Made by a program: the position numbers and the translations under genes
The notes under the pieces: model-generated
Told to the model about the DNA's origin: nothing
Seen by the model: the letters and a program-made list of their open reading frames with translations, nothing else
Database searches by the model: none
NCBI GenBank assembly: GCA_900757025.1
Contig: CAAEMG010000007.1
Span: forward strand, 7,976 to 71,975
DNA length: 64,000 nucleotides
Direction of reading: 5' to 3'
Source of the DNA: Clostridia bacterium
GTDB taxonomy: Bacteria > Bacillota > Clostridia > Lachnospirales > Anaerotignaceae
In this document: one piece after another, positions 1 through 64,000 of the stretch
Layout of the letters: each line of letters opens with the position of its first letter
Position numbering within the stretch: position 1 is the first letter of the stretch

Positions 1-178
1 CGGCCAGCTTTTGGAAGATGCCGAAGAAGACGAGGAAGAAGAACACGAGCAGACAGCAGAAGAGAAAAAAAGAGAAGAAGAAGCGGGAATGTCTGTTTAC
101 AACGACCTGCTTAAAAGAATGCAGGCACTTAATATTTTAAACGATATGGATATAAACGACAAACCGGACAATAATTAA
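1..178 (+). CDS. 3' end of an unidentified CDS with an acidic C-terminus (...DMDINDKPDNN*). The start lies upstream of the window.
   Basis: Open frame (phase of position 2) from the window edge to TAA at 176-178. No family is recognisable from about 58 aa. Confidence 0.35.
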   Translation, partial: GQLLEDAEEDEEEEHEQTAEEKKREEEAGMSVYNDLLKRMQALNILNDMDINDKPDNN

Positions 179-221
179 CTGTACCGTAAAAACAAAATAT
201 TATTAACGGAGATGATATTTT

Positions 222-1109
222 ATGAAAATAGGATTTATAGGCCTTGGAATAATGGGAAAACCCATGAGCAAAAATCTTTTAAAAGCGGGACACAGCCTTG
301 TGGTTTTTAACAGAAGCCACGCCTCTGTGGAAGAACTTGTTGCCTGTGGCGCCGAAGAAGGAAAAAGCCCTGCCGACGTTGCCTCAAAATGCGGCGTTAT
401 TATATTAATGCTGCCAAATTCCCCCGATGTAAGAGAAGTATGTCTCGGAAAAAACGGAATTATTGAAGGTGCAAAAGAAGGCACAGTTATAATAGATATG
501 AGTTCTATAGACCCTGTTGAAACAAAGGCAATAGGAAAAGAACTTGCACAAAAAGCCATAGAACTTATAGATGCTCCCGTATCGGGCGGAGAGCCGAAAG
601 CAATAGACGGAACACTTTCCGTAATGGCAGGCGGAAAAAAAGAAACCTTCGACAAATATTATGACCTTCTTATGTCTATGGCTGCCTCGGTTACATATGT
701 CGGCGAGCTTGGTTCGGGAAATGTGGCAAAACTTGCAAATCAGGTTATTGTTGCCATAAATATAGCCGCCGTTTCTGAGGCACTTACCCTTGCCGTTAAA
801 AACGGTGCCGACCCGGCTCTTGTATATAACGCAATAAAAGGCGGTCTTGCCGGTTCCACTGTGCTTGACGCAAAAGCACCAATGATGATGGAACACAATT
901 TTAAGCCCGGCTTTAGAATAGGCCTTCATATAAAAGATTTAAACAATGCCTTAAATTCTGCCCATGCCACAGGAACATCTCTTCCTCTTACGGCAGAAGT
1001 AATGGAAATTATGCAGGCCCTTAAAAATGACGGCTGTGAAACCCAAGACCACAGTGCCATAGTGCGTTATTATGAAAAAATATCAAATACATCGGTTAAA
1101 AAAGGTTAA
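222..1109 (+). CDS. NAD(P)-dependent 3-hydroxyisobutyrate dehydrogenase / 2-hydroxy-3-oxopropionate (tartronate semialdehyde) reductase family
   Basis: N-terminal Rossmann motif MKIGFIGLGIMGKPMSKNL and family-typical length of 295 aa. GGAG lies upstream. Confidence 0.85.
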   Translation: MKIGFIGLGIMGKPMSKNLLKAGHSLVVFNRSHASVEELVACGAEEGKSPADVASKCGVIILMLPNSPDVREVCLGKNGIIEGAKEGTVIIDMSSIDPVETKAIGKELAQKAIELIDAPVSGGEPKAIDGTLSVMAGGKKETFDKYYDLLMSMAASVTYVGELGSGNVAKLANQVIVAINIAAVSEALTLAVKNGADPALVYNAIKGGLAGSTVLDAKAPMMMEHNFKPGFRIGLHIKDLNNALNSAHATGTSLPLTAEVMEIMQALKNDGCETQDHSAIVRYYEKISNTSVKKG

Positions 1110-1119
1110 GCCATAAAAC

Positions 1120-1150
1120 AAGGAAGCCCTTTCGGACTTCCTTATTTTTA
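1120..1150. terminator. Hairpin plus T-run between convergent genes
   Basis: AAGGAAG...CTTCCTT stem (1120-1143) followed by TTTTT. Confidence 0.6.
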
Positions 1151-2587
1151 TGCATTTTTCAAAATTTCTTTAAGCATATCATATGTTTCGGCAAATGATG
1201 CAAGACTCATTCTTTCTCTCGGTGTATGAACGTCTTTTACATCGGGCATACACACAATAAGGTCATTCATATTAAGCGATGTAAAAATTGTTCCGGCGTC
1301 AAGGCCAGAATGAATGTACATTCTTATAAAATCTCTATTTGTATGCTCTTTTATGGCTTTTTCATACAAAACAGTAAGAGGAGAATTTTCGTCTACAGTG
1401 TGTCCGCCGTAATTAAACGTAGGCACATATTCAAAGCCGAAAGGCTTAACAAATATTTCTGCCGCCTCAAAAAGCTCTTTTGCATCGGAAGGCATATTTG
1501 CCCTGCTTACATAGTCAAACTCAATTTTATCATCAAATGTTTTTGCCGTTGAAATATTATAAGACTCTATAACTCTTTCCAAATGTTTTATATCAACTTT
1601 TTCCGCACCTACAGGCAGAACAAAAAGAAGTTTAAGTATATCATCAGTATCATCTTTTGAAATTACATCGGAAACTTCACATTCTTTAAGCTCTATTTTC
1701 ATGTTGGGGTCTGTAACGGCATATTCTTTTTTAATTTTTGCGAATATTTTTTCAAAAGCCTTTTCAACTTTTTCCTTTTCTTTGCCGCAGGCAAATACCG
1801 ACACAGTTTCCGGCGGTATTGTGTGAACCATTGTTCCGCCGTCTATTGAAACAAGCCTTATTTCAAGCTCTTTATTTAAGCTGTAAAGTATCCTTCCGGC
1901 AAGTTTTATTGCATTTCCCAAGCCCTGACCTATATTGTTTGCTCCGTGACCCGACGTAAGGCCGTTTATATTAAGGCTGTAGCCCTTTAAAGACGACTTT
2001 TCACGTTTTGTTTTTCTTACAAGTTTTCCTCCTTCAACGGCAGATGCGGAAAATATTGTTGCTCCTTCCGTAAGACCGTCAAGACCTATCATTCTTTTGG
2101 ATTTGAGCAAAGAAAAATCAAGCCCCTTTGCTCCGCCCATTCCGTCCTCTTCCTGAACGGTAAACACAAGCTCAAGAGGCGGATGAGAAAGGTCATTTTC
2201 CTCCAAAAGTCCAAGTATCATTGCTACTCCCGCTCCGTCGTCTGCGCCAAGGGTTGTTCCGTATGTTTTAAGCCAGCCGTCTTCAACAAAAACCTTTATA
2301 GTGTCTTTTGTAAAATCATGTGTGCTTTCCGGAGTTTTCATGCACACCATGTCCATATGTGCCTGAAGCATAAGTGGTTCTTCCGTTTCTCTGCCCCTTG
2401 ATGCCGGAAGATATGCAATTATGTCTCCAATAGCATTTCTGTTTGTTTTAAGCCCTTTTTCATGCAGTTTTTCCTCAACATAATCGGCTGCTTTTTCCTC
2501 ATGGAAAGAGCCTCTCGGAATTTTTAAAAGATTATCAAAAATTTTAAAATTAGGATAATTTTCATATCCGTCATACCATGATGCCAT
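1148..2587 (-). CDS. pepD: Aminoacyl-histidine (Xaa-His) dipeptidase, M20 family
   Basis: The ORF matches the PepD pattern (..LMLQAHMDMVC.., ..GADDGAGVA..). Start moved to ATG 2587 (MASWYDG), which has a GGGAG SD; the longer ORF start lacks an SD. Confidence 0.85.
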   Translation of the reverse strand: MASWYDGYENYPNFKIFDNLLKIPRGSFHEEKAADYVEEKLHEKGLKTNRNAIGDIIAYLPASRGRETEEPLMLQAHMDMVCMKTPESTHDFTKDTIKVFVEDGWLKTYGTTLGADDGAGVAMILGLLEENDLSHPPLELVFTVQEEDGMGGAKGLDFSLLKSKRMIGLDGLTEGATIFSASAVEGGKLVRKTKREKSSLKGYSLNINGLTSGHGANNIGQGLGNAIKLAGRILYSLNKELEIRLVSIDGGTMVHTIPPETVSVFACGKEKEKVEKAFEKIFAKIKKEYAVTDPNMKIELKECEVSDVISKDDTDDILKLLFVLPVGAEKVDIKHLERVIESYNISTAKTFDDKIEFDYVSRANMPSDAKELFEAAEIFVKPFGFEYVPTFNYGGHTVDENSPLTVLYEKAIKEHTNRDFIRMYIHSGLDAGTIFTSLNMNDLIVCMPDVKDVHTPRERMSLASFAETYDMLKEILKNA

Positions 2588-2755
2588 AACAAAAACTCCC
2601 TTCAAAAATTCTGTTTTAATCTGCTTAATGCAATAATACACCGAAAAAGATTATTTTTCAATAAGTTGTATTACAAACAATGTATGTTGTATTATGTCTT
2701 TGATTAAAAAAACATATTATGATACTATATCTAAATAAAGAAAGGACTGATAAAA

Positions 2756-3178
2756 ATGGATTTTAAACCTTATGAGCATAAAGCACAATACTACGAAACA
2801 GATAAAATGGGAATTATTCATCATTCCAACTATATACGCTATTTTGAAGAAGCCAGAATCGATTTTATGAGCCAAGGTGGTTTAAGCTACGAAAAAATGG
2901 AAGAAGAAGGAATAATGAGTCCTGTTATAGGCATTGAATGTACCTACAAAAAAAGCCTTACTTTCGGTGACACAGCCCTTATATACCCATATGTAAAAGA
3001 ATTTAACGGAATAAAACTTACAATAGGCTACAAAATTACAAACAAAGCCACAGGCGAACTTTGCTGCACAGGTGAAAGCCGTCATTGTTTTTTAAAAAAC
3101 GGCAAGCCAATATCTTTAAAAAAAGAAGCACCAAAATTTTATGACCTTTTTAACACTATGCCGAGGGAAGAAAAATGA
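2756..3178 (+). CDS. Acyl-CoA thioesterase, 4HBT/YbgC hotdog family
   Basis: 140 aa. N-terminus ...QYYETDKMGIIHHSNYIRYFEEAR is typical of YbgC-like thioesterases. Confidence 0.8.
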   Translation: MDFKPYEHKAQYYETDKMGIIHHSNYIRYFEEARIDFMSQGGLSYEKMEEEGIMSPVIGIECTYKKSLTFGDTALIYPYVKEFNGIKLTIGYKITNKATGELCCTGESRHCFLKNGKPISLKKEAPKFYDLFNTMPREEK

Positions 3179-3603
3179 TATATACTGCCTTAACAAAAAA
3201 AGCCATGCTCCTTGCATATACCGCACATAAAGACCAAAAAGACAAAGGAGGTATGCCCTATATTTTCCACCCGTTTTTTGTTGCCGAGCATATGGACACC
3301 GAAACGGAAACTGCCGCCGCCCTTCTCCACGATGTATGCGAAGATACGCCGATTACAGCAGATGATTTGAAAAATATGGGTTTTCCTACGGAAGTTGTAT
3401 CTGTAGTTGATATTTTAAGCCGAAAAGAAAACGAAGATTATACAGAATATATAAAACGTGTTAAACAAAACCCAACAGCCGCAAAAATAAAACTTTGGGA
3501 TTTACGACATAACTCGATGATAAGCCGAATTGAAAACCCAACGGAAAAAGATTTTGAAAGATTAAAAAAATACGCCGATGCACAGAATATTTTAAATAAT
3601 TAA
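3175..3603 (+). CDS. HD-domain (p)ppGpp hydrolase-only RelA/SpoT homolog (small alarmone hydrolase-like)
   Basis: AYTAHKDQKDKGGMPYIFHP....AALLHDVCEDT is the RSH hydrolase HD signature. 142 aa with no synthetase domain. ATGA overlap with the upstream stop. Confidence 0.7.
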   Translation: MIYTALTKKAMLLAYTAHKDQKDKGGMPYIFHPFFVAEHMDTETETAAALLHDVCEDTPITADDLKNMGFPTEVVSVVDILSRKENEDYTEYIKRVKQNPTAAKIKLWDLRHNSMISRIENPTEKDFERLKKYADAQNILNN

Positions 3604-3723
3604 AAATTTGTCAGTCATTAGACAAATTGCACAAAAAGCTTTGTATATTATTACGGCTTGATTTTTACTCTTTTTAATTGCAAAATACAGTGTATTACAA
3701 AAATTGTAAGGAGAAGGGTATCT

Positions 3724-4496
3724 ATGTCAGAGAGCAGCGGTGTAAAAATACAATCTTTGGAAAGAGCCTTTGAAATATTAAGGCTGTTTAAAAAACATGA
3801 TGAAATAGGAATTTCGGAAATAGCACAAAGCGTAAATTTAAGCAAAAGCACAGCTTTCGGTCTTGTAAATACACTTGTTAAGATCGGTTTTTTGGAAAAA
3901 GACGCCGACAGCAAAAAATATCGTTTGGGCATGGAGCTTTTTGAGCTTGGAACTCTTGTGGAAAACCGAATGGATATAAAAAAACCGCACAGCCATATTG
4001 CGTTATGCTTTCGCAAAAATACTGCCTTACGGTTCATTTGGCTGCCAATAAAAACGGTGAAGTTTTGTACATAGATAAATATGACCAGCCCGACTTTTTT
4101 ATTATGTATTCCCAAGTGGGACAAACAGCGCCTATGACCTGCACAGGCTTAGGAAAAGCAATGCTTGCCTTTGAAGACGAAAACTATCTGCAAAAATATA
4201 TATTTTCAAAGCCGTTTCCGGTAAAAAACGAAAACTCCATTGCCGATGAAGAAACCCTCAGAAAAATACTTGCCGATATAAAAAATAAAGGCTATGCCTG
4301 CGATAACGGCGAAATGAGCAATGTTCTTAAATGCTATGCTGCCCCAATATTTAACAGACACAAAAAGCCTATAGCCGCAATAAGCGTATCGGGCATTGTA
4401 AATAAAATGGAAAATGAAAATGCACAGGAAATAATAGAAGATGTAAAAAATGTGGCTAAAGAAATATCTCTAAAAATGGGATATAGGGAAATCTGA
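3724..4496 (+). pseudogene. IclR-family transcriptional regulator, split by a frameshift at an A7 tract (3978-3984)
   Basis: The HTH half is in frame 1 (MSESSGVKIQSLERAFEIL...). The effector half is in the next frame (..AQPYCVMLSQKYCLTVHLA...GYACDNGE..ISVSG). One extra A would fuse them. Confidence 0.8.
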
Positions 4497-4595
4497 AAAT
4501 TTTTGGTTTGACAAACAGATAATACCTTGAGGCTTTGCAAAAACGGTCTGCAACCGTCCCGTATTCATCGTAGTGCAAACTTTGCGCCTCCTAAA
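4497..4595 (+). repeat. Mosaic intergenic repeat, copy R1 (5' box AAATTTTTGGTTTGAC)
   Basis: Shares the AAATTTTGRTTTGAC box with 12071, 20844, 22248, 41411 and 61187, and GATAATACC with 13510. Confidence 0.5.
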
Positions 4596-4599
4596 AGGT

Positions 4600-5550
4600 T
4601 TAATCGCAACTTTCGATAAAAACACAAATATAACTTTCCGTCAAATCAAAATCCATTTTTTTCGTCTGCTCCAATATATTTTCCACAACATCATCAAAGG
4701 GGTCTTTTATGCCCTCTTTTTTTGCTGCCTCACTATATGAATTTCCAGGCATGGCATTTGCCTCACAGAAAATATAATCTCCTTTTTCACCCAAAAGAAA
4801 ATCCACACTTCCCAAATTTATGTTTAAAAGAGTGCCTATTTTTTCGGCATATTCAATAAGTTTTTCCTCGGCTGATATAAAATCTATTTTTCCTCCCTCG
4901 GAAAGATTGGATTTAAAGCTTTTTGAATTTGAACGCACAAAAGATGTTATAAATTTTCCTCCGCAAAGAATTACTCTCAAATCTTTTCCCTTAGATGATG
5001 ATATATACTCCTGTATAAGCACATCGTCATTATATTTTTTTGAAAGTTCCTCGGAAAGGCTCATTATTTCCTCAAAATTTTCGGCAAGCTCCACTCCGCT
5101 TCCCTGACTGCCGTTATTTATTTTAAGCACAACAGGATATGTAAATTTTTTTTCAACAAAATCCTTTGTTAAATAAGGCGTGTAAAGCATTGTTTTCGGC
5201 ACGGAAATATCCGTATTTTGTGAAACAGTAAGATATGTTTCAAGCTTATTTCCTGCGGAAATTATACACTGTGCGCCGTTTATAACTATTGTGTTTTTCC
5301 CTTCAAGCATACGGCTTACGGCAAGGTTATGGCTTGTTATATTGCCGAAATACGCCGATATAACAAATGGCGGAATTTCCGTCTTAATTCCTTTTACAAA
5401 AATATGTGTTTTGTCGCTGTCGCAAAAAACATCTATATCTTCTGTATTTACGGCTGTCATGTTTATGCCCTTATTTTTAAATCTGTCCGTAAATTTTTTT
5501 ATATCTTTTAAATTTCGGCTTTTTTCGCCAACAAGTATCCATGCCTTCAT
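4600..5550 (-). CDS. ATP-grasp protein, RimK-like ligase family
   Basis: Central PVVLKINNGSQGSGV and C-terminal ..EANAMPG.. ATP-grasp motifs. Start set at ATG 5550 (MKAWILV) with a GGAG SD. Confidence 0.65.
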   Translation of the reverse strand: MKAWILVGEKSRNLKDIKKFTDRFKNKGINMTAVNTEDIDVFCDSDKTHIFVKGIKTEIPPFVISAYFGNITSHNLAVSRMLEGKNTIVINGAQCIISAGNKLETYLTVSQNTDISVPKTMLYTPYLTKDFVEKKFTYPVVLKINNGSQGSGVELAENFEEIMSLSEELSKKYNDDVLIQEYISSSKGKDLRVILCGGKFITSFVRSNSKSFKSNLSEGGKIDFISAEEKLIEYAEKIGTLLNINLGSVDFLLGEKGDYIFCEANAMPGNSYSEAAKKEGIKDPFDDVVENILEQTKKMDFDLTESYICVFIESCD

Positions 5551-5614
5551 AATAAACTCCAGTAATATGCTAAATTGGGCAGAACCCAAAAACGGGAACT
5601 GCCCTTTAATAATT

Positions 5615-7270
5615 TTATTTTAATTCCGCAATAAGTTTTTCAACGGCTTCAAGAGCTTCATCGGGAAGTTTGTCGTAGCCTTCTTTAAATGTTTCTCTTG
5701 ATTTTATAAATTCAGCTCTGTCTTTAAGTCTTGCTTCCAAAAGACCGTGATATTTTGTATCTGTCATATCAGGAACAAAGCCTTCAACTTCCATAATTTC
5801 CAAATCGGAGAAATTATTCCATTTTTCAAACTGTGCCGTTCCTTCCACAACAGCCTCTATGCAGGAAAGAGTAACCTCTTTTGTTATCTTCTTATCTACA
5901 AAGAAACCTGTGTTAAGTATATAGCAGTCAACATTTTCGTTTTCAAAAAGGTCTTTAAACTTTTCATAGTCGTTTGCCAAAGGATATGTTCTGAAAGGAT
6001 TTGCATAGCTTTCAAAAACAAGTGCATCCGGATCTACCCCCGGAGCAAGTCTTTCGGCAGTTGTTCTTTTTGTTGCAAGAGCCGCACCCATTGCAGAAGA
6101 AAGAACCGAACCTTTAACCTTAACTATAGGCGGCATTGAAGGGTCTTTCATAAGATAGAATATGGCGTTTATAGGCTCTTCAAGTTTGTCAACTCTTTCC
6201 GGCGACCACAATTTGCTCTTTATTGCTCTTCCGTTTCCGTTTCTCAAATCTTCTGTTACAAGAACAACTTTGTTGTCCTCGTCAAGTGTTGCGCCTACGT
6301 TCTGAACAGAAAGGAGGTATTTATTGTCTGGGCTTGACATAGGATAATCCTGTGTTTTATCGAAATATGAAGGTTCAAGCGCCACAGATGAGCCGTTTTC
6401 CGTAGAAATAATAAAAGCGTCGTCGTGAAGAACGGTTATATCATATTTTCCGTCATGCTTTGCGTGTGTAATTGTGGATTTTCCGGAACCGGAAAGGCCG
6501 AAAACGCCAACAACAAATTTTCTTCCGTCCGGAAGGTTATAGCATTTTTCTCCTCCGTGGCAGGAAGCATAGCCGTTTCTGTTGGCTATTGTCCATGCAA
6601 GTGTAAGAGTTCCTTTTTTAAGCTCCCCAAAATATTTCATGCCGAGTATGCAGGCACAGTTGTGGAGAGGGTCAAAAAACGCAAGACCAAAAGGATAGTC
6701 GGGATGTGACCAGTCTGGGTCTGCAAAAATATATATATCGCCTTCGTTATTCATCTGTTTTGAATAACGGTACATTTTTGTGTATTCGGCTGTAATATAC
6801 TGGAAGTTGAGAAGCCAGTTATAAAGAAGAATTTCATGGTTTTCCGGTATACAAAGGTTTGCACGAACCATAAAATCCGGGTCAAGACCTATATATGCCT
6901 TGCCGTGATAAAGCTTTTTTGTTCTTGCCGCATATACGGCCTCTCTTATATGAGAACATATTTTTTTAACGTCAACACCGGGTTCTCCAGCTATTCTTCT
7001 TGCGGCGGCTGTTCTTCCCGTTACGGCTCCGTCGTTAAAAAGAAGAACCTTTGCGCCTTCCGGAAGACCTATTTCTTCCGGTCTTTCAACAGAAAGGTCT
7101 GTTATTACAACTCCCGGAGTTTTGCAGGCAAGTTCATAGCCCTGTTTGAGAGTTGTTACGGGAACTACATTATTTCCGTAAAATACGCTTTCGATAGTTG
7201 TTCTTGCCATAGAGAAAATGGGATTTTCCGTTGTTATTTCATCCCAGCTGAATTTTGCTTTTGTTGCCAT
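5615..7270 (-). CDS. pckA: Phosphoenolpyruvate carboxykinase (ATP)
   Basis: 551 aa. The kinase-1a P-loop GLSGSGKST and overall PEPCK-ATP pattern are present. Confidence 0.85.
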   Translation of the reverse strand: MATKAKFSWDEITTENPIFSMARTTIESVFYGNNVVPVTTLKQGYELACKTPGVVITDLSVERPEEIGLPEGAKVLLFNDGAVTGRTAAARRIAGEPGVDVKKICSHIREAVYAARTKKLYHGKAYIGLDPDFMVRANLCIPENHEILLYNWLLNFQYITAEYTKMYRYSKQMNNEGDIYIFADPDWSHPDYPFGLAFFDPLHNCACILGMKYFGELKKGTLTLAWTIANRNGYASCHGGEKCYNLPDGRKFVVGVFGLSGSGKSTITHAKHDGKYDITVLHDDAFIISTENGSSVALEPSYFDKTQDYPMSSPDNKYLLSVQNVGATLDEDNKVVLVTEDLRNGNGRAIKSKLWSPERVDKLEEPINAIFYLMKDPSMPPIVKVKGSVLSSAMGAALATKRTTAERLAPGVDPDALVFESYANPFRTYPLANDYEKFKDLFENENVDCYILNTGFFVDKKITKEVTLSCIEAVVEGTAQFEKWNNFSDLEIMEVEGFVPDMTDTKYHGLLEARLKDRAEFIKSRETFKEGYDKLPDEALEAVEKLIAELK

Positions 7271-7288
7271 TTTAAAATTCCTCCACTC

Positions 7289-7987
7289 TTACTGCATATT
7301 TTTAAGCATACCTTCAAGTATAATGCTTGAATTTTTAGCCGCTATTTTTGTAAATTCATCATAGCTTATGTCTGCGCCTTCGTCTGCCTTATCGGATATC
7401 GAACGGATTACGACATAAGGCATTTTGTTTAGATAGCACACATGGGCAACGGCAGCGCCTTCCATTTCGGCACAATATGCACCGAAAAGATTCCAAATTC
7501 TGTTTTTGGCTTCCGAAGAAGCTATAAACTGGTCGCCGCTGGCAACTGTGCCTTTAAACACTTTATGGTTTTCAAGGGCTTCTCCTGCTTTTTCGGCAAG
7601 GGCAATAAGTTCTTCGTCTGCCTTAAAACGGCTTTCTTCCATACGTGGAATTGTTCCCACAGGGTCGCCGAGGGCAGAAACATCCATATCGTGCTGAAGA
7701 GCATCTGTGGAAATAACAACATCGCCTATGTTAAGCTCTTTGTATACAGCTCCGGCAACGCCTATATTTATAACGCAGTCTACCGAAAAATGGTCTATAA
7801 GAACCTGTGTGCAGGCTGCGGCGTTTACCTTGCCTATGCCGCATTTAACTATAATAACGCTGTTGCCTCCGAATTTTGTAATATAAAAATCAAGACCCAA
7901 AATGTTTTTGGCAGTAACTATTTCGGCAATTTCTTTTATAAAAGCTATTTCCTCATCCATTGCGCCGATAATACCTATAGTTTTCAA
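7289..7987 (-). CDS. mtnN: 5'-methylthioadenosine/S-adenosylhomocysteine nucleosidase
   Basis: MKTIGIIGAMDEEI..., ..EMEGAAVAHV.., ..VVIRSISD.. are characteristic of Pfs/MtnN. Confidence 0.9.
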   Translation of the reverse strand: MKTIGIIGAMDEEIAFIKEIAEIVTAKNILGLDFYITKFGGNSVIIVKCGIGKVNAAACTQVLIDHFSVDCVINIGVAGAVYKELNIGDVVISTDALQHDMDVSALGDPVGTIPRMEESRFKADEELIALAEKAGEALENHKVFKGTVASGDQFIASSEAKNRIWNLFGAYCAEMEGAAVAHVCYLNKMPYVVIRSISDKADEGADISYDEFTKIAAKNSSIILEGMLKNMQ

Positions 7988-8179
7988 ACAATCATCTCCT
8001 ATAAAAATGGTTTCAGTGTTTATTTTAAGAACAAAAGTCTTTACTGTAAAAACAAAATAAATTATTTGTATCTTAGCATATTATTGTGTTAATATACAAT
8101 AGTAAAAGCAATGTTTTTAAGTATTTTTTACAATTAAAATAATAGTTTAAAATAAATATTATGTAAAGAAGGAGCATGT

Positions 8180-8878
8180 ATGAAGCCTGTTATTGCACTG
8201 AGCTGTGCCTATAATCAAGATGCCGAGGCATACAGCCTTAAAAAAAACTACTGTGAAATAATTGAAAAATGCGGCGGTATACCTTTTATTGTGCCCTATC
8301 TTTCCGAAGCAAATTCCGATGAAATTTTAAATACCGTTTCGGGAGTTCTCTTTACCGGCGGCGGCGACATAGCCCCTAACATTGCCGGCTTCGAACACGC
8401 CGTATACAGCCAAAACTGTAATGGAGAAAGAGATTTGTTCGAGCTTAATCTCTGTAAAAAATGCTATGAAAAAAATGTTCCCGTTCTTGGCATATGCCGT
8501 GGAATGCAGCTTATGTCAGTTGCCGCAGGAGGTCAGATTGCCGAAGATATAAGCCTTATTTCGGCTCATGCCAAAAGCCACAGACAGACAGTTGCGGGAA
8601 ACATTCCAACACATAAAATACACATTCAAAAAGACAGCCTTTTATATAAAATTTTGGAAAAAGACACTGTATACGTCAATTCTTTTCATCATCAGTGCGT
8701 TACAGACGGAGGCTTTCTTAGGTTAAGTGCATTTGCAAAAGACGGAGTTGCCGAAGCAGCTGAATTTGAAAAATACAATTCATTTGCATTGGGTGTTCAG
8801 TGGCACCCGGAAAGATGTCTTTCCGATGGCGTTTCGGAAAAAATAATTAAATATTTTATAGAAAAATGTAAAAAATAA
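8180..8878 (+). CDS. Class I glutamine amidotransferase, peptidase C26 (gamma-glutamyl-GABA hydrolase-like)
   Basis: GICRGMQL nucleophile elbow plus the ..FHHQ.. and ..VQWHPE.. motifs. Confidence 0.8.
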   Translation: MKPVIALSCAYNQDAEAYSLKKNYCEIIEKCGGIPFIVPYLSEANSDEILNTVSGVLFTGGGDIAPNIAGFEHAVYSQNCNGERDLFELNLCKKCYEKNVPVLGICRGMQLMSVAAGGQIAEDISLISAHAKSHRQTVAGNIPTHKIHIQKDSLLYKILEKDTVYVNSFHHQCVTDGGFLRLSAFAKDGVAEAAEFEKYNSFALGVQWHPERCLSDGVSEKIIKYFIEKCKK

Positions 8879-8899
8879 TTATACTACGGAGGTAAAACA

Positions 8900-9097
8900 A
8901 TGGATTTTTCAGTTGGGGATATTGTTCAGATGAAAAAAAGCCACCCTTGCGGAGGAAACACATGGGAAGTTTTAAGAACAGGAATAGATTTCAGAATTAA
9001 ATGCACAACCTGCGGACACATGGTAATGCTGCCAAGGTTTAAATTTGAAAAAAGCGTAAAGAAAATTGTTTCAAGGACTGATGAAAATGAAAAATAA
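8900..9097 (+). CDS. DUF951 family small protein
   Basis: 65 aa. GDIVQMKKSHPCGGNTWEVLRTGIDFRIKCTTCGH is the DUF951 pattern. Confidence 0.75.
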   Translation: MDFSVGDIVQMKKSHPCGGNTWEVLRTGIDFRIKCTTCGHMVMLPRFKFEKSVKKIVSRTDENEK

Positions 9098-10295
9098 GCT
9101 TTTGCTTTTTTTGTGTGCAATAATGCTGTTTTCTCTCGCCGGCTGTGCAAAAGCAGACCCTTCGGAAAATATATCTTCTTCTGTGGCAAACATAATAGAA
9201 GATAAAGCCGTGGAAGAAATTAAAGATGTTGAAATTACAGGAAACGAAGTTATAGACGCTGCCTCAAGGTTTATGACAGACGATAACGAGCTGTTTTTAA
9301 GAGCCGTTGAAATTGCAGACGGAATGACACTTGAGGAAAAAGCCGGACAGCTCTTTTTTGCACGTTTTCCCGATAAAGGCGCAGAAGAAGAAATTGCATA
9401 CTATCATCCTGCCGGATATATTTTTTTCGGAAGGGATTTTGAAAATTCCAGTCCCGAAAAATTCAAAACAGACATAGAAAAATATCAGGGCGAATCAAAA
9501 ATCACTCTTTTAACCGGCGTTGACGAGGAAGGCGGAACCGTTGTAAGGGCAAGCAAATATCCACAGTTTAGAGAAGTACCTTTTAAAAGCCCAAGAGAGC
9601 TTTATAACGAAGGCGGAATGGATAAAGTTTTGGAAGATGCCGAAGAAAAATCCGATTTTCTAAAAAAACTCGGCATAAATGTAAACCTTGCCCCGGTGTG
9701 CGATATTTCTAACGACAGCGACAACTTTATATATGACAGGTCAATAGGTCTTGACCCGCAGAAAACGGCAGAATATGTTGTACGTGTTCAAAATGAAATG
9801 AAGAAACACGGCATGGGAAGCATAATAAAACATTTTCCCGGCTACGGCGACAACGCCGACACCCATACAGGCGAAAGCATAGACACAAGAGATTTGGATT
9901 ATCTGAGCCGAAACGATTTGGTGCCTTTTGCGGCGGCTATAGAAAACGGCTGCGACGCAATACTTGTTTCACACAATATTATTGATGCAATAGACAAAGA
10001 CAATATAGCAACACTCTCTCCTGCCGTACACGAATTTTTACGAAACGAAATGGATTTTAAAGGCGTTATAGTTACGGACGATATGGCGATGGGTGCAGTT
10101 GAAAACATAGACAGCGGCGATGCTGCCGTAAAAGCCGTTCTTGCAGGAAACGACCTTATAATAACAAGCGATTTAAAAACACAATATGAGGCAGTTTTAC
10201 AGGCTCTTAAAAGCGGAGAAATAGGTGACAACCGTCTTGATGAGTCTGTTTGCAGGGTTCTGCTTTGGAAACTTAAAATGGGAATAATTGAATAA
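9081..10295 (+). CDS. Glycoside hydrolase family 3 lipoprotein (NagZ-like beta-N-acetylhexosaminidase)
   Basis: Lipobox signal peptide MKMKNKLLLFLCAIMLFSLAGC. GH3 motifs KHFPGYGD and ..VTDDMAMGA.. are present. Confidence 0.8.
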   Translation: MKMKNKLLLFLCAIMLFSLAGCAKADPSENISSSVANIIEDKAVEEIKDVEITGNEVIDAASRFMTDDNELFLRAVEIADGMTLEEKAGQLFFARFPDKGAEEEIAYYHPAGYIFFGRDFENSSPEKFKTDIEKYQGESKITLLTGVDEEGGTVVRASKYPQFREVPFKSPRELYNEGGMDKVLEDAEEKSDFLKKLGINVNLAPVCDISNDSDNFIYDRSIGLDPQKTAEYVVRVQNEMKKHGMGSIIKHFPGYGDNADTHTGESIDTRDLDYLSRNDLVPFAAAIENGCDAILVSHNIIDAIDKDNIATLSPAVHEFLRNEMDFKGVIVTDDMAMGAVENIDSGDAAVKAVLAGNDLIITSDLKTQYEAVLQALKSGEIGDNRLDESVCRVLLWKLKMGIIE

Positions 10296-10296
10296 A

Positions 10297-10350
10297 ATTT
10301 ATTGCTTTTTGTCATTCTAAGCATAGCGAAGTTGAAGAATTTCATAAATC
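10297..10350 (+). repeat. Mosaic intergenic repeat, copy R2 (short hairpin unit)
   Basis: CTTTTTGTCATTCTAAGCATAGCGAAG...GAAGAATTTCATAAA. Carries the same TTTTGTCATNNTRAGC box as the other copies. Confidence 0.55.
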
Positions 10351-10394
10351 CAAACGAAATTCATAATTTAATAACAGTTTTTTTGAAACTATTT

Positions 10395-10419
10395 GTGCGG
10401 CGTTATACCGCACTTTTTT
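10395..10419 (+). terminator. Intrinsic terminator after the GH3 gene
   Basis: GTGCGGCGTTATACCGCAC followed by TTTTTT. Confidence 0.75.
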
Positions 10420-10510
10420 GTTGCAAATGCAACGCCTTATCTATGTATGTTTTGTTAAAATAAAGGCATATTAAAAACAAAAACCCATTGCAAAAACAGG
10501 AGGAAATAAA

Positions 10511-12070
10511 ATGGATAAAATGTTTTGCTTTCAGTGTCAGCAGACGGCACACAATACAGGCTGTGAAGGCAGATGCGGAGTTTGCGGAAAAAAAGAAGAT
10601 ACGGCAAATGCACAGGATAATCTTACAAGCTCTCTTATAGGCCTTGCCAAAGCCGTAAAAAAATGCGGAGCAACAAAAACTTCCGATGAGCTTATTTTAA
10701 AAGGACTTTTTACAACAATAACAAATGTAAATTTCTATACAGAAACAGTTGAAAAACTTACGGCAGAAATTGAAAATGAAAAAAATTCAATCTGCGGCGG
10801 CACGGAAAATTATGACGTTAAAAAAATATGGGAAGACAACGAAGATATTCGTTCTTTAAAATCACTTATACTTTTCGGCATGAGAGGTATGGCGGCATAT
10901 GCCTACCATGCTTTTGCCCTTGGATATACGGATAAAGACGTAACAGACTTTTTCTATGAAGGCCTTTGTGCATTGGCAGAAGAAAACACAATGGAAAAAC
11001 TTTTGCCCGTTGTTTTAAAAACAGGCGAGGCAAACTTTAACTGTATGGCTCTTCTTGATAAGGCAAATACAGAAAGCTACGGAAATCCCGTTCCTACGGA
11101 AGTTCCTCTTACAATAGAAAAAGGGCCTTTTATAGTTGTAAGCGGACATGACCTTCACGACCTTAAACTTCTTTTGGAACAGACAAAGGACAAAGGCATA
11201 AATATTTATACCCACAGCGAAATGCTTCCTGCCCACGGCTATCCAGAGCTTAAAAAATATAAGCATTTAAAGGGAAATTTCGGCACGGCATGGCAAAGCC
11301 AGCAGTCGGAATTTCATAATATTCCCGCACCGATACTTTTTACAACAAACTGTCTTATGCCTGTACGCCAAAGCTACGCCGACAGAGTTTTCACAACTTC
11401 AGTTGTTTCATATCCGGAGCTTGTGCATATAGGCGAAGACAAAGATTTTACGCCTGTTATAGAAAAAGCGCTTGAATGCGGAGGATACAAAGAAGACCAC
11501 CCTATGACGGGAATAAACGGCGGAAGCACAGTAATGACAGGCTTTGCACATAACGCCGTATTGGAAAACGCAGGAAAAATAGTTGATTTGGTTAAAAAAG
11601 GAAAAATAAAGCATTTCTTCCTTGTGGGCGGATGCGACGGCGCAGCACCGGGCAGAAGCTATTACACAGAATTTGCAAAGAAAACACCTATGGACACAAT
11701 TATTCTTACTCTTGCCTGCGGAAAATACAGAATAAACGATTTGGATTTGGGCAATATAGAAGGACTTCCGAGAATTATGGACATGGGACAGTGCAACGAC
11801 GCCTACAGTGCCGTAAAAGTTGCTCTGGCTCTTGCCGAGGCTTTCAACTGTTCCGTAAACGAACTTCCTCTTACTCTTGTGCTTTCATGGTATGAGCAGA
11901 AGGCTGTGGCAATACTTCTTTCACTGCTTTATTTGGGAATAAAGAATATTTACCTCGGTCCTACACTTCCGGCTTTTGTATCGCCTAACGTGCTTAATTT
12001 CCTTGTGGAAAATTACAATATTTCGCCTATAAGCACACCGGAAGAAGATTTGAAAAAAATACTTGGGTAA
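10511..12070 (+). CDS. hcp: Hydroxylamine reductase / hybrid-cluster protein
   Basis: N-terminal Cys cluster MFCFQCQQT..C..C..C, 519 aa, Hcp pattern throughout. GGAGG lies 7 nt upstream. Confidence 0.9.
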   Translation: MDKMFCFQCQQTAHNTGCEGRCGVCGKKEDTANAQDNLTSSLIGLAKAVKKCGATKTSDELILKGLFTTITNVNFYTETVEKLTAEIENEKNSICGGTENYDVKKIWEDNEDIRSLKSLILFGMRGMAAYAYHAFALGYTDKDVTDFFYEGLCALAEENTMEKLLPVVLKTGEANFNCMALLDKANTESYGNPVPTEVPLTIEKGPFIVVSGHDLHDLKLLLEQTKDKGINIYTHSEMLPAHGYPELKKYKHLKGNFGTAWQSQQSEFHNIPAPILFTTNCLMPVRQSYADRVFTTSVVSYPELVHIGEDKDFTPVIEKALECGGYKEDHPMTGINGGSTVMTGFAHNAVLENAGKIVDLVKKGKIKHFFLVGGCDGAAPGRSYYTEFAKKTPMDTIILTLACGKYRINDLDLGNIEGLPRIMDMGQCNDAYSAVKVALALAEAFNCSVNELPLTLVLSWYEQKAVAILLSLLYLGIKNIYLGPTLPAFVSPNVLNFLVENYNISPISTPEEDLKKILG

Positions 12071-12185
12071 ATTTTGATTTAACGGACAGTTCCATTTATC
12101 AAAAACCGCCAATATTTTGTCATTGTTATTTTTCATTTTGAGCAACGAAATCTTCGTGTTTCGCAGCTCAACATAACAAATATTA
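12071..12185 (+). repeat. Mosaic intergenic repeat, copy R3 (5' box plus TIR pair)
   Basis: ATTTTGATTTAACGG box. Left TIR AATATTTTGTCATTG..TTGAGC (12111-) and inverted partner GCTCAACATAACAAATATT (12165-12183). Confidence 0.65.
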
Positions 12186-12202
12186 TAATAAACACATTAA
12201 AA

Positions 12203-12229
12203 AAAGTTCTTTCCGACAGAAAGAACTTT
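12203..12229. terminator. Bidirectional terminator between hcp and the CDF gene
   Basis: AAAGTTCTTTC-CGACA-GAAAGAACTTT flanked by an A-run and a T-run. Confidence 0.8.
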
Positions 12230-12235
12230 TTATTT

Positions 12236-13414
12236 TTATACCCTTGAAATTGTATATGCCCTGTCTATTTTAACAATGGCTCTGTAGGAACTGTTCACAT
12301 CTCTTACACACCTTACAATTTCGCTTTTTATTTCTTTATCGCTTTGTTTAATTTCAAAAGGCACAGACGCATCGAATATAACATTTGTATGTTCTCCCGA
12401 AACAACCATTCTGAAATCGTGTATTGAAATTTTATCGGATATTTTATTTGCTATTTCATTTGTAACGGCTTCTTTTGCTTTGTTTATAACTTCGTTGTCG
12501 CTTTCTATAGGGTCCATATGTATAACCGCTTCACAGCCAAGACGATGGGAAAGTTCCTCTTCAATATGGTCTATAGCACTATGTATTTTAAATATGTTTT
12601 CGTTTCCCGAAACCTCGGCATGAAGAGATATTATAAGTCTTTCGGGGCCGTAATCGTGAACTATAAGGTCGTGCATACCAAGTATTACATCATGCGAAAG
12701 AACTATCTCCTCTATTTTTTCAACTGTCTCCGGATCGGGCTGTGTTCCCAAAAGAGGCTTCATTGAGTCTTTGGCGGCATTATAGCCTGTATAAAGAATA
12801 AATAACGATACGGCAATTCCGCCGAAACCGTCAAGATTAACGCCAAAAAATTTAATTACTATCATCGAAAGAAGAACAACACTTGTGGCAACAACATCGC
12901 TGAGGCTGTCCAAGGCTGTTGCTTTCATGGCAGCAGAATCTATTTTTTTGCCCACACGTCTGTTATAAAAACACATATAAAGCTTAACGGTTATTGAGCA
13001 ACCAAGTATAACCATTGTAAGAACATCACTTGTTACATCAGTAGGATGAAGTACCTTTTCAACAGATGTTTTTGCCAGCTCCACGCCCATTACCAGTATA
13101 ATTACCGAAACTATAAAGCCTGAAATATATTCAAACCTTCCGTGGCCGAAAGGGTGATCCTCGTCGGGCTTTTTTTCGGCATAAACAAATCCGGCAAGCG
13201 TTATAAAAGACGAACCGGCATCTGAAAGGTTATTAAAGGCATCAGCCGTTATGGCTATCGACCCGCTTACCGTTCCGGCAAAATACTTAAATGCAAAAAG
13301 GCAGAAATTCAGAAAAATCCCCACAAAACCGCAGAGCGTTCCATATAAACTTCTTTTTTTGCTTTCCGATAAATTTTTATTTTCTATTATAAGTTTAGAT
13401 AATAATGTAATCAT
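12236..13414 (-). CDS. Cation diffusion facilitator (CDF) family metal efflux transporter
   Basis: ..AGTVSGSIAITADAFNNLSDAGSS.. and a C-terminal cytoplasmic domain. Start is either ATG 13414 (MITLL) or TTG 13420. Confidence 0.85.
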   Translation of the reverse strand: MITLLSKLIIENKNLSESKKRSLYGTLCGFVGIFLNFCLFAFKYFAGTVSGSIAITADAFNNLSDAGSSFITLAGFVYAEKKPDEDHPFGHGRFEYISGFIVSVIILVMGVELAKTSVEKVLHPTDVTSDVLTMVILGCSITVKLYMCFYNRRVGKKIDSAAMKATALDSLSDVVATSVVLLSMIVIKFFGVNLDGFGGIAVSLFILYTGYNAAKDSMKPLLGTQPDPETVEKIEEIVLSHDVILGMHDLIVHDYGPERLIISLHAEVSGNENIFKIHSAIDHIEEELSHRLGCEAVIHMDPIESDNEVINKAKEAVTNEIANKISDKISIHDFRMVVSGEHTNVIFDASVPFEIKQSDKEIKSEIVRCVRDVNSSYRAIVKIDRAYTISRV

Positions 13415-13469
13415 ATTCAATCATTCCTTTTGCACTATTTTATATTCAAAAACAACGGTTTACAAGACA

Positions 13470-13770
13470 ATTTTGGTAAAAGAACCCTAATTGATAATAC
13501 CGTCCGGTTGCTTATGAAAGCGTTGGCAAAAAATAAACACACAATAATAAAAAATAGTAGGCAAAAGCAATAAAAGTAATACATGGTAACAAATCAAAAG
13601 TTGGGTAATACTTTTCTTTGCCGAAAACCATCAATATTTTGTCGTGTTGAGCGAATGTCGCAAGACCGCAGTCGAATACATGAAAAAAACGATAAACTTA
13701 CGGGTTTCGTCTAATCTCATAAGTTCTTTCGGCTCCGTTTCATTTCGCTTAGGATAACAAAATATTTTAG
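13470..13770 (+). repeat. Mosaic intergenic repeat, copy R4 (TIR pair enclosing about 90 bp)
   Basis: Left TIR CAATATTTTGTCGTGTTGAGCGAA (13632-13655). Inverted partner TTTCGCTTAGGATAACAAAATATTTT (13743-13768). Upstream pieces are shared with R1 and R6. Confidence 0.65.
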
Positions 13771-13870
13771 ATTTTAAACTATTCGCCAAGCCATAATTTT
13801 TCTTCCCCACACAGCAAAAAACAGTGCCGTGAATTAAATTCCCGACACTGCCTTTTTTAAATTTCATTCA

Positions 13871-16393
13871 TTATTCTTTTTCGGAATCGTCTTTAGACTC
13901 TTCTGTGTTTTCTTTGCTTTTTTCATCCTCTGTAGCCTGTTTTTTAATTTCAAAATCAGCCTTGAGGTCAAACTGTGCCTCGCCGTCCTTTGCACTTACT
14001 ACAACCGTATCGCCGGCTTTGAACTTGCCGTCAAGGAAGCTTTCCGCAAAAGCATCTTCGATTTTGCTCTGTAAAGCTCTTCTTAAAGGTCTTGCGCCGT
14101 ATGCCGGATCAAAGCCTTCTTTTGCAATATAGTCTATTGCACTGTCGTCAAATTCAACTGTAATATCCATGTTTTCGTCAACACGTTTTACAATATCCTT
14201 AGCCATAAGCTTTACGATTTCTTTTACGTTTTCTTCGTTAAGGGCATGGAATACGATTATATCATCAATTCTGTTAAGAAATTCCGGTCTGAAAATGTTT
14301 TTAAGGTCAGCCATAACGCCTTTTTTCATTTCGTCATATGTCTTTTCCTTCTGCTCAACTTCGCCGTTCTTAAATCCAAGTGTCTTAGATTCAACAATGT
14401 TTCTTGCGCCTGCGTTTGATGTCATAATTATAACGGTATTCTTAAAGTCTACCTTTCTGCCCTGACCGTCTGTAATATGGCCATCATCAAGAACCTGAAG
14501 AAGTACGTTAAATACATCAGGAGAAGCCTTTTCAATTTCATCGAAAAGAACTACCGAATAAGGTTTTCTTCTTACCTTTTCGCTAAGCTGTCCGCCTTCT
14601 TCATATCCTACATATCCCGGAGGAGCACCGATAAGTTTTGACACATCGAATTTTTCCATATATTCGCTCATATCAATTCTTATCATAGCGTTTTCATCGC
14701 CGAAAAGAACTTCCGCAAGAGCCTTTGAAAGCTCTGTTTTACCAACACCTGTAGGGCCTAAGAAAAGGAATGAACCTATAGGTCTCTTAGGGTCTTTAAG
14801 GCCAACTCTGCCACGTCTTATTGCCTTTGCAACGGCTGATACTGCCTCTTCCTGTCCGATTACTCTTTCATGGAGAATTTTTTCCATGTTAAGAAGTCTT
14901 TCGCCTTCCTCCTGCTGAATACTCTTTACAGGAATACCTGTCCAGTTTGCAATTACATCGGCAATTTCGTTTTCCGTAACAACTTTATCTTTTGAAGAGT
15001 TTTTAAGCTCCCAGTTTTTCTTTGCGTCCTCAAGTTTCTTTTTAAGGCCGTCCTGCTGTTTCTTAACCTTTGAAGCCTTTTCAAAGTCTTCTGTTTTAAC
15101 AGCCTCTTCCTTTTCTTTTTCAAGAGATGAAAGCTCGTCTTCAAGTTCTTTTATACCGCTTGGAGCTGTAAATGTTTCAAGACGCATTTTTGATGCAGCT
15201 TCATCAATAAGGTCGATAGCCTTATCCGGAAGAAATCTGTCTGTAATATATCTTGAACTCATCTTTACGGCTGCCTCGATAGCCTCATCGCTGATTTTTA
15301 CATTGTGGTGAGCCTCATATTTATCTCTTAAACCGTAAAGCATTTTAATTGCTGCCTCTTCGTCAGGCTCTTCAACCTTTACAGGCTGGAAACGTCTTTC
15401 AAGGGCTGCATCTTTTTCGATATATTTTCTGTATTCGTTTATTGTTGTTGCACCTATAAGCTGAATTTCGCCTCTTGCAAGAGATGGTTTCAAAATATTT
15501 GACGCATCTATTGCACCTTCGGCACCGCCGGCACCTATAATTGTATGGATTTCATCAATAAAGAGAATTACATGACCGTCTTTTTTAACTTCGTCCATTA
15601 CAGATTTAATTCTTTCCTCAAATTCGCCTCTGTATTTGCTGCCTGCAACCATTGATGAAATATCAAGGCAGACAACTCTTTTGTCTTTAAGTATTTCGGG
15701 AATATCGCCTTTGGCAATTTTCTGTGCAAGACCTTCGGCAATAGCTGTTTTACCAACACCAGGGTCGCCCACAAGACAAGGATTGTTCTTTGTTCTTCGG
15801 CTTAAAATCTGAATTACTCTGTCAATTTCCTTATCACGGCCTATAATAGGGTCAAACTTGTTGTCCTTTGCCATCTGTGTAAAATCTCTGCTGTATTTAT
15901 CAAGGTTTGGTGTGTTGCCTTCGCCTGTTGAAGCCGATGAAGAACCGTTTCCGTCTTTTTCGCCTTCACCCAGCATATTCATTACATCTTCATAAATTCT
16001 CTGGATATTTGCACCCAAAGATGCAAGAATTTTAACGGCAATGCAGTCGCTTTCGCTTAAAAGAGCAATAAGAATATGCTCTGTGCCAACATAGCCTGCC
16101 TGAAGGTTTACAGCCTCCTGAACACTTCTGTCTATAATTCTTTTAACTCTCGGTGTATAGCCTTCGGCACCTGATGTGCTGTTGCCTCTGCCGATAACCG
16201 TTTCAACTTTATCCCAAACATCGCTGCGGCTTATGCCCTGGCTTTCAATGGCTTTTGCAGCCACGCTGTCGCTTACAGACATAATGCCGATAAGAAGATG
16301 TTCTGTTCCTATATAATCATGGCCAAGATCATAAGCGGCTTCCTGTGCCTTTCTTATAACTTCCTGTGCCTTTTCAGTAAATTTTCCCTGCAT
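13871..16393 (-). CDS. clpC: ATP-dependent Clp protease ATP-binding subunit ClpC
   Basis: 840 aa with a double Clp-N repeat, two AAA+ modules (GDPGVGKT, GPTGVGKT) and a UVR-like linker. There is an extra acidic C-terminal tail. Confidence 0.95.
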   Translation of the reverse strand: MQGKFTEKAQEVIRKAQEAAYDLGHDYIGTEHLLIGIMSVSDSVAAKAIESQGISRSDVWDKVETVIGRGNSTSGAEGYTPRVKRIIDRSVQEAVNLQAGYVGTEHILIALLSESDCIAVKILASLGANIQRIYEDVMNMLGEGEKDGNGSSSASTGEGNTPNLDKYSRDFTQMAKDNKFDPIIGRDKEIDRVIQILSRRTKNNPCLVGDPGVGKTAIAEGLAQKIAKGDIPEILKDKRVVCLDISSMVAGSKYRGEFEERIKSVMDEVKKDGHVILFIDEIHTIIGAGGAEGAIDASNILKPSLARGEIQLIGATTINEYRKYIEKDAALERRFQPVKVEEPDEEAAIKMLYGLRDKYEAHHNVKISDEAIEAAVKMSSRYITDRFLPDKAIDLIDEAASKMRLETFTAPSGIKELEDELSSLEKEKEEAVKTEDFEKASKVKKQQDGLKKKLEDAKKNWELKNSSKDKVVTENEIADVIANWTGIPVKSIQQEEGERLLNMEKILHERVIGQEEAVSAVAKAIRRGRVGLKDPKRPIGSFLFLGPTGVGKTELSKALAEVLFGDENAMIRIDMSEYMEKFDVSKLIGAPPGYVGYEEGGQLSEKVRRKPYSVVLFDEIEKASPDVFNVLLQVLDDGHITDGQGRKVDFKNTVIIMTSNAGARNIVESKTLGFKNGEVEQKEKTYDEMKKGVMADLKNIFRPEFLNRIDDIIVFHALNEENVKEIVKLMAKDIVKRVDENMDITVEFDDSAIDYIAKEGFDPAYGARPLRRALQSKIEDAFAESFLDGKFKAGDTVVVSAKDGEAQFDLKADFEIKKQATEDEKSKENTEESKDDSEKE

Positions 16394-16416
16394 AATTCAA
16401 GCCTCCTTTTTTCAGC

Positions 16417-17445
16417 TTAATTTTTAAATGTTCTTCTAAGGTAATCCGCTCTTGCCTCATCACGCTTGTTTACATCATTTGTGTTTGAGGAAAGCTGTAT
16501 ATTGCCCGGCTGAACATTTATCATAATATTATATATTGTTTCGTTTACCTTTGGAATATCCGAAAGCCCTAAAAGATAACCCTCTCTTATATTTGAAAGG
16601 TGTTTCATTGCTTCCGAACCCGATATTTTTCTTGCATTTTGAATTATTCCCAGTGAACGGTAAATTCTGTCCTCGGTTTCAATTCTTTCGTTTTTCATGT
16701 GGCTTTCTCTTATTTTCAGCTCTCTGTCTTTAACAAATTTAACCACATTTTTAAGATTTTTGATAATCTCCTGCTCGCTCTGACCCAGTGTAACCTGATT
16801 TGAAATTTGATATATGCTGCCCAAAGCCTCGCTGCCTTCGCCGTAAATTCCTCGTATTGTTACGCCGAATTTACTTATGGCTTCAAGAAGATTTTTCATC
16901 TGTCCCGCTCTTTCTATAAAGGGCAGGTGCATCATAAACGATGCCCTAAGCCCTGTACCCATATTTGTAGGACAGGCTGTTATATAGCCATATTTTTCAT
17001 TGTAGGCATATTCAACGCTTTCTTCAATAAGGTCATCTATTTTATCGGCTAAATCCCAAGCTTTATCAATGTTTTCGCCGGGAAATACCGTTTGTATTCT
17101 TATGTGGTCTTCTTCGTTAAGCATTATGCTTACGGTTTCATCGTTTTTTACAAGCACTGCACAGTTTTTGTTTTTGCTTAAAAGCACAGGGCTTATAATA
17201 TGTTTTTCCATAAGCTCTTTTTTCTTTAAAGCCGGAAGATAATTAACCTCTATAAACTCAAAATCCTTTGAAATAGGAGTTCTTTCGTTTACTATAGCGT
17301 CCTTAACCTCATCAATCATCTGTTTCGTCTGGGTTTCATTCATAGTTTCGGGGAAAGGATACTTTTTAAGGTTTCTTGCCAATCTCACTCTTGAGGAAAT
17401 AACTATGCCTTCATTACAGGCGCTGTCTTCATACCATTTTGACAT
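16417..17445 (-). CDS. mcsB: Protein arginine kinase McsB
   Basis: ATP:guanido phosphotransferase pattern (..SSRVRLARNL.., ..CPTNMGTGLRAS..). ATG 17445 follows the mcsA stop, with AAGGAGG upstream. Confidence 0.9.
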   Translation of the reverse strand: MSKWYEDSACNEGIVISSRVRLARNLKKYPFPETMNETQTKQMIDEVKDAIVNERTPISKDFEFIEVNYLPALKKKELMEKHIISPVLLSKNKNCAVLVKNDETVSIMLNEEDHIRIQTVFPGENIDKAWDLADKIDDLIEESVEYAYNEKYGYITACPTNMGTGLRASFMMHLPFIERAGQMKNLLEAISKFGVTIRGIYGEGSEALGSIYQISNQVTLGQSEQEIIKNLKNVVKFVKDRELKIRESHMKNERIETEDRIYRSLGIIQNARKISGSEAMKHLSNIREGYLLGLSDIPKVNETIYNIMINVQPGNIQLSSNTNDVNKRDEARADYLRRTFKN

Positions 17446-17446
17446 A

Positions 17447-17950
17447 TTATTTATCCTCCTTTTCAAGCTCTTTTATTCTGTCCCTAAGTTTTGCCGCCTC
17501 TTCATACTCTTCATTTTCTATTGCCGAAGCAAGCTTTCTTTTAAGAATTTCCTTTTCACGCTTTGCGGCAAGTTTACCTCCGCTTTTATGAGGAATTTTT
17601 CCTTTATGTTCATCACTGCCGTGAATACTTTTAAGAACCGAATCCATATATGGGCTGAAAGCCTTTATACAGTCTCCGCAGCCAAGTTTGCCGCTTTGCC
17701 TGAACTGGTCATAAGTCATGCCGCAGGAAGGACATCTTGCGGAAGCTATATTATGATATTCGTTTCCCAAAAAAGCATTGTCTGCCGTTACGTTAAACAA
17801 ATCCTTAAACATATTATCAAATGAAAAGCTTGTTGCGAGGCCGGCTTTTTCAGCACAATGGCTGCACAAATACATTTCTTTTACATCGCCGTTAATAACC
17901 TGTTTCATATGAACCGTTGCAGGGTTCTTTTTGCATCTTTCACAAAGCAT
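17447..17950 (-). CDS. mcsA: McsA (UvrB/UvrC-motif, zinc-finger activator of McsB)
   Basis: CxxC pairs (CERC, CSHC, CPSC, CGDC) and a UVR motif EEYEEAAKLRDRIKELE. Start ATG 17950 lies 7 nt after GGAGG. Confidence 0.85.
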   Translation of the reverse strand: MLCERCKKNPATVHMKQVINGDVKEMYLCSHCAEKAGLATSFSFDNMFKDLFNVTADNAFLGNEYHNIASARCPSCGMTYDQFRQSGKLGCGDCIKAFSPYMDSVLKSIHGSDEHKGKIPHKSGGKLAAKREKEILKRKLASAIENEEYEEAAKLRDRIKELEKEDK

Positions 17951-17966
17951 ACACAAGCCTCCTTTG

Positions 17967-17993
17967 TTAGCCACCTTGCTATTAGGTTGCTAA
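17967..17993 (-). promoter_or_regulatory. Proximal CIRCE-geometry inverted repeat TTAGCAACC-N9-GGTGGCTAA
   Basis: 9-N9-9 inverted repeat with 8/9 arm complementarity. It ends 4 nt (CAAA) before the mcsA SD. 13/18 arm matches to the CIRCE consensus TTAGCACTC-N9-GAGTGCTAA. Confidence 0.55.
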
Positions 17994-18040
17994 AGCATAT
18001 CCAAAATATAAGACCTTAACGGTCATTTTTTCTTTTTTTG

Positions 18041-18067
18041 TTAGCCACTAAACTATATGATTGCTAA
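18041..18067 (-). promoter_or_regulatory. Distal CIRCE-geometry inverted repeat TTAGCAATC-N9-AGTGGCTAA
   Basis: Direct repeat of the proximal element 74 bp away (shared TTAGCAA..TAG...GTGGCTAACAAA). It starts 12 nt after the putative -10. Confidence 0.55.
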
Positions 18068-18080
18068 CTTTTATAATGCT

Positions 18081-18108
18081 ATAATATCACTGTTTTTCTA
18101 TTTGTCAA
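18081..18108 (-). promoter_or_regulatory. Putative sigma-A promoter of mcsA-mcsB-clpC
   Basis: TTGACA (18108-18103), 16-nt spacer, TATTAT (18086-18081). Confidence 0.55.
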
Positions 18109-18238
18109 TAGTTTTTTTAAAATTTTTCAAAAAATTTTTAAACAGACATTTTTATATATTTTTCGACACTTTCACAAAACATTCATATTATAATCACATA
18201 ATATATTTGTAAACAGAAATAAACTTATTTAAAATAAA

Positions 18239-18263
18239 AGCCTGCTTTCAGAAAAAGCAGGCT
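18239..18263. terminator. Bidirectional terminator ending the feo operon
   Basis: AGCCTGCTTT-CAGAA-AAAGCAGGCT flanked by A/T runs. Confidence 0.8.
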
Positions 18264-18270
18264 TTTATTT

Positions 18271-18438
18271 TTATTTTTTATTCAATTCATCCATAAGCTG
18301 TTTGCTTGGACAGTCTTTAACGCTGCATCCGCTGCAACCGCCTCCGCAGCCGGTTGATTTTCTTTTTTTCATAACTCTTATGCTGTTTGCAACTATAAGT
18401 ATAACAACAAGCACAAGAAGAATATCCCATACAGACAT
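18271..18438 (-). CDS. FeoB-associated Cys-rich small membrane protein (55 aa, below the ORF-track cutoff)
   Basis: Hand translation gives MSVWDILLVLVVILIVANSIRVMKKRKSTGCGGGCSGCSVKDCPSKQLMDELNKK*. GGAGG lies 6 nt upstream and the gene is directly downstream of feoB. Confidence 0.75.
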   Translation of the reverse strand: MSVWDILLVLVVILIVANSIRVMKKRKSTGCGGGCSGCSVKDCPSKQLMDELNKK

Positions 18439-18502
18439 ATTATGCCTCCTTTTTTTCTCTTATATCCATATTACTATGTAAAGGAAACAAAATAAAGTAT
18501 TT

Positions 18503-20497
18503 TTAAAAAATAAGGCTGCCTACATTATAAACCACAAATGCCGCTATCCATGCAATCACAATCTGGAATACAACAACCCCTACAGCCGCAAGGGAACTGT
18601 TCATTTCTCTTTTTACAGCCGAAATAGCTGCTGCACAAGGAGTATATAAAAGCGTAAACACAAGGAATGATGCAGCCTGAATAGGTGTAAACATTTCTTT
18701 AAGTGTTGCGGCTGAATTTCCACCTGTAAGAACAGCAAGTGTACTTACAACGGCTTCTTTTGCACTAAAGCCTGTTATGAGGGCTGTAGACGTTCTCCAG
18801 TCGTTAAAGCCGAGAGGCTTAAACAAAGGTGCTATTATTCTGCCTATATATGCCAAAAGGCTGTCGGCACTGTCGGTAACAACATTAAAACGTGTGTCAA
18901 ATGTTCTTAAAAACCATATAGCTATCGTTGCCACAAAAATTATAGTAAATGCTTTTACAAGGAAATCCTTTGCCTTGTCCCACATAAGCATGAAAACACT
19001 TTTTGCCGAAGGAAAACGATAGTTTGGAAGTTCCATAACAAAAGGAACCGGATTTCCTTTGAAAATTGTATTTTTAAATATAAGTCCGCTTAAAATTCCC
19101 ATACATATGCCTGTTATATAAAGTGCAATCATAACCAGAGGCTTATATTTTGCAAAAAACGCCGCTGTAAAAAGAGCATATATAGGAAGTTTTGCCGAAC
19201 AGCTCATAAACGGCACAAGAAGTATCGTCATTTTTCTGTCTCTTTCGCTGGAAAGAGTTCTTGCCGACATAATAGCAGGAACGGAACAGCCGAAACCTAT
19301 AATCATAGGCACAAAACTTCTTCCCGAAAGACCTATTTTTCTTAAAAGTTTGTCCATTACAAAGGCAACTCTTGCCATATATCCGCTGTCTTCCAATATA
19401 GAAAGGAAGAAAAAAAGCGTAACAATAACAGGAAGGAAACTTAAAACGCTTCCCACACCGGCAAAAATACCGTCTATTAAAAGAGAATGGACAACAGGGT
19501 TTATTCCGTATTCCGTAAGGGCATTATCTGCTGCCGCCGTAACAGCATCTATACATATTGAAAGCACATTGCTTAAAGCCGCACCTATAACGCCGAAAGT
19601 AAGATAAAACATAAGCAGCATTATAAGCAAAAATATAGGTATGGCAAAAAATTTATGGGTAAGAACGCTGTCTATTTTAAGGCTTCTTCTGTGTGCAACG
19701 CTTTCACCTTTTTTAATTACGCATTTTGCACACACGCCTTCTATAAAAGTATATCTCATATCGGCAAGAGCCGCTTCCCTGTCGGTATCAAGCTGTTCCT
19801 CCATCTCGGTTACGTTATGCTCTATCATGTCAAGCTCATTTTCCGTAAGATGAAGTCGTTTTCTCATAGGCTCATCGCCCTCTATAAGTTTTGTTGCGGC
19901 AAATCTCGGTGAAATGCCTTCTTTTACGGCATGGTCTTCTATAAGGTGGGCAATACCGTGTATTGCTCTGTGTACGGCTCCGGAACAAAAATCAAGCCTC
20001 TGTGGCTTAACTCTGTCTGCCGCTGTTTTTACAGCAACCTCTATAAGCTCGTCAACACCTTCGTTTTTGCTGGCAACAATGGGAACAACCGGCACGCCCA
20101 AAAGCTCCTGAAGTTCGTTTACATTTATTGTGCTGCCGTTTTCCCTAACCTCGTCCATCATATTCATGGCTATAACCATAGGGATATCAAGCTCTGTAAG
20201 CTGAAGGCTAAGATAAAGATTTCTCTCTATATTTGTTGCATCTATAATATTTATAATACAGTCTGGTTTTTGATTTATAAGAAAATCTCGTGTAACAATT
20301 TCCTCGCTTGTATACGGCGAAAGAGAATATATTCCCGGAAGGTCAACAACCGTACAGTTTCTTTGTCCTCTAATTTCGCCCTCTTTTTTGTCCACCGTAA
20401 CTCCCGGAAAGTTGCCTACATGCTGATTTGAACCTGTAAGACGGTTAAAAAGAGTTGTTTTTCCGCAGTTTTGGTTTCCGCCAAGTGCAAAAATCAT
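18503..20497 (-). CDS. feoB: Ferrous iron transporter FeoB
   Basis: N-terminal G-domain GNQNCGKTTLFN plus a polytopic membrane domain, 664 aa. Confidence 0.95.
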   Translation of the reverse strand: MIFALGGNQNCGKTTLFNRLTGSNQHVGNFPGVTVDKKEGEIRGQRNCTVVDLPGIYSLSPYTSEEIVTRDFLINQKPDCIINIIDATNIERNLYLSLQLTELDIPMVIAMNMMDEVRENGSTINVNELQELLGVPVVPIVASKNEGVDELIEVAVKTAADRVKPQRLDFCSGAVHRAIHGIAHLIEDHAVKEGISPRFAATKLIEGDEPMRKRLHLTENELDMIEHNVTEMEEQLDTDREAALADMRYTFIEGVCAKCVIKKGESVAHRRSLKIDSVLTHKFFAIPIFLLIMLLMFYLTFGVIGAALSNVLSICIDAVTAAADNALTEYGINPVVHSLLIDGIFAGVGSVLSFLPVIVTLFFFLSILEDSGYMARVAFVMDKLLRKIGLSGRSFVPMIIGFGCSVPAIMSARTLSSERDRKMTILLVPFMSCSAKLPIYALFTAAFFAKYKPLVMIALYITGICMGILSGLIFKNTIFKGNPVPFVMELPNYRFPSAKSVFMLMWDKAKDFLVKAFTIIFVATIAIWFLRTFDTRFNVVTDSADSLLAYIGRIIAPLFKPLGFNDWRTSTALITGFSAKEAVVSTLAVLTGGNSAATLKEMFTPIQAASFLVFTLLYTPCAAAISAVKREMNSSLAAVGVVVFQIVIAWIAAFVVYNVGSLIF

Positions 20498-20500
20498 TTT

Positions 20501-20725
20501 TTATACCTCCTCAACCTCTATATTTTGTGCCTCTTCAAGACGTATTGTAAGCTCGTAGCCCCTAAGATGAAGTTCTATAGGGTCGCCCATAGGTGCAACC
20601 TTTCTTATCATAACCTCTGTTTTGGGTGTAAGCCCCATATCCAGAAGCCTGCGGCGCAAAGCACCCTTTCCGTTTACTGCCGTAATTCGGCATTTTATAC
20701 CGATTTTTTGTTCATTTAATGTCAT
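20501..20725 (-). CDS. feoA: FeoA family protein
   Basis: 74 aa SH3-like FeoA pattern (..RRRLLDMGL.PG..V), immediately upstream of feoB. Confidence 0.9.
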   Translation of the reverse strand: MTLNEQKIGIKCRITAVNGKGALRRRLLDMGLTPKTEVMIRKVAPMGDPIELHLRGYELTIRLEEAQNIEVEEV

Positions 20726-20786
20726 AATATCAGCCTTTCCTGCGTTGTCTGTAATTGCAAAAAACTAACTAAGGTTTGTTGATGTA

Positions 20787-20815
20787 ATATTAATTCAGAG
20801 GTGTTATTTTGTCAA
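20787..20815 (-). promoter_or_regulatory. Putative sigma-A promoter of feoAB
   Basis: TTGACA (20815-20810), 17-nt spacer, TAATAT (20792-20787). Confidence 0.5.
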
Positions 20816-20843
20816 TATATATTTCCAAATGCAAAATAAATAG

Positions 20844-21030
20844 AAATTTTGGTTTGACGGATACATTTTATTTTAAAAAACTAAATTAATTTGTCATGTT
20901 GAACGGAGCGAATTTCGCTCAGAATGACAAATAGAAATAGTTTTATCAAAGTTTAGGGCAACCATTTTTAAATGGGTGTAAGTGTATTGGGGCAAAGCCA
21001 CCAAAGCCTTATCTGTTTTAAAAAACCTAA
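20844..21030 (+). repeat. Mosaic intergenic repeat, copy R5 (5' box, adjacent TIR hairpin, GGGGCAAAGCC tail)
   Basis: AAATTTTGGTTTGACGG...TTTTATTTTAAAAAACTAAA aligns with R6 over about 90 nt. TIR hairpin TTTGTCATGTTGAACGGAGCGAA/TTCGCTCAGAATGACAAA at 20887-20932. Confidence 0.7.
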
Positions 21031-21113
21031 TTTACTTTTCTTCCCCCAATATTTCCAATTTCGGCTTTATATTCTTTTCCCACTTTGTTATACTTATTTC
21101 ACGGAGGTGTATT

Positions 21114-22190
21114 ATGGAAGAAAACAACAATATTTCAACAGAAAATTCAGCGCCTAAAGAGCCTGAAAAAAACATAAACTATAACACAAACTACAATACC
21201 AATTATTACAAAAACGATAAAAAACACGGCTGTCTTTTTTACGGCATAATAGCCATCATTATCATATTTGTTGGCTTTATGGCTGTTATAATTGCATCGG
21301 CGGCACTTTTTTCATCTCTTGTTTCCGATAGCAGCTACAGCTCTTATCCCGACTCAAGCTATGTTGAAACTCTCTATATAGAAGGAACAATTTCCGAAAG
21401 CACTTCATATTCCTACGGAGAAACAGGATATAACCATACATGGACAATAAACGAAGTTGAGCGCCTTATTGACGACGAAAACAACAAAGGCATACTTCTT
21501 TATATCAATTCTCCCGGCGGAGGAACATATGAAAGTGACGAAATGTATCTTGAACTGAAAAAATACAAAGAAAAAACCGGCAGGCCAATATATGCCTACT
21601 ATGCTCAAACGGCAGCTTCCGGTGCTCTTTATATTTCTATGGCAGCAGACGAAATATATGCCAACCGAATGACCATGACAGGCTCTATAGGTGTTATAAT
21701 GCAAAACTATGATGCAAGCGGCCTTATGGAAAAGCTGGGAATAAAAAGCGACAATATTGTAAGCGGACGAAACAAAGGCATGGGCGGATATGACGGTCTT
21801 ACAGATGAGCAGAAACAGATATTGCAGTCTATGGTAAATGAAAGCTATGATATTTTTGTAGGCATAGTTTCAGATGAAAGAGGAATACCGCTTGAAAAAG
21901 CAAAAGAAATTGCCGACGGCAGAGTTTACAGCGCACATCAGGCAAAAAATCTCGGTCTTATAGATGAAATTTCAACATATGACGGCTTTATGGATACAAT
22001 GCAGAACAAAGAAGAATTTAAAGACTGTGATTTTACAGACGCATATTACGAAAATACTTCCATTTTGAATATGCTTATGTCAAAAATAGGAATACCTCAA
22101 AGAAAAAGCCTTGAACAGAACCTTCTTGAGGCTGTTGAATATGCAAACGAAAACCCTATGCAGTATAAATTCGGCGGAATAGGACAATAA
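21114..22190 (+). CDS. sppA: Signal peptide peptidase SppA (36K type)
   Basis: One TM segment followed by the S49 domain (..LYINSPGGG.., ..ASGALYIS..). Start set at ATG 21114 (MEENNN) after a GGAGG SD. Confidence 0.85.
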   Translation: MEENNNISTENSAPKEPEKNINYNTNYNTNYYKNDKKHGCLFYGIIAIIIIFVGFMAVIIASAALFSSLVSDSSYSSYPDSSYVETLYIEGTISESTSYSYGETGYNHTWTINEVERLIDDENNKGILLYINSPGGGTYESDEMYLELKKYKEKTGRPIYAYYAQTAASGALYISMAADEIYANRMTMTGSIGVIMQNYDASGLMEKLGIKSDNIVSGRNKGMGGYDGLTDEQKQILQSMVNESYDIFVGIVSDERGIPLEKAKEIADGRVYSAHQAKNLGLIDEISTYDGFMDTMQNKEEFKDCDFTDAYYENTSILNMLMSKIGIPQRKSLEQNLLEAVEYANENPMQYKFGGIGQ

Positions 22191-22213
22191 GCAATAAGTT
22201 TTAAATTTATAAA

Positions 22214-22244
22214 AGCTTGAGTTTTTTTACTCAAGCTTTTTTTT
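22214..22244 (+). terminator. Intrinsic terminator of sppA
   Basis: AGCTTGAGT-TTTTTT-ACTCAAGCT followed by TTTTTTTT. Confidence 0.85.
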
Positions 22245-22247
22245 AAT

Positions 22248-22590
22248 AAATTTTGATTTGACGACTGCCTTTTATTTTAAAAAACTAAAATATTTTGTCA
22301 TCCTGAGCGAAGTGAAATGAGTCAGAATTTTGCTACGCAAAACCACATTCGGTGGCAACACTTTTTTGCTGTTTTCTGTCGAAGCATCCCATAAACCCGG
22401 ACAAAAAGCCGAAAGTCTGTCATCTTTACATATTCGACAATGTGGACGAGATGTTTCGACTACGTATGCGAACCCTATTGGGCGGCGCAACCGTTCCACA
22501 AGGTGGATTTCGCAGCCCGACCCTCAACATGACAAATATCGGTGGCTTTTTGTAGGGAAAACTATCCCCAATCCCTAATTTTACAAACTT
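22248..22590 (+). repeat. Mosaic intergenic repeat, copy R6 (largest; TIR-bounded, GC-richer core)
   Basis: 5' box AAATTTTGATTTGACG. Left TIR ATATTTTGTCATCCTGAGCGAAG (22290-) and inverted partner CTCAACATGACAAATAT (22523-22539). All six frames are open but none looks coding. Confidence 0.7.
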
Positions 22591-22601
22591 TTCAATTACC
22601 C

Positions 22602-23585
22602 TTACCAACTGTATTTTTTCACATCTTCCATTTTTACAGCAGGATGCACAGCCGTATTTATTGCATTTGCAATAATATCTGCCAGCCTGTCTATAACCAT
22701 GTCAACCTCTTTCGGCGTTACAAACATATTTTCCTCATATGGCGTAAGAAGTTCACGTATAAGCTCATATTTTTCCTCGTTTTCAAGGGATAAAATCATT
22801 TCATAAAACTCACTGCCGCTTTCGCTTTGGTTTTTCATTTCAAAAAGAATTTTATCCATTGTATCGTTTACAAGTGTAGCCGCATCAACAACCGTAGGCA
22901 CTCCTATTACAATAACAGGTATGCCAAGTGTTTTTTCGCTCAGCTCTTCTCTTTTGTTTCCAACTCCTGCCCCCGGTGCAACACCGCAGTTGCTTATCTG
23001 CACTGTGGAATTTATTCTGGAAAACTTTCTTGCGGCAAGTGCATCTATAGCTACTATAATATCCGGCTTAATTTTTTCCGTAACGCCTTTTATTATTTCA
23101 AATGTTTCTATTCCCGTTATCCCCATAACCCCCGGTGCAAGAGCCGAAAGCATTCTTACTCCTTTCTCCAGTTCTTCCGGAATATCTTCCATAATATGTC
23201 TTGTAACCAAAAGACGGTCTATAACCTTAGGGCCAAGGGCATCGGGCGTTATATTTCTGTTTCCCAAACCTACGGCAAGTATTGATTTTGCATTTTTAAA
23301 ACTGTCTATTTCCATAAGCACCCGTGAAATTTCTTTTGTTACGGCTTCGTGGCAGGAAGCATCGTTTTTTCTCAGTTTTTCGCTTTCCACCGTAATATAT
23401 CTGCCTATTTTTCTGCCAAGCTTTTTTTCTCCTTCTTCGTTTAAAATATCAACTGTTACAGAAGAAAAAATATCGTTTTTTTCTTCACTGAATTTTATAC
23501 CGTCGCCAAATTCCTGTTTTTGTTCTCTCAGCATTTCACAATTTTCGGCTGCAATATCTGTTCTTACGGAAAAAATTTTTTTCAT
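22602..23585 (-). CDS. gpr: Germination protease GPR (spore endopeptidase)
   Basis: MKKIFSVRTDIAAE..., ..GRYITVES.., ..IVAIDALAARK.. are typical of GPR. Start ATG 23585 has a GAGGTG SD. Confidence 0.9.
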   Translation of the reverse strand: MKKIFSVRTDIAAENCEMLREQKQEFGDGIKFSEEKNDIFSSVTVDILNEEGEKKLGRKIGRYITVESEKLRKNDASCHEAVTKEISRVLMEIDSFKNAKSILAVGLGNRNITPDALGPKVIDRLLVTRHIMEDIPEELEKGVRMLSALAPGVMGITGIETFEIIKGVTEKIKPDIIVAIDALAARKFSRINSTVQISNCGVAPGAGVGNKREELSEKTLGIPVIVIGVPTVVDAATLVNDTMDKILFEMKNQSESGSEFYEMILSLENEEKYELIRELLTPYEENMFVTPKEVDMVIDRLADIIANAINTAVHPAVKMEDVKKYSW

Positions 23586-23717
23586 ATTTTTCACCTCATA
23601 ATAAACTAAAATGTCTGTCGCCAATTATCCGATATTTTTCCCGATTTTTAAATTTTTATTATTGTACCTGCACCAAGTAAGCATTTTTCTCATAAAATAT
23701 ACTCGTAAGCTTAAAAT

Positions 23718-24392
23718 ATGAGGTTTTTGCCCATGCTGATATTTCCCATGATTTTTATAATTACTTCCTCTGCCGCCTCATTTCCAAAGCCTCTTTCGCC
23801 AAAAGAGGAAAAAGAGCTTATAGAAAAAAAAGAAAACGGAGATACCGACGCCAAAAACCGTCTTATAGAACATAACCTTCGTCTTGCGGCACACATTGCC
23901 AAAAAATATTCTTCATCTTCTGCCGAATCGGAAGACCTTATATCAATAGGCACAATAGGCCTTATAAAAGCCGTAAATTCTTTTAATTCCCAAAAAAACA
24001 CACGCCTTGCCACATATGCCGCCAGATGTATAGAAAATGAAATTCTAATGTATCTGCGGTGGCAGAAACGCTTTTCGTCAGATTTGTATCTTCAAGACCC
24101 TCTTTCCTGCGACAAAGACGGAAACGAAATTTCACTTATAGATACCGTAACCGAAGAAAACACCTCTGTAAGCGAAAAAGCCGAACTTAATATATTTTCA
24201 GACATACTTCTTAAAGGAATAAACACTCTTCTTTCTCCAAGAGAAAAAGAAATTATAATACTCAGATACGGTTTGGGAAAAAACGACATATATACGCAAA
24301 GAGAAATCGCCAAAAAACTTCATATTTCACGTTCATACGTTTCAAGGATAGAAAAGAAAGCCTTATGCAAGCTGAAAGAATGTTTTGCATAA
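23718..24392 (+). CDS. sigK: Sporulation sigma factor, pro-sigma-K-like (uninterrupted)
   Basis: Hydrophobic pro-sequence, then FPKPLSPKEE...LIEHNLRLAAHIAKKY...ATYAARCIENEILM...DKDGNEISLID. This is closer to SigK than to SigE. Confidence 0.75.
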   Translation: MRFLPMLIFPMIFIITSSAASFPKPLSPKEEKELIEKKENGDTDAKNRLIEHNLRLAAHIAKKYSSSSAESEDLISIGTIGLIKAVNSFNSQKNTRLATYAARCIENEILMYLRWQKRFSSDLYLQDPLSCDKDGNEISLIDTVTEENTSVSEKAELNIFSDILLKGINTLLSPREKEIIILRYGLGKNDIYTQREIAKKLHISRSYVSRIEKKALCKLKECFA

Positions 24393-24471
24393 AAAAAGTC
24401 CCCTTATTTAAAAGGGGAGTACATATAAAAGTTATATTTTATTTTTTTGCCCTAAAACAGGACAAGCATAT

Positions 24472-24927
24472 TTATTTTTTTGGTTTTTTCTGTTTTCCTA
24501 TTTCAAACACAGAATATGGAAGAGAAAAAACAATAACAATGGCAACCGCTATAAGGCCGGCAAACTGAATAGCTTTTACCGCCTCTATAAAAGTGTCGTA
24601 AATATTAAGGTCAAGAACACCCTTCATTGTTTTATACATAAGAGCCCCCGGAACAAGGGGTATTACGCCAGGTATAAGAAAAACTATTGAAGGTGCCATA
24701 TGACGATAGGAATATATTCTGGAAAGCACAGCCACGGCAACAGAGCCTACAAAGACGCCCAAAAGCTCGTTCATTGACACAACATATACCCATGCGTAGA
24801 AAAACCATGCAAAACCACCGCATATTCCCCCTGCCAAAACTTCACGCCGGGGACAGTTAAAAAGTATTCCAAAGCCTGCCGATGCCACAAGGGCAAGCAC
24901 AAACTGTACAGCATAAGGATATATCAT
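24472..24927 (-). CDS. Threonine/serine exporter family protein (ThrE C-terminal-type, DUF3815)
   Basis: 151-aa polytopic protein. ATGA-coupled to the upstream DUF1212-type partner. Confidence 0.7.
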   Translation of the reverse strand: MIYPYAVQFVLALVASAGFGILFNCPRREVLAGGICGGFAWFFYAWVYVVSMNELLGVFVGSVAVAVLSRIYSYRHMAPSIVFLIPGVIPLVPGALMYKTMKGVLDLNIYDTFIEAVKAIQFAGLIAVAIVIVFSLPYSVFEIGKQKKPKK

Positions 24928-25700
24928 AATGCCGCACCTCCCATAAACATATTATAGGAAGTAAGGGCAATACCAACTCCGGCAGCAACAAAAACCGCAG
25001 TAAGGGCTGCATCTATAAGCATTGCTCCGCCGGATATATAATCTCCGTACATTATGTCTTTTGCCGCATTTGTAATTGCAAAGCCCGGAACAAGAGGCAT
25101 TATGGAACCCATAATCATAATTTCATAGTTATCTGAAATTCCGAAATAATTGTACAAAAGTATAGGATATGTAACCACGATACCTGCCATAAAGCATTTT
25201 ATAAAGCCCGCTGTTTTTATTTTATCTATAATAACCATAGCTACGCCAAGTATAAAGCCTGCAACGGCTGAAAGATAAGAGTCTTTTAAAGTTCCGTTAA
25301 AAAGGAGCGTAAAGCAAAAAGCTATAAGTGTATAAGCAACTATATTTACATGGGAGTCATATTCAGGCATTGCGGAAATTCTTCCTATCTCATCAAAAGC
25401 ATCTCTAAGGGATATTTTTCCGCTTACAAAGTTTCTTGAAAGCTGATTTGCCTCTGTAACTTTTTCAAGGTTTATAACTCTGCCTTCAACTCTTTTAACC
25501 TTTGTAACACTTCCGCTTAAAGGGCCTGTTATGCCTGCAAAAAGACCTGTGGGCGTAACAAATGTTTCCGGCATCAAATTATACTGTGTTGACTGTAAAA
25601 TAATTTCCATGGTTGTTTCAACCCTCTGTGTCTCGGCTCCGTTTTTAAGCATAAGTTCACCTAAGCTTATAGCAAAGTCGAGAAGAAGTTTTTCATCCAT
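24924..25700 (-). CDS. Threonine/serine exporter family protein (ThrE N-terminal-type, DUF1212)
   Basis: LLDFAISLGELMLKNGAETQRVETTM... is the DUF1212 N-terminal pattern. 258 aa. Confidence 0.7.
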   Translation of the reverse strand: MDEKLLLDFAISLGELMLKNGAETQRVETTMEIILQSTQYNLMPETFVTPTGLFAGITGPLSGSVTKVKRVEGRVINLEKVTEANQLSRNFVSGKISLRDAFDEIGRISAMPEYDSHVNIVAYTLIAFCFTLLFNGTLKDSYLSAVAGFILGVAMVIIDKIKTAGFIKCFMAGIVVTYPILLYNYFGISDNYEIMIMGSIMPLVPGFAITNAAKDIMYGDYISGGAMLIDAALTAVFVAAGVGIALTSYNMFMGGAAL

Positions 25701-25964
25701 TTGCAGGTGCCTCCTTAAAAATATTTCGTATGCTATATATTAGTATACAATAAATTAGTATGCTATATAAGCATATTATATTTTTTAAAAATGTAAAGGC
25801 ATTTTTAAAAAATATATTTAAAATTTCGAATAAATTTTTCATCTGTTTTTTATCATCAAAAAAACACCGAAAATTCCTTGTTTTTTTTGTATAAATCATG
25901 GTTTTAATAATAGTTTAAACCATATCATATTGTTTGTCGAGTAGTTGAAAAAATAATAAACCTA

Positions 25965-26115
25965 TTGTTTGTAAAATAGTTTTTTTGTCAAAAGCCGACC
26001 ACATTTTGTTATGCTGAGCAAACGCAGTAAGCTGAAACATCTTATCTATATTGTCGAATATGCGGCAAAACATTAAAGCTTTTATCAAAAAGAACTATCC
26101 CTAAGTTCAAAACTT
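25965..26115 (+). repeat. Mosaic intergenic repeat, copy R7
   Basis: CACATTTTGTTATGCTGAGCAAACGC box (26000-). ATTGTCGAATATG is the inverted form of CATATTCGACAAT in R6. ACTATCCCTAAG is shared with the R6 tail. Confidence 0.6.
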
Positions 26116-26142
26116 TTATTTTTTATTTGCATATAACTTTTT

Positions 26143-26171
26143 TTGCTTTTTTTATGTAAACAATATATAAT
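26143..26171 (+). promoter_or_regulatory. Putative sigma-A promoter of metG
   Basis: TTGCTT, 17-nt spacer, TATAAT (26166-26171). Confidence 0.55.
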
Positions 26172-26243
26172 AGGTAGCATGGTAATTATGCGTTTTTTAA
26201 GGCACAAATAAGCCTATTATTAAATAAAACGGAGGGAAAAGTT

Positions 26244-28217
26244 TTGGAAAAGAAAACATTTTATATAACAACACCTATATATTATCCAAGCGATAAACTT
26301 CATATAGGACATTCATACTGCACAGTTGCCGCAGATGCAATGGCAAGATACAAACGTCTCAGAGGCTATGACGTTATGTTCCTTACAGGAAGCGACGAAC
26401 ACGGACAGAAAATAGAAAGAATCGCAACAGCTCTCGGCGTTACACCGAAACAGTATGTAGACAAAATCGTTGCCGGCATTAAAGACCTTTGGAAAACTTA
26501 TGATATTTCTTATGATAAATTTATAAGAACAACAGACGAGGAACACGTAAACGCCGTTAAAAAAATATTTAAGGCTCTCTACGACAAAGGCGATATTTAT
26601 AAATCAGAATATGAAGGCTGGTACTGCACACCTTGCGAAAGCTTCTACACAGAAGTTCAGCTTGTAGACGGAAAATGCCCAGACTGCGGAAGAGAAGTTG
26701 AAAAAGTAAAAGAAGAAAGCTATTTCTTCAGACTTTCAAAATATCAGGACAGACTTATTAAATATATTGAAGAACATCCTGATTTTATACAGCCTCAGGC
26801 AAGAAAAACAGAAATGATTTCAAACTTCCTTAAACCGGGCCTTGATGACCTTTGCGTAAGCCGTACATCTTTCTCATGGGGCATACCTGTTGAATTTGAC
26901 CCGGGCCATATAGTATATGTTTGGCTTGATGCCCTTACAAACTATATTACGGCTTTAGGCTATGGCTCAGACAACGATGAAAAATTCAAAAAATACTGGC
27001 CTGCCGATGTTCATCTTGTAGGCAAGGAAATTGTACGTTTCCACACAATTATATGGCCTGCAATACTTATGGCTCTCGACCTTCCTCTTCCAAAAAAAGT
27101 ATTCGGTCATGGCTGGCTTGTAATTAACGGCGGAAAAATGAGCAAATCAAAGGGCAATGTTGTTGACCCTAAAATGCTTGTTGAAAGATATGGCCTTGAC
27201 GCAATAAGATACTTCCTTCTCAGAGAAATTGCTTTCGGTCAGGACGGAAACTTCAGCAACGAGGCACTTATTCAGAGAATTAACTTTGACCTTGCAAATG
27301 ACCTTGGAAACCTTGTTTCAAGAACTTGCGGCATGATTGAAAAATACTTTGGCGGAACACTTCCTGCCCAGCAGGAAGGCACAGAGTTTGACGAAGACCT
27401 TAAAGCAACAGTTGCCTCAACAATAGAAAAATTTGAAGCAAACATGGATAAAATGGTATTCAGCGATGCTTTAACCGAGCTTTGGACTCTTATAAGAAGA
27501 ACAAACAAATATATCGATGAAACTCAGCCTTGGGTTCTTATTAAAGAAGAAAGCAAAAAACCTGTTCTTGCAGGAGCACTCTATAACGTATGCGAAACTA
27601 TACGTATAATATCAATACTTCTTCAGCCATGCCTTACAAGAACACCAAAACGTATATGGCAGCAGATTGGCGTTGAAGAAGGTGCTTTAACCGAATGGGA
27701 AAGCATAAGAACATTCGGCCTTCTTCCAAAAGAGCTTACTGTTAAAAAAGGCGAGGCTCTTTTCCCAAGAATTGATATGAAAAAAGAACTTGAAGCTCTT
27801 GAAGAAGCAATAAAGGCTTCTCAGGCACAGAGCGTTGCAAATCAGCTTAAAAAGAAAGAAGAACAGAAAGAAGAAGCCGAAGAAGAATGGAGCGAAATAA
27901 CTATCGACGATTTCTGCAAGGTACACCTTGTAACAGGCGAAGTTATAGCCAGCGAAAAAGTTCCAAAAAGCAGCAAACTTCTTAAAAATACAGTTAAAGT
28001 TGGCGACGAAACAAGAATAATTCTTTCCGGAATAGCAAAGCATTATTCTCCGGAAGAAATGGTTGGCAAAAAGGTAGTTATAGTTGAAAACCTTGCACCA
28101 AGAAAAATGATGGGCGAAGTATCAAGAGGAATGATACTTTGTGCAGAAGATAAAGACGGCAATCTTTCACTTGTTACAGATGACAAGCAGTTTGAAAGCG
28201 GCAGCGACATAAGATAA
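26244..28217 (+). CDS. metG: Methionine--tRNA ligase with a C-terminal tRNA-binding domain
   Basis: TFYITTPIYYPSDKLHIGH (HIGH) and KMSKS at ..GGKMSKSKG.., 657 aa. TTG start lies 7 nt after GGAGGG. Confidence 0.95.
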   Translation: MEKKTFYITTPIYYPSDKLHIGHSYCTVAADAMARYKRLRGYDVMFLTGSDEHGQKIERIATALGVTPKQYVDKIVAGIKDLWKTYDISYDKFIRTTDEEHVNAVKKIFKALYDKGDIYKSEYEGWYCTPCESFYTEVQLVDGKCPDCGREVEKVKEESYFFRLSKYQDRLIKYIEEHPDFIQPQARKTEMISNFLKPGLDDLCVSRTSFSWGIPVEFDPGHIVYVWLDALTNYITALGYGSDNDEKFKKYWPADVHLVGKEIVRFHTIIWPAILMALDLPLPKKVFGHGWLVINGGKMSKSKGNVVDPKMLVERYGLDAIRYFLLREIAFGQDGNFSNEALIQRINFDLANDLGNLVSRTCGMIEKYFGGTLPAQQEGTEFDEDLKATVASTIEKFEANMDKMVFSDALTELWTLIRRTNKYIDETQPWVLIKEESKKPVLAGALYNVCETIRIISILLQPCLTRTPKRIWQQIGVEEGALTEWESIRTFGLLPKELTVKKGEALFPRIDMKKELEALEEAIKASQAQSVANQLKKKEEQKEEAEEEWSEITIDDFCKVHLVTGEVIASEKVPKSSKLLKNTVKVGDETRIILSGIAKHYSPEEMVGKKVVIVENLAPRKMMGEVSRGMILCAEDKDGNLSLVTDDKQFESGSDIR

Positions 28218-28230
28218 TTAAATACTTCAA

Positions 28231-28266
28231 AAACAGGCTGTGATTTTTTTGCAGCCTGTTTTTTAT
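28231..28266 (+). terminator. Intrinsic terminator of metG
   Basis: AAACAGGCTG...CAGCCTGTTT followed by a T-run. Confidence 0.85.
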
Positions 28267-28366
28267 TTGCAAATTATAAGCTGCAAAATATCCACACCAA
28301 AATCAAATTCTTATATTTTTGTCCACCGTTTAGTGTTATTTATACACACATATTTATTCTTTTTTG

Positions 28367-28395
28367 TTTACACATTTCCAAAATAGGTATATAAT
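28367..28395 (+). promoter_or_regulatory. Putative sigma-A promoter of the TPP-riboswitch operon
   Basis: TTTACA, 17-nt spacer, TATAAT (28390-28395). Confidence 0.55.
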
Positions 28396-28411
28396 CAGCA
28401 TAAATTCAATA

Positions 28412-28495
28412 TTTAACAGGGGTGCTGAGGTGCTGCAACCTATGCTGAGAGAGTCCCTTTGAACCTGATGCGGTCAGTACCGTTGTAGGGAGTAT
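28412..28495 (+). promoter_or_regulatory. TPP (THI-box) riboswitch
   Basis: ACAGGGGTGCTGAGG...CTGAGAGAGTCCCTTTGAACCTGATGCGGTCAGTACCGTTGTAGGGAG matches the conserved THI element core. It lies upstream of tenA. Confidence 0.9.
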
Positions 28496-28582
28496 GATAT
28501 ATTTGTTTATTTTAAACCATCTCCCTGCGGAAATGGCTTTTTTTATGTTCTTTAAAGCCCCATTAATAAAAGGAGGATATTT

Positions 28583-29242
28583 ATGAAAGTAAGCGAAAGA
28601 TTATATTCAAAAGTAAAAGATATTTGGGAAAGCTACAATCTTCACCCTTTTGTTCAGGGTATTGCAAACGGAAATCTTCCCATTGACAAATTTCAGTTTT
28701 ATATGATTCAGGACCATCTTTATCTTCTTCAGTACGCAAAGGTTTTTGCCCTCGGTCTTATAAAAGCCGAAAAAGAAAGCCTTATGCGTACGTTTTCGGC
28801 GCTTATACACGAAACACTTGATACGGAAAACGCAACACATCAGGCATACCTTAAACAGCTTGGCATTACAAGAGAAATGATTGATTCAGGCAAAATGAGC
28901 CTTATAAACGAAAGCTATACAAACTATATGATTTCCATAGGCTTTAAAGAAGGTCTTGCGGAAATTGCCGTTGCGGTTCTTGCCTGCTCCTGGAGCTACA
29001 AACTTATAGGCGAATACGTTGCCTCTGTTCCAAATTCAAAAGATAACGAGTTTTACAGACCTTGGATTGACACCTACACATCGGAAGAATACATAAAAGA
29101 AAACGACATGACCATTGACCTTGTAAACAGCCTTACAGAAAACTACACAGAAGAACAGCTTGAAAATTTGGAAAAAATAATTGTAAATTGCAGCAGATAT
29201 GAATATATGTTCTGGGATATGGCATGGAACAAGGAGATGTAA
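28583..29242 (+). CDS. tenA: Thiaminase II / aminopyrimidine aminohydrolase TenA
   Basis: 219 aa. ..HPFVQGIANGNLPIDKFQFYMIQDHLYL.. is the TenA pattern. Riboswitch context supports the call. Confidence 0.85.
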   Translation: MKVSERLYSKVKDIWESYNLHPFVQGIANGNLPIDKFQFYMIQDHLYLLQYAKVFALGLIKAEKESLMRTFSALIHETLDTENATHQAYLKQLGITREMIDSGKMSLINESYTNYMISIGFKEGLAEIAVAVLACSWSYKLIGEYVASVPNSKDNEFYRPWIDTYTSEEYIKENDMTIDLVNSLTENYTEEQLENLEKIIVNCSRYEYMFWDMAWNKEM

Positions 29243-29245
29243 AAA

Positions 29246-29995
29246 ATGCTGGAATTTAAAGATGTTTCCTTTAAATATGCAAGTGACGATTTTTCCATGA
29301 TGAATAATCTTTCCTTTACGGTAAATGATGGGGAATTTATAAGCATTATAGGAAAAAGCGGCTGCGGAAAAAGCACTGTTTTCCGTCTTATAAACGGTCT
29401 TGAAAAGCCTCAAAACGGCGAAATTTTCGTTGACGGAAAAAATATAAAAGACATAAAAAACTACAGCGCATATATGCCCCAGAAAGACCTTCTTTTTCCT
29501 TGGCGAACAATAGAAAAAAATATATGCCTTGCGCCGGAAATTCAAAAAGCCGACAAAAAAGAAACCAAAACAAAAGCCGAAGAAATTCTTAAAGAAGTTG
29601 GGCTTTGGGATTATAAAAATAAATATCCTCGTGACCTTTCCGGAGGTATGCGCCAAAGAGCATCTTTCGCAAGAACACTTCTTTCCGGCGGAAATCTTAT
29701 GCTCCTTGATGAGCCTTTTTCCGCACTTGACTCCATAACAAGAATTTCTCTTCAGGAATGGCTTTTAAAAGAATGGGAAAAGCACAAAAAAACAATACTT
29801 TTCGTTACACATGATGTTGAAGAGGCTATTTTTCTTTCCCAAAAAATATTTGTGGTTTCCGACAGACCAATAACCCATTTTCAGGAATTTAAAATAGACC
29901 TTCCATACCCAAGAAACAGAGCCGACATGGCACGAAGCGACATTGCAGCTCTTAAAGAAATGCTTATAAAGCATTTAAGACAGGAGGAAGAATAA
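29246..29995 (+). CDS. ABC transporter ATP-binding protein (NitT/TauT family, ThiZ-like)
   Basis: Walker A GKSGCGKST, signature LSGGMRQR, Walker B LMLLDEPFSALD. Confidence 0.85.
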   Translation: MLEFKDVSFKYASDDFSMMNNLSFTVNDGEFISIIGKSGCGKSTVFRLINGLEKPQNGEIFVDGKNIKDIKNYSAYMPQKDLLFPWRTIEKNICLAPEIQKADKKETKTKAEEILKEVGLWDYKNKYPRDLSGGMRQRASFARTLLSGGNLMLLDEPFSALDSITRISLQEWLLKEWEKHKKTILFVTHDVEEAIFLSQKIFVVSDRPITHFQEFKIDLPYPRNRADMARSDIAALKEMLIKHLRQEEE

Positions 29996-29996
29996 T

Positions 29997-30740
29997 ATGA
30001 AAAAAAATACTCCGGCGGTTCTGCTTGCCATTTTTCTGCTTGTGCTTTGGCAGATAATAGCCATGGTTATAAATGCAGCATATATTCTGCCTTCGCCTGT
30101 GCAGATAGCCCAGAAAATATGGGATTTAAAAGCAAATCTCTTTCTTGTGCAGCTTCCGGCAACAATGTCCGTTACGGCTGTAGGTCTTGGAATATCAATA
30201 GTTTTAGGGCTTTTGCTTGCGGTTATAATGGACGCAGACGAAAAAATCGAAAACGCACTTTATCCAATTATAATCGCTTCGCAGACAATACCGACAACAG
30301 CCATAGCGCCTCTTTTCGTTCTTTGGTTCGGCTACAGCATATGGAGCAAGGTTCTTGTAACAATACTCATAACCTTCTTTCCCGTAACAATAACGGTTTT
30401 TGATGGGCTTAAAAGCACAAGCCGTGAAATGGAAGAACTTCTTATAACCTGCGGAGCAGACAAAAAAGATATTTTCTTTAAACTCAAAGTTCCCCAGACA
30501 CTGCCATATTTCTTTTCGGCAATAAAAATGGCAATTCCTTTAAGCATAATAGGTGCGGCAATAGCCGAATGGCTTGGAGCGCAAAGCGGACTTGGCTATT
30601 TCAGCAAAAGAATGATGACACAGCTTGACGGTGCAGGTGTTTTTGCCCCTGTTGTTCTTCTTTCGGCAGTGGCAATGATTATTGTTGCCCTCATAAATAT
30701 AATTGAGAAAAAACTCATAAAGTGGCGAAAAGAAATTTAA
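29997..30740 (+). CDS. ABC transporter permease (NitT/TauT family, ThiX-like)
   Basis: 247-aa six-TM permease immediately after the ATPase. Confidence 0.8.
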   Translation: MKKNTPAVLLAIFLLVLWQIIAMVINAAYILPSPVQIAQKIWDLKANLFLVQLPATMSVTAVGLGISIVLGLLLAVIMDADEKIENALYPIIIASQTIPTTAIAPLFVLWFGYSIWSKVLVTILITFFPVTITVFDGLKSTSREMEELLITCGADKKDIFFKLKVPQTLPYFFSAIKMAIPLSIIGAAIAEWLGAQSGLGYFSKRMMTQLDGAGVFAPVVLLSAVAMIIVALINIIEKKLIKWRKEI

Positions 30741-30807
30741 AAATATTGAGGCGTTGCCCCAATACTGTATAAACAAAGAACCGTATTCAACAAATCCCAT
30801 AAAATAA

Positions 30808-30840
30808 AAACCATGTAGATATTTGTCCGCATGGTTTTAT
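30808..30840. terminator. Bidirectional terminator
   Basis: AAAACCATG-...-CATGGTTTT flanked by A/T runs. Confidence 0.7.
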
Positions 30841-31105
30841 TTTTATATTATTTTTCAACTTCTCGCCGCAAATTTTATTTCTATTTTCTTTTTTGCTATT
30901 TGGTAAAGTATTATTGCCGCAATCATAACCGTAGTTTCCGTAACGGGAAATGTAAACCACGTATACACCAAACCAAATCTGCTGAAAACATATGCCAAAG
31001 GAACCAGTAGTGTCACCTGTCTTAAAACAGCATCGGTTTTGGCAAAACAAAATTGTTTTCGACAAACAGTAAGTGTTCAACACACTATACTCCTCCCTAA
31101 AATTT

Positions 31106-31132
31106 AAGGCACTGCCTTTTCCGCAGTGCCTT
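31106..31132 (-). terminator. Hairpin downstream of the FAH-family gene
   Basis: AAGGCACTGC-CTTTTCC-GCAGTGCCTT. The T-tract on the minus strand is weak. Confidence 0.5.
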
Positions 31133-31142
31133 AAACAATCAA

Positions 31143-32021
31143 TTATTTAACTTTATTTGTTATTTTGCCTATTTTTTCTATTTCACACACAACCTCGTCA
31201 CCGCTTGAAAGGAATTTGGGCGGAACAAAGCCCATTCCGACTCCGGAAGGCGTTCCTGTTGAAATTATCGTTCCTGTTTCAAGTGTCATTCCTTTTGTAA
31301 GCTCTGTCATAACGTCTGTTATTGTGTGTATAAATTTATCTGTAGATGAATTTTGTCTAAGCTCGCCGTTTACATAGCATTTAACATTTAACTTAGGCGG
31401 AAATTCAATTTCATCTGCCGTAACAATCCAAGGGCCCATAGGCGTAAAACCGTCAAGACCTTTGCCGAAATACCACTGGTTGTGTCTTGTCTGAAGTTCC
31501 CTTGCCGTTACATCGTTTATAATCGTGTAGCCGAAAATATAGTCGGAAACCTTATCTGCCTCAACATTTTTTGCGTCTTTGCCTATTATAAGTGCAAGCT
31601 CCGACTCATAGTCGAGAGTTGAAATAATGTCGCTGTGGCTTATAATATCATCGCCGTCGGCAGTTGCCCTGTTTACTCTTTTAGAGAAATAAACAGCATA
31701 ATCTTCGCAGTTTGAAAAAGCCTCTTTTTTATATCTTTTAGACTCTGCTGCGTGTTCGGCATAGTTTATTCCCAAACATACAATATCCTGCTTTGGCTTT
31801 GGTATAGGTGCTTCCAGCTTAACGGTATCAAAGCCTTCCTCGCCTTTTCCGCCGTCTTCAAGCAAAGCCATTTTTTTAAGGCTTTCTTTATCGGCTCTTT
31901 TAATAAGGTCATTCATATCTTTATAATCAAAGCCGTTTTCGTTTACAGGTACGGCTGTATTTTTTTTTGTTATAACGCAGACAAATTCTTTTCCGTTTTT
32001 GCTGCAAGTTGCAAGCTTCAT
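31143..32021 (-). CDS. Fumarylacetoacetate hydrolase (FAH) family protein
   Basis: 292 aa. ..ESELALIIGKDAKNV.., ..GKGLDGFTPMGPW.. and ..GTPSGVG.. are FAH-fold motifs. Confidence 0.8.
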   Translation of the reverse strand: MKLATCSKNGKEFVCVITKKNTAVPVNENGFDYKDMNDLIKRADKESLKKMALLEDGGKGEEGFDTVKLEAPIPKPKQDIVCLGINYAEHAAESKRYKKEAFSNCEDYAVYFSKRVNRATADGDDIISHSDIISTLDYESELALIIGKDAKNVEADKVSDYIFGYTIINDVTARELQTRHNQWYFGKGLDGFTPMGPWIVTADEIEFPPKLNVKCYVNGELRQNSSTDKFIHTITDVMTELTKGMTLETGTIISTGTPSGVGMGFVPPKFLSSGDEVVCEIEKIGKITNKVK

Positions 32022-32039
32022 AAACCCACCTCCGCAAAA

Positions 32040-33242
32040 TTATTTGCTTTTTTCAGCTCTTTCCAAAACTTTGTCAAGTATGTCCATAGCCTCAAGAACT
32101 TCACTTTCGCTTATTATAAGGGCAGGAACAAATCTTATTACGTTTCCGCCTGCTCCTACAAGAAGAAGTCCGTTTTCGATTGCATCTGCAACTACAGGGC
32201 CGGCAGGAATCGAAAGTTCAATGCCCTGCATAAGGCCTATGCCTCTTACATCTGAAATAATGCTGTATTTATCTTTAAATTCAAGAAGTTTCTTTGTAAG
32301 AAGAGCTCCCTGTTTTTTAACATTTTCAAGAACTCCGCCGTTAAAAAGCTCGTCCATAACAACTGTGCCGGCTGATGTTGCAAGGCTGTTTCCGCCGAAT
32401 GTTGACGCATGGTCGCCCGGCTTAAAAGCCTCTGCCGCACTGTCTTTTGCCATCATTGCGCCGATAGGAACGCCACCTGCAAGACCCTTTGCAAATGCCG
32501 CAGCATCAGGCTCTACGCCGAATGTCTGATATGCAAAAAGTTCGCCTGTTCTGCCCACGCCGCACTGAACCTCGTCAAAAAGAAGGAGCATATCGTTTTT
32601 GTCACAAAGCTCTCTAACCTTTTTAAGATATTCCTTGTCGGCAGGTATAATTCCGCCTTCGCCCTGAACAGGCTCAAGAAGAACCGCACAAGTATTTTCA
32701 TCAACAGCAGATTCAAGAGCTTCAAAGTTGTTGAAAGGAACGTGCTTAATTCCCGGAAGCATTGGGTCAAGACCTTTATGATATTTGTCCTGTCCTGTTG
32801 CCGTAACTGCACCGTATGTTCTGCCGTGGAAAGATTTTTCCATAGCAATTATATCTCTGCCTTTTTTGCCTTTCATTGTGGCATATTTTCTTGCAAGTTT
32901 AAGCATAGACTCTATAGACTCGGCACCGCTGTTGCAGAAGAAAACTTTGTCAAAGCAGCTGTGTTCGCAAAGTTCTTCGGCAAGAGTAATCTGTGGCTCT
33001 GTATAGTAAAGGTTTGAAACGTGCATAAGTTTCTGGCACTGTTCGGCAATTTTCGCACAAAGTTTAGGGTGGCTGTAGCCAAGAGAGTTTACGGCTATGC
33101 CAGCAACAAAATCAAGATATTTTTTTCCGTCCATATCCCATACATAAACGCCCTGACCATGGTCAAAAGCTATAGGGAAACGGCTGTATGTATTCATAAC
33201 TACCTTTGCGCCACGCTGTGCAAGTTTTTCTGTATTGTTCAT
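32040..33242 (-). CDS. argD: Acetylornithine aminotransferase
   Basis: Class III aminotransferase with ..LLLFDEVQCGVGRTG.. . Arginine gene cluster context. Confidence 0.9.
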   Translation of the reverse strand: MNNTEKLAQRGAKVVMNTYSRFPIAFDHGQGVYVWDMDGKKYLDFVAGIAVNSLGYSHPKLCAKIAEQCQKLMHVSNLYYTEPQITLAEELCEHSCFDKVFFCNSGAESIESMLKLARKYATMKGKKGRDIIAMEKSFHGRTYGAVTATGQDKYHKGLDPMLPGIKHVPFNNFEALESAVDENTCAVLLEPVQGEGGIIPADKEYLKKVRELCDKNDMLLLFDEVQCGVGRTGELFAYQTFGVEPDAAAFAKGLAGGVPIGAMMAKDSAAEAFKPGDHASTFGGNSLATSAGTVVMDELFNGGVLENVKKQGALLTKKLLEFKDKYSIISDVRGIGLMQGIELSIPAGPVVADAIENGLLLVGAGGNVIRFVPALIISESEVLEAMDILDKVLERAEKSK

Positions 33243-33266
33243 TTTTATATCAATCCTTTCAAAAAC

Positions 33267-34151
33267 TTATATCTTCTCTATCATAGTACCGATACCTTTT
33301 GTTGTCAAAAGTTCAAGTATAAGGCAGTGTTTAATTCGTCCGTCAAGAATATGAACATTGTTTACGCCTTTGTTTACTGCCTCAAGACAACATTCAACCT
33401 TAGGTATCATTCCGCCGGAAATAGTTCCGTCATCAATAAGTCCCTGAACATCATCGGCTTTTATAAAGCTCATAATTGAAGAAGGGTCATTTACATCTTT
33501 AAGCACGCCTGCAACATCTGTAAGGAATACAAGTTTTTCCGCTTTAAGCGCACCTGCTATTGCAACAGCCATATAGTCTGCGTTTATGTTGTATGTATTT
33601 CCTTTTTCGTCTTTGCCTATAGGAGCTATAACAGGAATTATGTCGCTTTTTATAAGAGAATTAATCATTGCTGGGTCAACGAATTTAATTTCGCCTACGC
33701 AGCCGTAATCAACGCCGTTTGCTGGGTGTATTTTTTCTGCTGTAACTGTTCCGCCGTCTTTGCCCGATATACCCACAGCCTTAACGCCGTTAAGCTCAAT
33801 ATCAGTAACAATCTGCTTGTTTACTTTTCCCGTAAGAACCATTTCAACAACTTCCATTGTTTCTTTGTTTGTAACTCGAAGTCCGTCAACAAATTTAGAT
33901 TCAATTTCAAGTCTTTTAAGAAAAGCATTAATGTCAGGGCCACCGCCATGAACAATTACAGGGTGCATACCCACAAACTTCATAAGGGCAATATCTTTTA
34001 TTATTGTTTCCTTAATTTCAGGGTTTATAAGTGCGCTGCCGCCGTATTTAATTACTATTGTTTTGTCGTTAAAATCTCTTATGAAAGGAAGCGCCTCGGT
34101 AAGGGTATGTGCCTTTTTTATATAATCGTCAATTCCAAAATCAGCTGCCAT
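33267..34151 (-). CDS. argB: Acetylglutamate kinase
   Basis: ..IVIKYGGSAL.., ..HPVIVHGGGP.. and ..NINADYMA.. motifs. Confidence 0.92.
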   Translation of the reverse strand: MAADFGIDDYIKKAHTLTEALPFIRDFNDKTIVIKYGGSALINPEIKETIIKDIALMKFVGMHPVIVHGGGPDINAFLKRLEIESKFVDGLRVTNKETMEVVEMVLTGKVNKQIVTDIELNGVKAVGISGKDGGTVTAEKIHPANGVDYGCVGEIKFVDPAMINSLIKSDIIPVIAPIGKDEKGNTYNINADYMAVAIAGALKAEKLVFLTDVAGVLKDVNDPSSIMSFIKADDVQGLIDDGTISGGMIPKVECCLEAVNKGVNNVHILDGRIKHCLILELLTTKGIGTMIEKI

Positions 34152-34185
34152 TTATTACATCTCCTTTAATTTAGGCTGCCGTATA

Positions 34186-35406
34186 TTATGAACGGTAGTC
34201 TCCGTTAATTTTTACATAGTCATAGCTTAAATCGCATCCCCAGGCAGTAGCCTTTTTGCTGCCTTCGGAAATTTTGATGTTTACCGTAATTTCTTTTTCG
34301 CTTAAAATATTTGCCGCTTTTTCTTCGTCAAAAACAATAGGTGTACCGTTATCCATAAGAAGAATGTCGCCTTTTGCACTTTCAAAAACAATGTCAACCT
34401 TTGTAGGGTCAAATTTTACGCCGCTGTAGCCCATTGCACACAAAACTCTGCCCCAGTTTGCGTCTTCGCCAAACATAGCCGCTTTAACAAGGCTGCTTTT
34501 TACAACTGATTTTGCCATTGTTTTTGCGTCCTGCTCAGTTGCCGCACCGTTTACGTTTACTTCTATAAATTTTGTTGCGCCTTCACCGTCACGAACAAGA
34601 TTTTTTGCAAGTCTTTCGTTTACATAGTGAAGAGCTTCTTTAAATGTATCATAATCCTTGCCTTCGGAAGCGATTTCTTCGTTTTCGGCAAGACCGTTTG
34701 CCATTACTATAATTGTATCGTTTGTGCTTGTGTCGCCGTCTACCGAAACCATGTTGTAGGTTGTCTGGATATCGGCTTTAAGAGCCTTGTTTAAAAGTTC
34801 TTTGCTTATAGCACAGTCTGTTGTTACAAAAGCAAGCATAGTAGCCATATTAGGGCAAATCATTCCGCTTCCCTTTGCCATGCCGCCCATATGAACTGTT
34901 TTTCCGCCTATTTCAAATTCAACGGCAACTTCTTTGCTGTATGTATCTGTTGTCATTATTGCCTCTGCCGCAAGAAGAGCGTCACTTCTTTCATAGCCGA
35001 GGTTTTTATATGTGCTTTCAATACCGGCTGTTACGGTTTCGATAGGGAATGTTGCACCTATAACGCCTGTTGAAGCTGTAAGAATTGTGTTTTCGTCAAC
35101 GCCAAGGCAGTCGGCATATTTTTTTGCCATTTCCTTGTTGCTTTTAACGCCAAGCTCACCTGTGCAGGCATTGGCATTTCCGCTGTTTATTGCAACACCG
35201 TTTATTTTTGCTCCGCTTTCCATAATAGCCATGTTTCTTGTTACGCTTGTTGCCTTAACAACATTTGTTGTAAAAGCCGCAGCGGCTGTTGCCGGAACAT
35301 CGCTTGCTATAAGAGCCAAATCCTTAACGCCTTTTTTTATGCCTACTGCAGCTCCCGTTGCTCTGAAACCTTTTGCCGCCGTTACCGAACCGTCTATAAT
35401 TTTCAT
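34186..35406 (-). CDS. argJ: Ornithine acetyltransferase / N-acetylglutamate synthase ArgJ (paralog 1)
   Basis: ..GGMAKGSGMICPNMATMLAFVTTD.. self-cleavage site and C-terminal ..DLSYDYVKINGDYRS. Start ATG 35406 (MKIIDGS) has a GGAGG SD. Confidence 0.9.
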   Translation of the reverse strand: MKIIDGSVTAAKGFRATGAAVGIKKGVKDLALIASDVPATAAAAFTTNVVKATSVTRNMAIMESGAKINGVAINSGNANACTGELGVKSNKEMAKKYADCLGVDENTILTASTGVIGATFPIETVTAGIESTYKNLGYERSDALLAAEAIMTTDTYSKEVAVEFEIGGKTVHMGGMAKGSGMICPNMATMLAFVTTDCAISKELLNKALKADIQTTYNMVSVDGDTSTNDTIIVMANGLAENEEIASEGKDYDTFKEALHYVNERLAKNLVRDGEGATKFIEVNVNGAATEQDAKTMAKSVVKSSLVKAAMFGEDANWGRVLCAMGYSGVKFDPTKVDIVFESAKGDILLMDNGTPIVFDEEKAANILSEKEITVNIKISEGSKKATAWGCDLSYDYVKINGDYRS

Positions 35407-35426
35407 TTTGCTTTTTCCTCCTGTTT

Positions 35427-35672
35427 TCAGTCTTTCCAAGTTTGCCATTTCAGCTTATATTCATCGTGAACATCATTTTCGGCAAAATACACGGCAAGGC
35501 GATACACATAAAGCACACACCTGTCAATTTTACAGCCTGCCTTTAAACAGCTTTCTTCAAAAAGCTCCTCAGGATTTTTCCCTTTTAAATCCTCAAGAGA
35601 TTTTATGCCTATATCAAACAAATGCTGTTCCATGTTTTTGCCAACACCCGGTATTTTTCGCAAATCACTCAT
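35427..35672 (-). CDS. Helix-hairpin-helix domain protein (Cdd1/McrB-like small protein)
   Basis: 81 aa. LRKIPGVGKNMEQHLFDIGIKSLEDLKGKNPEELF is an HhH motif. Its ATG overlaps the stop of the upstream argJ (ATGA). Confidence 0.65.
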   Translation of the reverse strand: MSDLRKIPGVGKNMEQHLFDIGIKSLEDLKGKNPEELFEESCLKAGCKIDRCVLYVYRLAVYFAENDVHDEYKLKWQTWKD

Positions 35673-36898
35673 GTTCTCGACCTGTATTCTCCGTTTATTC
35701 TTACATATTCGTGTCCCAAATCGCAGCCCCAGCTTTTAGCCGAAGCATCGCCGTCACGAAGACGAATTTTAACAAATATATCTCTTTCCCCAAGTATTGA
35801 TGCCGCAATATTTTCGTCAAAGCGAACAGGCTCACCCTCACTCATAAGTGTCATTTTTCCGCCTTCGCTTTCAAAATCCATATCTATTTTTCTCTGGTCG
35901 AAATATCCTCCGCTTGAGCCCATAGCCGCTATAATTCTGCCCCAGTTTGCGTCCTCTCCGTACATAGCCGTTTTAACAAGGTTATTTGTAACTATAGCCT
36001 TAGCCATAAGGCGTGCATCTTTTTCGCTTTTTGCTCCCGTTATTTCAACCTCTATAAATTTGCTTGCTCCTTCGCCGTCATGTATAACATCTCTGGCAAA
36101 TTTCTCATTCATAAAATGAATTGCTTTGGCAAATTCCTCATAAAACTCATTTTCTTCCGTTATTTTTTCGTTTCCCGCCATGCCGTTTGCAATAACAAGT
36201 GCCATATCGTTTGTACTTGTTGCTCCGTCTACGGAAATCATGTTGTATGTTTCCTTAACGGAATCGTAAAGTGCCTTCTGCAAAAGCTCATGGCTTATAT
36301 TTATATCTGTTGTTATAAAAGAAAGAACAGTTGCCATATTGGGGTGAATCATTCCGCTTCCCTTTGCCATGCCGCCTATAATAACCTGTTTTCCGCCAAT
36401 ATTAAGCTGAAGTGCCATTTCTTTTATAAAAGTATCTGTTGTTATAATTCCCGATGCGGCGTTTCTTGCGCCGTCTCTTTTGTGTGTCAAATCCGGAAAT
36501 GTATCTTTAATTCCTTTAACTATTGTGTTCATAGGCATATCAAGGCCGATAATGCCTGTTGCCGCCGTAAGAACCTCTTCTTTTTCAACACCGAGGCAGT
36601 CGGCAAAGGTTTTTGCCATAAGCTCGTTATCTCTTATGCCCTGTGTTCCCGTGCAGGCGTTGGCATTGCCGCTTATGGCGGCTATGCCTCTTATTTTTTT
36701 GCCTGCCTTTGTTATTTTTTCATTCCATAAAAGAGGTGCGGCTTTAACTATATTGGTTGTGTATACCCCTGCCGCTTCTGCCGGAACATCACTTGTTACA
36801 AGGGCGATGTCTTTCTTAACTTTTTTTATGCCTATATGTTTGCCTGCCGCTTTAAAACCTTTTGGAGCTGTTATTCCTCCGTCTGTAACTCTGAACAA
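35669..36898 (-). CDS. argJ: Ornithine acetyltransferase ArgJ (paralog 2)
   Basis: ..GGMAKGSGMIHPNMATVLSFITTD.. and C-terminal ..DLGHEYVRINGEYRS. Roughly half the positions are identical to paralog 1 by eye. Confidence 0.9.
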   Translation of the reverse strand: MFRVTDGGITAPKGFKAAGKHIGIKKVKKDIALVTSDVPAEAAGVYTTNIVKAAPLLWNEKITKAGKKIRGIAAISGNANACTGTQGIRDNELMAKTFADCLGVEKEEVLTAATGIIGLDMPMNTIVKGIKDTFPDLTHKRDGARNAASGIITTDTFIKEMALQLNIGGKQVIIGGMAKGSGMIHPNMATVLSFITTDINISHELLQKALYDSVKETYNMISVDGATSTNDMALVIANGMAGNEKITEENEFYEEFAKAIHFMNEKFARDVIHDGEGASKFIEVEITGAKSEKDARLMAKAIVTNNLVKTAMYGEDANWGRIIAAMGSSGGYFDQRKIDMDFESEGGKMTLMSEGEPVRFDENIAASILGERDIFVKIRLRDGDASAKSWGCDLGHEYVRINGEYRSRT

Positions 36899-36942
36899 GG
36901 CTCATGCCTCCTTTATGAATACGTGTATTTTTATGCAAATAT

Positions 36943-37986
36943 TTATGCAGGGAAAATAGGTGGGAATGAAAGGCCTGTTTTTTCGTCAAGACCGAAAAGT
37001 ATGTTCATGTTCTGAACTGCCTGTCCTGCCGCACCTTTAACAAGGTTGTCTATTGCACCCACAACAATTACTCTGTTTGTTCTTTCATCTATTGTAAACC
37101 CAATGTCAACAAAGTTTGAACCCTTAACCCATCTTGTTTCAGGGAAAACGCCCTTCTTTGTAAGACGGATAAAGTATTCTTTGCCGTAATATTTTTCATA
37201 TATTGCTTTAATATCTTCATAAGATACTTTCTTTTTAAGTGTTGCATAGCAAGTTGCAAGTATTCCTCTGTTCATAGGTATAAGATGAGGAGTAAATGTA
37301 AGAGTTATTTTTTTGCCTGCCGCATAGCCAAGCTGTTCCTCTATTTCGGGAGTATGTCTGTGGCTTGCAAGCTTATATGCTTTAACTGTTTCGTTGCACT
37401 CGTCAAACATATTTGCAAGGTTAAGGCCTCTTCCTGCCCCTGTAACGCCTGATTTTGCGTCAACTATAATTGTATCCGTATCAATAATTCCTTCCGCAAC
37501 AAGAGGACGAAGGCTGAGAATTGAGCATGTTGTGTAGCAGCCCGGGTTTGCAATAAGCTGCTGACCCTTTATTTTATCCCTGTTTACTTCGCAAAGACCG
37601 TAAACGGCTGTTTTAAGAAGTTCTCTTCCTTCATGTTTAACGCCGTACCATGCTTCATATTCATCTGCATCTTTAAGACGGAAATCTGCGCCAAAGTCGA
37701 TTACCTTTGTTTTTGAAAGAATGTCTTCATTAACGACTTTGGCTGTAACTCCGTGAGGAAGAGCCATGAATATAACGTCACATTCCTCTGCAAGTTTTTC
37801 CATATCCATATCATCAAGAACGGTTTCGTTTATCTGTCTGTAATTTTCATATACCTCGTCAAAACTTTTGCCCACATAGCTGTGTGCTGTCATTTTAACT
37901 ATTTCTACCTCTGGGTGCTGCATAAGTATACGAACAAGCTCGTTGCCGGCATATCCTGTAGCTCCGACTATTCCTGCTTTTATCAT
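36943..37986 (-). CDS. argC: N-acetyl-gamma-glutamyl-phosphate reductase
   Basis: MIKAGIVGATGYAGNELVR..., ..NPGCYTT.. active-site Cys. Start ATG 37986 lies 8 nt after GGAGG. Confidence 0.92.
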   Translation of the reverse strand: MIKAGIVGATGYAGNELVRILMQHPEVEIVKMTAHSYVGKSFDEVYENYRQINETVLDDMDMEKLAEECDVIFMALPHGVTAKVVNEDILSKTKVIDFGADFRLKDADEYEAWYGVKHEGRELLKTAVYGLCEVNRDKIKGQQLIANPGCYTTCSILSLRPLVAEGIIDTDTIIVDAKSGVTGAGRGLNLANMFDECNETVKAYKLASHRHTPEIEEQLGYAAGKKITLTFTPHLIPMNRGILATCYATLKKKVSYEDIKAIYEKYYGKEYFIRLTKKGVFPETRWVKGSNFVDIGFTIDERTNRVIVVGAIDNLVKGAAGQAVQNMNILFGLDEKTGLSFPPIFPA

Positions 37987-38190
37987 TTTCATAACCTCCG
38001 TTTCAATTTTCTGTGTCAACATTTTAATAATTATACATACTTTTTAAAAAATATGCAAGAAATTTTAAAAAACAATTGAATTTTTATATTATACCATATA
38101 TAATTACATAGTACATATTCAGACAAAAATTTTTCCGTTTGTTGTTTGCGGAAAAATTTAATTACATATTATATAGGGAGGCATTTTAAA

Positions 38191-39411
38191 ATGGCAAAAG
38201 AAAAAATCGTTCTTGCCTACTCAGGCGGACTTGACACAACAGTTATTATCCCTTGGCTTAAAGAAAACTACAACGACGCAGAAGTTATAGCAGTATGCGG
38301 AAACGTAGGACAGGGCAAGGAAACAGAAGGTCTTGAAGAAAGAGCCCTTAAAACAGGCGCAAGCAAACTTTATATCGAAGATTTAACAGAAGAATTTTTA
38401 ACAGAGGCAGTTATTCCTTGTATCAAAGCTAATGCTGTTTACGAAGGCAAATACCTTCTCGGTACATCAATGGCAAGACCTATAATTGCAAAAAGACTTG
38501 TTGAAATTGCTCGTAAAGAAGGCGCAACTGCTATCTGCCACGGTGCAACAGGCAAAGGAAACGACCAGGTTCGTTTTGAACTTACAATAAAAGCACTTGC
38601 TCCTGACCTTAAAATTATTGCTCCTTGGAGACTTGATACATGGAAAATGCAGTCAAGAGAAGACGAGGTTGCTTACCTTGAGGCAAGAGGAATTGAAGCA
38701 CCTGTTAAAAAAGGCGACAGCTACAGCCGTGACAGAAATATCTGGCACATCAGCCATGAAGGTCTTGAACTTGAAGACCCGGCAAACGAGCCAAACTATG
38801 AACACCTTCTTAAACTTGGCGTTTCTCCCGAAAAAGCTCCAGATAAAGATACATACGTTACTCTTACATTTGAAAAAGGCGTATGCACAGCTATCAACGG
38901 CAAAAAAATGGGCCCTGTTGAAATTCTTACAGAGCTTAACAAAATCGGCGGCGAAAACGGCATAGGCATTACAGATATCTGCGAAAACCGTGTTGTAGGC
39001 ATGAAGTCAAGAGGCGTATACGAAACACCCGGCGGAACAATTCTTTACTATGCTCACCGTGAACTTGAATACCTTACACTTGACAAACAGACACAGGCTT
39101 GGAATGAAATCTGCTCAACTAAATTTACAGAGCTTGTTTACAGCGGCGAATGGTTCACACCTCTTCGTGAATCACTTTCAGCATACTTTGACAGCGTAAA
39201 CGAAGTTGTTACAGGTGAAGTTAAACTTAAACTTTACAAAGGCAACATTATTTCAGCCGGTTCAACAAGCCCATACTCACTCTACAATGAGTCAATCGCT
39301 TCCTTCACAACAGGCGAACTTTACAACCACAAAGACGCTGACGGTTTCATCAACCTCTTCGGTCTTCCATTAAAGGTTCGTGCTATGATGAAGCAGAACA
39401 TGAACAAATAA
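38191..39411 (+). CDS. argG: Argininosuccinate synthase
   Basis: [18 protein letters not shown]... Start ATG 38191 follows an AGGGAGG SD. Confidence 0.95.
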
Positions 39412-39497
39412 TTTTTTGTTTAAACTATAATGATTAAACTTAGGGAAGCAGTTTTAATGCTTCCCTGTTTTTTAAATAAGAAAGGACGTTTATAATA

Positions 39498-40880
39498 ATG
39501 AGCAAACTTTGGGGCGGACGCTTTACAAAGCAGACAGACAGCTTTACAGACCATTTTCATTCTTCCATATCTTTTGACCAGAGAATGTATAAAGAAGATA
39601 TAACAGGCAGCATTGCCCATGCCGGTATGCTTGGCGCACAGGGAATTATTCCTCTTGAAGACGCAAAACTTATACAGAAAACTCTTAAAGAAATACTTGC
39701 GGATATAGAAGCAGGCAAAGTTGAATTTGACGAAAAAGCCGAAGACATCCATATGAATATAGAAACAATTCTTATAGAAAGAATAGGCGATGTTGGCAAA
39801 CGCCTCCACACAGGCAGAAGCCGTAACGACCAGGTTGCCCTTGATATAAGAATGTATGTAAAAGAAGAAATTACAAACATAAAGGCTCTTATACTTGACC
39901 TTGAAAAAGAGCTTAACGAAATTGCAAAGAAAAACACAGACACAATTATGCCCGGCTATACTCATCTTCAAAGAGCACAGCCTATTACATTTGCACATCA
40001 TGTGCTTGCCTATGTTGAAATGCTTAAAAGAGACTATGACCGTCTTACAGACACATATAAACGTACAAACGTGCTTCCTCTTGGCAGCGGCGCTCTTGCA
40101 ACAACAACATATCCTCTCGACAGATATATGGTTGCAAAAGAGCTTGGCTTTGACGGCGTAACTCTTAACAGCCTTGACGGCGTTTCAGACAGGGATTTTT
40201 GTATTGAGCTTTTAAACGCTCTTTCAATACTTATGATGCACCTTAGCCGTTTCTGTGAGGAAATAATTCTTTGGAGCAGCCATGAATTTAAGTTTGTTGA
40301 GCTTGATGACGCCTATTCAACAGGCTCAAGCATTATGCCACAGAAGAAAAACCCCGATATGGCAGAGCTTATAAGAGGAAAAACAGGCAGGGTTTACGGC
40401 TATCTTATGGGCCTTCTTACAACTATGAAGGGACTTCCTCTTGCATACAACAAAGATATGCAGGAAGATAAAGAAGGTGTTTTTGCCGCAATAGACACAG
40501 TTAAAATGTGCCTTCCTGTATTTACAAGAATGGTTGCCACTATGACCGTTCGCAAGCAGAATATGTATGAGGCTGCAAAGGGCGGCTTCACAAACGCAAC
40601 AGACGCCGCAGACTGGCTTGTTAAACAGGGCGTTCCTTTCAGAGATGCCCATGCAATTATAGGTCAGCTTGTGCTTTACTGCATAAACAACAACACAAAC
40701 CTTGACGACCTTTCAATAGAAGAATACAAGGCAATTTCCCCTGTTTTCAACGAAAGTGTATATGACGCAATAAAGGTTGAAAAATGCGTTGAAGCAAGAA
40801 ATGTTGTTGGCGGTCCTTCAAAACAATACACAACAAAGCTTATTGCGGAAAACGAGGAATACTTCAAAAACCTTAAATAA
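39498..40880 (+). CDS. argH: Argininosuccinate lyase
   Basis: MSKLWGGRF..., ..TGRSRNDQV.., ..[12 protein letters not shown].. fumarate-lyase signature. Confidence 0.95.
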
Positions 40881-40898
40881 AACAGGAGGCTTAAGTTT

Positions 40899-41366
40899 AT
40901 GGAAAGAAAAATGAGAAGACAGGACAGGCTTGCCACAGCCGAAGAAACAGCAGAAATTTTAAATGAAGCTCTTTACGGCATACTTTCTACTGCCGGCAAT
41001 GAAAATATGCCCTACGGTGTGCCTTTAAGCTATGTTTATGTAAACGGCTACATATATTTCCATTGTGCAAAGGAAGGCAGAAAACTTGACAATATGGCAC
41101 AAAACAGCCATGTTTGCTTTACAGCTGTTTCAAAAGCCGAAACACTTGCCGATAAATTTTCCGTAAACTTCAGGTCTGCCGTTGTTGAGGGCAAAGCCGA
41201 AAAGGTTGAAGATGAAAAAGAAAGACTTACAGCCTTTACGGAAATTATAAAAAAATACAGCCCAAACTTTATTAAAGAAGGCATGGAGTATATAGAAAAA
41301 GGTGCATCCGCAGCACTTATATACAAAATTGTGCCCGAAAGCATAAGCGGAAAACTGAGACGATAA
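40899..41366 (+). CDS. Pyridoxamine 5'-phosphate oxidase-like FMN-binding split-barrel protein (NimA-like)
   Basis: 155 aa. MRRQDR..., ..YGILST....PYGVPLSYVY..G.IYFHCAKEG.K pattern. Confidence 0.7.
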   Translation: MERKMRRQDRLATAEETAEILNEALYGILSTAGNENMPYGVPLSYVYVNGYIYFHCAKEGRKLDNMAQNSHVCFTAVSKAETLADKFSVNFRSAVVEGKAEKVEDEKERLTAFTEIIKKYSPNFIKEGMEYIEKGASAALIYKIVPESISGKLRR

Positions 41367-41375
41367 AAAATGTTG

Positions 41376-41402
41376 GCACTGCCTTAATGGCAGTGCTTTT
41401 TT
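41376..41402 (+). terminator. Intrinsic terminator after the argGH-PNPOx genes
   Basis: GCACTGCC-TTAAT-GGCAGTGC followed by TTTTTT. Confidence 0.85.
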
Positions 41403-41408
41403 GATGTG

Positions 41409-41630
41409 AATTAGGGTTTGACGAATACTCATTTTTGTTTAAAGCCACCAACCTTTTGTCATGTTAAGTTTGCGGAATCTATGTATTCCGCCTGCGAATT
41501 CCTCTTTGCGGAACGGCTCGTTCAGAATTTTCCTTTGGAAAATTCTTGACCAAGCAAAATTCCTGAGCAAAGGAAGGCTTGTAGGGTGTTGGGGCAAAGC
41601 CCCAAGGTCTTAAACAAATCAAAATTTTAC
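41409..41630 (+). repeat. Mosaic intergenic repeat, copy R8 (array of short hairpins)
   Basis: TTAGGGTTTGACGAATAC box, CCTTTTGTCATGTTAAG box, and hairpins at 41472-41491, 41525-41545 and 41591-41603. The TTGTAGGG..GGGGCAAAGCC tail is shared with R5 and R6. Confidence 0.65.
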
Positions 41631-41637
41631 ACAAAAA

Positions 41638-41663
41638 AGGCACATGACATCCGCCATGTGCCT
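41638..41663 (-). terminator. Intrinsic terminator of rubrerythrin
   Basis: AGGCACATG-...-CATGTGCCT with a T-run on the minus strand. Confidence 0.8.
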
Positions 41664-41687
41664 TTAATCTCTTTAACAGCCACAAAA

Positions 41688-42227
41688 TCAATAATTTTCA
41701 GCCTTAATCTGGAAATACTTCTGAGGATGATTGCACACAGGACAAACCTCCGGTGCGGATTTTCCTATATGAATGTGTCCGCAGTTTGCACACTGCCAAA
41801 CCACATCTCCGTCCTTTGAAAATACAATTCCTTTTTCAATATTCTGGAAAAGCTTTCTGTATCTTTCCTCATGTTCTTTTTCTATTGCCGCAACGCCCTC
41901 AAAAAGCTGTGCTATTTCTTCAAAGCCCTCTTCTCTTGCTTCTTTTGCAAATGTAGGGTACATTTCTGTCCATTCATAGTTTTCGCCTGTTGCCGCCGCC
42001 ACAAGGTTTGAAAGAGTGTCCTTTACAACGCCGCCTTCAAGCAGCTTAAACCATATTTTTGCGTGTTCCTTTTCGTTGTCAGCCGTTTCTTCAAAAATAT
42101 TTCCGATCTGAACATATCCGTCGCTTTTTGCCTTTGAAGCAAAGTATCTGTATTTATTTGTAGCTTCGCTTTCCCCTGCATAAGCCGCCATCAAGTTTTT
42201 TTCTGTTTTTGTTCCTTTAAGTTCCAT
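41688..42227 (-). CDS. rbr: Rubrerythrin
   Basis: Ferritin-like diiron domain (..[14 protein letters not shown].., ..EKEHAKIW..) plus a C-terminal rubredoxin CxxC...CPVC. Start at ATG 42227. Confidence 0.9.
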
Positions 42228-42264
42228 AATACCCTCCACTTTATTTGATACTTATTATTAATCG

Positions 42265-42277
42265 ATAATCATTATTT
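42265..42277 (-). promoter_or_regulatory. Fur-family (PerR/Fur-type) box-like palindrome
   Basis: AATAATGATTATC contains the perfect ATAAT-G-ATTAT palindrome. It lies between the putative promoter and the rbr SD. Confidence 0.5.
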
Positions 42278-42289
42278 TTTGTGTTCTTA

Positions 42290-42317
42290 TTATAACTCTT
42301 TTTTCAAAAAAATCAAT
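42290..42317 (-). promoter_or_regulatory. Putative sigma-A promoter of rubrerythrin
   Basis: TTGATT, 16-nt spacer, TATAAT (42295-42290). Confidence 0.55.
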
Positions 42318-42319
42318 AT

Positions 42320-42961
42320 TTATTTTTCTTTTTTCCCCAATAAATACCCGACAAAATAAAAAATATACCCAAGCACAATAAAAAATACCGACATAAGAAC
42401 TATGTTTTTAAAAACGGCACTAAAGCCATAAACATCCAATGCCATAAAGTTATAAGGATACCTGCTTTCCTGGTTTGGATAAAACTGCCCTATATGAGCC
42501 ACAACAACAGTAAAAATCACATAGGCATATGGAAAAATAATCCAAAGCAAAGGGTCATATATTTTATAACAGCCTTTTTTGTCAAATATAAGCCAGTCTG
42601 CCACAACGCACACAGGAATAAAAACGTGTACAATAAAATTTCCCAATACATCTGACTTCATAAATAAATCATATGCCGTATATGGTTCAGATTTAAGAAT
42701 TGTATTATAAACAACCCCGGTAACGGTTATCATCATAATAACAGCACCTTTAAACCTTAAAAAGCTTCGGTTCTGGCTTATTTTAGGGTTTGCCAGAAGC
42801 AGAAAATATATTACCGTAACAATAATGTTGCTTATAACCGTAAAGTGCATAAATTTATATGCCGGCGGAGCACCACGCAAAAAATCCAAATGCAGATACA
42901 ATCCCGTAAAACCTCCGACGGCTATTATTCCCTTAAAAATACGGCTTAATTTGTCTTTCAT
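42320..42961 (-). CDS. Polytopic integral membrane protein of unknown function (possibly Pr6Pr/FAR-17a-like)
   Basis: 213 aa with about 6 hydrophobic segments. The family assignment is from memory only. Confidence 0.5.
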   Translation of the reverse strand: MKDKLSRIFKGIIAVGGFTGLYLHLDFLRGAPPAYKFMHFTVISNIIVTVIYFLLLANPKISQNRSFLRFKGAVIMMITVTGVVYNTILKSEPYTAYDLFMKSDVLGNFIVHVFIPVCVVADWLIFDKKGCYKIYDPLLWIIFPYAYVIFTVVVAHIGQFYPNQESRYPYNFMALDVYGFSAVFKNIVLMSVFFIVLGYIFYFVGYLLGKKEK

Positions 42962-43084
42962 TTACATCCCTCCGTAAACTGAATTATACTTCAATAATAT
43001 ACCAAAAAATCGCTTTAAAAAAGCATTATATTAACCAAAAACGGGCATACTTTTTCTAAATTATAATAGAAAGGACTGAAAAAA

Positions 43085-43267
43085 ATGGTTTACAGAGTAA
43101 ATGAAAATTGCATTGGCTGTGGAATGTGCGAAAGTCTTTGTCCGGAAGTTTTTTATATTAACAATGAAAATGTTGCCGAAGCAAAATCTTTTGTTCCCGA
43201 TGGCTGTGCCGACGCTGCGGAAGATGCACGAAAAAGCTGTCCTGTGGACGCAATAGAAAAAGAATAA
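43085..43267 (+). CDS. Ferredoxin (single 4Fe-4S cluster type)
   Basis: 60 aa with CIGCGMCESLCP ... CPVDAI. Confidence 0.85.
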   Translation: MVYRVNENCIGCGMCESLCPEVFYINNENVAEAKSFVPDGCADAAEDARKSCPVDAIEKE

Positions 43268-43272
43268 GCAAA

Positions 43273-43302
43273 AAGCCTGTTTCATTTTACCGAAACAGGC
43301 TT
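43273..43302. terminator. Bidirectional terminator between ferredoxin and gpsA
   Basis: AAGCCTGTTTC-...-GAAACAGGCTT flanked by A/T runs. Confidence 0.85.
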
Positions 43303-43317
43303 TTAAATATCATTTAT

Positions 43318-44328
43318 TTATTCGTTTTTAAGGAAATTTATTTCGTCTTTTGAAGAACGCATCATAAGCTCTATAACAGCCTTTCTTGCATCCTTTCCTT
43401 CATAAAGAACCTCATTTATTGCCTTTATTATAGGCATATCCACATTATATTTTTCGGAAAACATAAGAGCGGCTTTTGCCGTATTTGCTCCTTCAACAAC
43501 CATATGAACCTCTGTAAGAGTTTCTTCAAGGCTTTTGCCCTGTCCAAGAAGTATGCCGGCTCTTCTGTTTCGTGAGTGCATACTTGTGCAGGTAACAATA
43601 AGGTCACCAACGCCGGAAAGCCCCATAAATGTTTCAAGTTTTCCGCCCATTGCTATTCCCAAACGGCATATTTCGGCAAGTCCTCTTGTTATAAGGGCTG
43701 CTTTTGTGTTGTCGCCAAAGCCAAGGCCGTCGCTCATTCCTGCCGCAAGGGCAATTATATTTTTAAGTGCCGCACCCATTTCCATACCTATTGTATCGGC
43801 GTTTGTATAGAGCCTGAATGTAGGGTTTCCAAATTCCGCCTGAACCATTTTTGCCGTTGCCATATTGTCGCAGGAAACGGCACAAACCGTAGGTATTCCC
43901 TTACCAACTTCTTCTGCATGGGTAGGGCCAACCATTGTGCATACTTCGCACTGTGGAACACATTCTTTTATAACCTGTGAAAGTCTTAAATAGGTTCCGC
44001 CTTCAAGGCCTTTTGCCACGTTTACTATAATCTGTCCTTCTTTTAATATAGGAGAAAAACGCGTCATTGTTGTTCTTACGTGTTTTGAAGGAACGGCATT
44101 TATTACTATTTCCGCATTTTCAACAGCCTCTTTATCGTCTGCTGTAACCTTAATTGTTTCTCTTACAGGTATATTGGGAAGATATTCGCTGTTTTCGCCA
44201 TTTTCCTTTATGGCTTTTGCCGCCTCTTCCCTTCTGCACCAAATTGTTACATCATGTCCGTATTTATCCAGCATAACGGCAAGGGCAGTTCCCCATCCGC
44301 CGGAGCCTATAACCGATACTTTTTTCAT
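43318..44328 (-). CDS. gpsA: NAD(P)H-dependent glycerol-3-phosphate dehydrogenase
   Basis: MKKVSVIGSGGWGTALA... 336 aa with the GpsA pattern. Confidence 0.92.
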   Translation of the reverse strand: MKKVSVIGSGGWGTALAVMLDKYGHDVTIWCRREEAAKAIKENGENSEYLPNIPVRETIKVTADDKEAVENAEIVINAVPSKHVRTTMTRFSPILKEGQIIVNVAKGLEGGTYLRLSQVIKECVPQCEVCTMVGPTHAEEVGKGIPTVCAVSCDNMATAKMVQAEFGNPTFRLYTNADTIGMEMGAALKNIIALAAGMSDGLGFGDNTKAALITRGLAEICRLGIAMGGKLETFMGLSGVGDLIVTCTSMHSRNRRAGILLGQGKSLEETLTEVHMVVEGANTAKAALMFSEKYNVDMPIIKAINEVLYEGKDARKAVIELMMRSSKDEINFLKNE

Positions 44329-44434
44329 ACTGAAAACCTCCTTTGGCAGTTAGGTGTGTACCAATAAGAAAACATATAAAAGTTAAGCAACTTTCGGCAT
44401 TTCAAAATTTATGCTTTCTTATTCGGGCGCACCC

Positions 44435-45043
44435 TTACGCCTGCTTCTTTTTATAAAGGCTTCTTTCGTTGCCGTGAATAATTCTTTCTATATTGGCTCT
44501 GTGCTGATATGCCGCCAAAACCATCATTAAAGATACAACTAATGTAATCTCGTTTCCGGCACCTGTAAAATAGCAGGCAAAAGGAACGGTAATAACAAAC
44601 ATAAGAGAACCCATTGAAACATAGCCCTTTATAAGCACGCCTATTATTCCCAATCCGTAGGAAAAAGCCGCTATCCAAGGGCTTACGGTTACGCTTAGGC
44701 ACATTATAAGCCCTATTGTTGCCGCAATTCCTTTTCCGCCTTTAAAAGAAAGATAAAAAGGAAAATCGTGGCCCAATACGGCTCCTGCCGAAGCGTAAAC
44801 TCCTGCAACAATGCTTCTGCCGAAAATATGGTAGGCTATTACAAAAGCCAAAACAGCTTTTAAAATATCACAGGTAAAAGTAATTGCCGCAGCTTTTTTG
44901 CCCAAAACCCTGAGGGCATTTGTTGAGCCTAAATTTCCGCTGCCGTATTTTCTTATGTCTTTATGCCAAATTTTTCCCACTATGTAGGCTGACTGTATGC
45001 AGCCGATAAAATATCCGAGAACCAAACAAATAAGCCTGAACAT
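44435..45043 (-). CDS. plsY: Glycerol-3-phosphate acyltransferase PlsY
   Basis: ..SGNLGSTNALR.., ..FKGGKGIA.. 202-aa membrane protein. Confidence 0.92.
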   Translation of the reverse strand: MFRLICLVLGYFIGCIQSAYIVGKIWHKDIRKYGSGNLGSTNALRVLGKKAAAITFTCDILKAVLAFVIAYHIFGRSIVAGVYASAGAVLGHDFPFYLSFKGGKGIAATIGLIMCLSVTVSPWIAAFSYGLGIIGVLIKGYVSMGSLMFVITVPFACYFTGAGNEITLVVSLMMVLAAYQHRANIERIIHGNERSLYKKKQA

Positions 45044-46374
45044 TATTCCTTTTCACCCTTTTCACGAACGATAAAATGTATAGGTGTTCCGCTGAAGCCG
45101 AAAGCATCTCTAAGCTGATTTTCAAGGTATCTTCTGTATGAGAAGTGCATAAGCTCTCTGCTGTTTACGAATATAACAAATGTAGGCGGCTTTGTGCTTA
45201 CCTGTGTCATATAGTATATTCTAAGCTGTTTGCCCTTGTCACTTGGCGGCTGCTGCATAGCCATGGCTTCTATAAGAACATCGTTAAGCACACCTGTGCT
45301 TATTCTTATGTTGTGGTTTTCGTTTACAACTTTTATTGTATCTATAAGCTTTGAAACTCTCTGTCCTGTTTTTGCACTTATAAACACCCTTGGGGCATAA
45401 GGCATATATGCAAGCTCGTTTGCAATATCTTTAAGGAACTTATTCATTGTTTTGTCGTCTTTTTCAACGCTGTCCCATTTATTTACGGCTATTATTGCAG
45501 CCTTTCCTCTTTCGTGGGCAATTCCGGCAATTTTTGTATCCTGATCCGTAATGCCTTCGTTTGCGTCTATAACAAGTATTGCAACGTCACATCTTTCAAC
45601 AGCCGAAACGGCTCTTATTATGCTGAAACGCTCGATTTCTTCTTTAATTTTGCTTTTTCTTCTCATTCCCGCTGTGTCTATAAACACAAACTTCTGTCCG
45701 TTTATCTCTATAGGGGAATCTATTGCATCTCTTGTTGTGCCTGGGATATTGCTTACTATAAGCCTGTCCTCTCCGAGAATACTGTTTACAAGCGAAGATT
45801 TGCCTACGTTTGGCTTACCTATAATGGCAACCTTTATAACGTCCTCTTCTTCAATATTGTCGCTGCCTTCCGGGAAGTAGCCTGTAACTACTTCAAGAAG
45901 GTCGCCAAGACCAAGCATTTGTCCTGCGGAAATAGGAATAGGCTCACCCATGCCGAGGCTGTAAAATTCATATACGTCAAGATTTTCTTTACGCATATTG
46001 TCTACCTTGTTTACGGCAAGAACAACAGGCTTTTTGCTCTTTCTGAGCATATGGGCAACTTGAAGGTCATCTTCCGTTACGCCCTGTTTAACATCTGTTA
46101 CAAATATAATAACGTCTGCCGTTTCAATGGCTATTTCTGCCTGAACTATAATCTGTTTAAGTATAACGTCCTCTGTTCCCGGTTCCATACCGCCTGTATC
46201 TATAAGTGTAAAACGGTAATTAAGCCAGTCTACATCGGCATATATTCTGTCTCTTGTAACGCCGGGAGTATCCTGAACTATTGAAATTCTTTCGCCGGCA
46301 AGCTTATTGAAAAGTGTGGATTTGCCTACATTCGGCCTGCCCACAACTGCAACAATGGGTTTAACTTTACTCAT
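45043..46374 (-). CDS. der: Ribosome biogenesis GTPase Der (EngA)
   Basis: Two G-domains ([18 protein letters not shown]) plus a KH-like C-terminus. Confidence 0.95.
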
Positions 46375-46392
46375 TTTTTCTCCTCCGTAAAT

Positions 46393-47805
46393 TTATCTGT
46401 GTTTTTTATTATATTTTTGTTTTTTGTGTTGTTTCGGCTGTTTATGCGGTTTTGTTTCTTCGTTTTTTTCCAAAAGTGTTTTTATAAAATCACTGCCGCT
46501 TTCGCCTGTGGTTTTTACTTTTATATTAAGCCTTTTTTCTATATCGGCAAGTGTCAAATCGTCAAGAAGTGTTGTTTCTCCGCTTCTTAATATGCTTTTA
46601 GGCAGACAAAGATATTCTCCAAGTGGCTTTCCTTCAAGCTGGCCTATTATATCCTGCCCCGTAAGAAGCCCCGCAACGGTTATCTTTCCGCCGAAAAATT
46701 CATTTTTAATTTCATATGTGTGTATGGTAAGGTTTTCATATTTTTCTTCAAGCCTTTTGCAAAGACCGTCTATAAACCAGAAAGCAGCCTCTCCCGTGGC
46801 AACGGAAATCTCTTTTTTAAGCGAACTGTCGGCTTTAATTTTTTCAAAATATTCGTCAAACTCCTCTTTCATAAGAGAAATCATACCTACGCCGTTTTCA
46901 AACTGTGAAAAATCTTCGTATCTTTCACATGGCGGCATTGGAACACCGGCATTTATATAAAACTCGTCGGAAATAAAAACAAATGACGAGCCTATTTCTT
47001 CTTTAAGCTTTCTCTGCCATTTTTCCACAAGTTCTATAACCGCCAAGCTGTCCTCTTTTTCAAAGGGCTGCATGGGGAAAAGTCCGTCACGATACCTTGT
47101 TATTCCGACAGGCACAACGGAAAGGCTTTTTGCGTGGGGATAAAACTCTGCCAAATCTTTTATTGATTTTTCAAGTATTTTTCCGTCATTTACACCTTTG
47201 CACAAAACAATCTGAAGGTTCATTTCTATTCCCGCATCTGCCAGAAGGTGCATTCTTTTAAGCACATTATCGGCAAAACGGTTATGAAGCATTTTTTTTC
47301 TAAGCTCCAAATCCGTTGTATGAACCGAAACGTTTATAGGCGAAAGATGATAATATATTATTCTTTGCAAATCCTCATCTTTCATATTAGTAAGAGTTAC
47401 GTAGTTTCCCTGAAGGAATGAAAGACGGCTGTCATCATCTTTAAAATAAAGTGTTTCTCTCATGCCTTTCGGAAGCTGGTCTATAAAGCAGAAAATACAC
47501 TTGTTTCGGCAGCTTTTGGCTTCATCCATAAGCCCATCGGCAAAAACAATGCCCAAATCTTCATAATAGTCCTTTTCTATTTCGGTTGTACATATTTCTC
47601 CCTGCTTTGTTTTTATCTCCAGCTCCACATATTCATCGTTTATAAGGTATCTGTAGTCAAAAACATCTTCTACGGCTTTTCCGTTTATAGAAAGAAGTAT
47701 ATCACCTTTTTCAAGACCTATTTCCTCGGCTATGCTTCCTTTTTCAACTTTTACTATTATATTTTCTTTCTTTTCCTTACCTATGGTTCTTTTGCTAAGT
47801 TCCAT
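46393..47805 (-). CDS. DUF512 radical-SAM-like protein with an N-terminal PDZ domain
   Basis: PDZ-like N-terminus, Cys motif CRNKCIFCF. The position upstream of der is conserved in Clostridia. Confidence 0.75.
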   Translation of the reverse strand: MELSKRTIGKEKKENIIVKVEKGSIAEEIGLEKGDILLSINGKAVEDVFDYRYLINDEYVELEIKTKQGEICTTEIEKDYYEDLGIVFADGLMDEAKSCRNKCIFCFIDQLPKGMRETLYFKDDDSRLSFLQGNYVTLTNMKDEDLQRIIYYHLSPINVSVHTTDLELRKKMLHNRFADNVLKRMHLLADAGIEMNLQIVLCKGVNDGKILEKSIKDLAEFYPHAKSLSVVPVGITRYRDGLFPMQPFEKEDSLAVIELVEKWQRKLKEEIGSSFVFISDEFYINAGVPMPPCERYEDFSQFENGVGMISLMKEEFDEYFEKIKADSSLKKEISVATGEAAFWFIDGLCKRLEEKYENLTIHTYEIKNEFFGGKITVAGLLTGQDIIGQLEGKPLGEYLCLPKSILRSGETTLLDDLTLADIEKRLNIKVKTTGESGSDFIKTLLEKNEETKPHKQPKQHKKQKYNKKHR

Positions 47806-47814
47806 TTTTTCTCC

Positions 47815-48603
47815 TTATTTAAGGCATATATATGCAGCCATACTGCCCCTTTCGTTTCCCATTCTTCTATGGGAATAAAAAAGCTCTTCGCTGCACATTG
47901 TACATCTGTTTGTTACTTCAATATTTGTTACTCCGCAAGACTCCAAAAGTCTTTTGTTTATTCCCCACAAATCAATTTTATAGTGGTCGGCACAGTTTTT
48001 ATCGTCAAATATAAATTCGTTGGCAAAATCCGCAGCCTTTTCAAATTCCTTAACAACAGGCTCGTCAACCTGAAAGCAGCATACGCCTATGGAAGGGCCT
48101 ATTGCCGCCGCAATGTCTTTCGGTTCTGTTCCAAACTCTTCCTTCATTTTTTCAATAGTTTCACAGCAGATTTTTTTTGCCGTTCCTCTCCAGCCGGAAT
48201 GAATCATTGCCACAGCCTTATTTTTTGTATCAACCAAAAAAACAGGAACACAGTCTGCATGGAAAGTTGAAAGCACAACGCCTTTTTCATTGGTTATAAA
48301 TGCGTCATAACCGGAAATGTCTTTTCCTATATCTTCTTTTGTTACTCTCAAAACCTTTTTGTCATGCACCTGATGTCCGCATACAATGTTTTCAGGCTGC
48401 ACATCTATAACGGAGCATATGCGTTTTATGTTTTCGTCAACATTTTCTTTTTCGTCGCCTCTTGTGTAGCTTACGTTAAGGCTGTCAAAAACGCCTTTGC
48501 TTACTCCGCCGACTCTTGTTGAAAAAGCATGGCTCACAAGCCCCGTTTCCTCTATATTTTTAAAAACACAATATTTAATGCCGTTTTTTTCTCGTATTTC
48601 CAT
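47815..48603 (-). CDS. pgeF: Peptidoglycan editing factor PgeF (YfiH/DUF152, laccase-domain protein)
   Basis: ..HQVHDKKV.., ..TFHADCVPV.., ..IHSGWRGT.. motifs. Confidence 0.85.
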   Translation of the reverse strand: MEIREKNGIKYCVFKNIEETGLVSHAFSTRVGGVSKGVFDSLNVSYTRGDEKENVDENIKRICSVIDVQPENIVCGHQVHDKKVLRVTKEDIGKDISGYDAFITNEKGVVLSTFHADCVPVFLVDTKNKAVAMIHSGWRGTAKKICCETIEKMKEEFGTEPKDIAAAIGPSIGVCCFQVDEPVVKEFEKAADFANEFIFDDKNCADHYKIDLWGINKRLLESCGVTNIEVTNRCTMCSEELFYSHRRMGNERGSMAAYICLK

Positions 48604-48608
48604 TTTTA

Positions 48609-48980
48609 TCAGCTCTCCCAGAAAGCATTTTCCGTATGGCGCATATAAAGCTTTCCGTCTTTTTCCAAAATTTCCGTTACGTCAAAACGAATATCTTTTC
48701 CATACAGATTTTTTTCATCAATATATTTTTTTGCCGTTTCGATTATTCTTTTTTGTTTTCTAATGTCCACAGCTTCGCAGGGCATGCCCATGGCAAGGCT
48801 TTTTCTTGCCTTAACCTCAACAAACACAACTATGCCGTCCTTTTCCGCAACAATATCTATTTCTCCGCCTTTTCGGCAGTAGTTCATATTCAATATTTTG
48901 TAGCCTTTTTTATATAACTCTTTTGCGGCGGCTCTTTCTCCTCTGCTGCCCTTGCTTCTGTTCTCACTTTTGTTTTCCAT
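48609..48980 (-). CDS. yraN: YraN family endonuclease-like protein (UPF0102)
   Basis: ..GERAAAKELYKKGYKIL..N......GEIDIVA......VFVEVK.R pattern. Confidence 0.85.
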   Translation of the reverse strand: MENKSENRSKGSRGERAAAKELYKKGYKILNMNYCRKGGEIDIVAEKDGIVVFVEVKARKSLAMGMPCEAVDIRKQKRIIETAKKYIDEKNLYGKDIRFDVTEILEKDGKLYMRHTENAFWES

Positions 48981-48983
48981 TTT

Positions 48984-49748
48984 TTATATAAAGTTTTTAA
49001 CAAATGTTTTTCTGTGTATAGAGCAAATTCCCTTTTCTTTTATGGCTTTTATATGTTCTGCCGAGCCGTAGCCCTTGTTTTGTGCAAAGCCGTATCCGGG
49101 ATAAATTTTGTCGTACTCTTCCATCATTTTATCCCTTGTTACCTTTGCCACTATGCTTGCCGCACCTATTGAAATGCTTTTTGCATCTCCCTTTATTATT
49201 GCCGTTTGGGGAACATCTATGAGGGGAATTGTTACGGCGTCTGCAAGAAGATGGTCTGGCTTAACGGAAAGCTTAGATAATGCTTCTCTCATTGCCTTAT
49301 ATGTTGCCTGAAGAATGTTTATTTCGTCTATTTCCGCAGGGGAAACAATACCCACCGCATATGAAACAGCTCTTTCGGTAATAACCTTATAAAGTTCTTC
49401 TCTTTTTTGTGCCGAAAGTTTTTTGCTGTCATTTATGCCTTCTATAAGGTCATCTTTTTTCAGTATAACAACTGCCGCAGCAACAGGCCCTGCCAAAGGC
49501 CCTCTGCCAACCTCATCAACGCCTGCCACATAAACACAGCCTTCATCATAAAGTTTCTGTTCATATTTATATATGCTTTTAAGCCTTTCCTGCTCGTCAA
49601 AATATGCTTGTTTTCGTTTTTTTGCCGTTTCCGTCAGCTTTATAACGCCTTTTCTTTCGTCACTGCCGTAAAAAGCAATAAAATCATCAAGTTCTTTTAA
49701 AGTACATTTTTCAAGTTTTTCCTTTATTGACAAAACAGATTCAGCCAT
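48984..49748 (-). CDS. rnhB: Ribonuclease HII
   Basis: ..VAGVDEVGRGPLAGPV.., ..DSKKLS.., ..ASIVAKVTRD.. motifs. Confidence 0.93.
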   Translation of the reverse strand: MAESVLSIKEKLEKCTLKELDDFIAFYGSDERKGVIKLTETAKKRKQAYFDEQERLKSIYKYEQKLYDEGCVYVAGVDEVGRGPLAGPVAAAVVILKKDDLIEGINDSKKLSAQKREELYKVITERAVSYAVGIVSPAEIDEINILQATYKAMREALSKLSVKPDHLLADAVTIPLIDVPQTAIIKGDAKSISIGAASIVAKVTRDKMMEEYDKIYPGYGFAQNKGYGSAEHIKAIKEKGICSIHRKTFVKNFI

Positions 49749-49837
49749 TTTTCATACTTCCCCATAAACATAATAATTCAAATTAAAGTATACACAAAAA
49801 TAGTCTTTTTGTCCAATTTTTTAAAGCCAAAAAGAAA

Positions 49838-49860
49838 AGCCTCGGCGTAATGCCAAGGCT
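49838..49860 (-). terminator. Intrinsic terminator after flavodoxin
   Basis: AGCCTTGGC-ATTAC-GCCGAGGCT followed by TTTTCTTTTT on the minus strand. Confidence 0.7.
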
Positions 49861-49948
49861 GTTCTTTGTTGTGAGGGGTTATTGTTTTTGTATTGGAGAA
49901 AGTTATTTGGTAAAATTAATTTTTCAGTAAGTAATTATTATATTATTA

Positions 49949-50374
49949 TCAATATTTGGCAAAGCCTGCACCAAAGTCTTTGCATTTTGCAATACCGTCT
50001 GAATCAGGTGCTGAGTTAATAATAAGACCTTCATCATAAAGATTTGCGCTGTCGCTGTTTACTCTGTCCTGCCAGCTTCTCATCCAAGCACCGTCTCCCC
50101 AGCCGTATGAGCCGAAAAGAGCTATTTTCTTGCCTGAAAGATGACCTTCTATGCTTGTGAAGAATGGGTCAAATTCTGATTCTTCAAGAACTTCATCACC
50201 CATTGCTGAGCATCCGAAAGCTATTCTTTCATAATCATCTACGCTGCCTTTAAAATCGCCTACATGAAATACTTCAACTTCGCTTCCGGCACTCTTCATG
50301 CCTTCTGCAATGGCGTTTGCCATGGCTTCCGTATTGCCTGTACCGCTCCAGTATATAACTGCTGCTTTTCCCAT
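49949..50374 (-). CDS. Short-chain flavodoxin
   Basis: MGKAAVIYWSGTGNTEAMA... 141 aa. Confidence 0.9.
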   Translation of the reverse strand: MGKAAVIYWSGTGNTEAMANAIAEGMKSAGSEVEVFHVGDFKGSVDDYERIAFGCSAMGDEVLEESEFDPFFTSIEGHLSGKKIALFGSYGWGDGAWMRSWQDRVNSDSANLYDEGLIINSAPDSDGIAKCKDFGAGFAKY

Positions 50375-50391
50375 TTTAAAAAATCCTCCTT

Positions 50392-50958
50392 TTATGCTGC
50401 GCCCAATATTGTTTTAAATGACGCTTCTGACGAAATTATATTCTGTACAATGTGATAGCTTTTTGAAATTTTGCAAAACAAGTCCTTTGCTTTCTCTGCA
50501 TTGCCGTATACTTTCCAATATCCGCACAATTTATAGTTATCGCCTTTATATTTTATAAAGCCGAAAACGTCTTCTTCGGGATAGCCGAGGAAAAAGCCTA
50601 TTTCGTGAGGAAAAGAACCCGTTGAGCGAATTCTTTTGCCCAGATAGGAAAGCATTTCTTCCGTGGGGGTGGTTTTGGAAGAAGGATAACCTATAGTTTC
50701 AAGATAGGCCGATATGTTTTGTTTTAGAAGGGTGTTTTGAAGCACCGATTTTCTGTAGGCTATTATAAAAAGCCTGTTTTTGCACCTGTACAGAGGTTTA
50801 AAATATATATCCTTTTGGCGGAAAAGAGTTTCATATGCAAGCAAAGTCATGCTGCACTCTCTTGCCTCCGCTATCGGACAGGAAAAAAGTGTGGCCTGTT
50901 TAACGCCCAAAATAGTTGGGGCACAGGAAGTTAAAATATTCTTTTCAACTGATTCCAT
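50392..50958 (-). CDS. DUF3793 family protein
   Basis: ..CAPTILGVKQATLF.., ..FPHEIGFFLGYP..DV.GF.. pattern. Start preferred at ATG 50958, 11 nt after GGAG. Confidence 0.7.
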   Translation of the reverse strand: MESVEKNILTSCAPTILGVKQATLFSCPIAEARECSMTLLAYETLFRQKDIYFKPLYRCKNRLFIIAYRKSVLQNTLLKQNISAYLETIGYPSSKTTPTEEMLSYLGKRIRSTGSFPHEIGFFLGYPEEDVFGFIKYKGDNYKLCGYWKVYGNAEKAKDLFCKISKSYHIVQNIISSEASFKTILGAA

Positions 50959-50977
50959 ACTTTTATTCACTCCTTTT

Positions 50978-50993
50978 GTTAGTTTTGGCTAAC
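50978..50993 (-). promoter_or_regulatory. GTTAG-N6-CTAAC palindrome in the DUF3793 leader
   Basis: Minus strand reads CTATAGTTAGCCAAAACTAACAAAAGGAG. The flanks are shared with the element at 51315-51328. Confidence 0.45.
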
Positions 50994-51010
50994 TATAGTG
51001 TAACCAAAAA

Positions 51011-51292
51011 TCAATGACAGTACTGTTCCAATATTTTCTTTAATGCACTTGAGCTTGAGCTGTGTGAACGGGCGATTTCCATATTTCCCATTTTTGCCTC
51101 ACTTAAAGCTCCCGAAACCATTGTGTGTGAAACAGTGCTTGTAAAAAGAACAAGAAGGTCTGCTTTGCCAATTTGGTTTTTAAAGCTGGCGGGCATCTGT
51201 GTAAAAACTTTTGCCTTACAGTTGTACTTCTTGCATATATCCATATATTGTCTTACCATGCGGTCATGTCCACCGACTATAACAACACTCAT
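51011..51292 (-). CDS. DUF2325 domain protein
   Basis: MSVVIVGGHDRMVRQY....LVLFTSTVSHTMV pattern. Start ATG 51292 lies 9 nt after GGAGA. Confidence 0.7.
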   Translation of the reverse strand: MSVVIVGGHDRMVRQYMDICKKYNCKAKVFTQMPASFKNQIGKADLLVLFTSTVSHTMVSGALSEAKMGNMEIARSHSSSSSALKKILEQYCH

Positions 51293-51314
51293 TATTAGCA
51301 TCTCCTTTCTTGTA

Positions 51315-51328
51315 TTAGCTTTTGCTAA
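51315..51328 (-). promoter_or_regulatory. TTAGC-N4-GCTAA palindrome at the predicted 5' end of the DUF2325 transcript
   Basis: Minus strand reads CTATAGTTAGCAAAAGCTAATACAAGAAAGGAG, 5-10 nt after the putative -10. Confidence 0.45.
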
Positions 51329-51338
51329 CTATAGATAA

Positions 51339-51367
51339 ATAATAACATCATTTTCCTCTGTTGTCAA
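51339..51367 (-). promoter_or_regulatory. Putative sigma-A promoter of DUF2325-DUF3793-flavodoxin
   Basis: TTGACA (51367-51362), 17-nt spacer, TATTAT (51344-51339). Confidence 0.55.
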
Positions 51368-51467
51368 TACTTAAATTTAGTTTATGCTAATATTTTTTAT
51401 ATTATTCTAACTCATAGTGAATTTATAGGAATACATTGTATTTCAAACCTATTAAACATAAAAAAAA

Positions 51468-51491
51468 CAGCCCTCGAAACACCGAAGGCTG
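51468..51491 (-). terminator. Intrinsic terminator after rpsT
   Basis: CAGCCTTCG-...-CGAGGGCTG followed by TTTTTTT on the minus strand. Confidence 0.8.
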
Positions 51492-51504
51492 TTTGGATAA
51501 AAGC

Positions 51505-51768
51505 TTACTGAAGCTTGTTTACCATCTTTGTAAGGCTTGATTTCTTTCTTGCAGCTGCGTTTTTATGGAAAATTCCCTTTGCATATGCTCTGTCGATAGC
51601 TGAAACAGCGCCTGTAAGAGCTGCCTGAGCTGCTGCCTTATCTCCTGCTTCTACAGCTACAACTACTTTCTTCATAGCTGTCTTTGTGCTTGATTTTACC
51701 ATTTTGTTAAGAAGTGTTTTCTTAGCTATAACTTTAACTCTTTTTTTAGCGGATTTGATGTTTGCCAC
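51505..51768 (-). CDS. rpsT: 30S ribosomal protein S20
   Basis: [13 protein letters not shown]... 87 aa. Confidence 0.95.
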
Positions 51769-51809
51769 TGTTGTTTCCTCCTAATCAATAAAACTGTTTA
51801 AACGAACAA

Positions 51810-52166
51810 TTAGTTTAATTTAGCCTTTGCTGTTTCAGCAAGCTTTGTGAAAGCTGCTGCGTCATTTACTGCAAGCTCAGCAAGCATTTTTCTGTTGATG
51901 TTTACATCTGCAAGCTTTAAGCCGTGCATTAACTGGCTGTAAGAAATGTTGTTCATTCTTGCAGCTGCATTGATTCTTGTAATCCAAAGTGCTCTGTATT
52001 CTCTCTTTGTCTGTTTTCTGCCTGCAAAAGCATAACCCATTGCCTTCATTACAGACTGCTTAGCTACTCTGTACTGTTTGCTTCTTGCTCCACGGTAGCC
52101 TCTTGCTAATTTTAATACTTTTTTATGTCTTTTTCTTGCGTTAAGCGCACCTTTAACTCTTGCCAT
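51810..52166 (-). CDS. rplT: 50S ribosomal protein L20
   Basis: [26 protein letters not shown]... Confidence 0.97.
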
Positions 52167-52199
52167 TGTTCAGTTCCTCCTATTAATATTCCTGATAAA

Positions 52200-52400
52200 T
52201 TAAGCGTATGGTAATAATTTCTTCTTGATGCTGTTAAGAACAGTCTTGTCTGTTAATGTAGACTTTCTTAAGTTTCTCTTTCTCTTAGTTGACTTTTTAC
52301 CAAGAATATGCTGTGTATTAGCTTTATGTCTGCTAAGCTGGCCTGAACCTGTTACTTTAAAACGTTTTGAAACTGCTTTTTTTGTTTTTAATTTAGGCAT
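52200..52400 (-). CDS. rpmI: 50S ribosomal protein L35
   Basis: [20 protein letters not shown]... Start ATG 52400 follows a GAGGAGG SD. Confidence 0.95.
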
Positions 52401-52434
52401 TTTAATGTCCTCCTCGTATTCAATCAATAAAAAT

Positions 52435-52947
52435 TTATTTGTCACCCTTTGGGGCAAGAAACATTACAAGACTCTTTGCTTCCATTTTAGGGGCTTTATC
52501 TACAACGCCAACCTCAGAAACTTCTTTGGCGAAATCTTCAAGTATAACCACAGATGTTTTTGAGTGTCCTATTTCTCTTCCTCTGAAACGAATGCTTACT
52601 TTAACCTTATCTCCGTTTTTAAGGAATTCGATGGCTTTTTTTACCTTAACCTGAACATCGTGAGTATCAATATTAGGAGACAGACGAAGCTCTTTAACTT
52701 CAATAACCTTCTGTTTCTTTTTAGCTTCCTTTTCCTTTTTAATCATATCAAAACGGTATTTGCCGTAATCCATGATTTTGCATACGGGCGGTTTTGCGTT
52801 GGGAGCAATTTTTACAAGGTCAAGTTTCTTCTCATCTGCAAGCTTCTGCGCATCTCTTGAAGATATAAGACCAACCTGGTTGCCCTCTTCATCAATAAGT
52901 CGTATTTCTTTGTCTCTAATCTGCTCGTTAATCATTAACTCAGTAAT
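52435..52947 (-). CDS. infC: Translation initiation factor IF-3 (probable ATT start at 52947; in-frame ATG at 52935)
   Basis: ..[17 protein letters not shown]... IF-3 pattern. GGAGG lies 9 nt before the ATT and 21 nt before the ATG. Confidence 0.9.
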
Positions 52948-53095
52948 AGCTCAGCACCTCCAAACAAAATAAAAAAAGCGGACAGCAAAACTATCCGCAA
53001 AAAATCTACATAAAGGCTTATGCCTAAAGTTATATTTATTAACCCTGTCGTGCTTTGTGCCGCAAGGTGAGAAGCGGATACTTCTGCTTTGTTAC
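52948..53095 (-). promoter_or_regulatory. infC-rpmI-rplT leader with a terminator/antiterminator (L20-leader-type attenuator)
   Basis: Minus-strand hairpin GCGGATAG-TTTTG-CTGTCCGC plus T7 (52998-52971) lies upstream of the SD. An upstream TATCCGC can pair with the terminator 5' arm. Confidence 0.55.
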
Positions 53096-53102
53096 CTAAG
53101 AT

Positions 53103-53131
53103 AGTATACCAGTGTGATGTGTCTTTGTCAA
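53103..53131 (-). promoter_or_regulatory. Sigma-A promoter of the infC operon
   Basis: TTGACA (53131-53126), 17-nt spacer, TATACT (53108-53103). Confidence 0.7.
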
Positions 53132-53253
53132 CACATTTTTTAAGTTTTTCCTTATTTTAAAGGATTTTTTTGGGAATATGCAAATTATTATTCGTGAAAC
53201 ACTTTGCAAAAAGACAGCCCGACAAAACTGCCGAGCCGCCACACAAGCATTTT

Positions 53254-55161
53254 TTATGCTCTTGTCTTTATTTCTTCCGTAATTCTTGCAATTACATCTG
53301 CAATATCCTGCTGTCCTTCTTCACCGGCTCTTGAACGAAGTGAAACTTTGTTTGCTTCAACGTCCTTTTCGCCAACAACAATGATGTAAGGTGTTCTTTC
53401 GTTTCTTGCTTCTCTGATCTTGAAGCCGATTTTTTCGCTTCTGAGGTCTTTTTCAACTCTTATGCCGGCATCTTCAAGCTGCTGTGCAACTTTTTCTGCA
53501 TAGTCATTGAATTTTTCGCTGATTGTAAGAACCTTAACCTGTACAGGTGAAAGCCATGTAGGGAATGCACCTGCATAATGCTCGATAAGTATACCGATAA
53601 ATCTTTCGATAGAACCAAAACATACACGATGAATCATAACAGGACGTTTCTTTGAACCGTCTTTGTCTGTATATTCAAGTTCAAATCTTTCGGGAAGGTT
53701 CATATCAAGCTGAATTGTACCGCACTGCCATGTTCTGCCGATTGAGTCCTGAAGATGGAAGTCAATTTTAGGGCCATAGAATGCGCCGTCGCCTTCATTT
53801 ACTACATAATCCATGCCAAGGTCTTCAAGAGCGCCTTTAAGACCGTTTGTAGCCATTTCCCAAGCTTCGTCGCTGCCCATGCTGTCTTCAGGTCTTGTTG
53901 AAAGTTCAACATGATATTTGAAACCGAAAAGTTTGTAAACGCTGTCGATAAGAGCTACAACGCCTTTAATTTCATCTCTTATCTGTTCAGGTGTCATAAA
54001 GATATGTGCATCGTCCTGTGTAAAGCATCTAACTCTCATAAGGCCATGAAGAGCACCGCTTTTTTCATGTCTGTGAACAATACCGAGTTCGCCTACTCTT
54101 AAAGGAAGATCTCTGTAAGAATGAAGTTCCTGTTTGTAAACAAGCATACCGCCCGGGCAGTTCATAGGCTTGATAGCGTAGTCTTCATCATCAATTACAG
54201 TTGTGTACATATTTTCTTTGTAGTGATCCCAGTGTCCGCTTCTTTCCCAAAGCTGTCTGTTAAGGATAATAGGTGTCTGAACCTCTACGTAGCCGGCTTT
54301 CTTATGAATTTCTCTCCAGAAATCAATAAGTGTGTTTTTAACAATCATGCCCTTTGGAAGGAAGAATGGGAAGCCCGGACCCTCTTCAAGAAGGCTGAAA
54401 AGCTTAAGTTCCTTGCCAAGTTTTCTGTGGTCACGTTTTTTAGCCTCTTCAATCATATTAAGGTATGCTTCAAGGTCTGATGCCTTTGTATAAGCTGTTC
54501 CGTAAATTCTGGAAAGCATTTTGTTCTTTTCGTTTCCTCTCCAGTATGCACCGGCAACACTCGTAAGTTTAACTGCCTTAACAGGCTTTGTGCTCATAAG
54601 GTGAGGGCCGGCACAAAGGTCTGTAAATTCGCCCTGCTTATAGAAGGAAATAACGGCATCCTCGGGAAGGTCTTTAATAAGTTCAACCTTATATGGTTCG
54701 CCTTTTTCTTCCATAAATTTAATAGCTTCTTCTCTTGGAAGTTCAAAACGCTCAAGGGCAATATTTTCTTTTGCTATTTTTTTCATTTCAGCTTCAATGT
54801 GCTGAAGGTCTTCTTCCGTAAAAGGTGTTTCTCTGTCAAAATCATAGTAGAAACCGTCTGCAATAGAAGGACCTATAGCAAGTTTTGTTTCAGGGAAAAG
54901 ACGTTTGATAGCCTGAGCCATAATATGGCTTGCTGTGTGGCGGAATGCTCTTTTTCCGTCTTCGTCGTCAAATGTGCAGATGCTTACCTGTGCATCGTTT
55001 TCAACTACAAATCTTAAATCTTTAACTTCTCCGTCAACAAGACCGCAGCAAGCGTTTCTTGCAAGGCCTTCGCTGATGCTTTCGGCAATCTGAAGCACTG
55101 ATACAGGTGATTCAAATTCTTTTACAACACCGTCTTTAAGTGTTACTTTAATCATTTTCAA
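53254..55161 (-). CDS. thrS: Threonine--tRNA ligase
   Basis: 635 aa with TGS, editing, class II core and anticodon-binding domains. MIKVTLKDG... N-terminus. Confidence 0.97.
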   Translation of the reverse strand: MKMIKVTLKDGVVKEFESPVSVLQIAESISEGLARNACCGLVDGEVKDLRFVVENDAQVSICTFDDEDGKRAFRHTASHIMAQAIKRLFPETKLAIGPSIADGFYYDFDRETPFTEEDLQHIEAEMKKIAKENIALERFELPREEAIKFMEEKGEPYKVELIKDLPEDAVISFYKQGEFTDLCAGPHLMSTKPVKAVKLTSVAGAYWRGNEKNKMLSRIYGTAYTKASDLEAYLNMIEEAKKRDHRKLGKELKLFSLLEEGPGFPFFLPKGMIVKNTLIDFWREIHKKAGYVEVQTPIILNRQLWERSGHWDHYKENMYTTVIDDEDYAIKPMNCPGGMLVYKQELHSYRDLPLRVGELGIVHRHEKSGALHGLMRVRCFTQDDAHIFMTPEQIRDEIKGVVALIDSVYKLFGFKYHVELSTRPEDSMGSDEAWEMATNGLKGALEDLGMDYVVNEGDGAFYGPKIDFHLQDSIGRTWQCGTIQLDMNLPERFELEYTDKDGSKKRPVMIHRVCFGSIERFIGILIEHYAGAFPTWLSPVQVKVLTISEKFNDYAEKVAQQLEDAGIRVEKDLRSEKIGFKIREARNERTPYIIVVGEKDVEANKVSLRSRAGEEGQQDIADVIARITEEIKTRA

Positions 55162-55194
55162 AAACTCCTCTCAAATACATTTTTTTCGGGTCAA

Positions 55195-55435
55195 TAAAAA
55201 AGCCCCTGTCCGCATTTGCAGACAGGGACGAATTAACGTGGTTCCACCCTGATTATTTTTTCCTAAGAAAAAACATCTCTAAAGCCTTAACGCAGCTTAA
55301 ACGGGCATTTTTTCAGTGCCGCTCAAAGTTCAGTTTTCACCGCAATGTTTCTTAAAAACGCTTTCAGCCTGTGGCGTTTTCTCTCTTTAAGGCTTGTATA
55401 CGGCTACTCTACTTTTCATAGCTTTTTTCTTATAC
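55195..55435 (-). promoter_or_regulatory. T-box leader (threonine-type) with a terminator
   Basis: Minus strand carries AGAGAG, the T-box AATCAGGGTGGAACCACG (55254-55237) and the terminator CCCTGTC..GACAGGG plus a T-run (55227-55195). Candidate specifier is ACT in GGTGAAAACTG. Confidence 0.85.
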
Positions 55436-55441
55436 ATTGGC

Positions 55442-55469
55442 ATTATATCACATCTTATTTTTAAGTCAA
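55442..55469 (-). promoter_or_regulatory. Sigma-A promoter of thrS (extended -10)
   Basis: TTGACT, 16-nt spacer, TGaTATAAT (55447-55442). Confidence 0.7.
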
Positions 55470-55619
55470 TATAATTTTTTTGCTTTTTAATATTTATAAA
55501 TTTAGAGCAATGAAGCAGTAACCGGTACACAGCCGTCAGCAGACAGAAAAAACTTGCCCACTGTTTAACGAATACTGAAAAAACTACACAAATTCTACAT
55601 AATTTTTTTAGTAATTATG

Positions 55620-55648
55620 TTGACATCCAATTTTTTCAATGCTACAAT
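55620..55648 (+). promoter_or_regulatory. Sigma-A promoter of the MarR-MATE operon
   Basis: TTGACA, 17-nt spacer, TACAAT. Confidence 0.7.
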
Positions 55649-55650
55649 AG

Positions 55651-55662
55651 GTAGCACGCTAC
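55651..55662 (+). promoter_or_regulatory. GTAGC-N2-GCTAC palindrome at about +1 (candidate MarR operator)
   Basis: GTAGCACGCTAC sits immediately after the -10 hexamer. Confidence 0.4.
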
Positions 55663-55699
55663 TCTTTTGGGCGTTTATTTTTTTGAAAGGAATTTTATA

Positions 55700-56138
55700 A
55701 TGCAAAACACTGAAAAAGAAAAGCATATCGGTCTTATTTTTAAGCAAATTCATAACAAAACCATTCAGCGTATGCACTCCTGCCTTGCGGCAGACGACCT
55801 TACACTTTCTCAGCTTGCAGTACTTGACTGTATTTTTGAAAATGAAAAAATTTCAGTCAAAGACCTTGAAGAAGAATTCAGTATGCAAAGGTCAACAACC
55901 CTCGGAATTTTAAAAAGAATGTGCTGCAAGGGTCTTATAGAATATTTTCCCGACGAACATGATAAACGCTGCCGAATTATACGCCCCACAAAAAAGGCAT
56001 ATGATTTGAAAAAAAAAGACAGACGAACACAAACAGAATCTTGACATTCTTATGCTTGAAACTTTAACCAAAGACGAAGTGAAAGAGCTTCGCTGTCTTT
56101 TAAACACTGTTTTGAGCAATTTAAGCAAGGAGGTATAA
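55700..56138 (+). pseudogene. MarR-family regulator, frameshifted at an A9 tract (56009-56017)
   Basis: The wHTH part is in frame 1 up to ..KAYDLKKK. The C-terminal helix (TDEHKQNLDILMLETLTKDEVKELRCLLNTVLSNLSKEV*) is in the next frame. An A8 tract would restore one ORF. Confidence 0.8.
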
Positions 56139-56142
56139 AAAA

Positions 56143-57489
56143 TTGAATAAAGATGTATTTGAAAAACAATCTGTGCCAAAAGCCGTGGCAACTCTTGCCC
56201 TTCCCACAATACTCAGTATGCTTGTAAACGTTTTTTACAACATGGCAGACACGTTTTTCGTTGGACAGACAGGTGACGCCAATCAGGTTGCGGCAGTTTC
56301 ACTTACAATGCCGATATTCATGTTTATTATGGCAGTAGGAAACATTTTCGGTGTAGGCGGAAGCTCATATATTTCCCGTAGCCTTGGAGAAGGAAAATAT
56401 GAAGAAGTTAAAAAGACTTCTGCATTTTGTTTTTACATGGGCATAGCAGCCGCAATAGTTGTTATGATAATATTTTTTGTTTTTATGGACCCTATTGTTA
56501 AAGGCATAGGCGCAGACGAAAACACATATGGTTTTGCAAAGCAGTATCTTACATATATTGCCTCCGGTTCAATATTTGTTGTTATTTCAATGGCTTTCGG
56601 AAACATTGTACGTTCCGAAGGTGCTGCAAAAGTTTCCATGGCAGGCATGATGCTTGGCACTGTTGTAAACATAGTTCTTGACCCAATAATGATTTTATAT
56701 TTGGGCATGGGCGTTGCCGGAGCAGCCATAGCAACCGTAATAGGAAACATTTCAACTGTTATTTTCTACCTTATATACCTTAAAAAAGGCAAAACAATAC
56801 TTGATATAAGCAAAAGCCACTTTAAAATTACAAAGAAAATTGCTAAAAACGTATTTGCAATAGGTATTCCGGCATCAATTACCAATGTGCTTATGGGTCT
56901 TTCAAACGTAATTTTAAATTCACTTCTTGTTGTATACGGAAATAACCCTGTTGCCGGCATGGGCGTTGCCATGAAAGCAAATATGCTTGTTATATTTGTG
57001 CAGATGGGTCTTGCCATGGGAACACAGCCTCTTGTAGGCTACTGTTTCGGCAGCGGAAACATAAAGCGTCTTAACAGCGTAATGAAGTTTTCAATGCTCT
57101 GCAACGTAATAATGGGCTCAGTACTTACTGCTGTATATTATTTCTCGGCAGACAAAATAGTTCAGATATTCATTTCCGATGCTGAAGTTATAAAATACGG
57201 AGCACAGATGCTTAAAGCTCTTATGCTTTCCGGCCCTGTAATAGGCGTTATGTTTGTTTTCTCATTCTCTTTCCAGGCAATGGGCAAAGCAATACAGGCT
57301 CTTATACTTTCCGTAAGCCGTCAGGGTTTTGTTTTCCTTCCCGTTATTATTATAGCCAGCAAAGTTTGGGGACTTGACGGAATTATATTTGCACAGCCAA
57401 TAGCCGACATTGCATCGCTTTTGCTTGCATTTATAATGTTTTTTCAAATAATAGAAAAAGCCAAAAAACACCACGAAATCGGATTATAA
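56143..57489 (+). CDS. MATE family efflux transporter
   Basis: 448 aa, 12 TM. ..LALPTILSMLVNVFYNMADTFFVGQ.. is the MATE N-terminal pattern. TTG start lies 9 nt after GGAGG. Confidence 0.9.
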   Translation: MNKDVFEKQSVPKAVATLALPTILSMLVNVFYNMADTFFVGQTGDANQVAAVSLTMPIFMFIMAVGNIFGVGGSSYISRSLGEGKYEEVKKTSAFCFYMGIAAAIVVMIIFFVFMDPIVKGIGADENTYGFAKQYLTYIASGSIFVVISMAFGNIVRSEGAAKVSMAGMMLGTVVNIVLDPIMILYLGMGVAGAAIATVIGNISTVIFYLIYLKKGKTILDISKSHFKITKKIAKNVFAIGIPASITNVLMGLSNVILNSLLVVYGNNPVAGMGVAMKANMLVIFVQMGLAMGTQPLVGYCFGSGNIKRLNSVMKFSMLCNVIMGSVLTAVYYFSADKIVQIFISDAEVIKYGAQMLKALMLSGPVIGVMFVFSFSFQAMGKAIQALILSVSRQGFVFLPVIIIASKVWGLDGIIFAQPIADIASLLLAFIMFFQIIEKAKKHHEIGL

Positions 57490-57497
57490 TTTTTATT

Positions 57498-57527
57498 GAA
57501 GCCTCGTTTAAAGCGAGGCTTTTTTTA
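57498..57527 (+). terminator. Intrinsic terminator after the MATE gene
   Basis: GAAGCCTCG-TTTAAAG-CGAGGCTT followed by TTTTTT. Confidence 0.85.
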
Positions 57528-57594
57528 TACATATATTTTAATAAAAATATGGAAAACATAGGTTTATGTATATTACAATATAGTAAAAGGAGGA

Positions 57595-58821
57595 ATGAAC
57601 GTGGACAGAACAATACTTCACTGCGACTGCAACAACTTTTTTGCCTCTGTTGAAGAAAGAGAAAACCCTTCACTTAAAGAAATTCCCGTTGCCGTTGGCG
57701 GAGATGAAAAAAGCCGTCACGGAATAATACTGGCAAAAAATCAGCTTGCAAAAAAATACGGAATAAAAACCGCCGAAACCATATGGCAGGCAAAACGAAA
57801 ATGTCCCGATTTAAAAATAGTTCCGCCTCATTACCAATGGTATAAAGAATGTTCAAGGCAGATAAACCAAATTTATCTTCAATACACAGATTTGGTTGAA
57901 CCTTTCAGCATAGACGAAAGTTTTCTTGACGTAACAGGCAGCCGGAAACTTTTCGGCAGCGGAAAAACCATAGCCGACAGCCTGAGAAAAAGAATATATG
58001 AGGAAATAGGCATAACCATATCCGTAGGCGTTTCTTTCAACAAAATTTTTGCAAAACTTGGCAGCGACTACAAAAAGCCCGATGCAACAACTGTTATATC
58101 AAAAGAAAATTACAAGCAGATTGTTTTTCCTCTTTCTGCCGACAGCCTTATGTTCGTTGGCAAAAGCTGTACCGAAGAACTGCGTAAAATGGGCATATAC
58201 ACAATAGGGGATATTGCCCTTAGCGACAAAAAACTGCTTGAAAAAACTCTCGGAAAAGCCGGCACACAGCTTTATACATATGCCTGTGGTCTTGACGAAG
58301 AACCTGTAAGAAGTTTTTATGAAAAAGAAACTGCAAAATCCATAGGAAACAGCATAACTTTTTCGAGAAACCTTACGTCTGTAAACGATATAAAAACCGC
58401 CGTTTCCGCCCTTTCTCAGCAGGTATCGGGAAGGCTCAGAAAACACCGTCTTGCAGGCTCTACCGTACAGATAGGCATAAAATATTCCGATTTTAAATAT
58501 ATAAGCCGCCAAAAAACTCTTCTTAACCCCACAAATGTTTCAAAAGAAATAGAAGATAACGCAGTCGAGCTTATACTTACAAACATGACAAAAGGAAAGC
58601 CAATACGCCTTATATCCGTTCAAATGTCATCTCTTGTTCCGGAAGAAAACGCAGTACACCAGATTTCTCTTTTTCAGGACGAAAACAAAAACTATGACAA
58701 AATACACCGCCTTGACGAGGCTCTTGACAAAATACGTGGCAAATACGGAAAAAACGCCATAAACACAGGCGGAATAATGGCAAGCGACATAGGGCTTAAC
58801 GGCAACCGACGGGAGGACTGA
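57595..58821 (+). CDS. dinB: DNA polymerase IV (Y-family)
   Basis: ..ILHCDCNNFFASVEERENP.., ..FSIDESFLDVTG.. The true start may be GTG 57601, 7 nt after GGAGG. Confidence 0.9.
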   Translation: MNVDRTILHCDCNNFFASVEERENPSLKEIPVAVGGDEKSRHGIILAKNQLAKKYGIKTAETIWQAKRKCPDLKIVPPHYQWYKECSRQINQIYLQYTDLVEPFSIDESFLDVTGSRKLFGSGKTIADSLRKRIYEEIGITISVGVSFNKIFAKLGSDYKKPDATTVISKENYKQIVFPLSADSLMFVGKSCTEELRKMGIYTIGDIALSDKKLLEKTLGKAGTQLYTYACGLDEEPVRSFYEKETAKSIGNSITFSRNLTSVNDIKTAVSALSQQVSGRLRKHRLAGSTVQIGIKYSDFKYISRQKTLLNPTNVSKEIEDNAVELILTNMTKGKPIRLISVQMSSLVPEENAVHQISLFQDENKNYDKIHRLDEALDKIRGKYGKNAINTGGIMASDIGLNGNRRED

Positions 58822-58825
58822 AAAA

Positions 58826-59482
58826 ATGGAAAATTTTAAAAAAATCGATTTTGAAAACTGGAACAGAAAAGAACACTATAAATACTATACAGAAAAACTT
58901 AAAGTAGGCTACAGCATGACAGTAAGCCTTGATGTAACAAACATAGTAAATTTCTGCAAAAAAAATAACATTAAATTTTTTAACGCATTTATATACTGCG
59001 TAGGAAAAGTTATAAATAGTACAGACAATTTAAGAATGTTTAAGGATAAAGACGGCATGCCATGCGTATGGAACAAATGCGTGCCAAATTACACAATATT
59101 CCATAAGGACGACGAAACATTTTCGGATTTATGGAGTGATTTCGACTTTGACTTTGAAGTATTTAGCCAAAACATGAATAACGATATAAAAACCTACGGC
59201 AATATAAAAGGCATAAAAGCAAAAGAAAACCAGCCGCCAAACTTTTTCTGCATATCCTGTGTGCCTTGGATAAATTTTACAGCCTACACAGCTTATACGG
59301 CAGAAGGCACACCTGCTTTTTTCCCAATAATAACCTACGGAAAATATGTTGAAGAAAACGGAAGATTAAAAATGCCTTTTAATATGTCAATTTCTCATGC
59401 CGTATGTGACGGATACCATGCGGCAAAATTTTTCAACAATGTTCAAAAAGAAATTGATGATTTTGAAAACTTAATAAAATAA
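58826..59482 (+). CDS. cat: Type A chloramphenicol O-acetyltransferase family protein
   Basis: 218 aa and aligns along its length with classical CAT. Active-site block ISHAVCDGYHAAKF is present (classical HHAVCDGFH). Confidence 0.8.
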   Translation: MENFKKIDFENWNRKEHYKYYTEKLKVGYSMTVSLDVTNIVNFCKKNNIKFFNAFIYCVGKVINSTDNLRMFKDKDGMPCVWNKCVPNYTIFHKDDETFSDLWSDFDFDFEVFSQNMNNDIKTYGNIKGIKAKENQPPNFFCISCVPWINFTAYTAYTAEGTPAFFPIITYGKYVEENGRLKMPFNMSISHAVCDGYHAAKFFNNVQKEIDDFENLIK

Positions 59483-59486
59483 AAAA

Positions 59487-59525
59487 ATACCGTTATGTTT
59501 CCCAAAAGGATTTTCATAACGGTAT
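59487..59525. terminator. Bidirectional terminator between cat and the GT2 gene
   Basis: ATACCGTTATG-...-CATAACGGTAT flanked by A/T runs. Confidence 0.85.
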
Positions 59526-59532
59526 TTTATAT

Positions 59533-60822
59533 TTACATATCTTTTGACGTTGTAAGAGAAAAATCTCCTGCCGCATGGTGCTTTATTTCAGACCATTCAA
59601 CATGTGTAAGAAGAGCAGTAATTGTTATAGGTATGTATGTTGCCATAAACAGAGGGAAAAGCCATATATATTTAAGCTTGTCAGCAGCCGAAGCATTTAT
59701 TCTCTTCCATTCGCTTAAAACAACAAGAAGAGCATATATTGCCATGCCTATATAGAAATTTATAACACCCCATGAGGCATAATGAATTGCTTCATGGAAA
59801 ATTCTGTATATTTTGTAATAAGGAAGTACAAATATTCCCGCACAAAGCATTATATTAAATATAAGCACTGAAATTGTAAGCAAAGTACAAGGTGCTATTG
59901 TCATAAACATATCATAGCAGGTAAAACGGTTTCCCTTTTTGCCGAAAAAGCCTTTCAAAAGAGGAACAAGATATTTTGCATCAACCTGGAAGAAACCTTT
60001 AGACCATCTAAGACGCTGTTTCCAGCTCTGGCTGAAAGTTGTAGGCTGTTCGTCATAAACAACAGCACTGTCGCAGTAGCCTATTTTTTTGCCCGATACG
60101 GCACAGTTTATTGAAAACTGAATATCTTCCGTAAGAAGATGGAAAGGCCAGCCTCCGTTTTCCTCTATAAGCTTGTCGGAAACAAGAAATCCTGTTCCGG
60201 AAACGGCACAGCCTGTACCCATAAGACGGCGTGGATAATTTATAAAACGTGCCTCTCTTAAAAACCATATTGAATATCCTGCCGAAATCCAGTTTGCACC
60301 GAAATTTTTTGAGTTTCTGTAGCAGGTAATTGCATCATATTTACCCGTATCAAAAGTTTTGTTCATTTCGTTTACGAAATTTGGGTCAACAATATTGTCG
60401 GCATCAAAAATAAAATATCCGTCATATGGCTTATAGTTTTCTTCGCCTTTTATTTTCTTTATAAGATAATCAAGTGCATATCCTTTGCCAACCTGCATTT
60501 TGTTCTGTCTTTCATAAACAAAAGCACCTGCATTTTTTGCAACAGCTGCCGTTGAATCGTCACAGTTGTCGGCAAGAACATATATATCAAAAAGTTCTTT
60601 GGGATAATTTTGTTCTTTAAGTGTTTTTACAAGCTGTGCAATAACATTTTCCTCGTTTCTGGCACATATAAGCGCCGCAAAACGATGAAGTTTTGACGCT
60701 TCCGGTTCTTTTCTTGACTTTCGGCTTACCAAACCTATTACAGTAAAAACAACCTGATATACATATGCTGCCGTAAGAGTTATAAGAATAATCAAATTCA
60801 TATTATGAAGCAGTGTGTACAT
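59533..60822 (-). CDS. Processive family 2 glycosyltransferase (membrane-embedded, IcaA/PgaC/cellulose-synthase-like)
   Basis: N- and C-terminal TM segments. D,D,D,QxxRW signature present (..LADNCDD.., ..IFDADN.., ..LTEDI.., ..QRLRWSKG..). Confidence 0.8.
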   Translation of the reverse strand: MYTLLHNMNLIILITLTAAYVYQVVFTVIGLVSRKSRKEPEASKLHRFAALICARNEENVIAQLVKTLKEQNYPKELFDIYVLADNCDDSTAAVAKNAGAFVYERQNKMQVGKGYALDYLIKKIKGEENYKPYDGYFIFDADNIVDPNFVNEMNKTFDTGKYDAITCYRNSKNFGANWISAGYSIWFLREARFINYPRRLMGTGCAVSGTGFLVSDKLIEENGGWPFHLLTEDIQFSINCAVSGKKIGYCDSAVVYDEQPTTFSQSWKQRLRWSKGFFQVDAKYLVPLLKGFFGKKGNRFTCYDMFMTIAPCTLLTISVLIFNIMLCAGIFVLPYYKIYRIFHEAIHYASWGVINFYIGMAIYALLVVLSEWKRINASAADKLKYIWLFPLFMATYIPITITALLTHVEWSEIKHHAAGDFSLTTSKDM

Positions 60823-60824
60823 AT

Positions 60825-60856
60825 TTATCTCTCCTTGTTATTATCTCTCCTTGTTA
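60825..60856 (-). repeat. Perfect 16-bp tandem duplication containing the GT2 Shine-Dalgarno sequence
   Basis: TTATCTCTCCTTGTTA x2 (plus strand), which reads TAACAAGGAGAGATAA x2 on the coding strand. Confidence 0.9.
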
Positions 60857-61186
60857 AAGAATATACATTTGTGTTAAATATACATTTCTAATTTTCCTAA
60901 AAATATATAATAGCCACAAACGGATATAAGTCAAGAAATAAAAATACGGAAAAACACTGCGTAAAATTGTTAAAATAGATAATTGAGGTTTTTGTTTCGC
61001 AGCCAATTATTGGAAAAAAATATCTAATGTATACAAATATAGCGTTAGCCACTTAAAAAAATTGGGCATAACCGCAAAAAAATAACCGCTGATAAAAAAA
61101 TAACAATTATTGTTAATTAATAAAAAATTAAGGGATATTTAAGAAATCAAAAGAGAATATACAGGAAAATTATTCAGTTTCTGGTA

Positions 61187-61340
61187 AATTTTGATTTGAT
61201 AAAAATATTGCTCTGCTTGTAATTACTCTTTTCAAAGGCAGTATTCAGTTGACAGTGTTAAGTGAGCAGTCGGCAGTTTTTCCGACTGCTGCACACTAAT
61301 CACCGATTTTTGTCAAAAATAAGTATTCGCCAACTACCAA
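61187..61340 (+). repeat. Mosaic intergenic repeat, copy R9
   Basis: AAATTTTGATTTGAT box, GTGTTAAGTGAGC box, hairpin GCAGTCGG..CCGACTGC, and TTTTTGTCAAAA. Confidence 0.5.
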
Positions 61341-62141
61341 TTATATTTTCACAAATTCCGGCTTTTTGTCTGTAAAAAGCGTAAGATATTTAAAGCCTGC
61401 CTCTTCAAGCATTTTATATGCCTTGTCAAAATCCTTCGCTATATCTTCCGGCACATGGGCGTCAGAGCCAACGGTTATTATTTCTCCTCCAAGCTCTTTA
61501 TATCTTTTTACCAGCTCAAACTGAGGATGGGTATGACCCAAGCCGTAGCGATAGCCGGATGTATTAATTTCTATGCCCTTGCCTTTTTCTATAAGTGTTT
61601 TCAAAATTTCGTCGGTAATAAACTTATAATCGCCGTAAACCATTTTTTTGTCTGCATAGTTTCCGTAACGGTTTATAAAATCAATATGTCCGTAAACACT
61701 GAAAAAATCACAGGTTTTCACATTATTAAGTACATCGGCAAAATATCCCAGATATGCCATAAATTTTGTTTTGCCTTCAAAAAAATCATTTGTGCAAAGG
61801 TCACATTTGTCAACCACATGGCTTGAGGCAATAACAAAATCATAATGATTTTTCATAAGTTCATCTATTTCTTTAAGCACATGGGGCTGAACACCAACCT
61901 CAACACCTGTTTTTATTTTAATTTTCCTGCTGTATTTTTCTTTCAGCCTTTCTATTTCAGCCCTATAAGGCGCATAATCGAATACAAAAGGAAAATCAGG
62001 GTCGGGATAGTCAAAATCTATGTGGTCTGTAACGGCAATTTCTCTAAGCCCCAAATCAACGGCTTTTTTTATGTTTTCCTCCAAAGGCGTTGAGCTGTCC
62101 GAAGAAAAATCCGAATGTGTATGATAATCTGCAATAAACAT
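61341..62141 (-). CDS. PHP-domain histidinol-phosphatase family protein (HisJ/HisK type)
   Basis: MFIADYHTHSDFSSDS..., ..VTDH.., ..SSH.., ..GSDAH.. metal ligands. Start ATG 62141 lies 9 nt after GGAGG. Confidence 0.8.
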   Translation of the reverse strand: MFIADYHTHSDFSSDSSTPLEENIKKAVDLGLREIAVTDHIDFDYPDPDFPFVFDYAPYRAEIERLKEKYSRKIKIKTGVEVGVQPHVLKEIDELMKNHYDFVIASSHVVDKCDLCTNDFFEGKTKFMAYLGYFADVLNNVKTCDFFSVYGHIDFINRYGNYADKKMVYGDYKFITDEILKTLIEKGKGIEINTSGYRYGLGHTHPQFELVKRYKELGGEIITVGSDAHVPEDIAKDFDKAYKMLEEAGFKYLTLFTDKKPEFVKI

Positions 62142-62202
62142 TGTCAAAAACCTCCTTTTGGGCAAAGTATACCACAGAGGTCATTATTTTTAAACCTTAT
62201 AT

Positions 62203-62733
62203 TTACGTTGCCATTCCTGCCGCAAGTATTACAGATGCTGCCGTTCCGCACAAAATGCCGAACAATGTGCATTTTATTATATAGCCTGTTTTTTTAATTC
62301 CCGCAGGAGAAAAATATATGCTGAGAGTATAAAAAACCGTTTCCGTGCAGCACATCATTATCGACGCAAGACGGCCTATATATGTATCCGTTCCGTAATT
62401 TTCAAATATATCCAAAACAATACCGGTTGCGGCAGAAGACGAAAACATTTTGCAAAACATAAGAGGAACAAGCTGTGACGGAAAGCCCGTTATTTTTTCA
62501 AAAGGTTTCCAAAGCACTTCTGCTGTTTCCGCAATGTTTGATGCCCTAAAAAGTTTTACGGCAAAAATAAGGCCTATAAGCGACGGCAAAATATCAACAG
62601 CCGTTTCAAGTCCTTCTTTTGCTCCTTCCGTAAAGGCTGAAAAAACGTCTGTTTTTTTGTATATTCCAAACAGTATAATTGCCAAAACCATTGCCGGTAT
62701 TATAAAAGAATTTAAGTAAGATATTATTTTCAT
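62203..62733 (-). CDS. spmB: Spore maturation protein B
   Basis: 176-aa membrane protein with a nucleoside-recognition-type fold, ATGA-coupled to spmA. Confidence 0.8.
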   Translation of the reverse strand: MKIISYLNSFIIPAMVLAIILFGIYKKTDVFSAFTEGAKEGLETAVDILPSLIGLIFAVKLFRASNIAETAEVLWKPFEKITGFPSQLVPLMFCKMFSSSAATGIVLDIFENYGTDTYIGRLASIMMCCTETVFYTLSIYFSPAGIKKTGYIIKCTLFGILCGTAASVILAAGMAT

Positions 62734-63308
62734 CTGTTTCTGCCCTCATATATTTTACAAAGCCATACTGCCGAAACTGTTGAAACGGCTGTGGCTATTA
62801 TCCCCGGAAGTACAATTTCCGCCGGATTGGCACTTGAATATTTCATTCTGTAAGATATTATATTTATTGATACAAGCTGTATTGACGACATATTTATAAC
62901 CATAAACATACTTATGGCTTTTGATGGAAATTCTTTTTTGCCGTTAAGATTATTAAGTTCTTTTACAGCCATAATGCCCGAAGGCGTAGCAGCCCAGCCA
63001 AGGCCCAAAATATTTGCCGCCATATTAAGAGAAATATATTTCATGGCTTTATGTCCTTGCGGAACGGAAGGAAAAAGCCACCTTAAAATCGGCATCATTT
63101 TTCGGGAAATAAAATCCACTCCTCCGCTTTTTTCCGCAATTTTCATTATTCCGCTCCATAAACTTACGGCACCTGCCATAACAATAAATAAATCCACAGC
63201 ATCTTTTGCACCTGATAGCATAACTAACGATATATCCTCTGTTTTTCCGCTTATTCCTGTAAAAACTATTCCAAAAATTACCATGAAACACCATATTCTG
63301 TTAATCAT
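62730..63308 (-). CDS. spmA: Spore maturation protein A
   Basis: MINRIW.FMV..G.......G pattern, 192-aa membrane protein upstream of spmB. Confidence 0.8.
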   Translation of the reverse strand: MINRIWCFMVIFGIVFTGISGKTEDISLVMLSGAKDAVDLFIVMAGAVSLWSGIMKIAEKSGGVDFISRKMMPILRWLFPSVPQGHKAMKYISLNMAANILGLGWAATPSGIMAVKELNNLNGKKEFPSKAISMFMVINMSSIQLVSINIISYRMKYSSANPAEIVLPGIIATAVSTVSAVWLCKIYEGRNR

Positions 63309-63487
63309 TTACAATTAAAACCTCCAAACACATATTTTTTTTGCAAAACACAATAATTTTTTAATAAATCTTTCTTGATAAATTACGCTTAATATAGTAT
63401 CCTTATCGGTAGATTAGTAGTATTTTTTCTGTTTAAATTTTTCTGCTCACAATGATTTACGACAGACTTTAAGAGGGGGTACACCAT

Positions 63488-63751
63488 ATGAAATCAACCG
63501 GAATCGTCCGCAAGGTCGATGAGCTCGGCAGAATTGTTCTGCCCATAGAGCTTAGACGTTCCCTTAACATAGACGTTAAGGACTCTTTGGAAATTTTTGT
63601 TGATGAAGACAAAATTGTATTAAAAAAATATGAACCCGCGGACATCTTTACAGGGGAAATGGAAAACCTTATTGACTACAGGGGTAAAAAAGTATCTGTT
63701 TCATCAATAAAAGAAATGGCTGCTTTAGCTGGCTTAAAATTATCTGAATAA
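63488..63751 (+). CDS. abrB: Transition-state regulator AbrB (SpoVT/AbrB swapped-hairpin domain)
   Basis: MKSTGIVRKVDELGRIVLPIELRRSLNI..KD.LEIFVDEDKIVLKKY is nearly identical in pattern to Bacillus AbrB. Confidence 0.9.
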   Translation: MKSTGIVRKVDELGRIVLPIELRRSLNIDVKDSLEIFVDEDKIVLKKYEPADIFTGEMENLIDYRGKKVSVSSIKEMAALAGLKLSE

Positions 63752-63772
63752 CACTACTTTTCTAATAAAAGG

Positions 63773-63797
63773 CGGTATGCTTTGCATACCGTTTTTT
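63773..63797 (+). terminator. Intrinsic terminator of abrB
   Basis: CGGTATGC-TTT-GCATACCG followed by TTTTTT. Confidence 0.85.
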
Positions 63798-64000
63798 AAT
63801 GCTCTTAAACAAAGACTTTTATTTTATTTTTATATGCTTTTTAAGGGCGTGCTATTACTCCAAAAAAAATTAGTATTGCTTTTTGCCCTGTGTTAGTATA
63901 TCATTAATCGGTAAGGCTTTAATAAGACAGTTCGTAACCATCCTGTCTATAAACAAAACTAGGGACGCAATATTTTATGGAAACTATTGCAGCACAGATG

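Follow-up and report, generated by a model that had tools for sequence, protein, structure and literature searches.

Intergenic repeats of a gut Clostridia genome with transposon-like inverted ends and a hairpin motif found across bacteria

The repeats dispersed through the window (the whole 64,000-nt stretch of DNA analysed here) are real, short, transposon-like elements with inverted ends, which carry copies of a hairpin that occurs across bacteria. Two sequence boxes recur in them. Box a is the terminal inverted repeat (TIR) of a TA-flanked, MITE-like family, and box b is a variant Ssn-related motif (SRM). The family is probably a composite of MITE ends, represented by box a, and a hairpin target of an Ssn nuclease, represented by box b. 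Such nucleases, of which SsnA of Neisseria meningitidis is one, were described only in 2025 along with their NTS/SRM hairpin repeats (Chenal et al. 2025, Nat Commun 16:2388, PMC11893778). A common human-gut Clostridia species was found here to hold one putative Ssn gene and about a hundred target-like hairpins that the published pattern missed.

Box a and the elements that it bounds

Self-BLAST of the genome containing the window (G000, an 84%-complete assembly) gave 172 repeat regions amounting to approximately 31 kb, and approximately 90% of the box a ends and box b units were located in non-coding DNA, which constitutes 14% of the genome. This supports the view of the first-pass annotation that the family is dispersed, mosaic, intergenic and MITE/BIME-like. 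The members in the window are listed below.

4496..4656, no strand: complete TIR element of 157 bp without box b; left end 4498-4520, inverted right end 4632-4654 (CCGTCAAATCAAAATCC)
10309..10341, + strand: solo box b (SRM-like hairpin) TTGTCATTCTAAGCATAGCGAAGTTGAAGAATT; stem ATTCT/AGAAT all paired, no box a near
12069..12183, + strand: truncated element; left TIR 12069-12092, fused b+/b- hairpin 12130-12179 (CATTTTGAGC...GCTCAACATAAC), right TIR not recognisable
13634..13799, no strand: inverted degenerate box b pair with core; 13639 on +, 13760 on -
13776-13799, - strand: inverted right TIR AAATTATGGCTTGGCGAATAG after the 13639/13760 pair; position-weight score 28.3
20844..21033, no strand: 190-bp element; left TIR 20844-20867, fused b+/b- hairpin 20891-20930, module GGGGCAAAGCC at 20989
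ending at 21033, - strand: degenerate right TIR AAATTAGGTTTTTTAAAACAGATA of the 20844 element
22248..22581, no strand: full 334-bp element; left TIR, 44-nt subterminal module, box b, core, inverted box b, right TIR
22295..22388, + strand: box b with a 60-nt nested module (GTCAGAATTTTGCTACGCAAAACC...) in its variable hairpin
22450..22535, - strand: inverted box b with a 55-nt insert; stem ATGTT/AACAT all paired
22562-22581, - strand: right TIR AAATTAGGGATTGGGGATAG of the 22248 element
26006..26100, + strand: box b TTGTTATGCTGAGCAAACGCAGTAAGCTGAAACATC (26006-26043, stem 4/5 paired) with core fragment; no box a end
41408..41627, no strand: 220-bp element; variant end AATTAGGGTTTGACG on + at 41408, box b half-site at 41456, hairpin modules, GGGGCAAAGCC at 41591
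outermost base 41627, - strand: degenerate T-type end AAATTTTGATTTGTTTAAGAC of the 41408 element
61186..61210, + strand: solo box a-like end AAATTTTGATTTGATAAAAATATTG; position-weight score 21.0, no adjoining family module

Five box a sites in the window matched with at most one mismatch (4498, 12069, 20844, 22248 and 61186), where 0.10 were expected by shuffling. A sixth site of the first-pass annotation was retained as the variant at 41408, while a seventh, at 55564, failed the position-weight scan and is probably a chance match. Assignment of the 61186..61210 end to the family is weak, and it lies outside every self-BLAST repeat region. The 4496..4656 element, whose two ends scored 24.7 and 21.8, runs into the 3' end of the minus-strand ORF 4600..5589. 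The 22248..22581 element begins just beyond the sppA terminator (22211-22240), and the 41408..41627 element has a polarity opposite to that of the 20844 and 22248 copies. Many copies of the family occupy 3' UTR-like positions after terminators.

Genome-wide, the position-weight scan detected 182 box a ends, compared with 19 for the reversed control, and yielded 58 clean inward-facing pairs that span 58-494 bp. Near-identical copies were observed at unrelated loci, identical at 122 of 124 nt for a 124-bp member and at approximately 80 of 86 nt for an 86-bp member, and in both cases the similarity ends precisely at the AAATT...AATTT tips of the repeat. The base that directly flanks these young copies is T on the left in 5 of 6 and A on the right in 6 of 6, which together with the element's terminal A or T makes each end read TA. 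TA stood at both ends in 18 of the 58 pairs against 15 under the null, and in 5-6 of the 6 young copies; because TA is palindromic, it is inseparable here from an extension of the inverted repeat. Target-site duplications of 3-8 bp were not found among the box a pairs. A cognate transposase for box a was also sought, and no match to DDE_3, DDE_Tnp_1, rve or the Y1 transposase was found in the 84%-complete assembly.

The strands of these ends contradict an earlier statement that every box a is on the + strand. There are 94 ends on + and 88 on - in the genome, and inverted ends were located in the window on - at 4654 and 13799, with degenerate ones ending at 21033, 22581 and 41627. Since the right-hand inverted ends are variant (AAATTAGGGTTTGGCG) or degenerate, they had been missed, which produced the apparent + bias. 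By the refuting outcome that the first-pass annotation had itself named (random orientation and no replichore bias), neither the uniform orientation nor the suggested link to replication is supported. For both boxes, strand was independent of the local GC skew and of the bias in gene strand (Fisher p 0.45-1.0), two proxies that correlate at r = 0.85.

Among 185,579 species genomes and a metagenome set, box a was found in this gut Clostridia species only; nearly all matches elsewhere were single and ascribed to chance, and none gave a sign of an insertion-sequence terminus. A Eubacteriales MAG with three matches proved to carry a different repeat, in which the 20-mer lies approximately 40 nt inside the repeat and the similarity is internal, not at the tip. 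A 2,140-bp self-repeat on contig C142, considered as an insertion sequence, was rejected as a tandem gene array. Box a was also considered as a plain promoter and set aside, the only consensus matches being on the opposite strand, over box b.

Other strains of the species were recovered by exact-protein look-ups, of which the one with rubrerythrin gave no match. The copies at five window loci checked were fixed in 4-10 other strains. The 4496..4656 element occurs in 4 of them, with substitutions clustered within the element, and the 20844..21033 and 22248..22581 elements each occur in 9, the latter with 24 segregating sites. The 26006..26100 spacer has the same length in 9 other strains, and the 41408..41627 spacer is equally long in the contigs of 3 others that span the locus. 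The window copies were approximately twice as polymorphic as other spacers (5.65% vs 2.96%). All loci checked in the recovered strains were occupied, so that no empty site was seen for an end-to-end element. The only polymorphism found was internal: strain contig L374 is without 228 bp, comprising the box b pair module, inside C18:43303-43763, and on this evidence the box b pair is a separable module. Orthologous empty sites could not be taken from the same-genus genomes G001 and G002, where synteny fails at all of the elements and the DNA is 67-80% identical.

The box b hairpin and its putative nuclease

Box b consists of GTC, a 5-bp stem ATNNT, GAGCG-RA, a variable hairpin, RA-GTCGA, the closing stem ANNAT and C, as exemplified by TTTGTCATTCTGAGCGAAACGCAGTGGAGTCGAAGAATCTCATAAA. 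GAGCG-RA and RA-GTCGA constitute a purine-rich internal loop, and the motif is oriented by the GTC 5' of the hairpin together with the C that directly follows it. The free NN positions of the stem were paired in 129 of 136 copies from many phyla, with 8 pair types, against a mean of 43 for shuffled partners; in G000 the pair classes were GT/AC (35), TC/GA (15) and CC/GG (7). The long inserts of the variable hairpin were themselves hairpins in 49 of 53 cases. The pattern was detected in more than 120 stretches from many phyla, where approximately 2 were expected by our estimate, and the window held 4 strict matches against 0.03 expected.

The box b sites reported earlier for the + strand were all recovered with shifts of 1-10 nt, at 10309, 12130, 13639, 20891, 22295, 26006 and 41456, and so were their inverted partners on -, at 12179, 13760, 20930 and 22535. 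The distance of about 40-45 nt from box a to a downstream box b held as 37-45 nt over the genome. Of the further tiles described as shared, GGGGCAAAGCC is a real module (10 in the genome vs 0 in the reversed control), enrichment of TTTCGCAGC is weak (18 vs 5) and CATATTCGACAAT is a part of the box b pair core (3 vs 1); TGTAGGG, ACTATCCC and GATAATACC were not enriched. In the nested modules, small hairpins with TTCG and GAA loops are strung together, and the 60-nt module in 22295..22388 is also repeated in G002.

Nearest-neighbour DNA energies gave no support for stability of lone box b units (z = +0.8 and +1.0), whereas the Neisseria NTS gave z = -5.5. The fused hairpin at 20891-20930 folded at -14.8 kcal/mol (z = -5.8), and the 12069..12183 element had a DNA fold of z = -2.5. 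Hammerhead, k-turn and other ribozyme readings of GAGCG...GTCGAA were rejected, as CUGA is not conserved, the commonest form at this position being GTTGAGCG, and Rfam was empty. A full-text literature search with the motif letters returned unrelated primers only. The opposite-strand translation of box b as ..SLRMTK.. is correct, and its suggested resemblance to spurious ORFs elsewhere is borne out by the presence of the motif across many phyla. Spurious ORFs of the ..FAQDDK.. and ..SLRMTK.. class, which are very common in annotated bacterial genomes, are accounted for by the box b hairpin.

Judged from sequence, the cognate protein of box b is predicted to be an Ssn-type GIY-YIG nuclease, not a RAYT. 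It is encoded outside the window by a single 98-aa ORF (G000:C61:5893-6189), whose residues 3-75 match Pfam GIY-YIG at E = 4.6e-19 with no other domain. An alignment of 12 sequences from different phyla shows Y6, Y17 and E64 to be invariant, and these are the residues mutated in Neisseria SsnA, namely the catalytic tyrosines and the metal-binding glutamate (PMC11893778). The nearest solved structures were UPF0213 proteins, at just E = 8e-7. Box b units flank the gene upstream (C61:5551, 5731(-) and 5760) and downstream (6224, 6335(-) and 6364), and no box a was found at this locus. Homologous genes are flanked on both sides by box b at three further loci (L130, L193 and L241). Box b-type units were present at 18 of 80 homologue loci, which is only 22%, against 0 in the control, and conversely homologues adjoined 5 of 120 random box b loci. 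SRMs fitting the published string, including TGTCATTCCCGCGAACGCGGGAATCCAG, occurred at 6 of the 80. A homologue of 73% identity is flanked by GTCATCCTGAGCGAAGCGAAGGATC, and canonical SRMs of the NTS type flank homologues of 51-58% identity. Gene and motif alike were absent from 24 relatives of the same family. The published degenerate SRM string finds NTS and no box b unit (3 matches in G000 vs 1 in the control). As this pattern misses the box b form, the spread of the Ssn system has probably been underestimated.

Proposed mechanism and alternative explanations

In the composite that we propose, one DNA strand of box b would fold in the order GTC, 5-bp stem, purine-rich internal loop, variable inner hairpin, closing stem and C, and the genome's own 98-aa nuclease would recognise it as single-stranded DNA. 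SsnA cuts only single-stranded DNA, a few bases 5' of its motif (PMC11893778), and by analogy the Clostridia enzyme would attach to the hairpin and cleave a few bases to its 5' side; the enzyme's cellular role may be exerted on incoming or replicative single-stranded DNA. Box a and its inverted variant would form the ends, approximately 24 bp long, of a non-autonomous transposon (MITE), which may have entered TA sites of AT-rich spacers, often directly after terminators, and would now be largely fixed and decaying. Box b exists alone, in inverted pairs around a core of approximately 80 nt, in head-to-head fusions and nested in the MITEs, and the mosaic would arise by recombination and deletion at box b units along with nested insertions into the variable hairpin. 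Of this picture, the anatomy, the covariation, the linkage and co-occurrence of gene and motif, and the whole-unit copies with their bounding ends are observed; cleavage, cellular role and the way in which either part spreads are proposed.

An ordinary MITE family, in which the inner hairpins are incidental and the GIY-YIG gene was hit by insertions with no functional tie to box b, would also show inverted ends, flanking TA, size classes and unrelated loci with near-identical copies, as these elements do. The excess of polymorphism in the copies would also fit unconstrained DNA. However, box b occurs without box a, as solo units, as pairs and at the nuclease locus; it is present across many phyla while box a is confined to one species; and the same motif brackets homologous nuclease genes in other phyla. 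We hence regard the purely MITE explanation as unlikely. The mosaic of small hairpins in spacers resembles a REP/BIME-type system spread by a RAYT (Y1, TnpA_REP) transposase, as the first-pass annotation had also considered, but the 84%-complete assembly has no Y1_Tnp (PF01797) match and the flanking gene is GIY-YIG instead. In addition, no conserved GTAG tag precedes GTCGA, the last two insert bases being GA in 49, AA in 24, CA in 18 and TA in 7 of 103. Such a system is highly improbable here.

A third explanation takes the modules to be transcribed structured RNAs, such as small RNAs or processing or stability elements, with the covariation reflecting RNA folding. The covarying stem, the hairpin strings with their TTCG and GAA loops, and the 3' UTR-like positions are compatible with it, as is an outward promoter-like ATGACA-16-TAAAAT on the - strand, at 22301-22274 and 20897-20870, where it overlaps box b. 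Rfam gave no match overlapping the box b units even at E <= 10 in the window, nor at E <= 1 for 8 loci of other phyla, which speaks against it. The units also lie on both strands regardless of gene direction, diversity between strains is high, the gene linkage indicates a partner at the DNA level, and Neisseria SsnA is inactive on RNA (PMC11893778). We consider this explanation quite improbable.

The composite reading can be carried one step further, though only tentatively. Box b may be a distinct, cross-phylum class of Ssn target beyond the published SRM definition, which rides as inverted pairs in a TA-inserting MITE, with nuclease cuts driving module swaps, deletions and nested insertions. 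If true, this would be the first concrete route for the multiplication of Ssn motifs and the reshaping of spacers. The packaging of the hairpins in inverted-repeat elements, and a strain without one pair module, offer testable ideas on how the motifs multiply, and the variable-insert hairpin is a candidate for a new specificity in single-strand DNA tools.

Comparison with known systems

The closest likeness is to the Ssn/SRM system. Both have a small single-domain GIY-YIG protein with Y6, Y17 and E64 (98 aa here, 94 aa in SsnA), repeats that bracket its gene, approximately a hundred intergenic copies, and co-occurrence of gene and motif. In both motifs the hairpin opens with AT.. and closes with ..AT, with GTC on its 5' side and C directly after it, as seen from CGTCATTCCCGCGMAVGCGGGAATC compared with TGTCATNNTGAGCG...GTCGAANNATC. 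Unlike those repeats, the box b hairpin is no plain palindrome, but combines a covarying stem of 5 bp with a purine-rich internal loop that is conserved and a variable inner hairpin of 0-65 nt, and it escapes the published search string. Its host, a gut Clostridia species, differs from the mostly Gram-negative hosts described for Ssn, and nuclease activity is here a prediction.

The arrangement also resembles the NIMEs of Neisseria, which are dRS3 repeats flanking RS modules (Bentley et al. 2007, PMC1797815). In both, a short hairpin that is a nuclease target (a predicted one here) separates modules of 50-150 bp that belong to many families, arrays vary by strain, other repeats are nested within, and the modules lie in spacers beside genes. 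The elements described here differ in having mostly one inverted hairpin pair each, set within inverted-repeat boundaries, without long tandem arrays. With TA-flanked MITEs, such as the Correia elements of Neisseria and those derived from IS630/Tc1-mariner, they share imperfect terminal inverted repeats with TA at both ends, lengths of 60-500 bp, intergenic location, size classes due to internal deletion, and in one case a possible outward promoter. They depart from these in that no parent insertion sequence or transposase and no empty sites were found, and the ends occur in one species only, around an interior that is highly mosaic.

Box a as the terminal inverted repeat of a dispersed element

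Self-BLAST of the studied assembly (GCA_900757025.1; 1.72 Mb in 177 contigs, 37.6% G+C, 84% complete, encoding ComEC) yielded 172 repeat regions totaling ~31 kb. The recurrence of both boxes proposed in the first-pass annotation was borne out in the window, where box a gave five matches at ≤1 mismatch (0.10 expected) and box b four strict matches (0.03 expected). The intergenic placement also held, as ~90% of family members lie within the non-coding 14% of the genome, and the box a-to-box b distance of ~44 nt is general. Among the extra shared tiles, GGGGCAAAGCC is a real module and TTTCGCAGC is weakly enriched, while TGTAGGG, ACTATCCC and GATAATACC recur by chance. The degenerate box a copy claimed at 55564, just upstream of a T-box region, found no support as a family member. 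The following structured RNAs of the window scored above the Rfam gathering threshold.

Structured RNAs of the window
28408-28508, plus strand, TPP riboswitch
52964-53095, minus strand, L20 leader
55221-55428, minus strand, T-box leader

Comparison of oriented copies identified box a as a terminal inverted repeat: full elements finish in an inverted box a variant, the left end being AAATTTTGATTTGACGRAYA and the right end, on the other strand, AAATTAGGGTTTGGCGAAYA. In a position-weight scan, the assembly contained 182 ends and reversed sequence 19; of the 182, 94 are on + and 88 on −, and 58 clean inward-facing pairs of 58–494 bp were detected. Near-identical copies of a 124-bp and an 86-bp member occur at unrelated loci, and their similarity ends exactly at AAATT...AATTT. 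The base outside these members was T at five of six left ends and A at all six right ends, which is compatible with TA insertion; no target duplication longer than TA exists for the box a elements of the assembly. Ends overlooked in the window comprise the inverted copies at 4654 and 13799 together with degenerate ones finishing at 21033, 22581 and 41627; the elements at 20844 and 22248 have a polarity opposite to that of the 41408 element. A minus-strand ATP-grasp/RimK-like gene (ORF 4600..5589) extends at its 3' end into the right end of the 4498 element, and an adjoining T-run (4655-4662) of strain-variable length shifts the called end of this ORF.

A uniform + orientation linked to replication had been suggested from the window. 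GC skew and gene-strand bias were correlated (r = 0.85), so each could stand in for replication direction. In the assembly, no association with either proxy was seen for box a ends or for box b units (Fisher p 0.45–1.0), which, with the near-even strand split of the ends, refutes the suggestion.

Exact box a copies numbered 23 in this assembly and zero in 40 relatives, including two same-genus genomes. Only 15 stretches matched among 185,579 species genomes, nearly all single chance matches; three belonged to a single Eubacteriales MAG and have the 20-mer internal to an unrelated repeat. Of 21 matches in the metagenome set, 7 were the same species and the remainder chance. The MAG repeat (SGB_4764) has an identical end on three contigs (L090, L093, L094) of this other gut species, with the 20-mer 40 nt inside, and may represent an unrelated insertion-sequence end. 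The host species occurs commonly in metagenomes of the human gut, where 144 blocks of the collection list one of its proteins. The assembly looks clostridial, having a T-box, an L20 leader and a ClpC ~60% identical to those of Clostridia and other Firmicutes. A search for a cognate RAYT/TnpA(REP) or other transposase had been suggested; no Y1, DDE_3, DDE_Tnp_1 or rve transposase was detected in the 84%-complete assembly, nor did its contig ends hint at a missing insertion sequence.

The elements at 4498, 20844, 22248, 26006 and 41408 also occur in all 4–10 other strains examined (99–99.4% identical), so the presence/absence polymorphism sought among strains was lacking for these five. It was observed for one module, a 228-bp box b pair missing from metagenome contig L374 inside C18:43303-43763, with AAATGT microhomology at the junction. 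The density of segregating sites was 5.65% for elements, compared with 2.96% for the remaining spacers and 2.05% for coding sequence. Immediately beyond the box b unit on the downstream side of the nuclease gene described below, two strain contigs differ, possibly through an assembly artefact. Separately, an additional MatE efflux gene (1.25 kb) is present in 4 of 10 other strains at 31024-31032, between ORFs 29997..30740 and 31143..32021, and is absent from the window and from five further strains. Outside the window, contig C142 (4480-6619) holds a tandem array of four paralogous ~110-aa genes (KQKREEKIMKITVEAV...; 79–85% DNA identity).

Covariation and separability of box b

In the assembly, the two bases (NN) after GTCAT of box b covary with the two bases after GTCGAA, giving the classes GT/AC (35), TC/GA (15), CC/GG (7) and AT/AT (2); they are separated by the conserved GAGCG...GTCGA and by 5–65 nt of insert. 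Because the arms of an inverted pair have different NN, it is the hairpin of each arm, rather than the long palindrome, that is under selection. The pattern TTGTCATNNTGAGCG-N(1-31)-GTCGAANNATC matched >120 stretches across genomes, against ~2 expected by our estimate, in Acidobacteriota, Verrucomicrobiota, Bacteroidota, Planctomycetota, Chloroflexota, Patescibacteria, Proteobacteria, Actinomycetota and Spirochaetota as well as Clostridia. The unconstrained NN were Watson-Crick in 129 of 136 cross-phylum copies, with 8 pair types, whereas shuffled partners averaged 43 and never exceeded 60. Long inserts were hairpins in 49 of 53 cases, with unrelated sequences flanked by RA dinucleotides. No Rfam family matches box b.

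The complete box b units number 88; clean end pairs enclose 42 of them, and 62 have an end no more than 250 bp away. Some units or pairs are solitary, 19 of the 58 end pairs are without box b, and the nuclease locus is without box a; the two parts are therefore separable, though often nested. The variable hairpin position can house a ~60-nt module (22318-22378 in the window) common to a different mosaic repeat of G002, a same-genus genome of another species. This G002 repeat (L106-L114) is 400–480 bp long with many small TTCG-loop hairpins, and G002 is without box a, box b and the nuclease. Two further observations concern the surroundings of box b. A promoter-like ATGACA-16-TAAAAT, a consensus match only, is made from the complement of box b and a subterminal module on the minus strand (22301-22274 and 20897-20870), directed outward to box a. 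In an Acidobacteriaceae contig, a minimal box b unit is preceded, 23 nt upstream, by a Y RNA-like (YrlA) match (L142:86-191) with E = 1.9e-8 but below gathering score.

Linkage of box b to a GIY-YIG nuclease gene

The lead examined was tgtcatcctgagcg hairpins as partners of an Ssn nuclease. SsnA is a 94-aa single-domain GIY-YIG enzyme whose target, the Neisseria NTS hairpin CGTCATTCCCGCGMAVGCGGGAATCYRG, is bound on one strand and exclusively in single-stranded DNA, with cleavage a few bases upstream; cutting is governed by three bases before the palindrome and binding by the C after it, and the ssn gene is typically bracketed by its own motif (Chenal et al. 2025, PMC11893778). The assembly has one small GIY-YIG gene (C61:5893-6189; 98 aa, single domain), with Y6, Y17 and E64 conserved, and box b units stand on both sides of it, at 5551, 5731(−) and 5760, and at 6224, 6335(−) and 6364. 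Homologues with 43–60% identity lay ≤100 bp from the motif at 5 of 120 random box b loci in four phyla, twice bracketed. Conversely, box b units were found at 18 of 80 homologue loci (0 in reversed controls) and published-string SRMs at 6 of 80, one being TGTCATTCCCGCGAACGCGGGAATCCAG, the Neisseria form. A gut homologue (73% identical) is flanked by GTCATCCTGAGCGAAGCGAAGGATC. Among 24 same-family relatives the gene was absent from all and the motif from 23, the remaining one having a single match. The protein family is very large, with 1,797 matches, mostly of 91–100 aa.

Proposed mechanism and comparison with neisserial elements

Beyond the anatomy, covariation, gene-motif linkage and co-occurrence demonstrated here, a mechanism may be proposed. 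The nuclease would bind box b hairpins exposed in single-stranded DNA in the course of uptake, conjugation or replication, and then nick 5' of GTCAT, biasing recombination and deletion at these sites. A MITE carrier would have spread box b pairs via TA insertion, its transposase probably having been lost or not assembled.

Box b has the same frame as NTS, namely GTC, a stem starting AT and ending AT, and then C. Since the published degenerate search string misses box b units, and a single unit has no predicted stable fold by nearest-neighbour energies whereas NTS is predicted stable, box b is called a variant class of Ssn-related motif. The arrangement resembles the neisserial intergenic mosaic elements, which are built of many RS modules with dRS3/NTS hairpins between them and with intruding Correia elements (Bentley et al. 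2007, PMC1797815).

Follow-up and report, generated by a model that had tools for sequence, protein, structure and literature searches.

Asymmetric CIRCE-type elements as predicted operators of a ctsR-less mcsA-mcsB-clpC operon and of further heat-shock genes in Lachnospirales

Two sequence elements in the leader of a ctsR-less mcsA-mcsB-clpC operon, both situated between a strong sigma-A promoter and the ribosome-binding site (RBS) of mcsA, are real, conserved predicted DNA operators, and comparison across genomes has shown them, as putative sites, to belong to a coherent set of heat-shock genes that share the same variant site. Judged by its letters, the element is one good CIRCE half-site (TTAGCAnTC) combined with a conserved odd half, TGGCTAA[C/T]AA. 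Heat shock in Firmicutes is usually taught as two circuits, HrcA/CIRCE for the chaperones and CtsR for the Clp proteases and the McsAB arginine kinase; our analysis suggests that in Lachnospirales, a dominant gut order, control of the genes for Clp, Hsp20, Lon, HtpG and McsAB runs through a CIRCE-type operator. We consider it probable (roughly 70%) that HrcA represses mcsA-mcsB-clpC through these two weak, asymmetric CIRCE variants, in place of CtsR. The lopsided operator variant, which would escape standard CIRCE searches, should be moderately surprising to specialists and of help in the annotation of gut Clostridia.

The features of the locus within the window (the whole 64-kb stretch of DNA analysed here) are given in Table 1. 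The McsA protein aligned over its full length with the curated model NF053706 (E = 7.8e-49), with a score of 165.9 bits that is under the curated cut-off of 210, and McsB scored 415 bits against NF002194 (cut-off 385). The genes upstream of the operon are feoA, feoB and a gene for a FeoB-associated small protein (NCBIfam). The promoter of mcsA-mcsB-clpC is kept in the relatives L019, L011, L015 and L027.

Table 1 Features of the mcsA-mcsB-clpC locus in the window.
Feature	Position	Strand	Basis
Intrinsic terminator of the feoA-feoB-feoB-associated operon; 5' limit of the regulatory region	18231..18271	.	18-pair stem then T-run
Sigma-A-type promoter of mcsA-mcsB-clpC: TTGACA, 16 nt, TG-extended TATTAT	18081..18108	-	11/12 consensus matches
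Distal element GTTAGCAATCATATAGTTTAGTGGCTAAC = G-TTAGCAATC-ATATAGTTT-AGTGGCTAA-C	18040..18068	-	asymmetric CIRCE variant
Small hairpin GACCGTTAAGGTC then TTATATTTT (U-run), between the two elements	18003..18024	-	predicted stem
Proximal element TTTAGCAACCTAATAGCAAGGTGGCTAAC = T-TTAGCAACC-TAATAGCAA-GGTGGCTAA-C	17966..17994	-	asymmetric CIRCE variant
mcsA RBS GGAGG	17958..17962	-	direct reading of sequence
mcsA, 167 aa, operon gene 1, no ctsR ahead; ATG at 17950	17447..17950	-	NF053706
mcsB, protein arginine kinase, 342 aa (as called in L001)	16417..17445	-	NF002194
clpC, Clp ATPase, 840 aa	13871..16393	-	NCBIfam

The initial annotation had described two related inverted repeats in this leader, one starting 12 nt after the promoter and the other lying 74 bp downstream of the first and ending 3 nt short of the GGAGG of mcsA, and had credited each with 13/18 matches to the arms of canonical CIRCE. 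Both elements were recovered at these places, with the distal one beginning 12–13 nt past the -10 box and predicted to span about +5 to +31, and a recount of the arms gave the same figure, i.e. 5 mismatches in each window copy. The outer geometry, TTAGC-N17-GCTAA, occurs exactly twice in the 64 kb against 0.09 expected, a count of two being reached in 0 of 100 shuffles, and the core common to both elements (TTAGCAA-N12-GTGGCTAAC) has no other match in the window, even at 3 mismatches. No canonical CIRCE with ≤3 mismatches was found in the 64-kb window. The description as a 9-N9-9 inverted repeat stands for the outer TTAGC-N17-GCTAA geometry; it fails for the inner arm positions, where Watson-Crick pairing amounts to 3–34% across 116 distinct sites. 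Because these positions are not complementary, the element is no true palindrome or hairpin, and a half-site plus a TGGCTAA half describes it better. The TGGCTAA half can be read, on its sequence, as a CIRCE arm that contains one additional G and stands behind a spacer of 8 nt: when the window sequence was aligned manually to CIRCE in this gapped way, the distal element (TTAGCAATC-N8-TAGTG[G]CTAA) agreed at 16/18 CIRCE positions with one inserted G, and the proximal element, with the same spacer and insertion, at 14/18.

Searches for other repressors at the locus were negative. No open reading frame (ORF) lies between the feo terminator and mcsA, and both the ORF list and a CtsR probe bear out the earlier statement that ctsR is missing there; the accompanying statement that the region has no GGTCAAA direct repeat was likewise upheld, as the tandem heptad RGTCAAA-NAN-RGTCAAA had no match in the regulatory region and its total in the window was below chance. 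The CtsR probe gave no hit in the 64-kb window or in any of the Lachnospirales loci, and neither the window locus nor its ~110 related loci among the matches listed showed a ctsR gene. The same probe works on the control locus L021, where ctsR was detected (a Pfam check included). This contrast locus carries ctsR together with a CtsR box, GGTCAAAGAAAGACAAA, before mcsA, and has no CIRCE-like site. For the HAIR/HspR operator CTTGAGT-N7-ACTCAAG, matches were fewer than expected by chance, and the only one in the window has 3 mismatches and lies far off (2102..2122). Neither hrcA nor ctsR was found in the 64-kb window plus 10 kb past each end; that the organism of the window has hrcA and lacks ctsR is assumed from its relatives.

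Conservation was assessed in relatives fetched through McsA homology, a sample unbiased as to motif (L011, L015, L017, L019, L027, L028 and L029); a metagenome scan with McsA returned 9 loci, one of which (L019) was a useful close relative. The loci come from other species, with McsA identities from 82% down to about 50–51%, and in all of them mcsA is the first operon gene with no ctsR, while the upstream neighbours differ (a pseudouridine synthase, a cold-shock protein or feo genes). Every ctsR-less mcsA leader fetched holds one or two copies of the element, so that the alignment of orthologous mcsA upstream regions put forward in the initial annotation found the elements kept in each ctsR-less relative. 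The consensus in these relatives is TTAGCA[C/A/G]TC-N9-[A/G]GTGGCTAA[C/T]AA. Within this motif-independent sample TGGCTAA is invariant (12/12 sites) and the left arm TTAGCA[C/A/G]TC is present in 10/12 sites, the exceptions being the proximal site of the window (TTAGCAACC) and a site of L027 (TTGGCAGTC); the left arm departs from consensus in the window's lineage and in Anaerotignum by an A or G at position 7. Orthologues of the distal site are found at the same position in L019, L011, L015 and L027, and those of the proximal site in L019, L011, L015 and L017. The closest relative, L019, has TTAGCACTC-N8-GAGTG[G]CTAA, an exact CIRCE left arm followed by a right arm with one extra G, and the sites of L028 and L029 read TTAGCACTC-N9-GGTGGCTAA. 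Obligate cooperative looping between two sites was considered and dropped, as the inter-site spacings in relatives (74, 72, 99 and 162 bp) are not phase-conserved.

The variant extends well beyond mcsA. When 185,579 species, each represented by a single genome, were scanned with the pattern TTAGCANTC-N11-TGGCTAAYA, at least 120 loci were obtained, and among the matches listed ~110 sites lie <330 nt upstream of clpB, hsp18/20, clpC, mcsA, lon, htpG, ftsH, ctc, groES or hrcA, the identities of the downstream genes being confirmed by curated models. Taxa among the matches listed are mostly Lachnospiraceae, Anaerotignaceae and unclassified Clostridia (mainly Lachnospirales), with other phyla also present, and ~8 of these listed matches, in unrelated taxa, look like chance. 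The variant precedes clpB in Lachnospiraceae and Fusobacterium, hsp18/hsp20 in Lachnospiraceae and Megasphaera, clpC (without mcsAB) in Anaerotignum and ASF356, lon in Lachnospiraceae, Sellimonas and Peptococcaceae, htpG in Clostridiales and Fusobacterium, and ftsH and ctc in Lachnospiraceae. Sites before mcsA were found in nine further species among the matches listed, including Ca. Metalachnospira gallinarum. The groES-groEL operon of a Syntrophorhabdales MAG (L034) is preceded by TTAGCAATC-N9-AATGGCTAA, 5 nt past its -10 box, and the hrcA gene of L148 (TIGR00331, 320 bits) has as its sole upstream site TTAGCCACT-N9-GAGTGCTAA, located ahead of the -35 box.

Canonical and variant sites, which have the same geometry and the same GCTAA[C/T]AA flank, also occur side by side. 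On single contigs of L060 and L112, hsp20 with near-canonical right arms stands beside clpB with variant arms, and on the Lachnospiraceae contig L062 hrcA is preceded by a perfect CIRCE and hsp20, 6 kb away, by a variant site. A perfect CIRCE also precedes hrcA-grpE-dnaK-dnaJ in a second Lachnospiraceae species, with a 3' flank (GCTAACAAA) and a promoter-operator-RBS layout as in the window. The HrcA probe consisted of 36 real residues and a generic HrcA continuation and served only to pull real database proteins. A canonical CIRCE at an hrc operon was observed in Lachnospiraceae proper alone, and in none of the window's closer relatives. When all ORFs within 3.5 kb of the sites were clustered, no recurrent transcription-factor gene was found to be linked to them.

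Of the readings offered in the initial annotation, rewiring of the operon to HrcA is the one we favour, because the element has CIRCE geometry overall and a left arm that, in most sites, equals the CIRCE arm letter for letter, and because hrcA and groES-groEL, the defining HrcA targets, bear the variant in L148 and L034. The comparison of hrcA and groES upstream regions that had been suggested for this purpose, run here in relatives, yielded perfect CIRCE at hrcA in two Lachnospiraceae and the variant at those two loci. HrcA is further favoured by the mixing of near-canonical and variant right arms on single contigs (L060, L112), by the co-occurrence of perfect CIRCE at hrcA and the variant at hsp20 on L062, by the window-like flank and layout of the hrc CIRCE in the second Lachnospiraceae species and by the absence, among the clustered ORFs, of a regulator gene linked to the sites. 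The occurrence of the variant in several phyla, with Fusobacterium (htpG, clpB), Peptococcaceae (lon), Megasphaera (hsp20) and Syntrophorhabdales (groES), points to a widely distributed regulator such as HrcA, and the case is helped by the reverse situation at L021, where ctsR and a CtsR box are found with no CIRCE-like site. Against HrcA stands the degree of divergence: CIRCE in Mollicutes has been judged functional only at ≤2 mismatches (PMC5138195), a tolerance exceeded by the window sites with 5 mismatches each. The deviation is, across the sites compared, a systematic one, with TGGCTAA conserved instead of GTGCTAA, which a symmetric homodimer does not obviously predict and which would also fit a different or modified binder. 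The departure of the left arm at position 7 and the observation of canonical CIRCE at hrcA in Lachnospiraceae proper alone likewise count against HrcA.

We infer HrcA as the binder, together with the direction of regulation and a feedback loop, along the following lines. In unstressed cells an HrcA dimer would bind both operators, just after the transcription start and just before the RBS, and the bound protein would stop sigma-A transcription of mcsA-mcsB-clpC at the stage of promoter clearance or of elongation; as unfolded proteins accumulate, HrcA would lose activity and the operon would be derepressed. In this lineage the class III operon, which ordinarily begins with ctsR and is under its control, would in this way have been absorbed into an enlarged HrcA regulon with clpB, hsp20, lon, htpG and ftsH. 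Binding to the asymmetric sites is probably weaker than to canonical CIRCE, which would permit higher basal expression or earlier induction, and the presence of two copies may compensate. HrcA and CtsR have been named as major McsB substrates (PMC11046695). If the role of HrcA as an McsB substrate, known in B. subtilis, is valid here, derepression would supply more McsB and ClpC and these would inactivate HrcA further, McsB and ClpC acting on HrcA being a re-creation of the feedback logic of the CtsR circuit. Should HrcA bind, a new feedback loop would therefore be predicted, in which HrcA represses the very kinase/protease system that targets it in B. subtilis; canonical and variant sites would form a natural series of strong and presumably weak operators, useful for the study of graded derepression; and the motif would be ready for annotating stress regulons in gut metagenomes.

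HrcA/CIRCE is the nearest of the known systems; the expanded HrcA regulons of Mollicutes, which take in clpB and lon, come second. Canonical CIRCE (TTAGCACTC-N9-GAGTGCTAA; groESL and hrcA-grpE-dnaK-dnaJ) shares with the present element the outer-pentamer spacing TTAGC-N17-GCTAA, an identical or nearly identical left arm, a placement between, or overlapping, the sigma-A promoter and the start codon, and the tie to heat-shock genes, and in related genomes window-type sites are found together with hrcA and canonical CIRCE. The two differ in the right arm, which is [A/G]GTGGCTAA here and not GAGTGCTAA, leaving an element that is no true inverted repeat and window copies with five mismatches each; they differ also in their targets, which are class I operons for CIRCE and here the class III operon mcsA-mcsB-clpC. 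The elements consequently fall outside a strict definition of CIRCE (a near-perfect 9-bp repeat, usually with ≤2 mismatches), while agreeing with it in geometry, promoter placement and regulon coherence.

The mcsA-mcsB-clpC class III operon is CtsR-controlled in Bacillus, Listeria, Staphylococcus and Clostridium. The ctsR-mcsA-mcsB-clpC operon of B. subtilis and other Firmicutes has the same structural genes and a repressor operator adjoining a sigma-A promoter, the content of CtsR regulons (clp genes, hsp20) overlaps with the genes that follow variant sites, and McsB feedback on the repressor is possible in both systems. In contrast to the CtsR system, the operon of the window has no ctsR and no tandem RGTCAAA heptads, and its operator sequence is unrelated, the classical arrangement being that of L021. 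In Mollicutes, which have no CtsR, HrcA-type operators precede Clp ATPase and Lon genes, HrcA serves as the principal or sole heat-shock repressor, clpB and lon are under HrcA/CIRCE control, and two CIRCE copies per promoter are known at dnaK and clpB of Spiroplasma (PMC5138195). The Mollicutes sites on dnaK, clpB and lon are canonical, with ≤2 mismatches (PMC5138195), whereas the sites described here are of an asymmetric variant and the gene set includes mcsA-mcsB. A literature search found no description of this asymmetric CIRCE variant or of HrcA control of mcsA-mcsB-clpC.

That a regulator other than HrcA reads the asymmetric element, whether an HrcA paralogue or an unrelated protein, alone or with an HrcA subunit, appears unlikely to us; in its favour, TGGCTAA is conserved at all 12 motif-independent sites with no drift around GAGTGCTAA, and the arms are not complementary. 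Under such a reading TTAGCAnTC...TGGCTAAYAA would mark a separate 'Clp/Hsp20' regulon that replaces CtsR functionally, with canonical CIRCE and HrcA confined to the dnaK operon; no other class I operon was seen with canonical CIRCE in this clade. CIRCE is indeed perfect in both Lachnospiraceae hrc operons and the clpB, clpC and mcsA sites are variant, which hints at two site classes, and the window sites lie beyond the two-mismatch tolerance of HrcA in Mollicutes (PMC5138195). These classes mix, however, with near-canonical hsp20 arms beside variant clpB sites in L060 and L112, and the variant is found at hrcA itself (L148) and at groES (L034). Its occurrence in several phyla makes a lineage-specific new factor unlikely, the ORFs clustered around the sites offer no linked gene for a candidate regulator, and canonical and variant sites agree in geometry and in the GCTAA[C/T]AA flank. 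We regard it as similarly doubtful that the element is more than a weak CIRCE and forms an operator class of its own, recognised by a paralogue or partner of HrcA, or by HrcA itself in a different register in which the inner half-site moves by one base pair. Such a class would constitute a second heat-shock tier in gut Clostridia and apparently Fusobacteria and would replace CtsR; if this were true, the second tier would cover Clp, Lon, HtpG, Hsp20 and McsAB, apart from the dnaK/groE tier.

There is very little chance that the elements work mainly as RNA, i.e. as 5' UTR hairpins that set mRNA stability, translation or attenuation, perhaps together with the hairpin and U-run between them, even though both window elements are transcribed, each is able to form a short stem, and mcsA leaders repeatedly show a hairpin with a U-run. 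In B. subtilis, canonical CIRCE has been reported to influence mRNA stability as well. The leader of the window, however, folds no better than shuffled controls (z = -0.84), the arms past the 5-bp TTAGC/GCTAA stem are unpaired (3–34% pairing over the 116 sites), Rfam at gathering and permissive thresholds gave no family at the sites, and the stem of the proximal element leaves the RBS outside. The position of the element relative to the promoter also varies: in the window and its close relatives it comes after the -10 box. The mcsA promoters of L067, L108, L124 and L128 have their -35 hexamer inside the element, with a TG-extended -10 box 17 nt on, and this overlap with the -35 box is seen in most clpB and hsp20 promoters of Lachnospiraceae too. 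Because of this overlap the element would lie upstream of the transcription start, and so remain untranscribed, in several orthologous promoters, and its frequency indicates that the element acts as DNA and not as an RNA hairpin. It is, in addition, found in either orientation relative to the gene. The structured 5' UTR considered in the initial annotation is accordingly disfavoured by the unremarkable fold, the unpaired inner arms and the untranscribed orthologues.

The remaining reading, in which the likeness arose by chance or a former CIRCE is decaying and has left non-functional remnants, could draw on the 13/18 matches of each copy to canonical CIRCE but is effectively refuted by conservation, given two sites against 0.09 expected, their retention in McsA relatives down to about 50% identity despite differing flanking genes, and the same variant upstream of >100 heat-shock genes among the matches listed. 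Within the species (ten contigs), the arms vary at 1/36 positions versus 19/165 upstream of the promoter, with the spacers also varying more than the arms, small and non-significant counts that form a weak trend in the expected direction. The exact McsA of the window is also encoded on the contigs ERZ28617901 scaffold_80 and ERZ28575743 scaffold_141, and another protein encoded in the window is found on ERZ773275 NODE_26.

Two smaller features of the leader lie outside the elements. A possible leader uORF of 14 codons (start ~18025, - strand) was dropped, as L019 has none at the corresponding place. The small hairpin between the two elements has a stem too weak to be flagged in the terminator scan; a similar hairpin followed by a U-run is found in the leaders of L019, L011, L028, L053 and others, and it may act as a leader pause or attenuator.

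Among the matches listed, the CIRCE-like variant extends to Fusobacterium htpG and clpB, where TTAGCCAnn-N9-GAGTGCTAA was found upstream of the gene, read on the gene strand and directly adjoining the ribosome-binding site. These sites share the design of those in Lachnospirales, one half canonical CIRCE (HrcA operator) and the other half TGGCTAA, although most Lachnospirales sites are oriented the other way round. In Lachnospiraceae, 39 of 69 clpB and hsp20 leaders (again among the matches listed) carry TAGAACA, often as TAGAACAAAGGA, 3' of the -10 box. Paired with TGTTATA in the extended -10 box, this heptamer makes up an imperfect inverted repeat, TGTTATA-N7-TAGAACA, which may serve as a second operator or may mark a conserved region around the start site. 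The window's mcsA leader lacks the element.

A recurrent feature of mcsA leaders is a short hairpin with a U-run behind it, seen in the window and in L019, L028, L029, L053, L066, L119 and L070 (L-numbers denote loci fetched for comparison). In the window it reads GACCGTTAAGGTC, then TTATATTTT, and is placed between the distal and proximal operators, while in the Metalachnospira-type lineage it reads GAAAACCTGTATAGGTTTT, then TTATTTT, and comes after the promoter and ahead of the only operator; here the stem is preserved and the loop varies. The terminator scan did not flag this hairpin and U-run in the mcsA leader, because the hairpin is too weak. It could represent a leader attenuator or a site of pausing, or a short leader RNA could end there.

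Two distant McsA loci were organised differently. At L023 (36% identity), a GntR-family regulator gene occupies the position before mcsA usually held by ctsR, and the locus has no CtsR box and nothing resembling CIRCE, an arrangement that may constitute a third wiring of the mcsA operon. At L022, the inverted repeat differs from the window's elements; its half-site resembles the window arm TTAGCAA[T/C]CA, but its spacing does not.

Positions of features in the window and in comparison loci
Feature	Locus	Position	Strand	Remark
Leader hairpin + U-run	window	18003-18024	-	
Leader hairpin + U-run	L019	about 3927-3950		
Leader hairpin + U-run	L028	about 5838-5865 and about 5958-5975		
Fusobacterium sites	L032, L079, L084, L094, L095, L132, L133			
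TAGAACA	L060, L061, L062, L038, L048, L051, L052, L076, L080, L087, others	about 8-15 nt past -10 box		clpB/hsp20 promoters
GntR-family regulator gene (PF00392)	L023	about 3620-4000		directly 5' of mcsA
Inverted repeat TAGCAACCAC-N3-GTGATTGCTA	L022	about 3790-3815		about 200 nt 5' of mcsA
T-box leader	window	55221-55428	-	Rfam
Ribosomal protein L20 leader	window	52964-53095	-	Rfam
TPP riboswitch	window	28408-28508	+	Rfam
78-aa ORF	window	13631-13867	-	immediately 3' of clpC

In L152-L156 (GCA_041406445.1 and ENA contigs), the hrcA, grpE, dnaK, dnaJ and mgsA calls are broken into many short pieces, probably reflecting assembly frameshift errors rather than true pseudogenes, and owing to this fragmentation the search for HrcA yielded only proteins of 73-118 aa.

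The three Rfam elements, located elsewhere in the window, each scored above the gathering threshold, and the gene table of L151 suggests that the T-box belongs to thrS and the L20 leader to infC-rpmI-rplT. The 78-aa ORF had no match in Pfam or NCBIfam. In L008 the corresponding position is annotated with a gene of 126 aa.

Follow-up and report, generated by a model that had tools for sequence, protein, structure and literature searches.

A GC-rich island between sppA and gpr as a probable copy of a lineage-specific, MITE-like mosaic repeat in an uncultured Clostridia genome

In the 64,000-nt stretch of an uncultured Clostridia genome analyzed here (the window), the convergent genes sppA and gpr are separated by an island of ca. 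335 bp (22248-22582) that differs from its surroundings in composition and appears to be noncoding. The question raised by this locus is what the island is, and whether it acts as DNA or as RNA; a first-pass annotation had proposed either a MITE-like element of some 250 bp or a structured noncoding RNA. On the left, sppA (20982-22190, plus strand) encodes a Peptidase_S49 (SppA-type) signal-peptide peptidase; on the right, gpr (22602-23624, minus strand) encodes a Peptidase_A25 germination protease whose open reading frame (ORF) starts with a TTG codon and whose annotated form has 327 amino acids (in our searches this form matched only contigs of 1.2 to 1.6 kb). The listed GTG start of sppA (20982-21003) overlaps a sequence resembling the right part of a repeat copy described below as copy E (GTGTATTGGGGCAAAGCC) and, judged from this sequence, the true start of sppA probably lies further downstream. 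Just to the left of the island, and outside it, a hairpin (AAAAGCTTGAGT-N6-ACTCAAGCTTTT, 22211-22240; a 12-nt, 100% complementary inverted repeat) terminates sppA on the plus strand. On the minus strand, no other terminator-like hairpin lies downstream of gpr and, because this one carries a T-run on both sides, we infer that it is used bidirectionally. Given that no gpr terminator precedes this hairpin, the island is probably transcribed as part of the gpr 3′ untranslated region.

The elementary observations of the first-pass annotation were sound. The G+C content of positions 22290 to 22540 is 45.4%, compared to 38.1% for the whole window, which places this segment in the 96th percentile of all 251-nt windows; other intergenic regions of the window have 16 to 40% G+C. 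Four overlapping ORFs of 60 to 82 amino acids are indeed present, on both strands and in different frames, and none of them matched Pfam at an E value of ≤1, in keeping with the earlier impression that none looks like protein. Each of the quoted strings was found where it had been placed: the island begins with AAATTTTGATTTGACG (22248); the inverted boxes ATATTTTGTCATCCTGAGCGAAG (22290-22312) and CTCAACATGACAAATAT (22523-22539) form a 14-nt pair that is 86% complementary across 215 nt; GTCGAAGCATC pairs with GATGTTTCGAC (22378/22450) at 91% complementarity; and the hairpin strings CCACATTCGGTGG and CCACAAGGTGG lie at 22343 and 22496, with TCGGTGGC occurring twice, at 22348 and 22539.

Our preferred reading, to which we assign a probability of roughly 0.7, is that the island is one copy (copy A) of a lineage-specific, multicopy, noncoding mosaic repeat of the bacterial MITE or interspersed-palindrome kind. 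This repeat family, which fills many intergenic gaps of the genome, is ordinary selfish or neutral DNA; the family is new, and the kind to which it belongs (bacterial MITEs and mosaic intergenic repeats) is already known. Bacterial MITEs are elements of up to ca. 400 bp in which terminal inverted repeats surround a core, which encode no transposase, and which form long stem-loops (PMC3184786). Copy A is ca. 335 bp long, has no Pfam-matching ORF, carries inverted arms around a core, and has dispersed relatives. The earlier proposal of a MITE-like element thus holds as to kind (multicopy, noncoding, with terminal inverted repeats, and present at many intergenic sites) and fails as to boundaries: the pair at 22290 and 22539, which had been taken for the ends, represents the inner boxes of two longer arms. 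The true terminus is the motif AAATTTTGATTTGACG with which the island begins; its inverted partner lies at 22566-22582, so that the real unit extends from 22248 to ca. 22582.

Repetition of the island, which had been suggested as a check, was found: the window alone has at least six to eight copies, and metagenome contigs of the same species carry others. A profile of the arm identified 13 arms in the 64 kb, mostly in inverted pairs and all of them intergenic, corresponding to six to eight elements. When the island was compared with the window by blastn, its first 81 nt recurred at 20844-20925 (80% identity, E = 1.7e-15) and, more weakly, at 13738-13778 and 12069-12123. The motif AAATTTTGATTTGACGG occurs 6 times in the window (0.9 expected), and the left box, with up to three mismatches allowed, occurs 3 times (0.00 expected from shuffled sequences). 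Copy B (20844-~20950, plus strand) occupies the divergent feoA-sppA spacer and consists of a full arm and a short second one with a 45-nt palindrome between them (arm E values of 3e-13 and 1.6e-5). Copy C (13591-13801, plus), located between a cation-efflux gene and clpC, has a 133-nt hairpin inside its two arms (E = 6e-12 and 7e-11), and copy D (12069-12186, plus), which starts at the hcp (prismane) stop codon and ends before a terminator, has one arm (E = 1.6e-11) and a 75-nt inner hairpin. Copy E (41408-41629, plus; E = 2e-12) lies between two convergent terminators and retains both outer motifs; copy F (25959-26115, plus), in the divergent thrE-metG spacer, has two arms (E = 7.5e-9 and 5.4e-8) and a partial core. 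Copy H (61186-61343, plus) is weak or decayed (E = 1.8e-4 for one arm). Collectively, these copies occupy convergent, divergent, and tandem spacers and show every orientation relative to their neighbors.

Outside the window, a metagenome scan with a gapped arm pattern yielded five contigs, at 38% G+C. Contig L025 represents the feoB-sppA locus (98.3% identity) and carries copy B with four substitutions, none of them compensatory; L024 and L026 represent one further locus, which holds the most canonical element of all, and L027 and L028 carry another full element. Among GTDB representative genomes, the same gapped pattern gave a single chance match, in Weissella, implying that the species is not represented there. 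Arm patterns run against viral contigs (IMG/VR) gave nothing or chance matches in coding DNA, and blastn of the island against plasmids and INPHARED phages returned essentially nothing. With copies only 65 to 88% alike, nothing points to recent activity.

The general plan of an element is that of two inverted arms of ca. 65 nt enclosing a hairpin core of variable length. The arm consensus comprises (T)AAATTTTGRTTTGRCG, a spacer of ca. 26 nt, and then ATATTTTGTCAT(SY)TGAGCG, where SY is CC/GT. In copy A, arm 1 (22248-22311, plus strand; nhmmer arm model, E = 2.9e-14) runs from the terminal motif (T)AAATTTTGATTTGACG (22248-22263) through an AT-rich spacer to the inner box ATATTTTGTCATCCTGAGCGAAG; blastn aligns it with copy B at 80% identity over 82 nt (E = 1.7e-15) and with L027 at 87% over 69 nt (E = 1.5e-17). 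It is followed by a module with the CCACATTCGGTGG hairpin (22313-22374) that has no significant match elsewhere, and then by the family core, a hairpin of ca. 90 nt (AGTCGAAACATCTCGTC ... TTGTCGAATATG ... GGGATGCTTCGAC; 22375-22464, minus strand) that was recognized by both blastn and a core HMM and that includes the 22378/22450 pairing which had been described as an interior helix. Positions 22368-22465 are 77 to 78% identical to the cores of L027 and L028 over 94 to 99 nt (E = 3e-13, blastn); the core HMM matches copy A at E = 8e-24, copy A itself being in the seed, and partial cores are present in copies C and F. Beyond the core lies a GC-rich module (22465-22520), part of which is common to copy E: positions 22491-22515 (CCGTTCCACAAGGTGGATTTCGCAG) recur there in reverse complement (41492-41516; 84% over 25 nt), and positions 22489-22580 of copy A align in reverse with 41518-41409 of copy E (E = 0.003 and 0.00024). 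The element closes with the inverted arm 2 (AAAATTAGGGATTGGGGATAG...AAAGCCACCGATATTTGTCATGTTGAG; 22521-22582, minus strand; nhmmer arm model, E = 1.7e-12), which resembles the left arm of copy E.

Since the core is shared with L027 and L028 and positions 22491-22515 recur in copy E, most of copy A is built from family modules, and only ca. 22313-22367 and ca. 22466-22490 are without a recognized relative. The core is flanked by two extra GC-richer modules of ca. 60 nt each, and it is these that produce the GC bump and the additional hairpins of this copy. The two arms of copy A are imperfect and their spacers are not complementary to each other; across the family, moreover, the inner hairpin may be oriented either way round relative to the arm types. 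Together, these two features are more readily explained by nesting or inversion than by a simple MITE made in one piece.

Several short motifs in the family can be noted separately. Perfect Spo0A-box heptamers (TGTCGAA/TTCGACA) are present in the family core, in the window at 22431-22437, 22375-22381, and 26054-26060 and also in the core of L028. Inspected by eye, CGTCAAATCAAAATTT mismatches the CtsR-box consensus and CUGAGCGAAG that of a hammerhead-like motif, and both readings were dismissed. The inner box and the arm spacer together form a predicted sigma-70-like site (ATGACA-16 nt-TAAAAT; 22274-22301, minus strand; 10/12 matches), and the same arrangement is found in the arms of copy B (20862-20897), L027, and L028, so that one arm may provide a candidate outward promoter. 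In copy A this site aims at the sppA terminator, and in copy B it points toward feoA, which has its own TTGACA-17-TAATAT upstream. A sigma-70 promoter using TTGACG in the arm as its −35 element was rejected, as no −10 element lies at 16 to 18 nt.

Could the island instead be a structured RNA, either a cis-acting element of the gpr 3′ untranslated region or a small RNA, with the family representing paralogous RNA genes or elements? Its GC enrichment, its position after the gpr stop codon and ahead of the sole terminator-like hairpin that follows this gene, the great stability of the family hairpins, and the folding of the minus (gpr-sense) strand (z = −3.45, versus −1.68 for the plus strand) are all what such an RNA might be expected to show. 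However, we regard this explanation as very unlikely. Rfam gave no match in 22248-22590 even at an E value of ≤10, and for the canonical relatives L024 and L011 and 13 viral loci it gave only chance or generic-hairpin matches; the gathering-threshold matches in the whole window were limited to a T-box, an L20 leader, and a TPP riboswitch, all of them elsewhere. No promoter was found preceding copy A on either strand, the only sigma-70-like site being the outward-facing one at the far end, and no promoter/terminator pair of its own was found. The better fold of the minus strand is not a property of the family, because the inner hairpins of L024, C, D, and B are symmetric in this respect, with fold z scores of −3 to −5 on both strands. 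The copies lie in all orientations to genes, and copy E, between two terminators, is outside any transcription unit.

The pattern of divergence also argues against an RNA. Compared with the window, contig L002 has 5 differences in 187 nt of the element versus 1 in 265 nt of gpr, and between L027 and L028 the core has ca. 13 substitutions and a 9-nt indel versus 1 difference in ca. 330 nt of flank. Strain differences are therefore concentrated in the element, which diverges faster than its coding flanks, and none of them restores a base pair among the few full copies compared; to the extent that so few copies allow, then, covariation, for which the first-pass annotation had suggested looking, is absent. 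The closest named Gpr relatives are from Anaerotignum (ca. 57% identity). More distant relatives have a different synteny at the locus: where Gpr is 57 to 70% identical, gpr is followed by rny and there are no arm matches, and thus no cross-species alignment of the island is possible. The absence of the island at the loci with 65 to 70% Gpr identity is itself a point against a conserved RNA.

Further evidence comes from the behavior of the repeat in assemblies. Two independent contigs of the same species end within the repeated core, at 22458 and 22414. L027 (700-800) and L028 (520-560) have the element and the right flank in common (99.6% identical), and their left flanks, trmK in L027 and a TauE-like gene in L028, are unrelated from exactly (T)AAATTTTG outward. 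This divergence point fixes the outer boundary of the element and places it at a rearrangement junction. (In L027, a further terminal motif, solo and inverted, lies 28 nt away and overlaps the trmK start region ATGGAAATTTTGATTTGACG.) The Rfam result, the rates, the fold symmetry, the orientations of the copies, the contig breaks, and the boundary all agree with a DNA repeat that is decaying and recombining, as opposed to a structured RNA that is conserved.

A second alternative, that the island is the remnant of a decayed protein-coding gene or a prophage fragment, could draw on the four ORFs in their different frames. Against this, the ORFs overlap on both strands and are without Pfam matches, the modules are repeated in noncoding DNA, and neither phage nor plasmid collections contain a match. 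The first-pass annotation had held that a unique region alignable to a decayed gene in relatives would undo its proposal; the island is repeated elsewhere and does not fit that description. We consider this explanation scarcely credible and effectively refuted already.

If copy A belongs to a MITE-like family, how did the family spread? Presumably it did so as nonautonomous DNA, relying on an enzyme that acts in trans and whose gene lies at another place in the genome. One candidate is a TA-duplicating transposase of the IS630/Tc1 type, suggested by the fact that most ends read TA|AATTTTG; such a DDE/TA mechanism would predict an insertion sequence (IS) with TAAATTTTGATTTGACGG-like ends. Correia and RUP elements target TA. 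In our family, T precedes AAATT at 10 of the 15 ends, which is compatible with TA|AATTTTG duplication and equally with TA being the first two letters of the terminal inverted repeat. Neither in the 64-kb window nor on the extra contigs did we find a gene for a transposase, a recombinase, or a Y1/RAYT protein, and no autonomous IS with related ends was found in the window, on the extra contigs, or in pattern scans of GTDB representatives and IMG/VR. Nor did we find empty sites, although the same-species sampling is very thin (contigs L001, L002, and L025, all of which carry copies). After their dispersal, the copies would have decayed, swapped modules, and served as recombination substrates, and copy A would now be passive DNA in the convergent sppA/gpr spacer, where its hairpins might incidentally affect 3′-end stability. 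Alternatively, the patchy conservation of TTTGTCAT and TTTGRCG in otherwise decayed arms could reflect selection (for instance, on sites bound by a protein), in which case these motifs would not be relics. “MITE-like mosaic repeat” is thus a supported label, to which the mobilization chemistry is added by inference only.

The inner box of the arm proved to have relatives of a different kind. It resembles a hairpin unit of ca. 25 nt that comprises TGTCAT, a 5-bp stem (ATYCT/AGRAT) around GA-GCGAAGC-GA, and then C, described by the pattern TGTCAT-YCT-GAGCGAAGCGA-AGR-ATC. TTTGTCATYCTGAGCGAA occurs in 13 IMG/VR contigs (38 to 62% G+C), and GTCATYCTGAGCGRAGYG occurs in at least 120 (38 to 69% G+C). 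Such hairpins (loci L007-L019 and L031-L145; e.g., L011 504-575, L015 4078-5300, and L094 860-2100) may stand alone (singlets), form inverted doublets, or follow one another in tandem arrays; they occupy the short spacers between genes of phage structural modules, face either way relative to genes, and have no transposase nearby. An HMM built solely from 74 viral hairpins matched the L024 element (E = 2e-8), the left box of copy A (22294-22312, plus strand; E = 1.7e-5), and the right box of copy B (E = 1.4e-4). In copy A, the 5′ half (TGTCATYCTGAGCG) is perfect and the 3′ partner is degenerate, with GAAATGAG instead of GAAGGATC, whereas L024, a same-species copy, retains the full hairpin. With its 3′ stem partner lost, copy A is a relic and not a functional member of the class. 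Within the window, a solo hairpin of this class (TTTTTGTCATTCTAAGCATAGCGAAGTTGAAGAATTTC; 10305-10345, plus strand; E = 0.002) directly follows the stop codon of a GH3 gene and has no outer arms.

Among 147 distinct instances, selected by the 5′ half only, the Y/R stem position is T-A in 45, C-G in 44, and discordant in 10, the remainder being length variants; G-C and second-position compensations are also present. T occupies position −1 of the 5′ flank in 131 of the 147, and the loop, which contains GCGAAGC, is conserved in sequence. In the doublets, each half retains its own Y/R pair and the pairing between halves is imperfect. The class is absent from Rfam; a full-text search of a literature library for the hairpin DNA, RNA, and peptide strings found only unrelated primers; and blastn of the canonical doublet against PLSDB and INPHARED gave essentially nothing. 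A search of 128 viral loci revealed no clean empty site, and the orthologous intergenic regions there were mosaic and hypervariable. An expected association of such hairpins with adjoining small GIY-YIG or four-helix-bundle genes was not seen among the neighboring ORFs listed. One tentative possibility, which we are inclined to doubt, is that the inner box represents a hitherto undescribed class of ca. 25-nt hairpins that crosses phyla, occupies the intergenic DNA of bacteria and many phages, and is recognized by a widespread protein. Strict sequence conservation together with stem covariation would suggest recognition as folded single-stranded DNA or RNA, and the protein could be a mobilizing HUH-type enzyme or an RNA- or terminator-associated factor. 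If so, the Clostridia repeat family would be a local carrier of such hairpins.

A related but separate explanation is that the family is REP/REPIN-like, with the ca. 25-nt hairpin being the functional unit in the form of folded single-stranded DNA, mobilized by an HUH/Y1-type (RAYT-like) or other hairpin-recognizing protein, and with the outer arms being a lineage-specific carrier that received hairpin doublets. The clean stem covariation, the conserved 5′ flank and GCGAAGC loop, and the retention of a Y/R pair by each half of a doublet despite imperfect pairing between them would all be accounted for in this way, and singlets, inverted doublets, and tandem arrays correspond to the REP, REPIN, and BIME arrangements (PMC3184786). 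The solo hairpin at 10305-10345 and the TA that flanks the inner hairpin in copies A, C, and D point in the same direction. Nevertheless, we think this explanation unlikely. No Y1/RAYT gene lies in the window or in the loci inspected, and REP families are normally species specific, whereas this hairpin is nearly identical across 38 to 69% G+C. Copy A, with its 3′ partner lost, could not function in such a scheme, and the outer arms and their sharp outer boundary would be left unexplained.

Recognizing copy A as part of a MITE-like mosaic repeat family removes one candidate noncoding RNA from the window and explains its odd intergenic stretches at 12069, 13591, 20844, 25959, 41408, and 61186. 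Such repeats break metagenome assemblies, mark synteny breakpoints (as in L027 versus L028), and seed spurious small ORFs, and knowledge of the family aids assembly and annotation of this uncultured Clostridia lineage. Of more interest as a lead than the repeat family itself is the embedded hairpin class; if truly undescribed, it would be a motif that is both very common in the intergenic DNA of phages and bacteria and constrained in structure.

Some other features of the window deserve mention in their own right. Two tandem, full-length ArgJ (ornithine acetyltransferase) paralogues (34186-35448 and 35669-36898) lie inside an arginine-biosynthesis cluster, with argB, argD, argC, argG, and argH nearby. 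The mcsA-mcsB-clpC operon (13871-18502) has no ctsR ORF upstream, and a 528-nt gap (17975-18502) holds only a 55-amino-acid, Cys-rich membrane ORF next to feoB. The TPP riboswitch (28408-28508) precedes tenA and an ABC transporter, the L20 leader (52964-53095) precedes infC-rpmI-rplT, and the T-box (55221-55428) precedes thrS, each in its expected place. A chloramphenicol acetyltransferase (CAT family) gene (58826-59482) directly follows a Y-family polymerase (dinB-like) gene.

Set against known systems, the inner hairpin class, taken by itself, shares with REP/REPIN sequences and their RAYTs a short hairpin that is conserved together with its 5′ flank, an occurrence as singlets, doublets, and arrays, and an intergenic location. 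It differs in lacking GTAG (the flank is TGTCAT instead) and in that no Y1_Tnp domain was present in any ORF scanned; unlike the species-specific REPs, moreover, its sequence is conserved across very different G+C contents and also in phage contigs. BIMEs (the REP clusters of E. coli) and pneumococcal BOX elements resemble the Clostridia family in being short intergenic cassettes of variable number and orientation, with hairpin modules and strain variation; the Clostridia modules are unrelated to theirs, have no recognizable IHF or gyrase sites or boxA/B/C, and are framed by two long inverted arms. The nearest parallels are the MITEs. From Correia/NEMIS (Neisseria), RUP (S. pneumoniae), ERIC/IRU (enterobacteria), and bcr1 (B. 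cereus group), the Clostridia family is set apart by the lack of sequence similarity, by its unusually long (ca. 65 nt), bipartite arms, by a mosaic interior that differs between copies, and by the age of these copies (65 to 88% alike). In other respects the likeness is close: these elements too are of 100 to 400 bp, with no ORF and with terminal inverted repeats around a variable core (PMC3184786). Bacterial MITEs are present in tens to hundreds of intergenic copies, many of which, as in the family described here, lie near terminators and gene ends (PMC3184786). Those of Correia/NEMIS, RUP, ERIC/IRU, and bcr1 form long stem-loops when transcribed, occasionally supply outward promoters, and serve as recombination substrates (PMC3184786), as the copies described here may also do.
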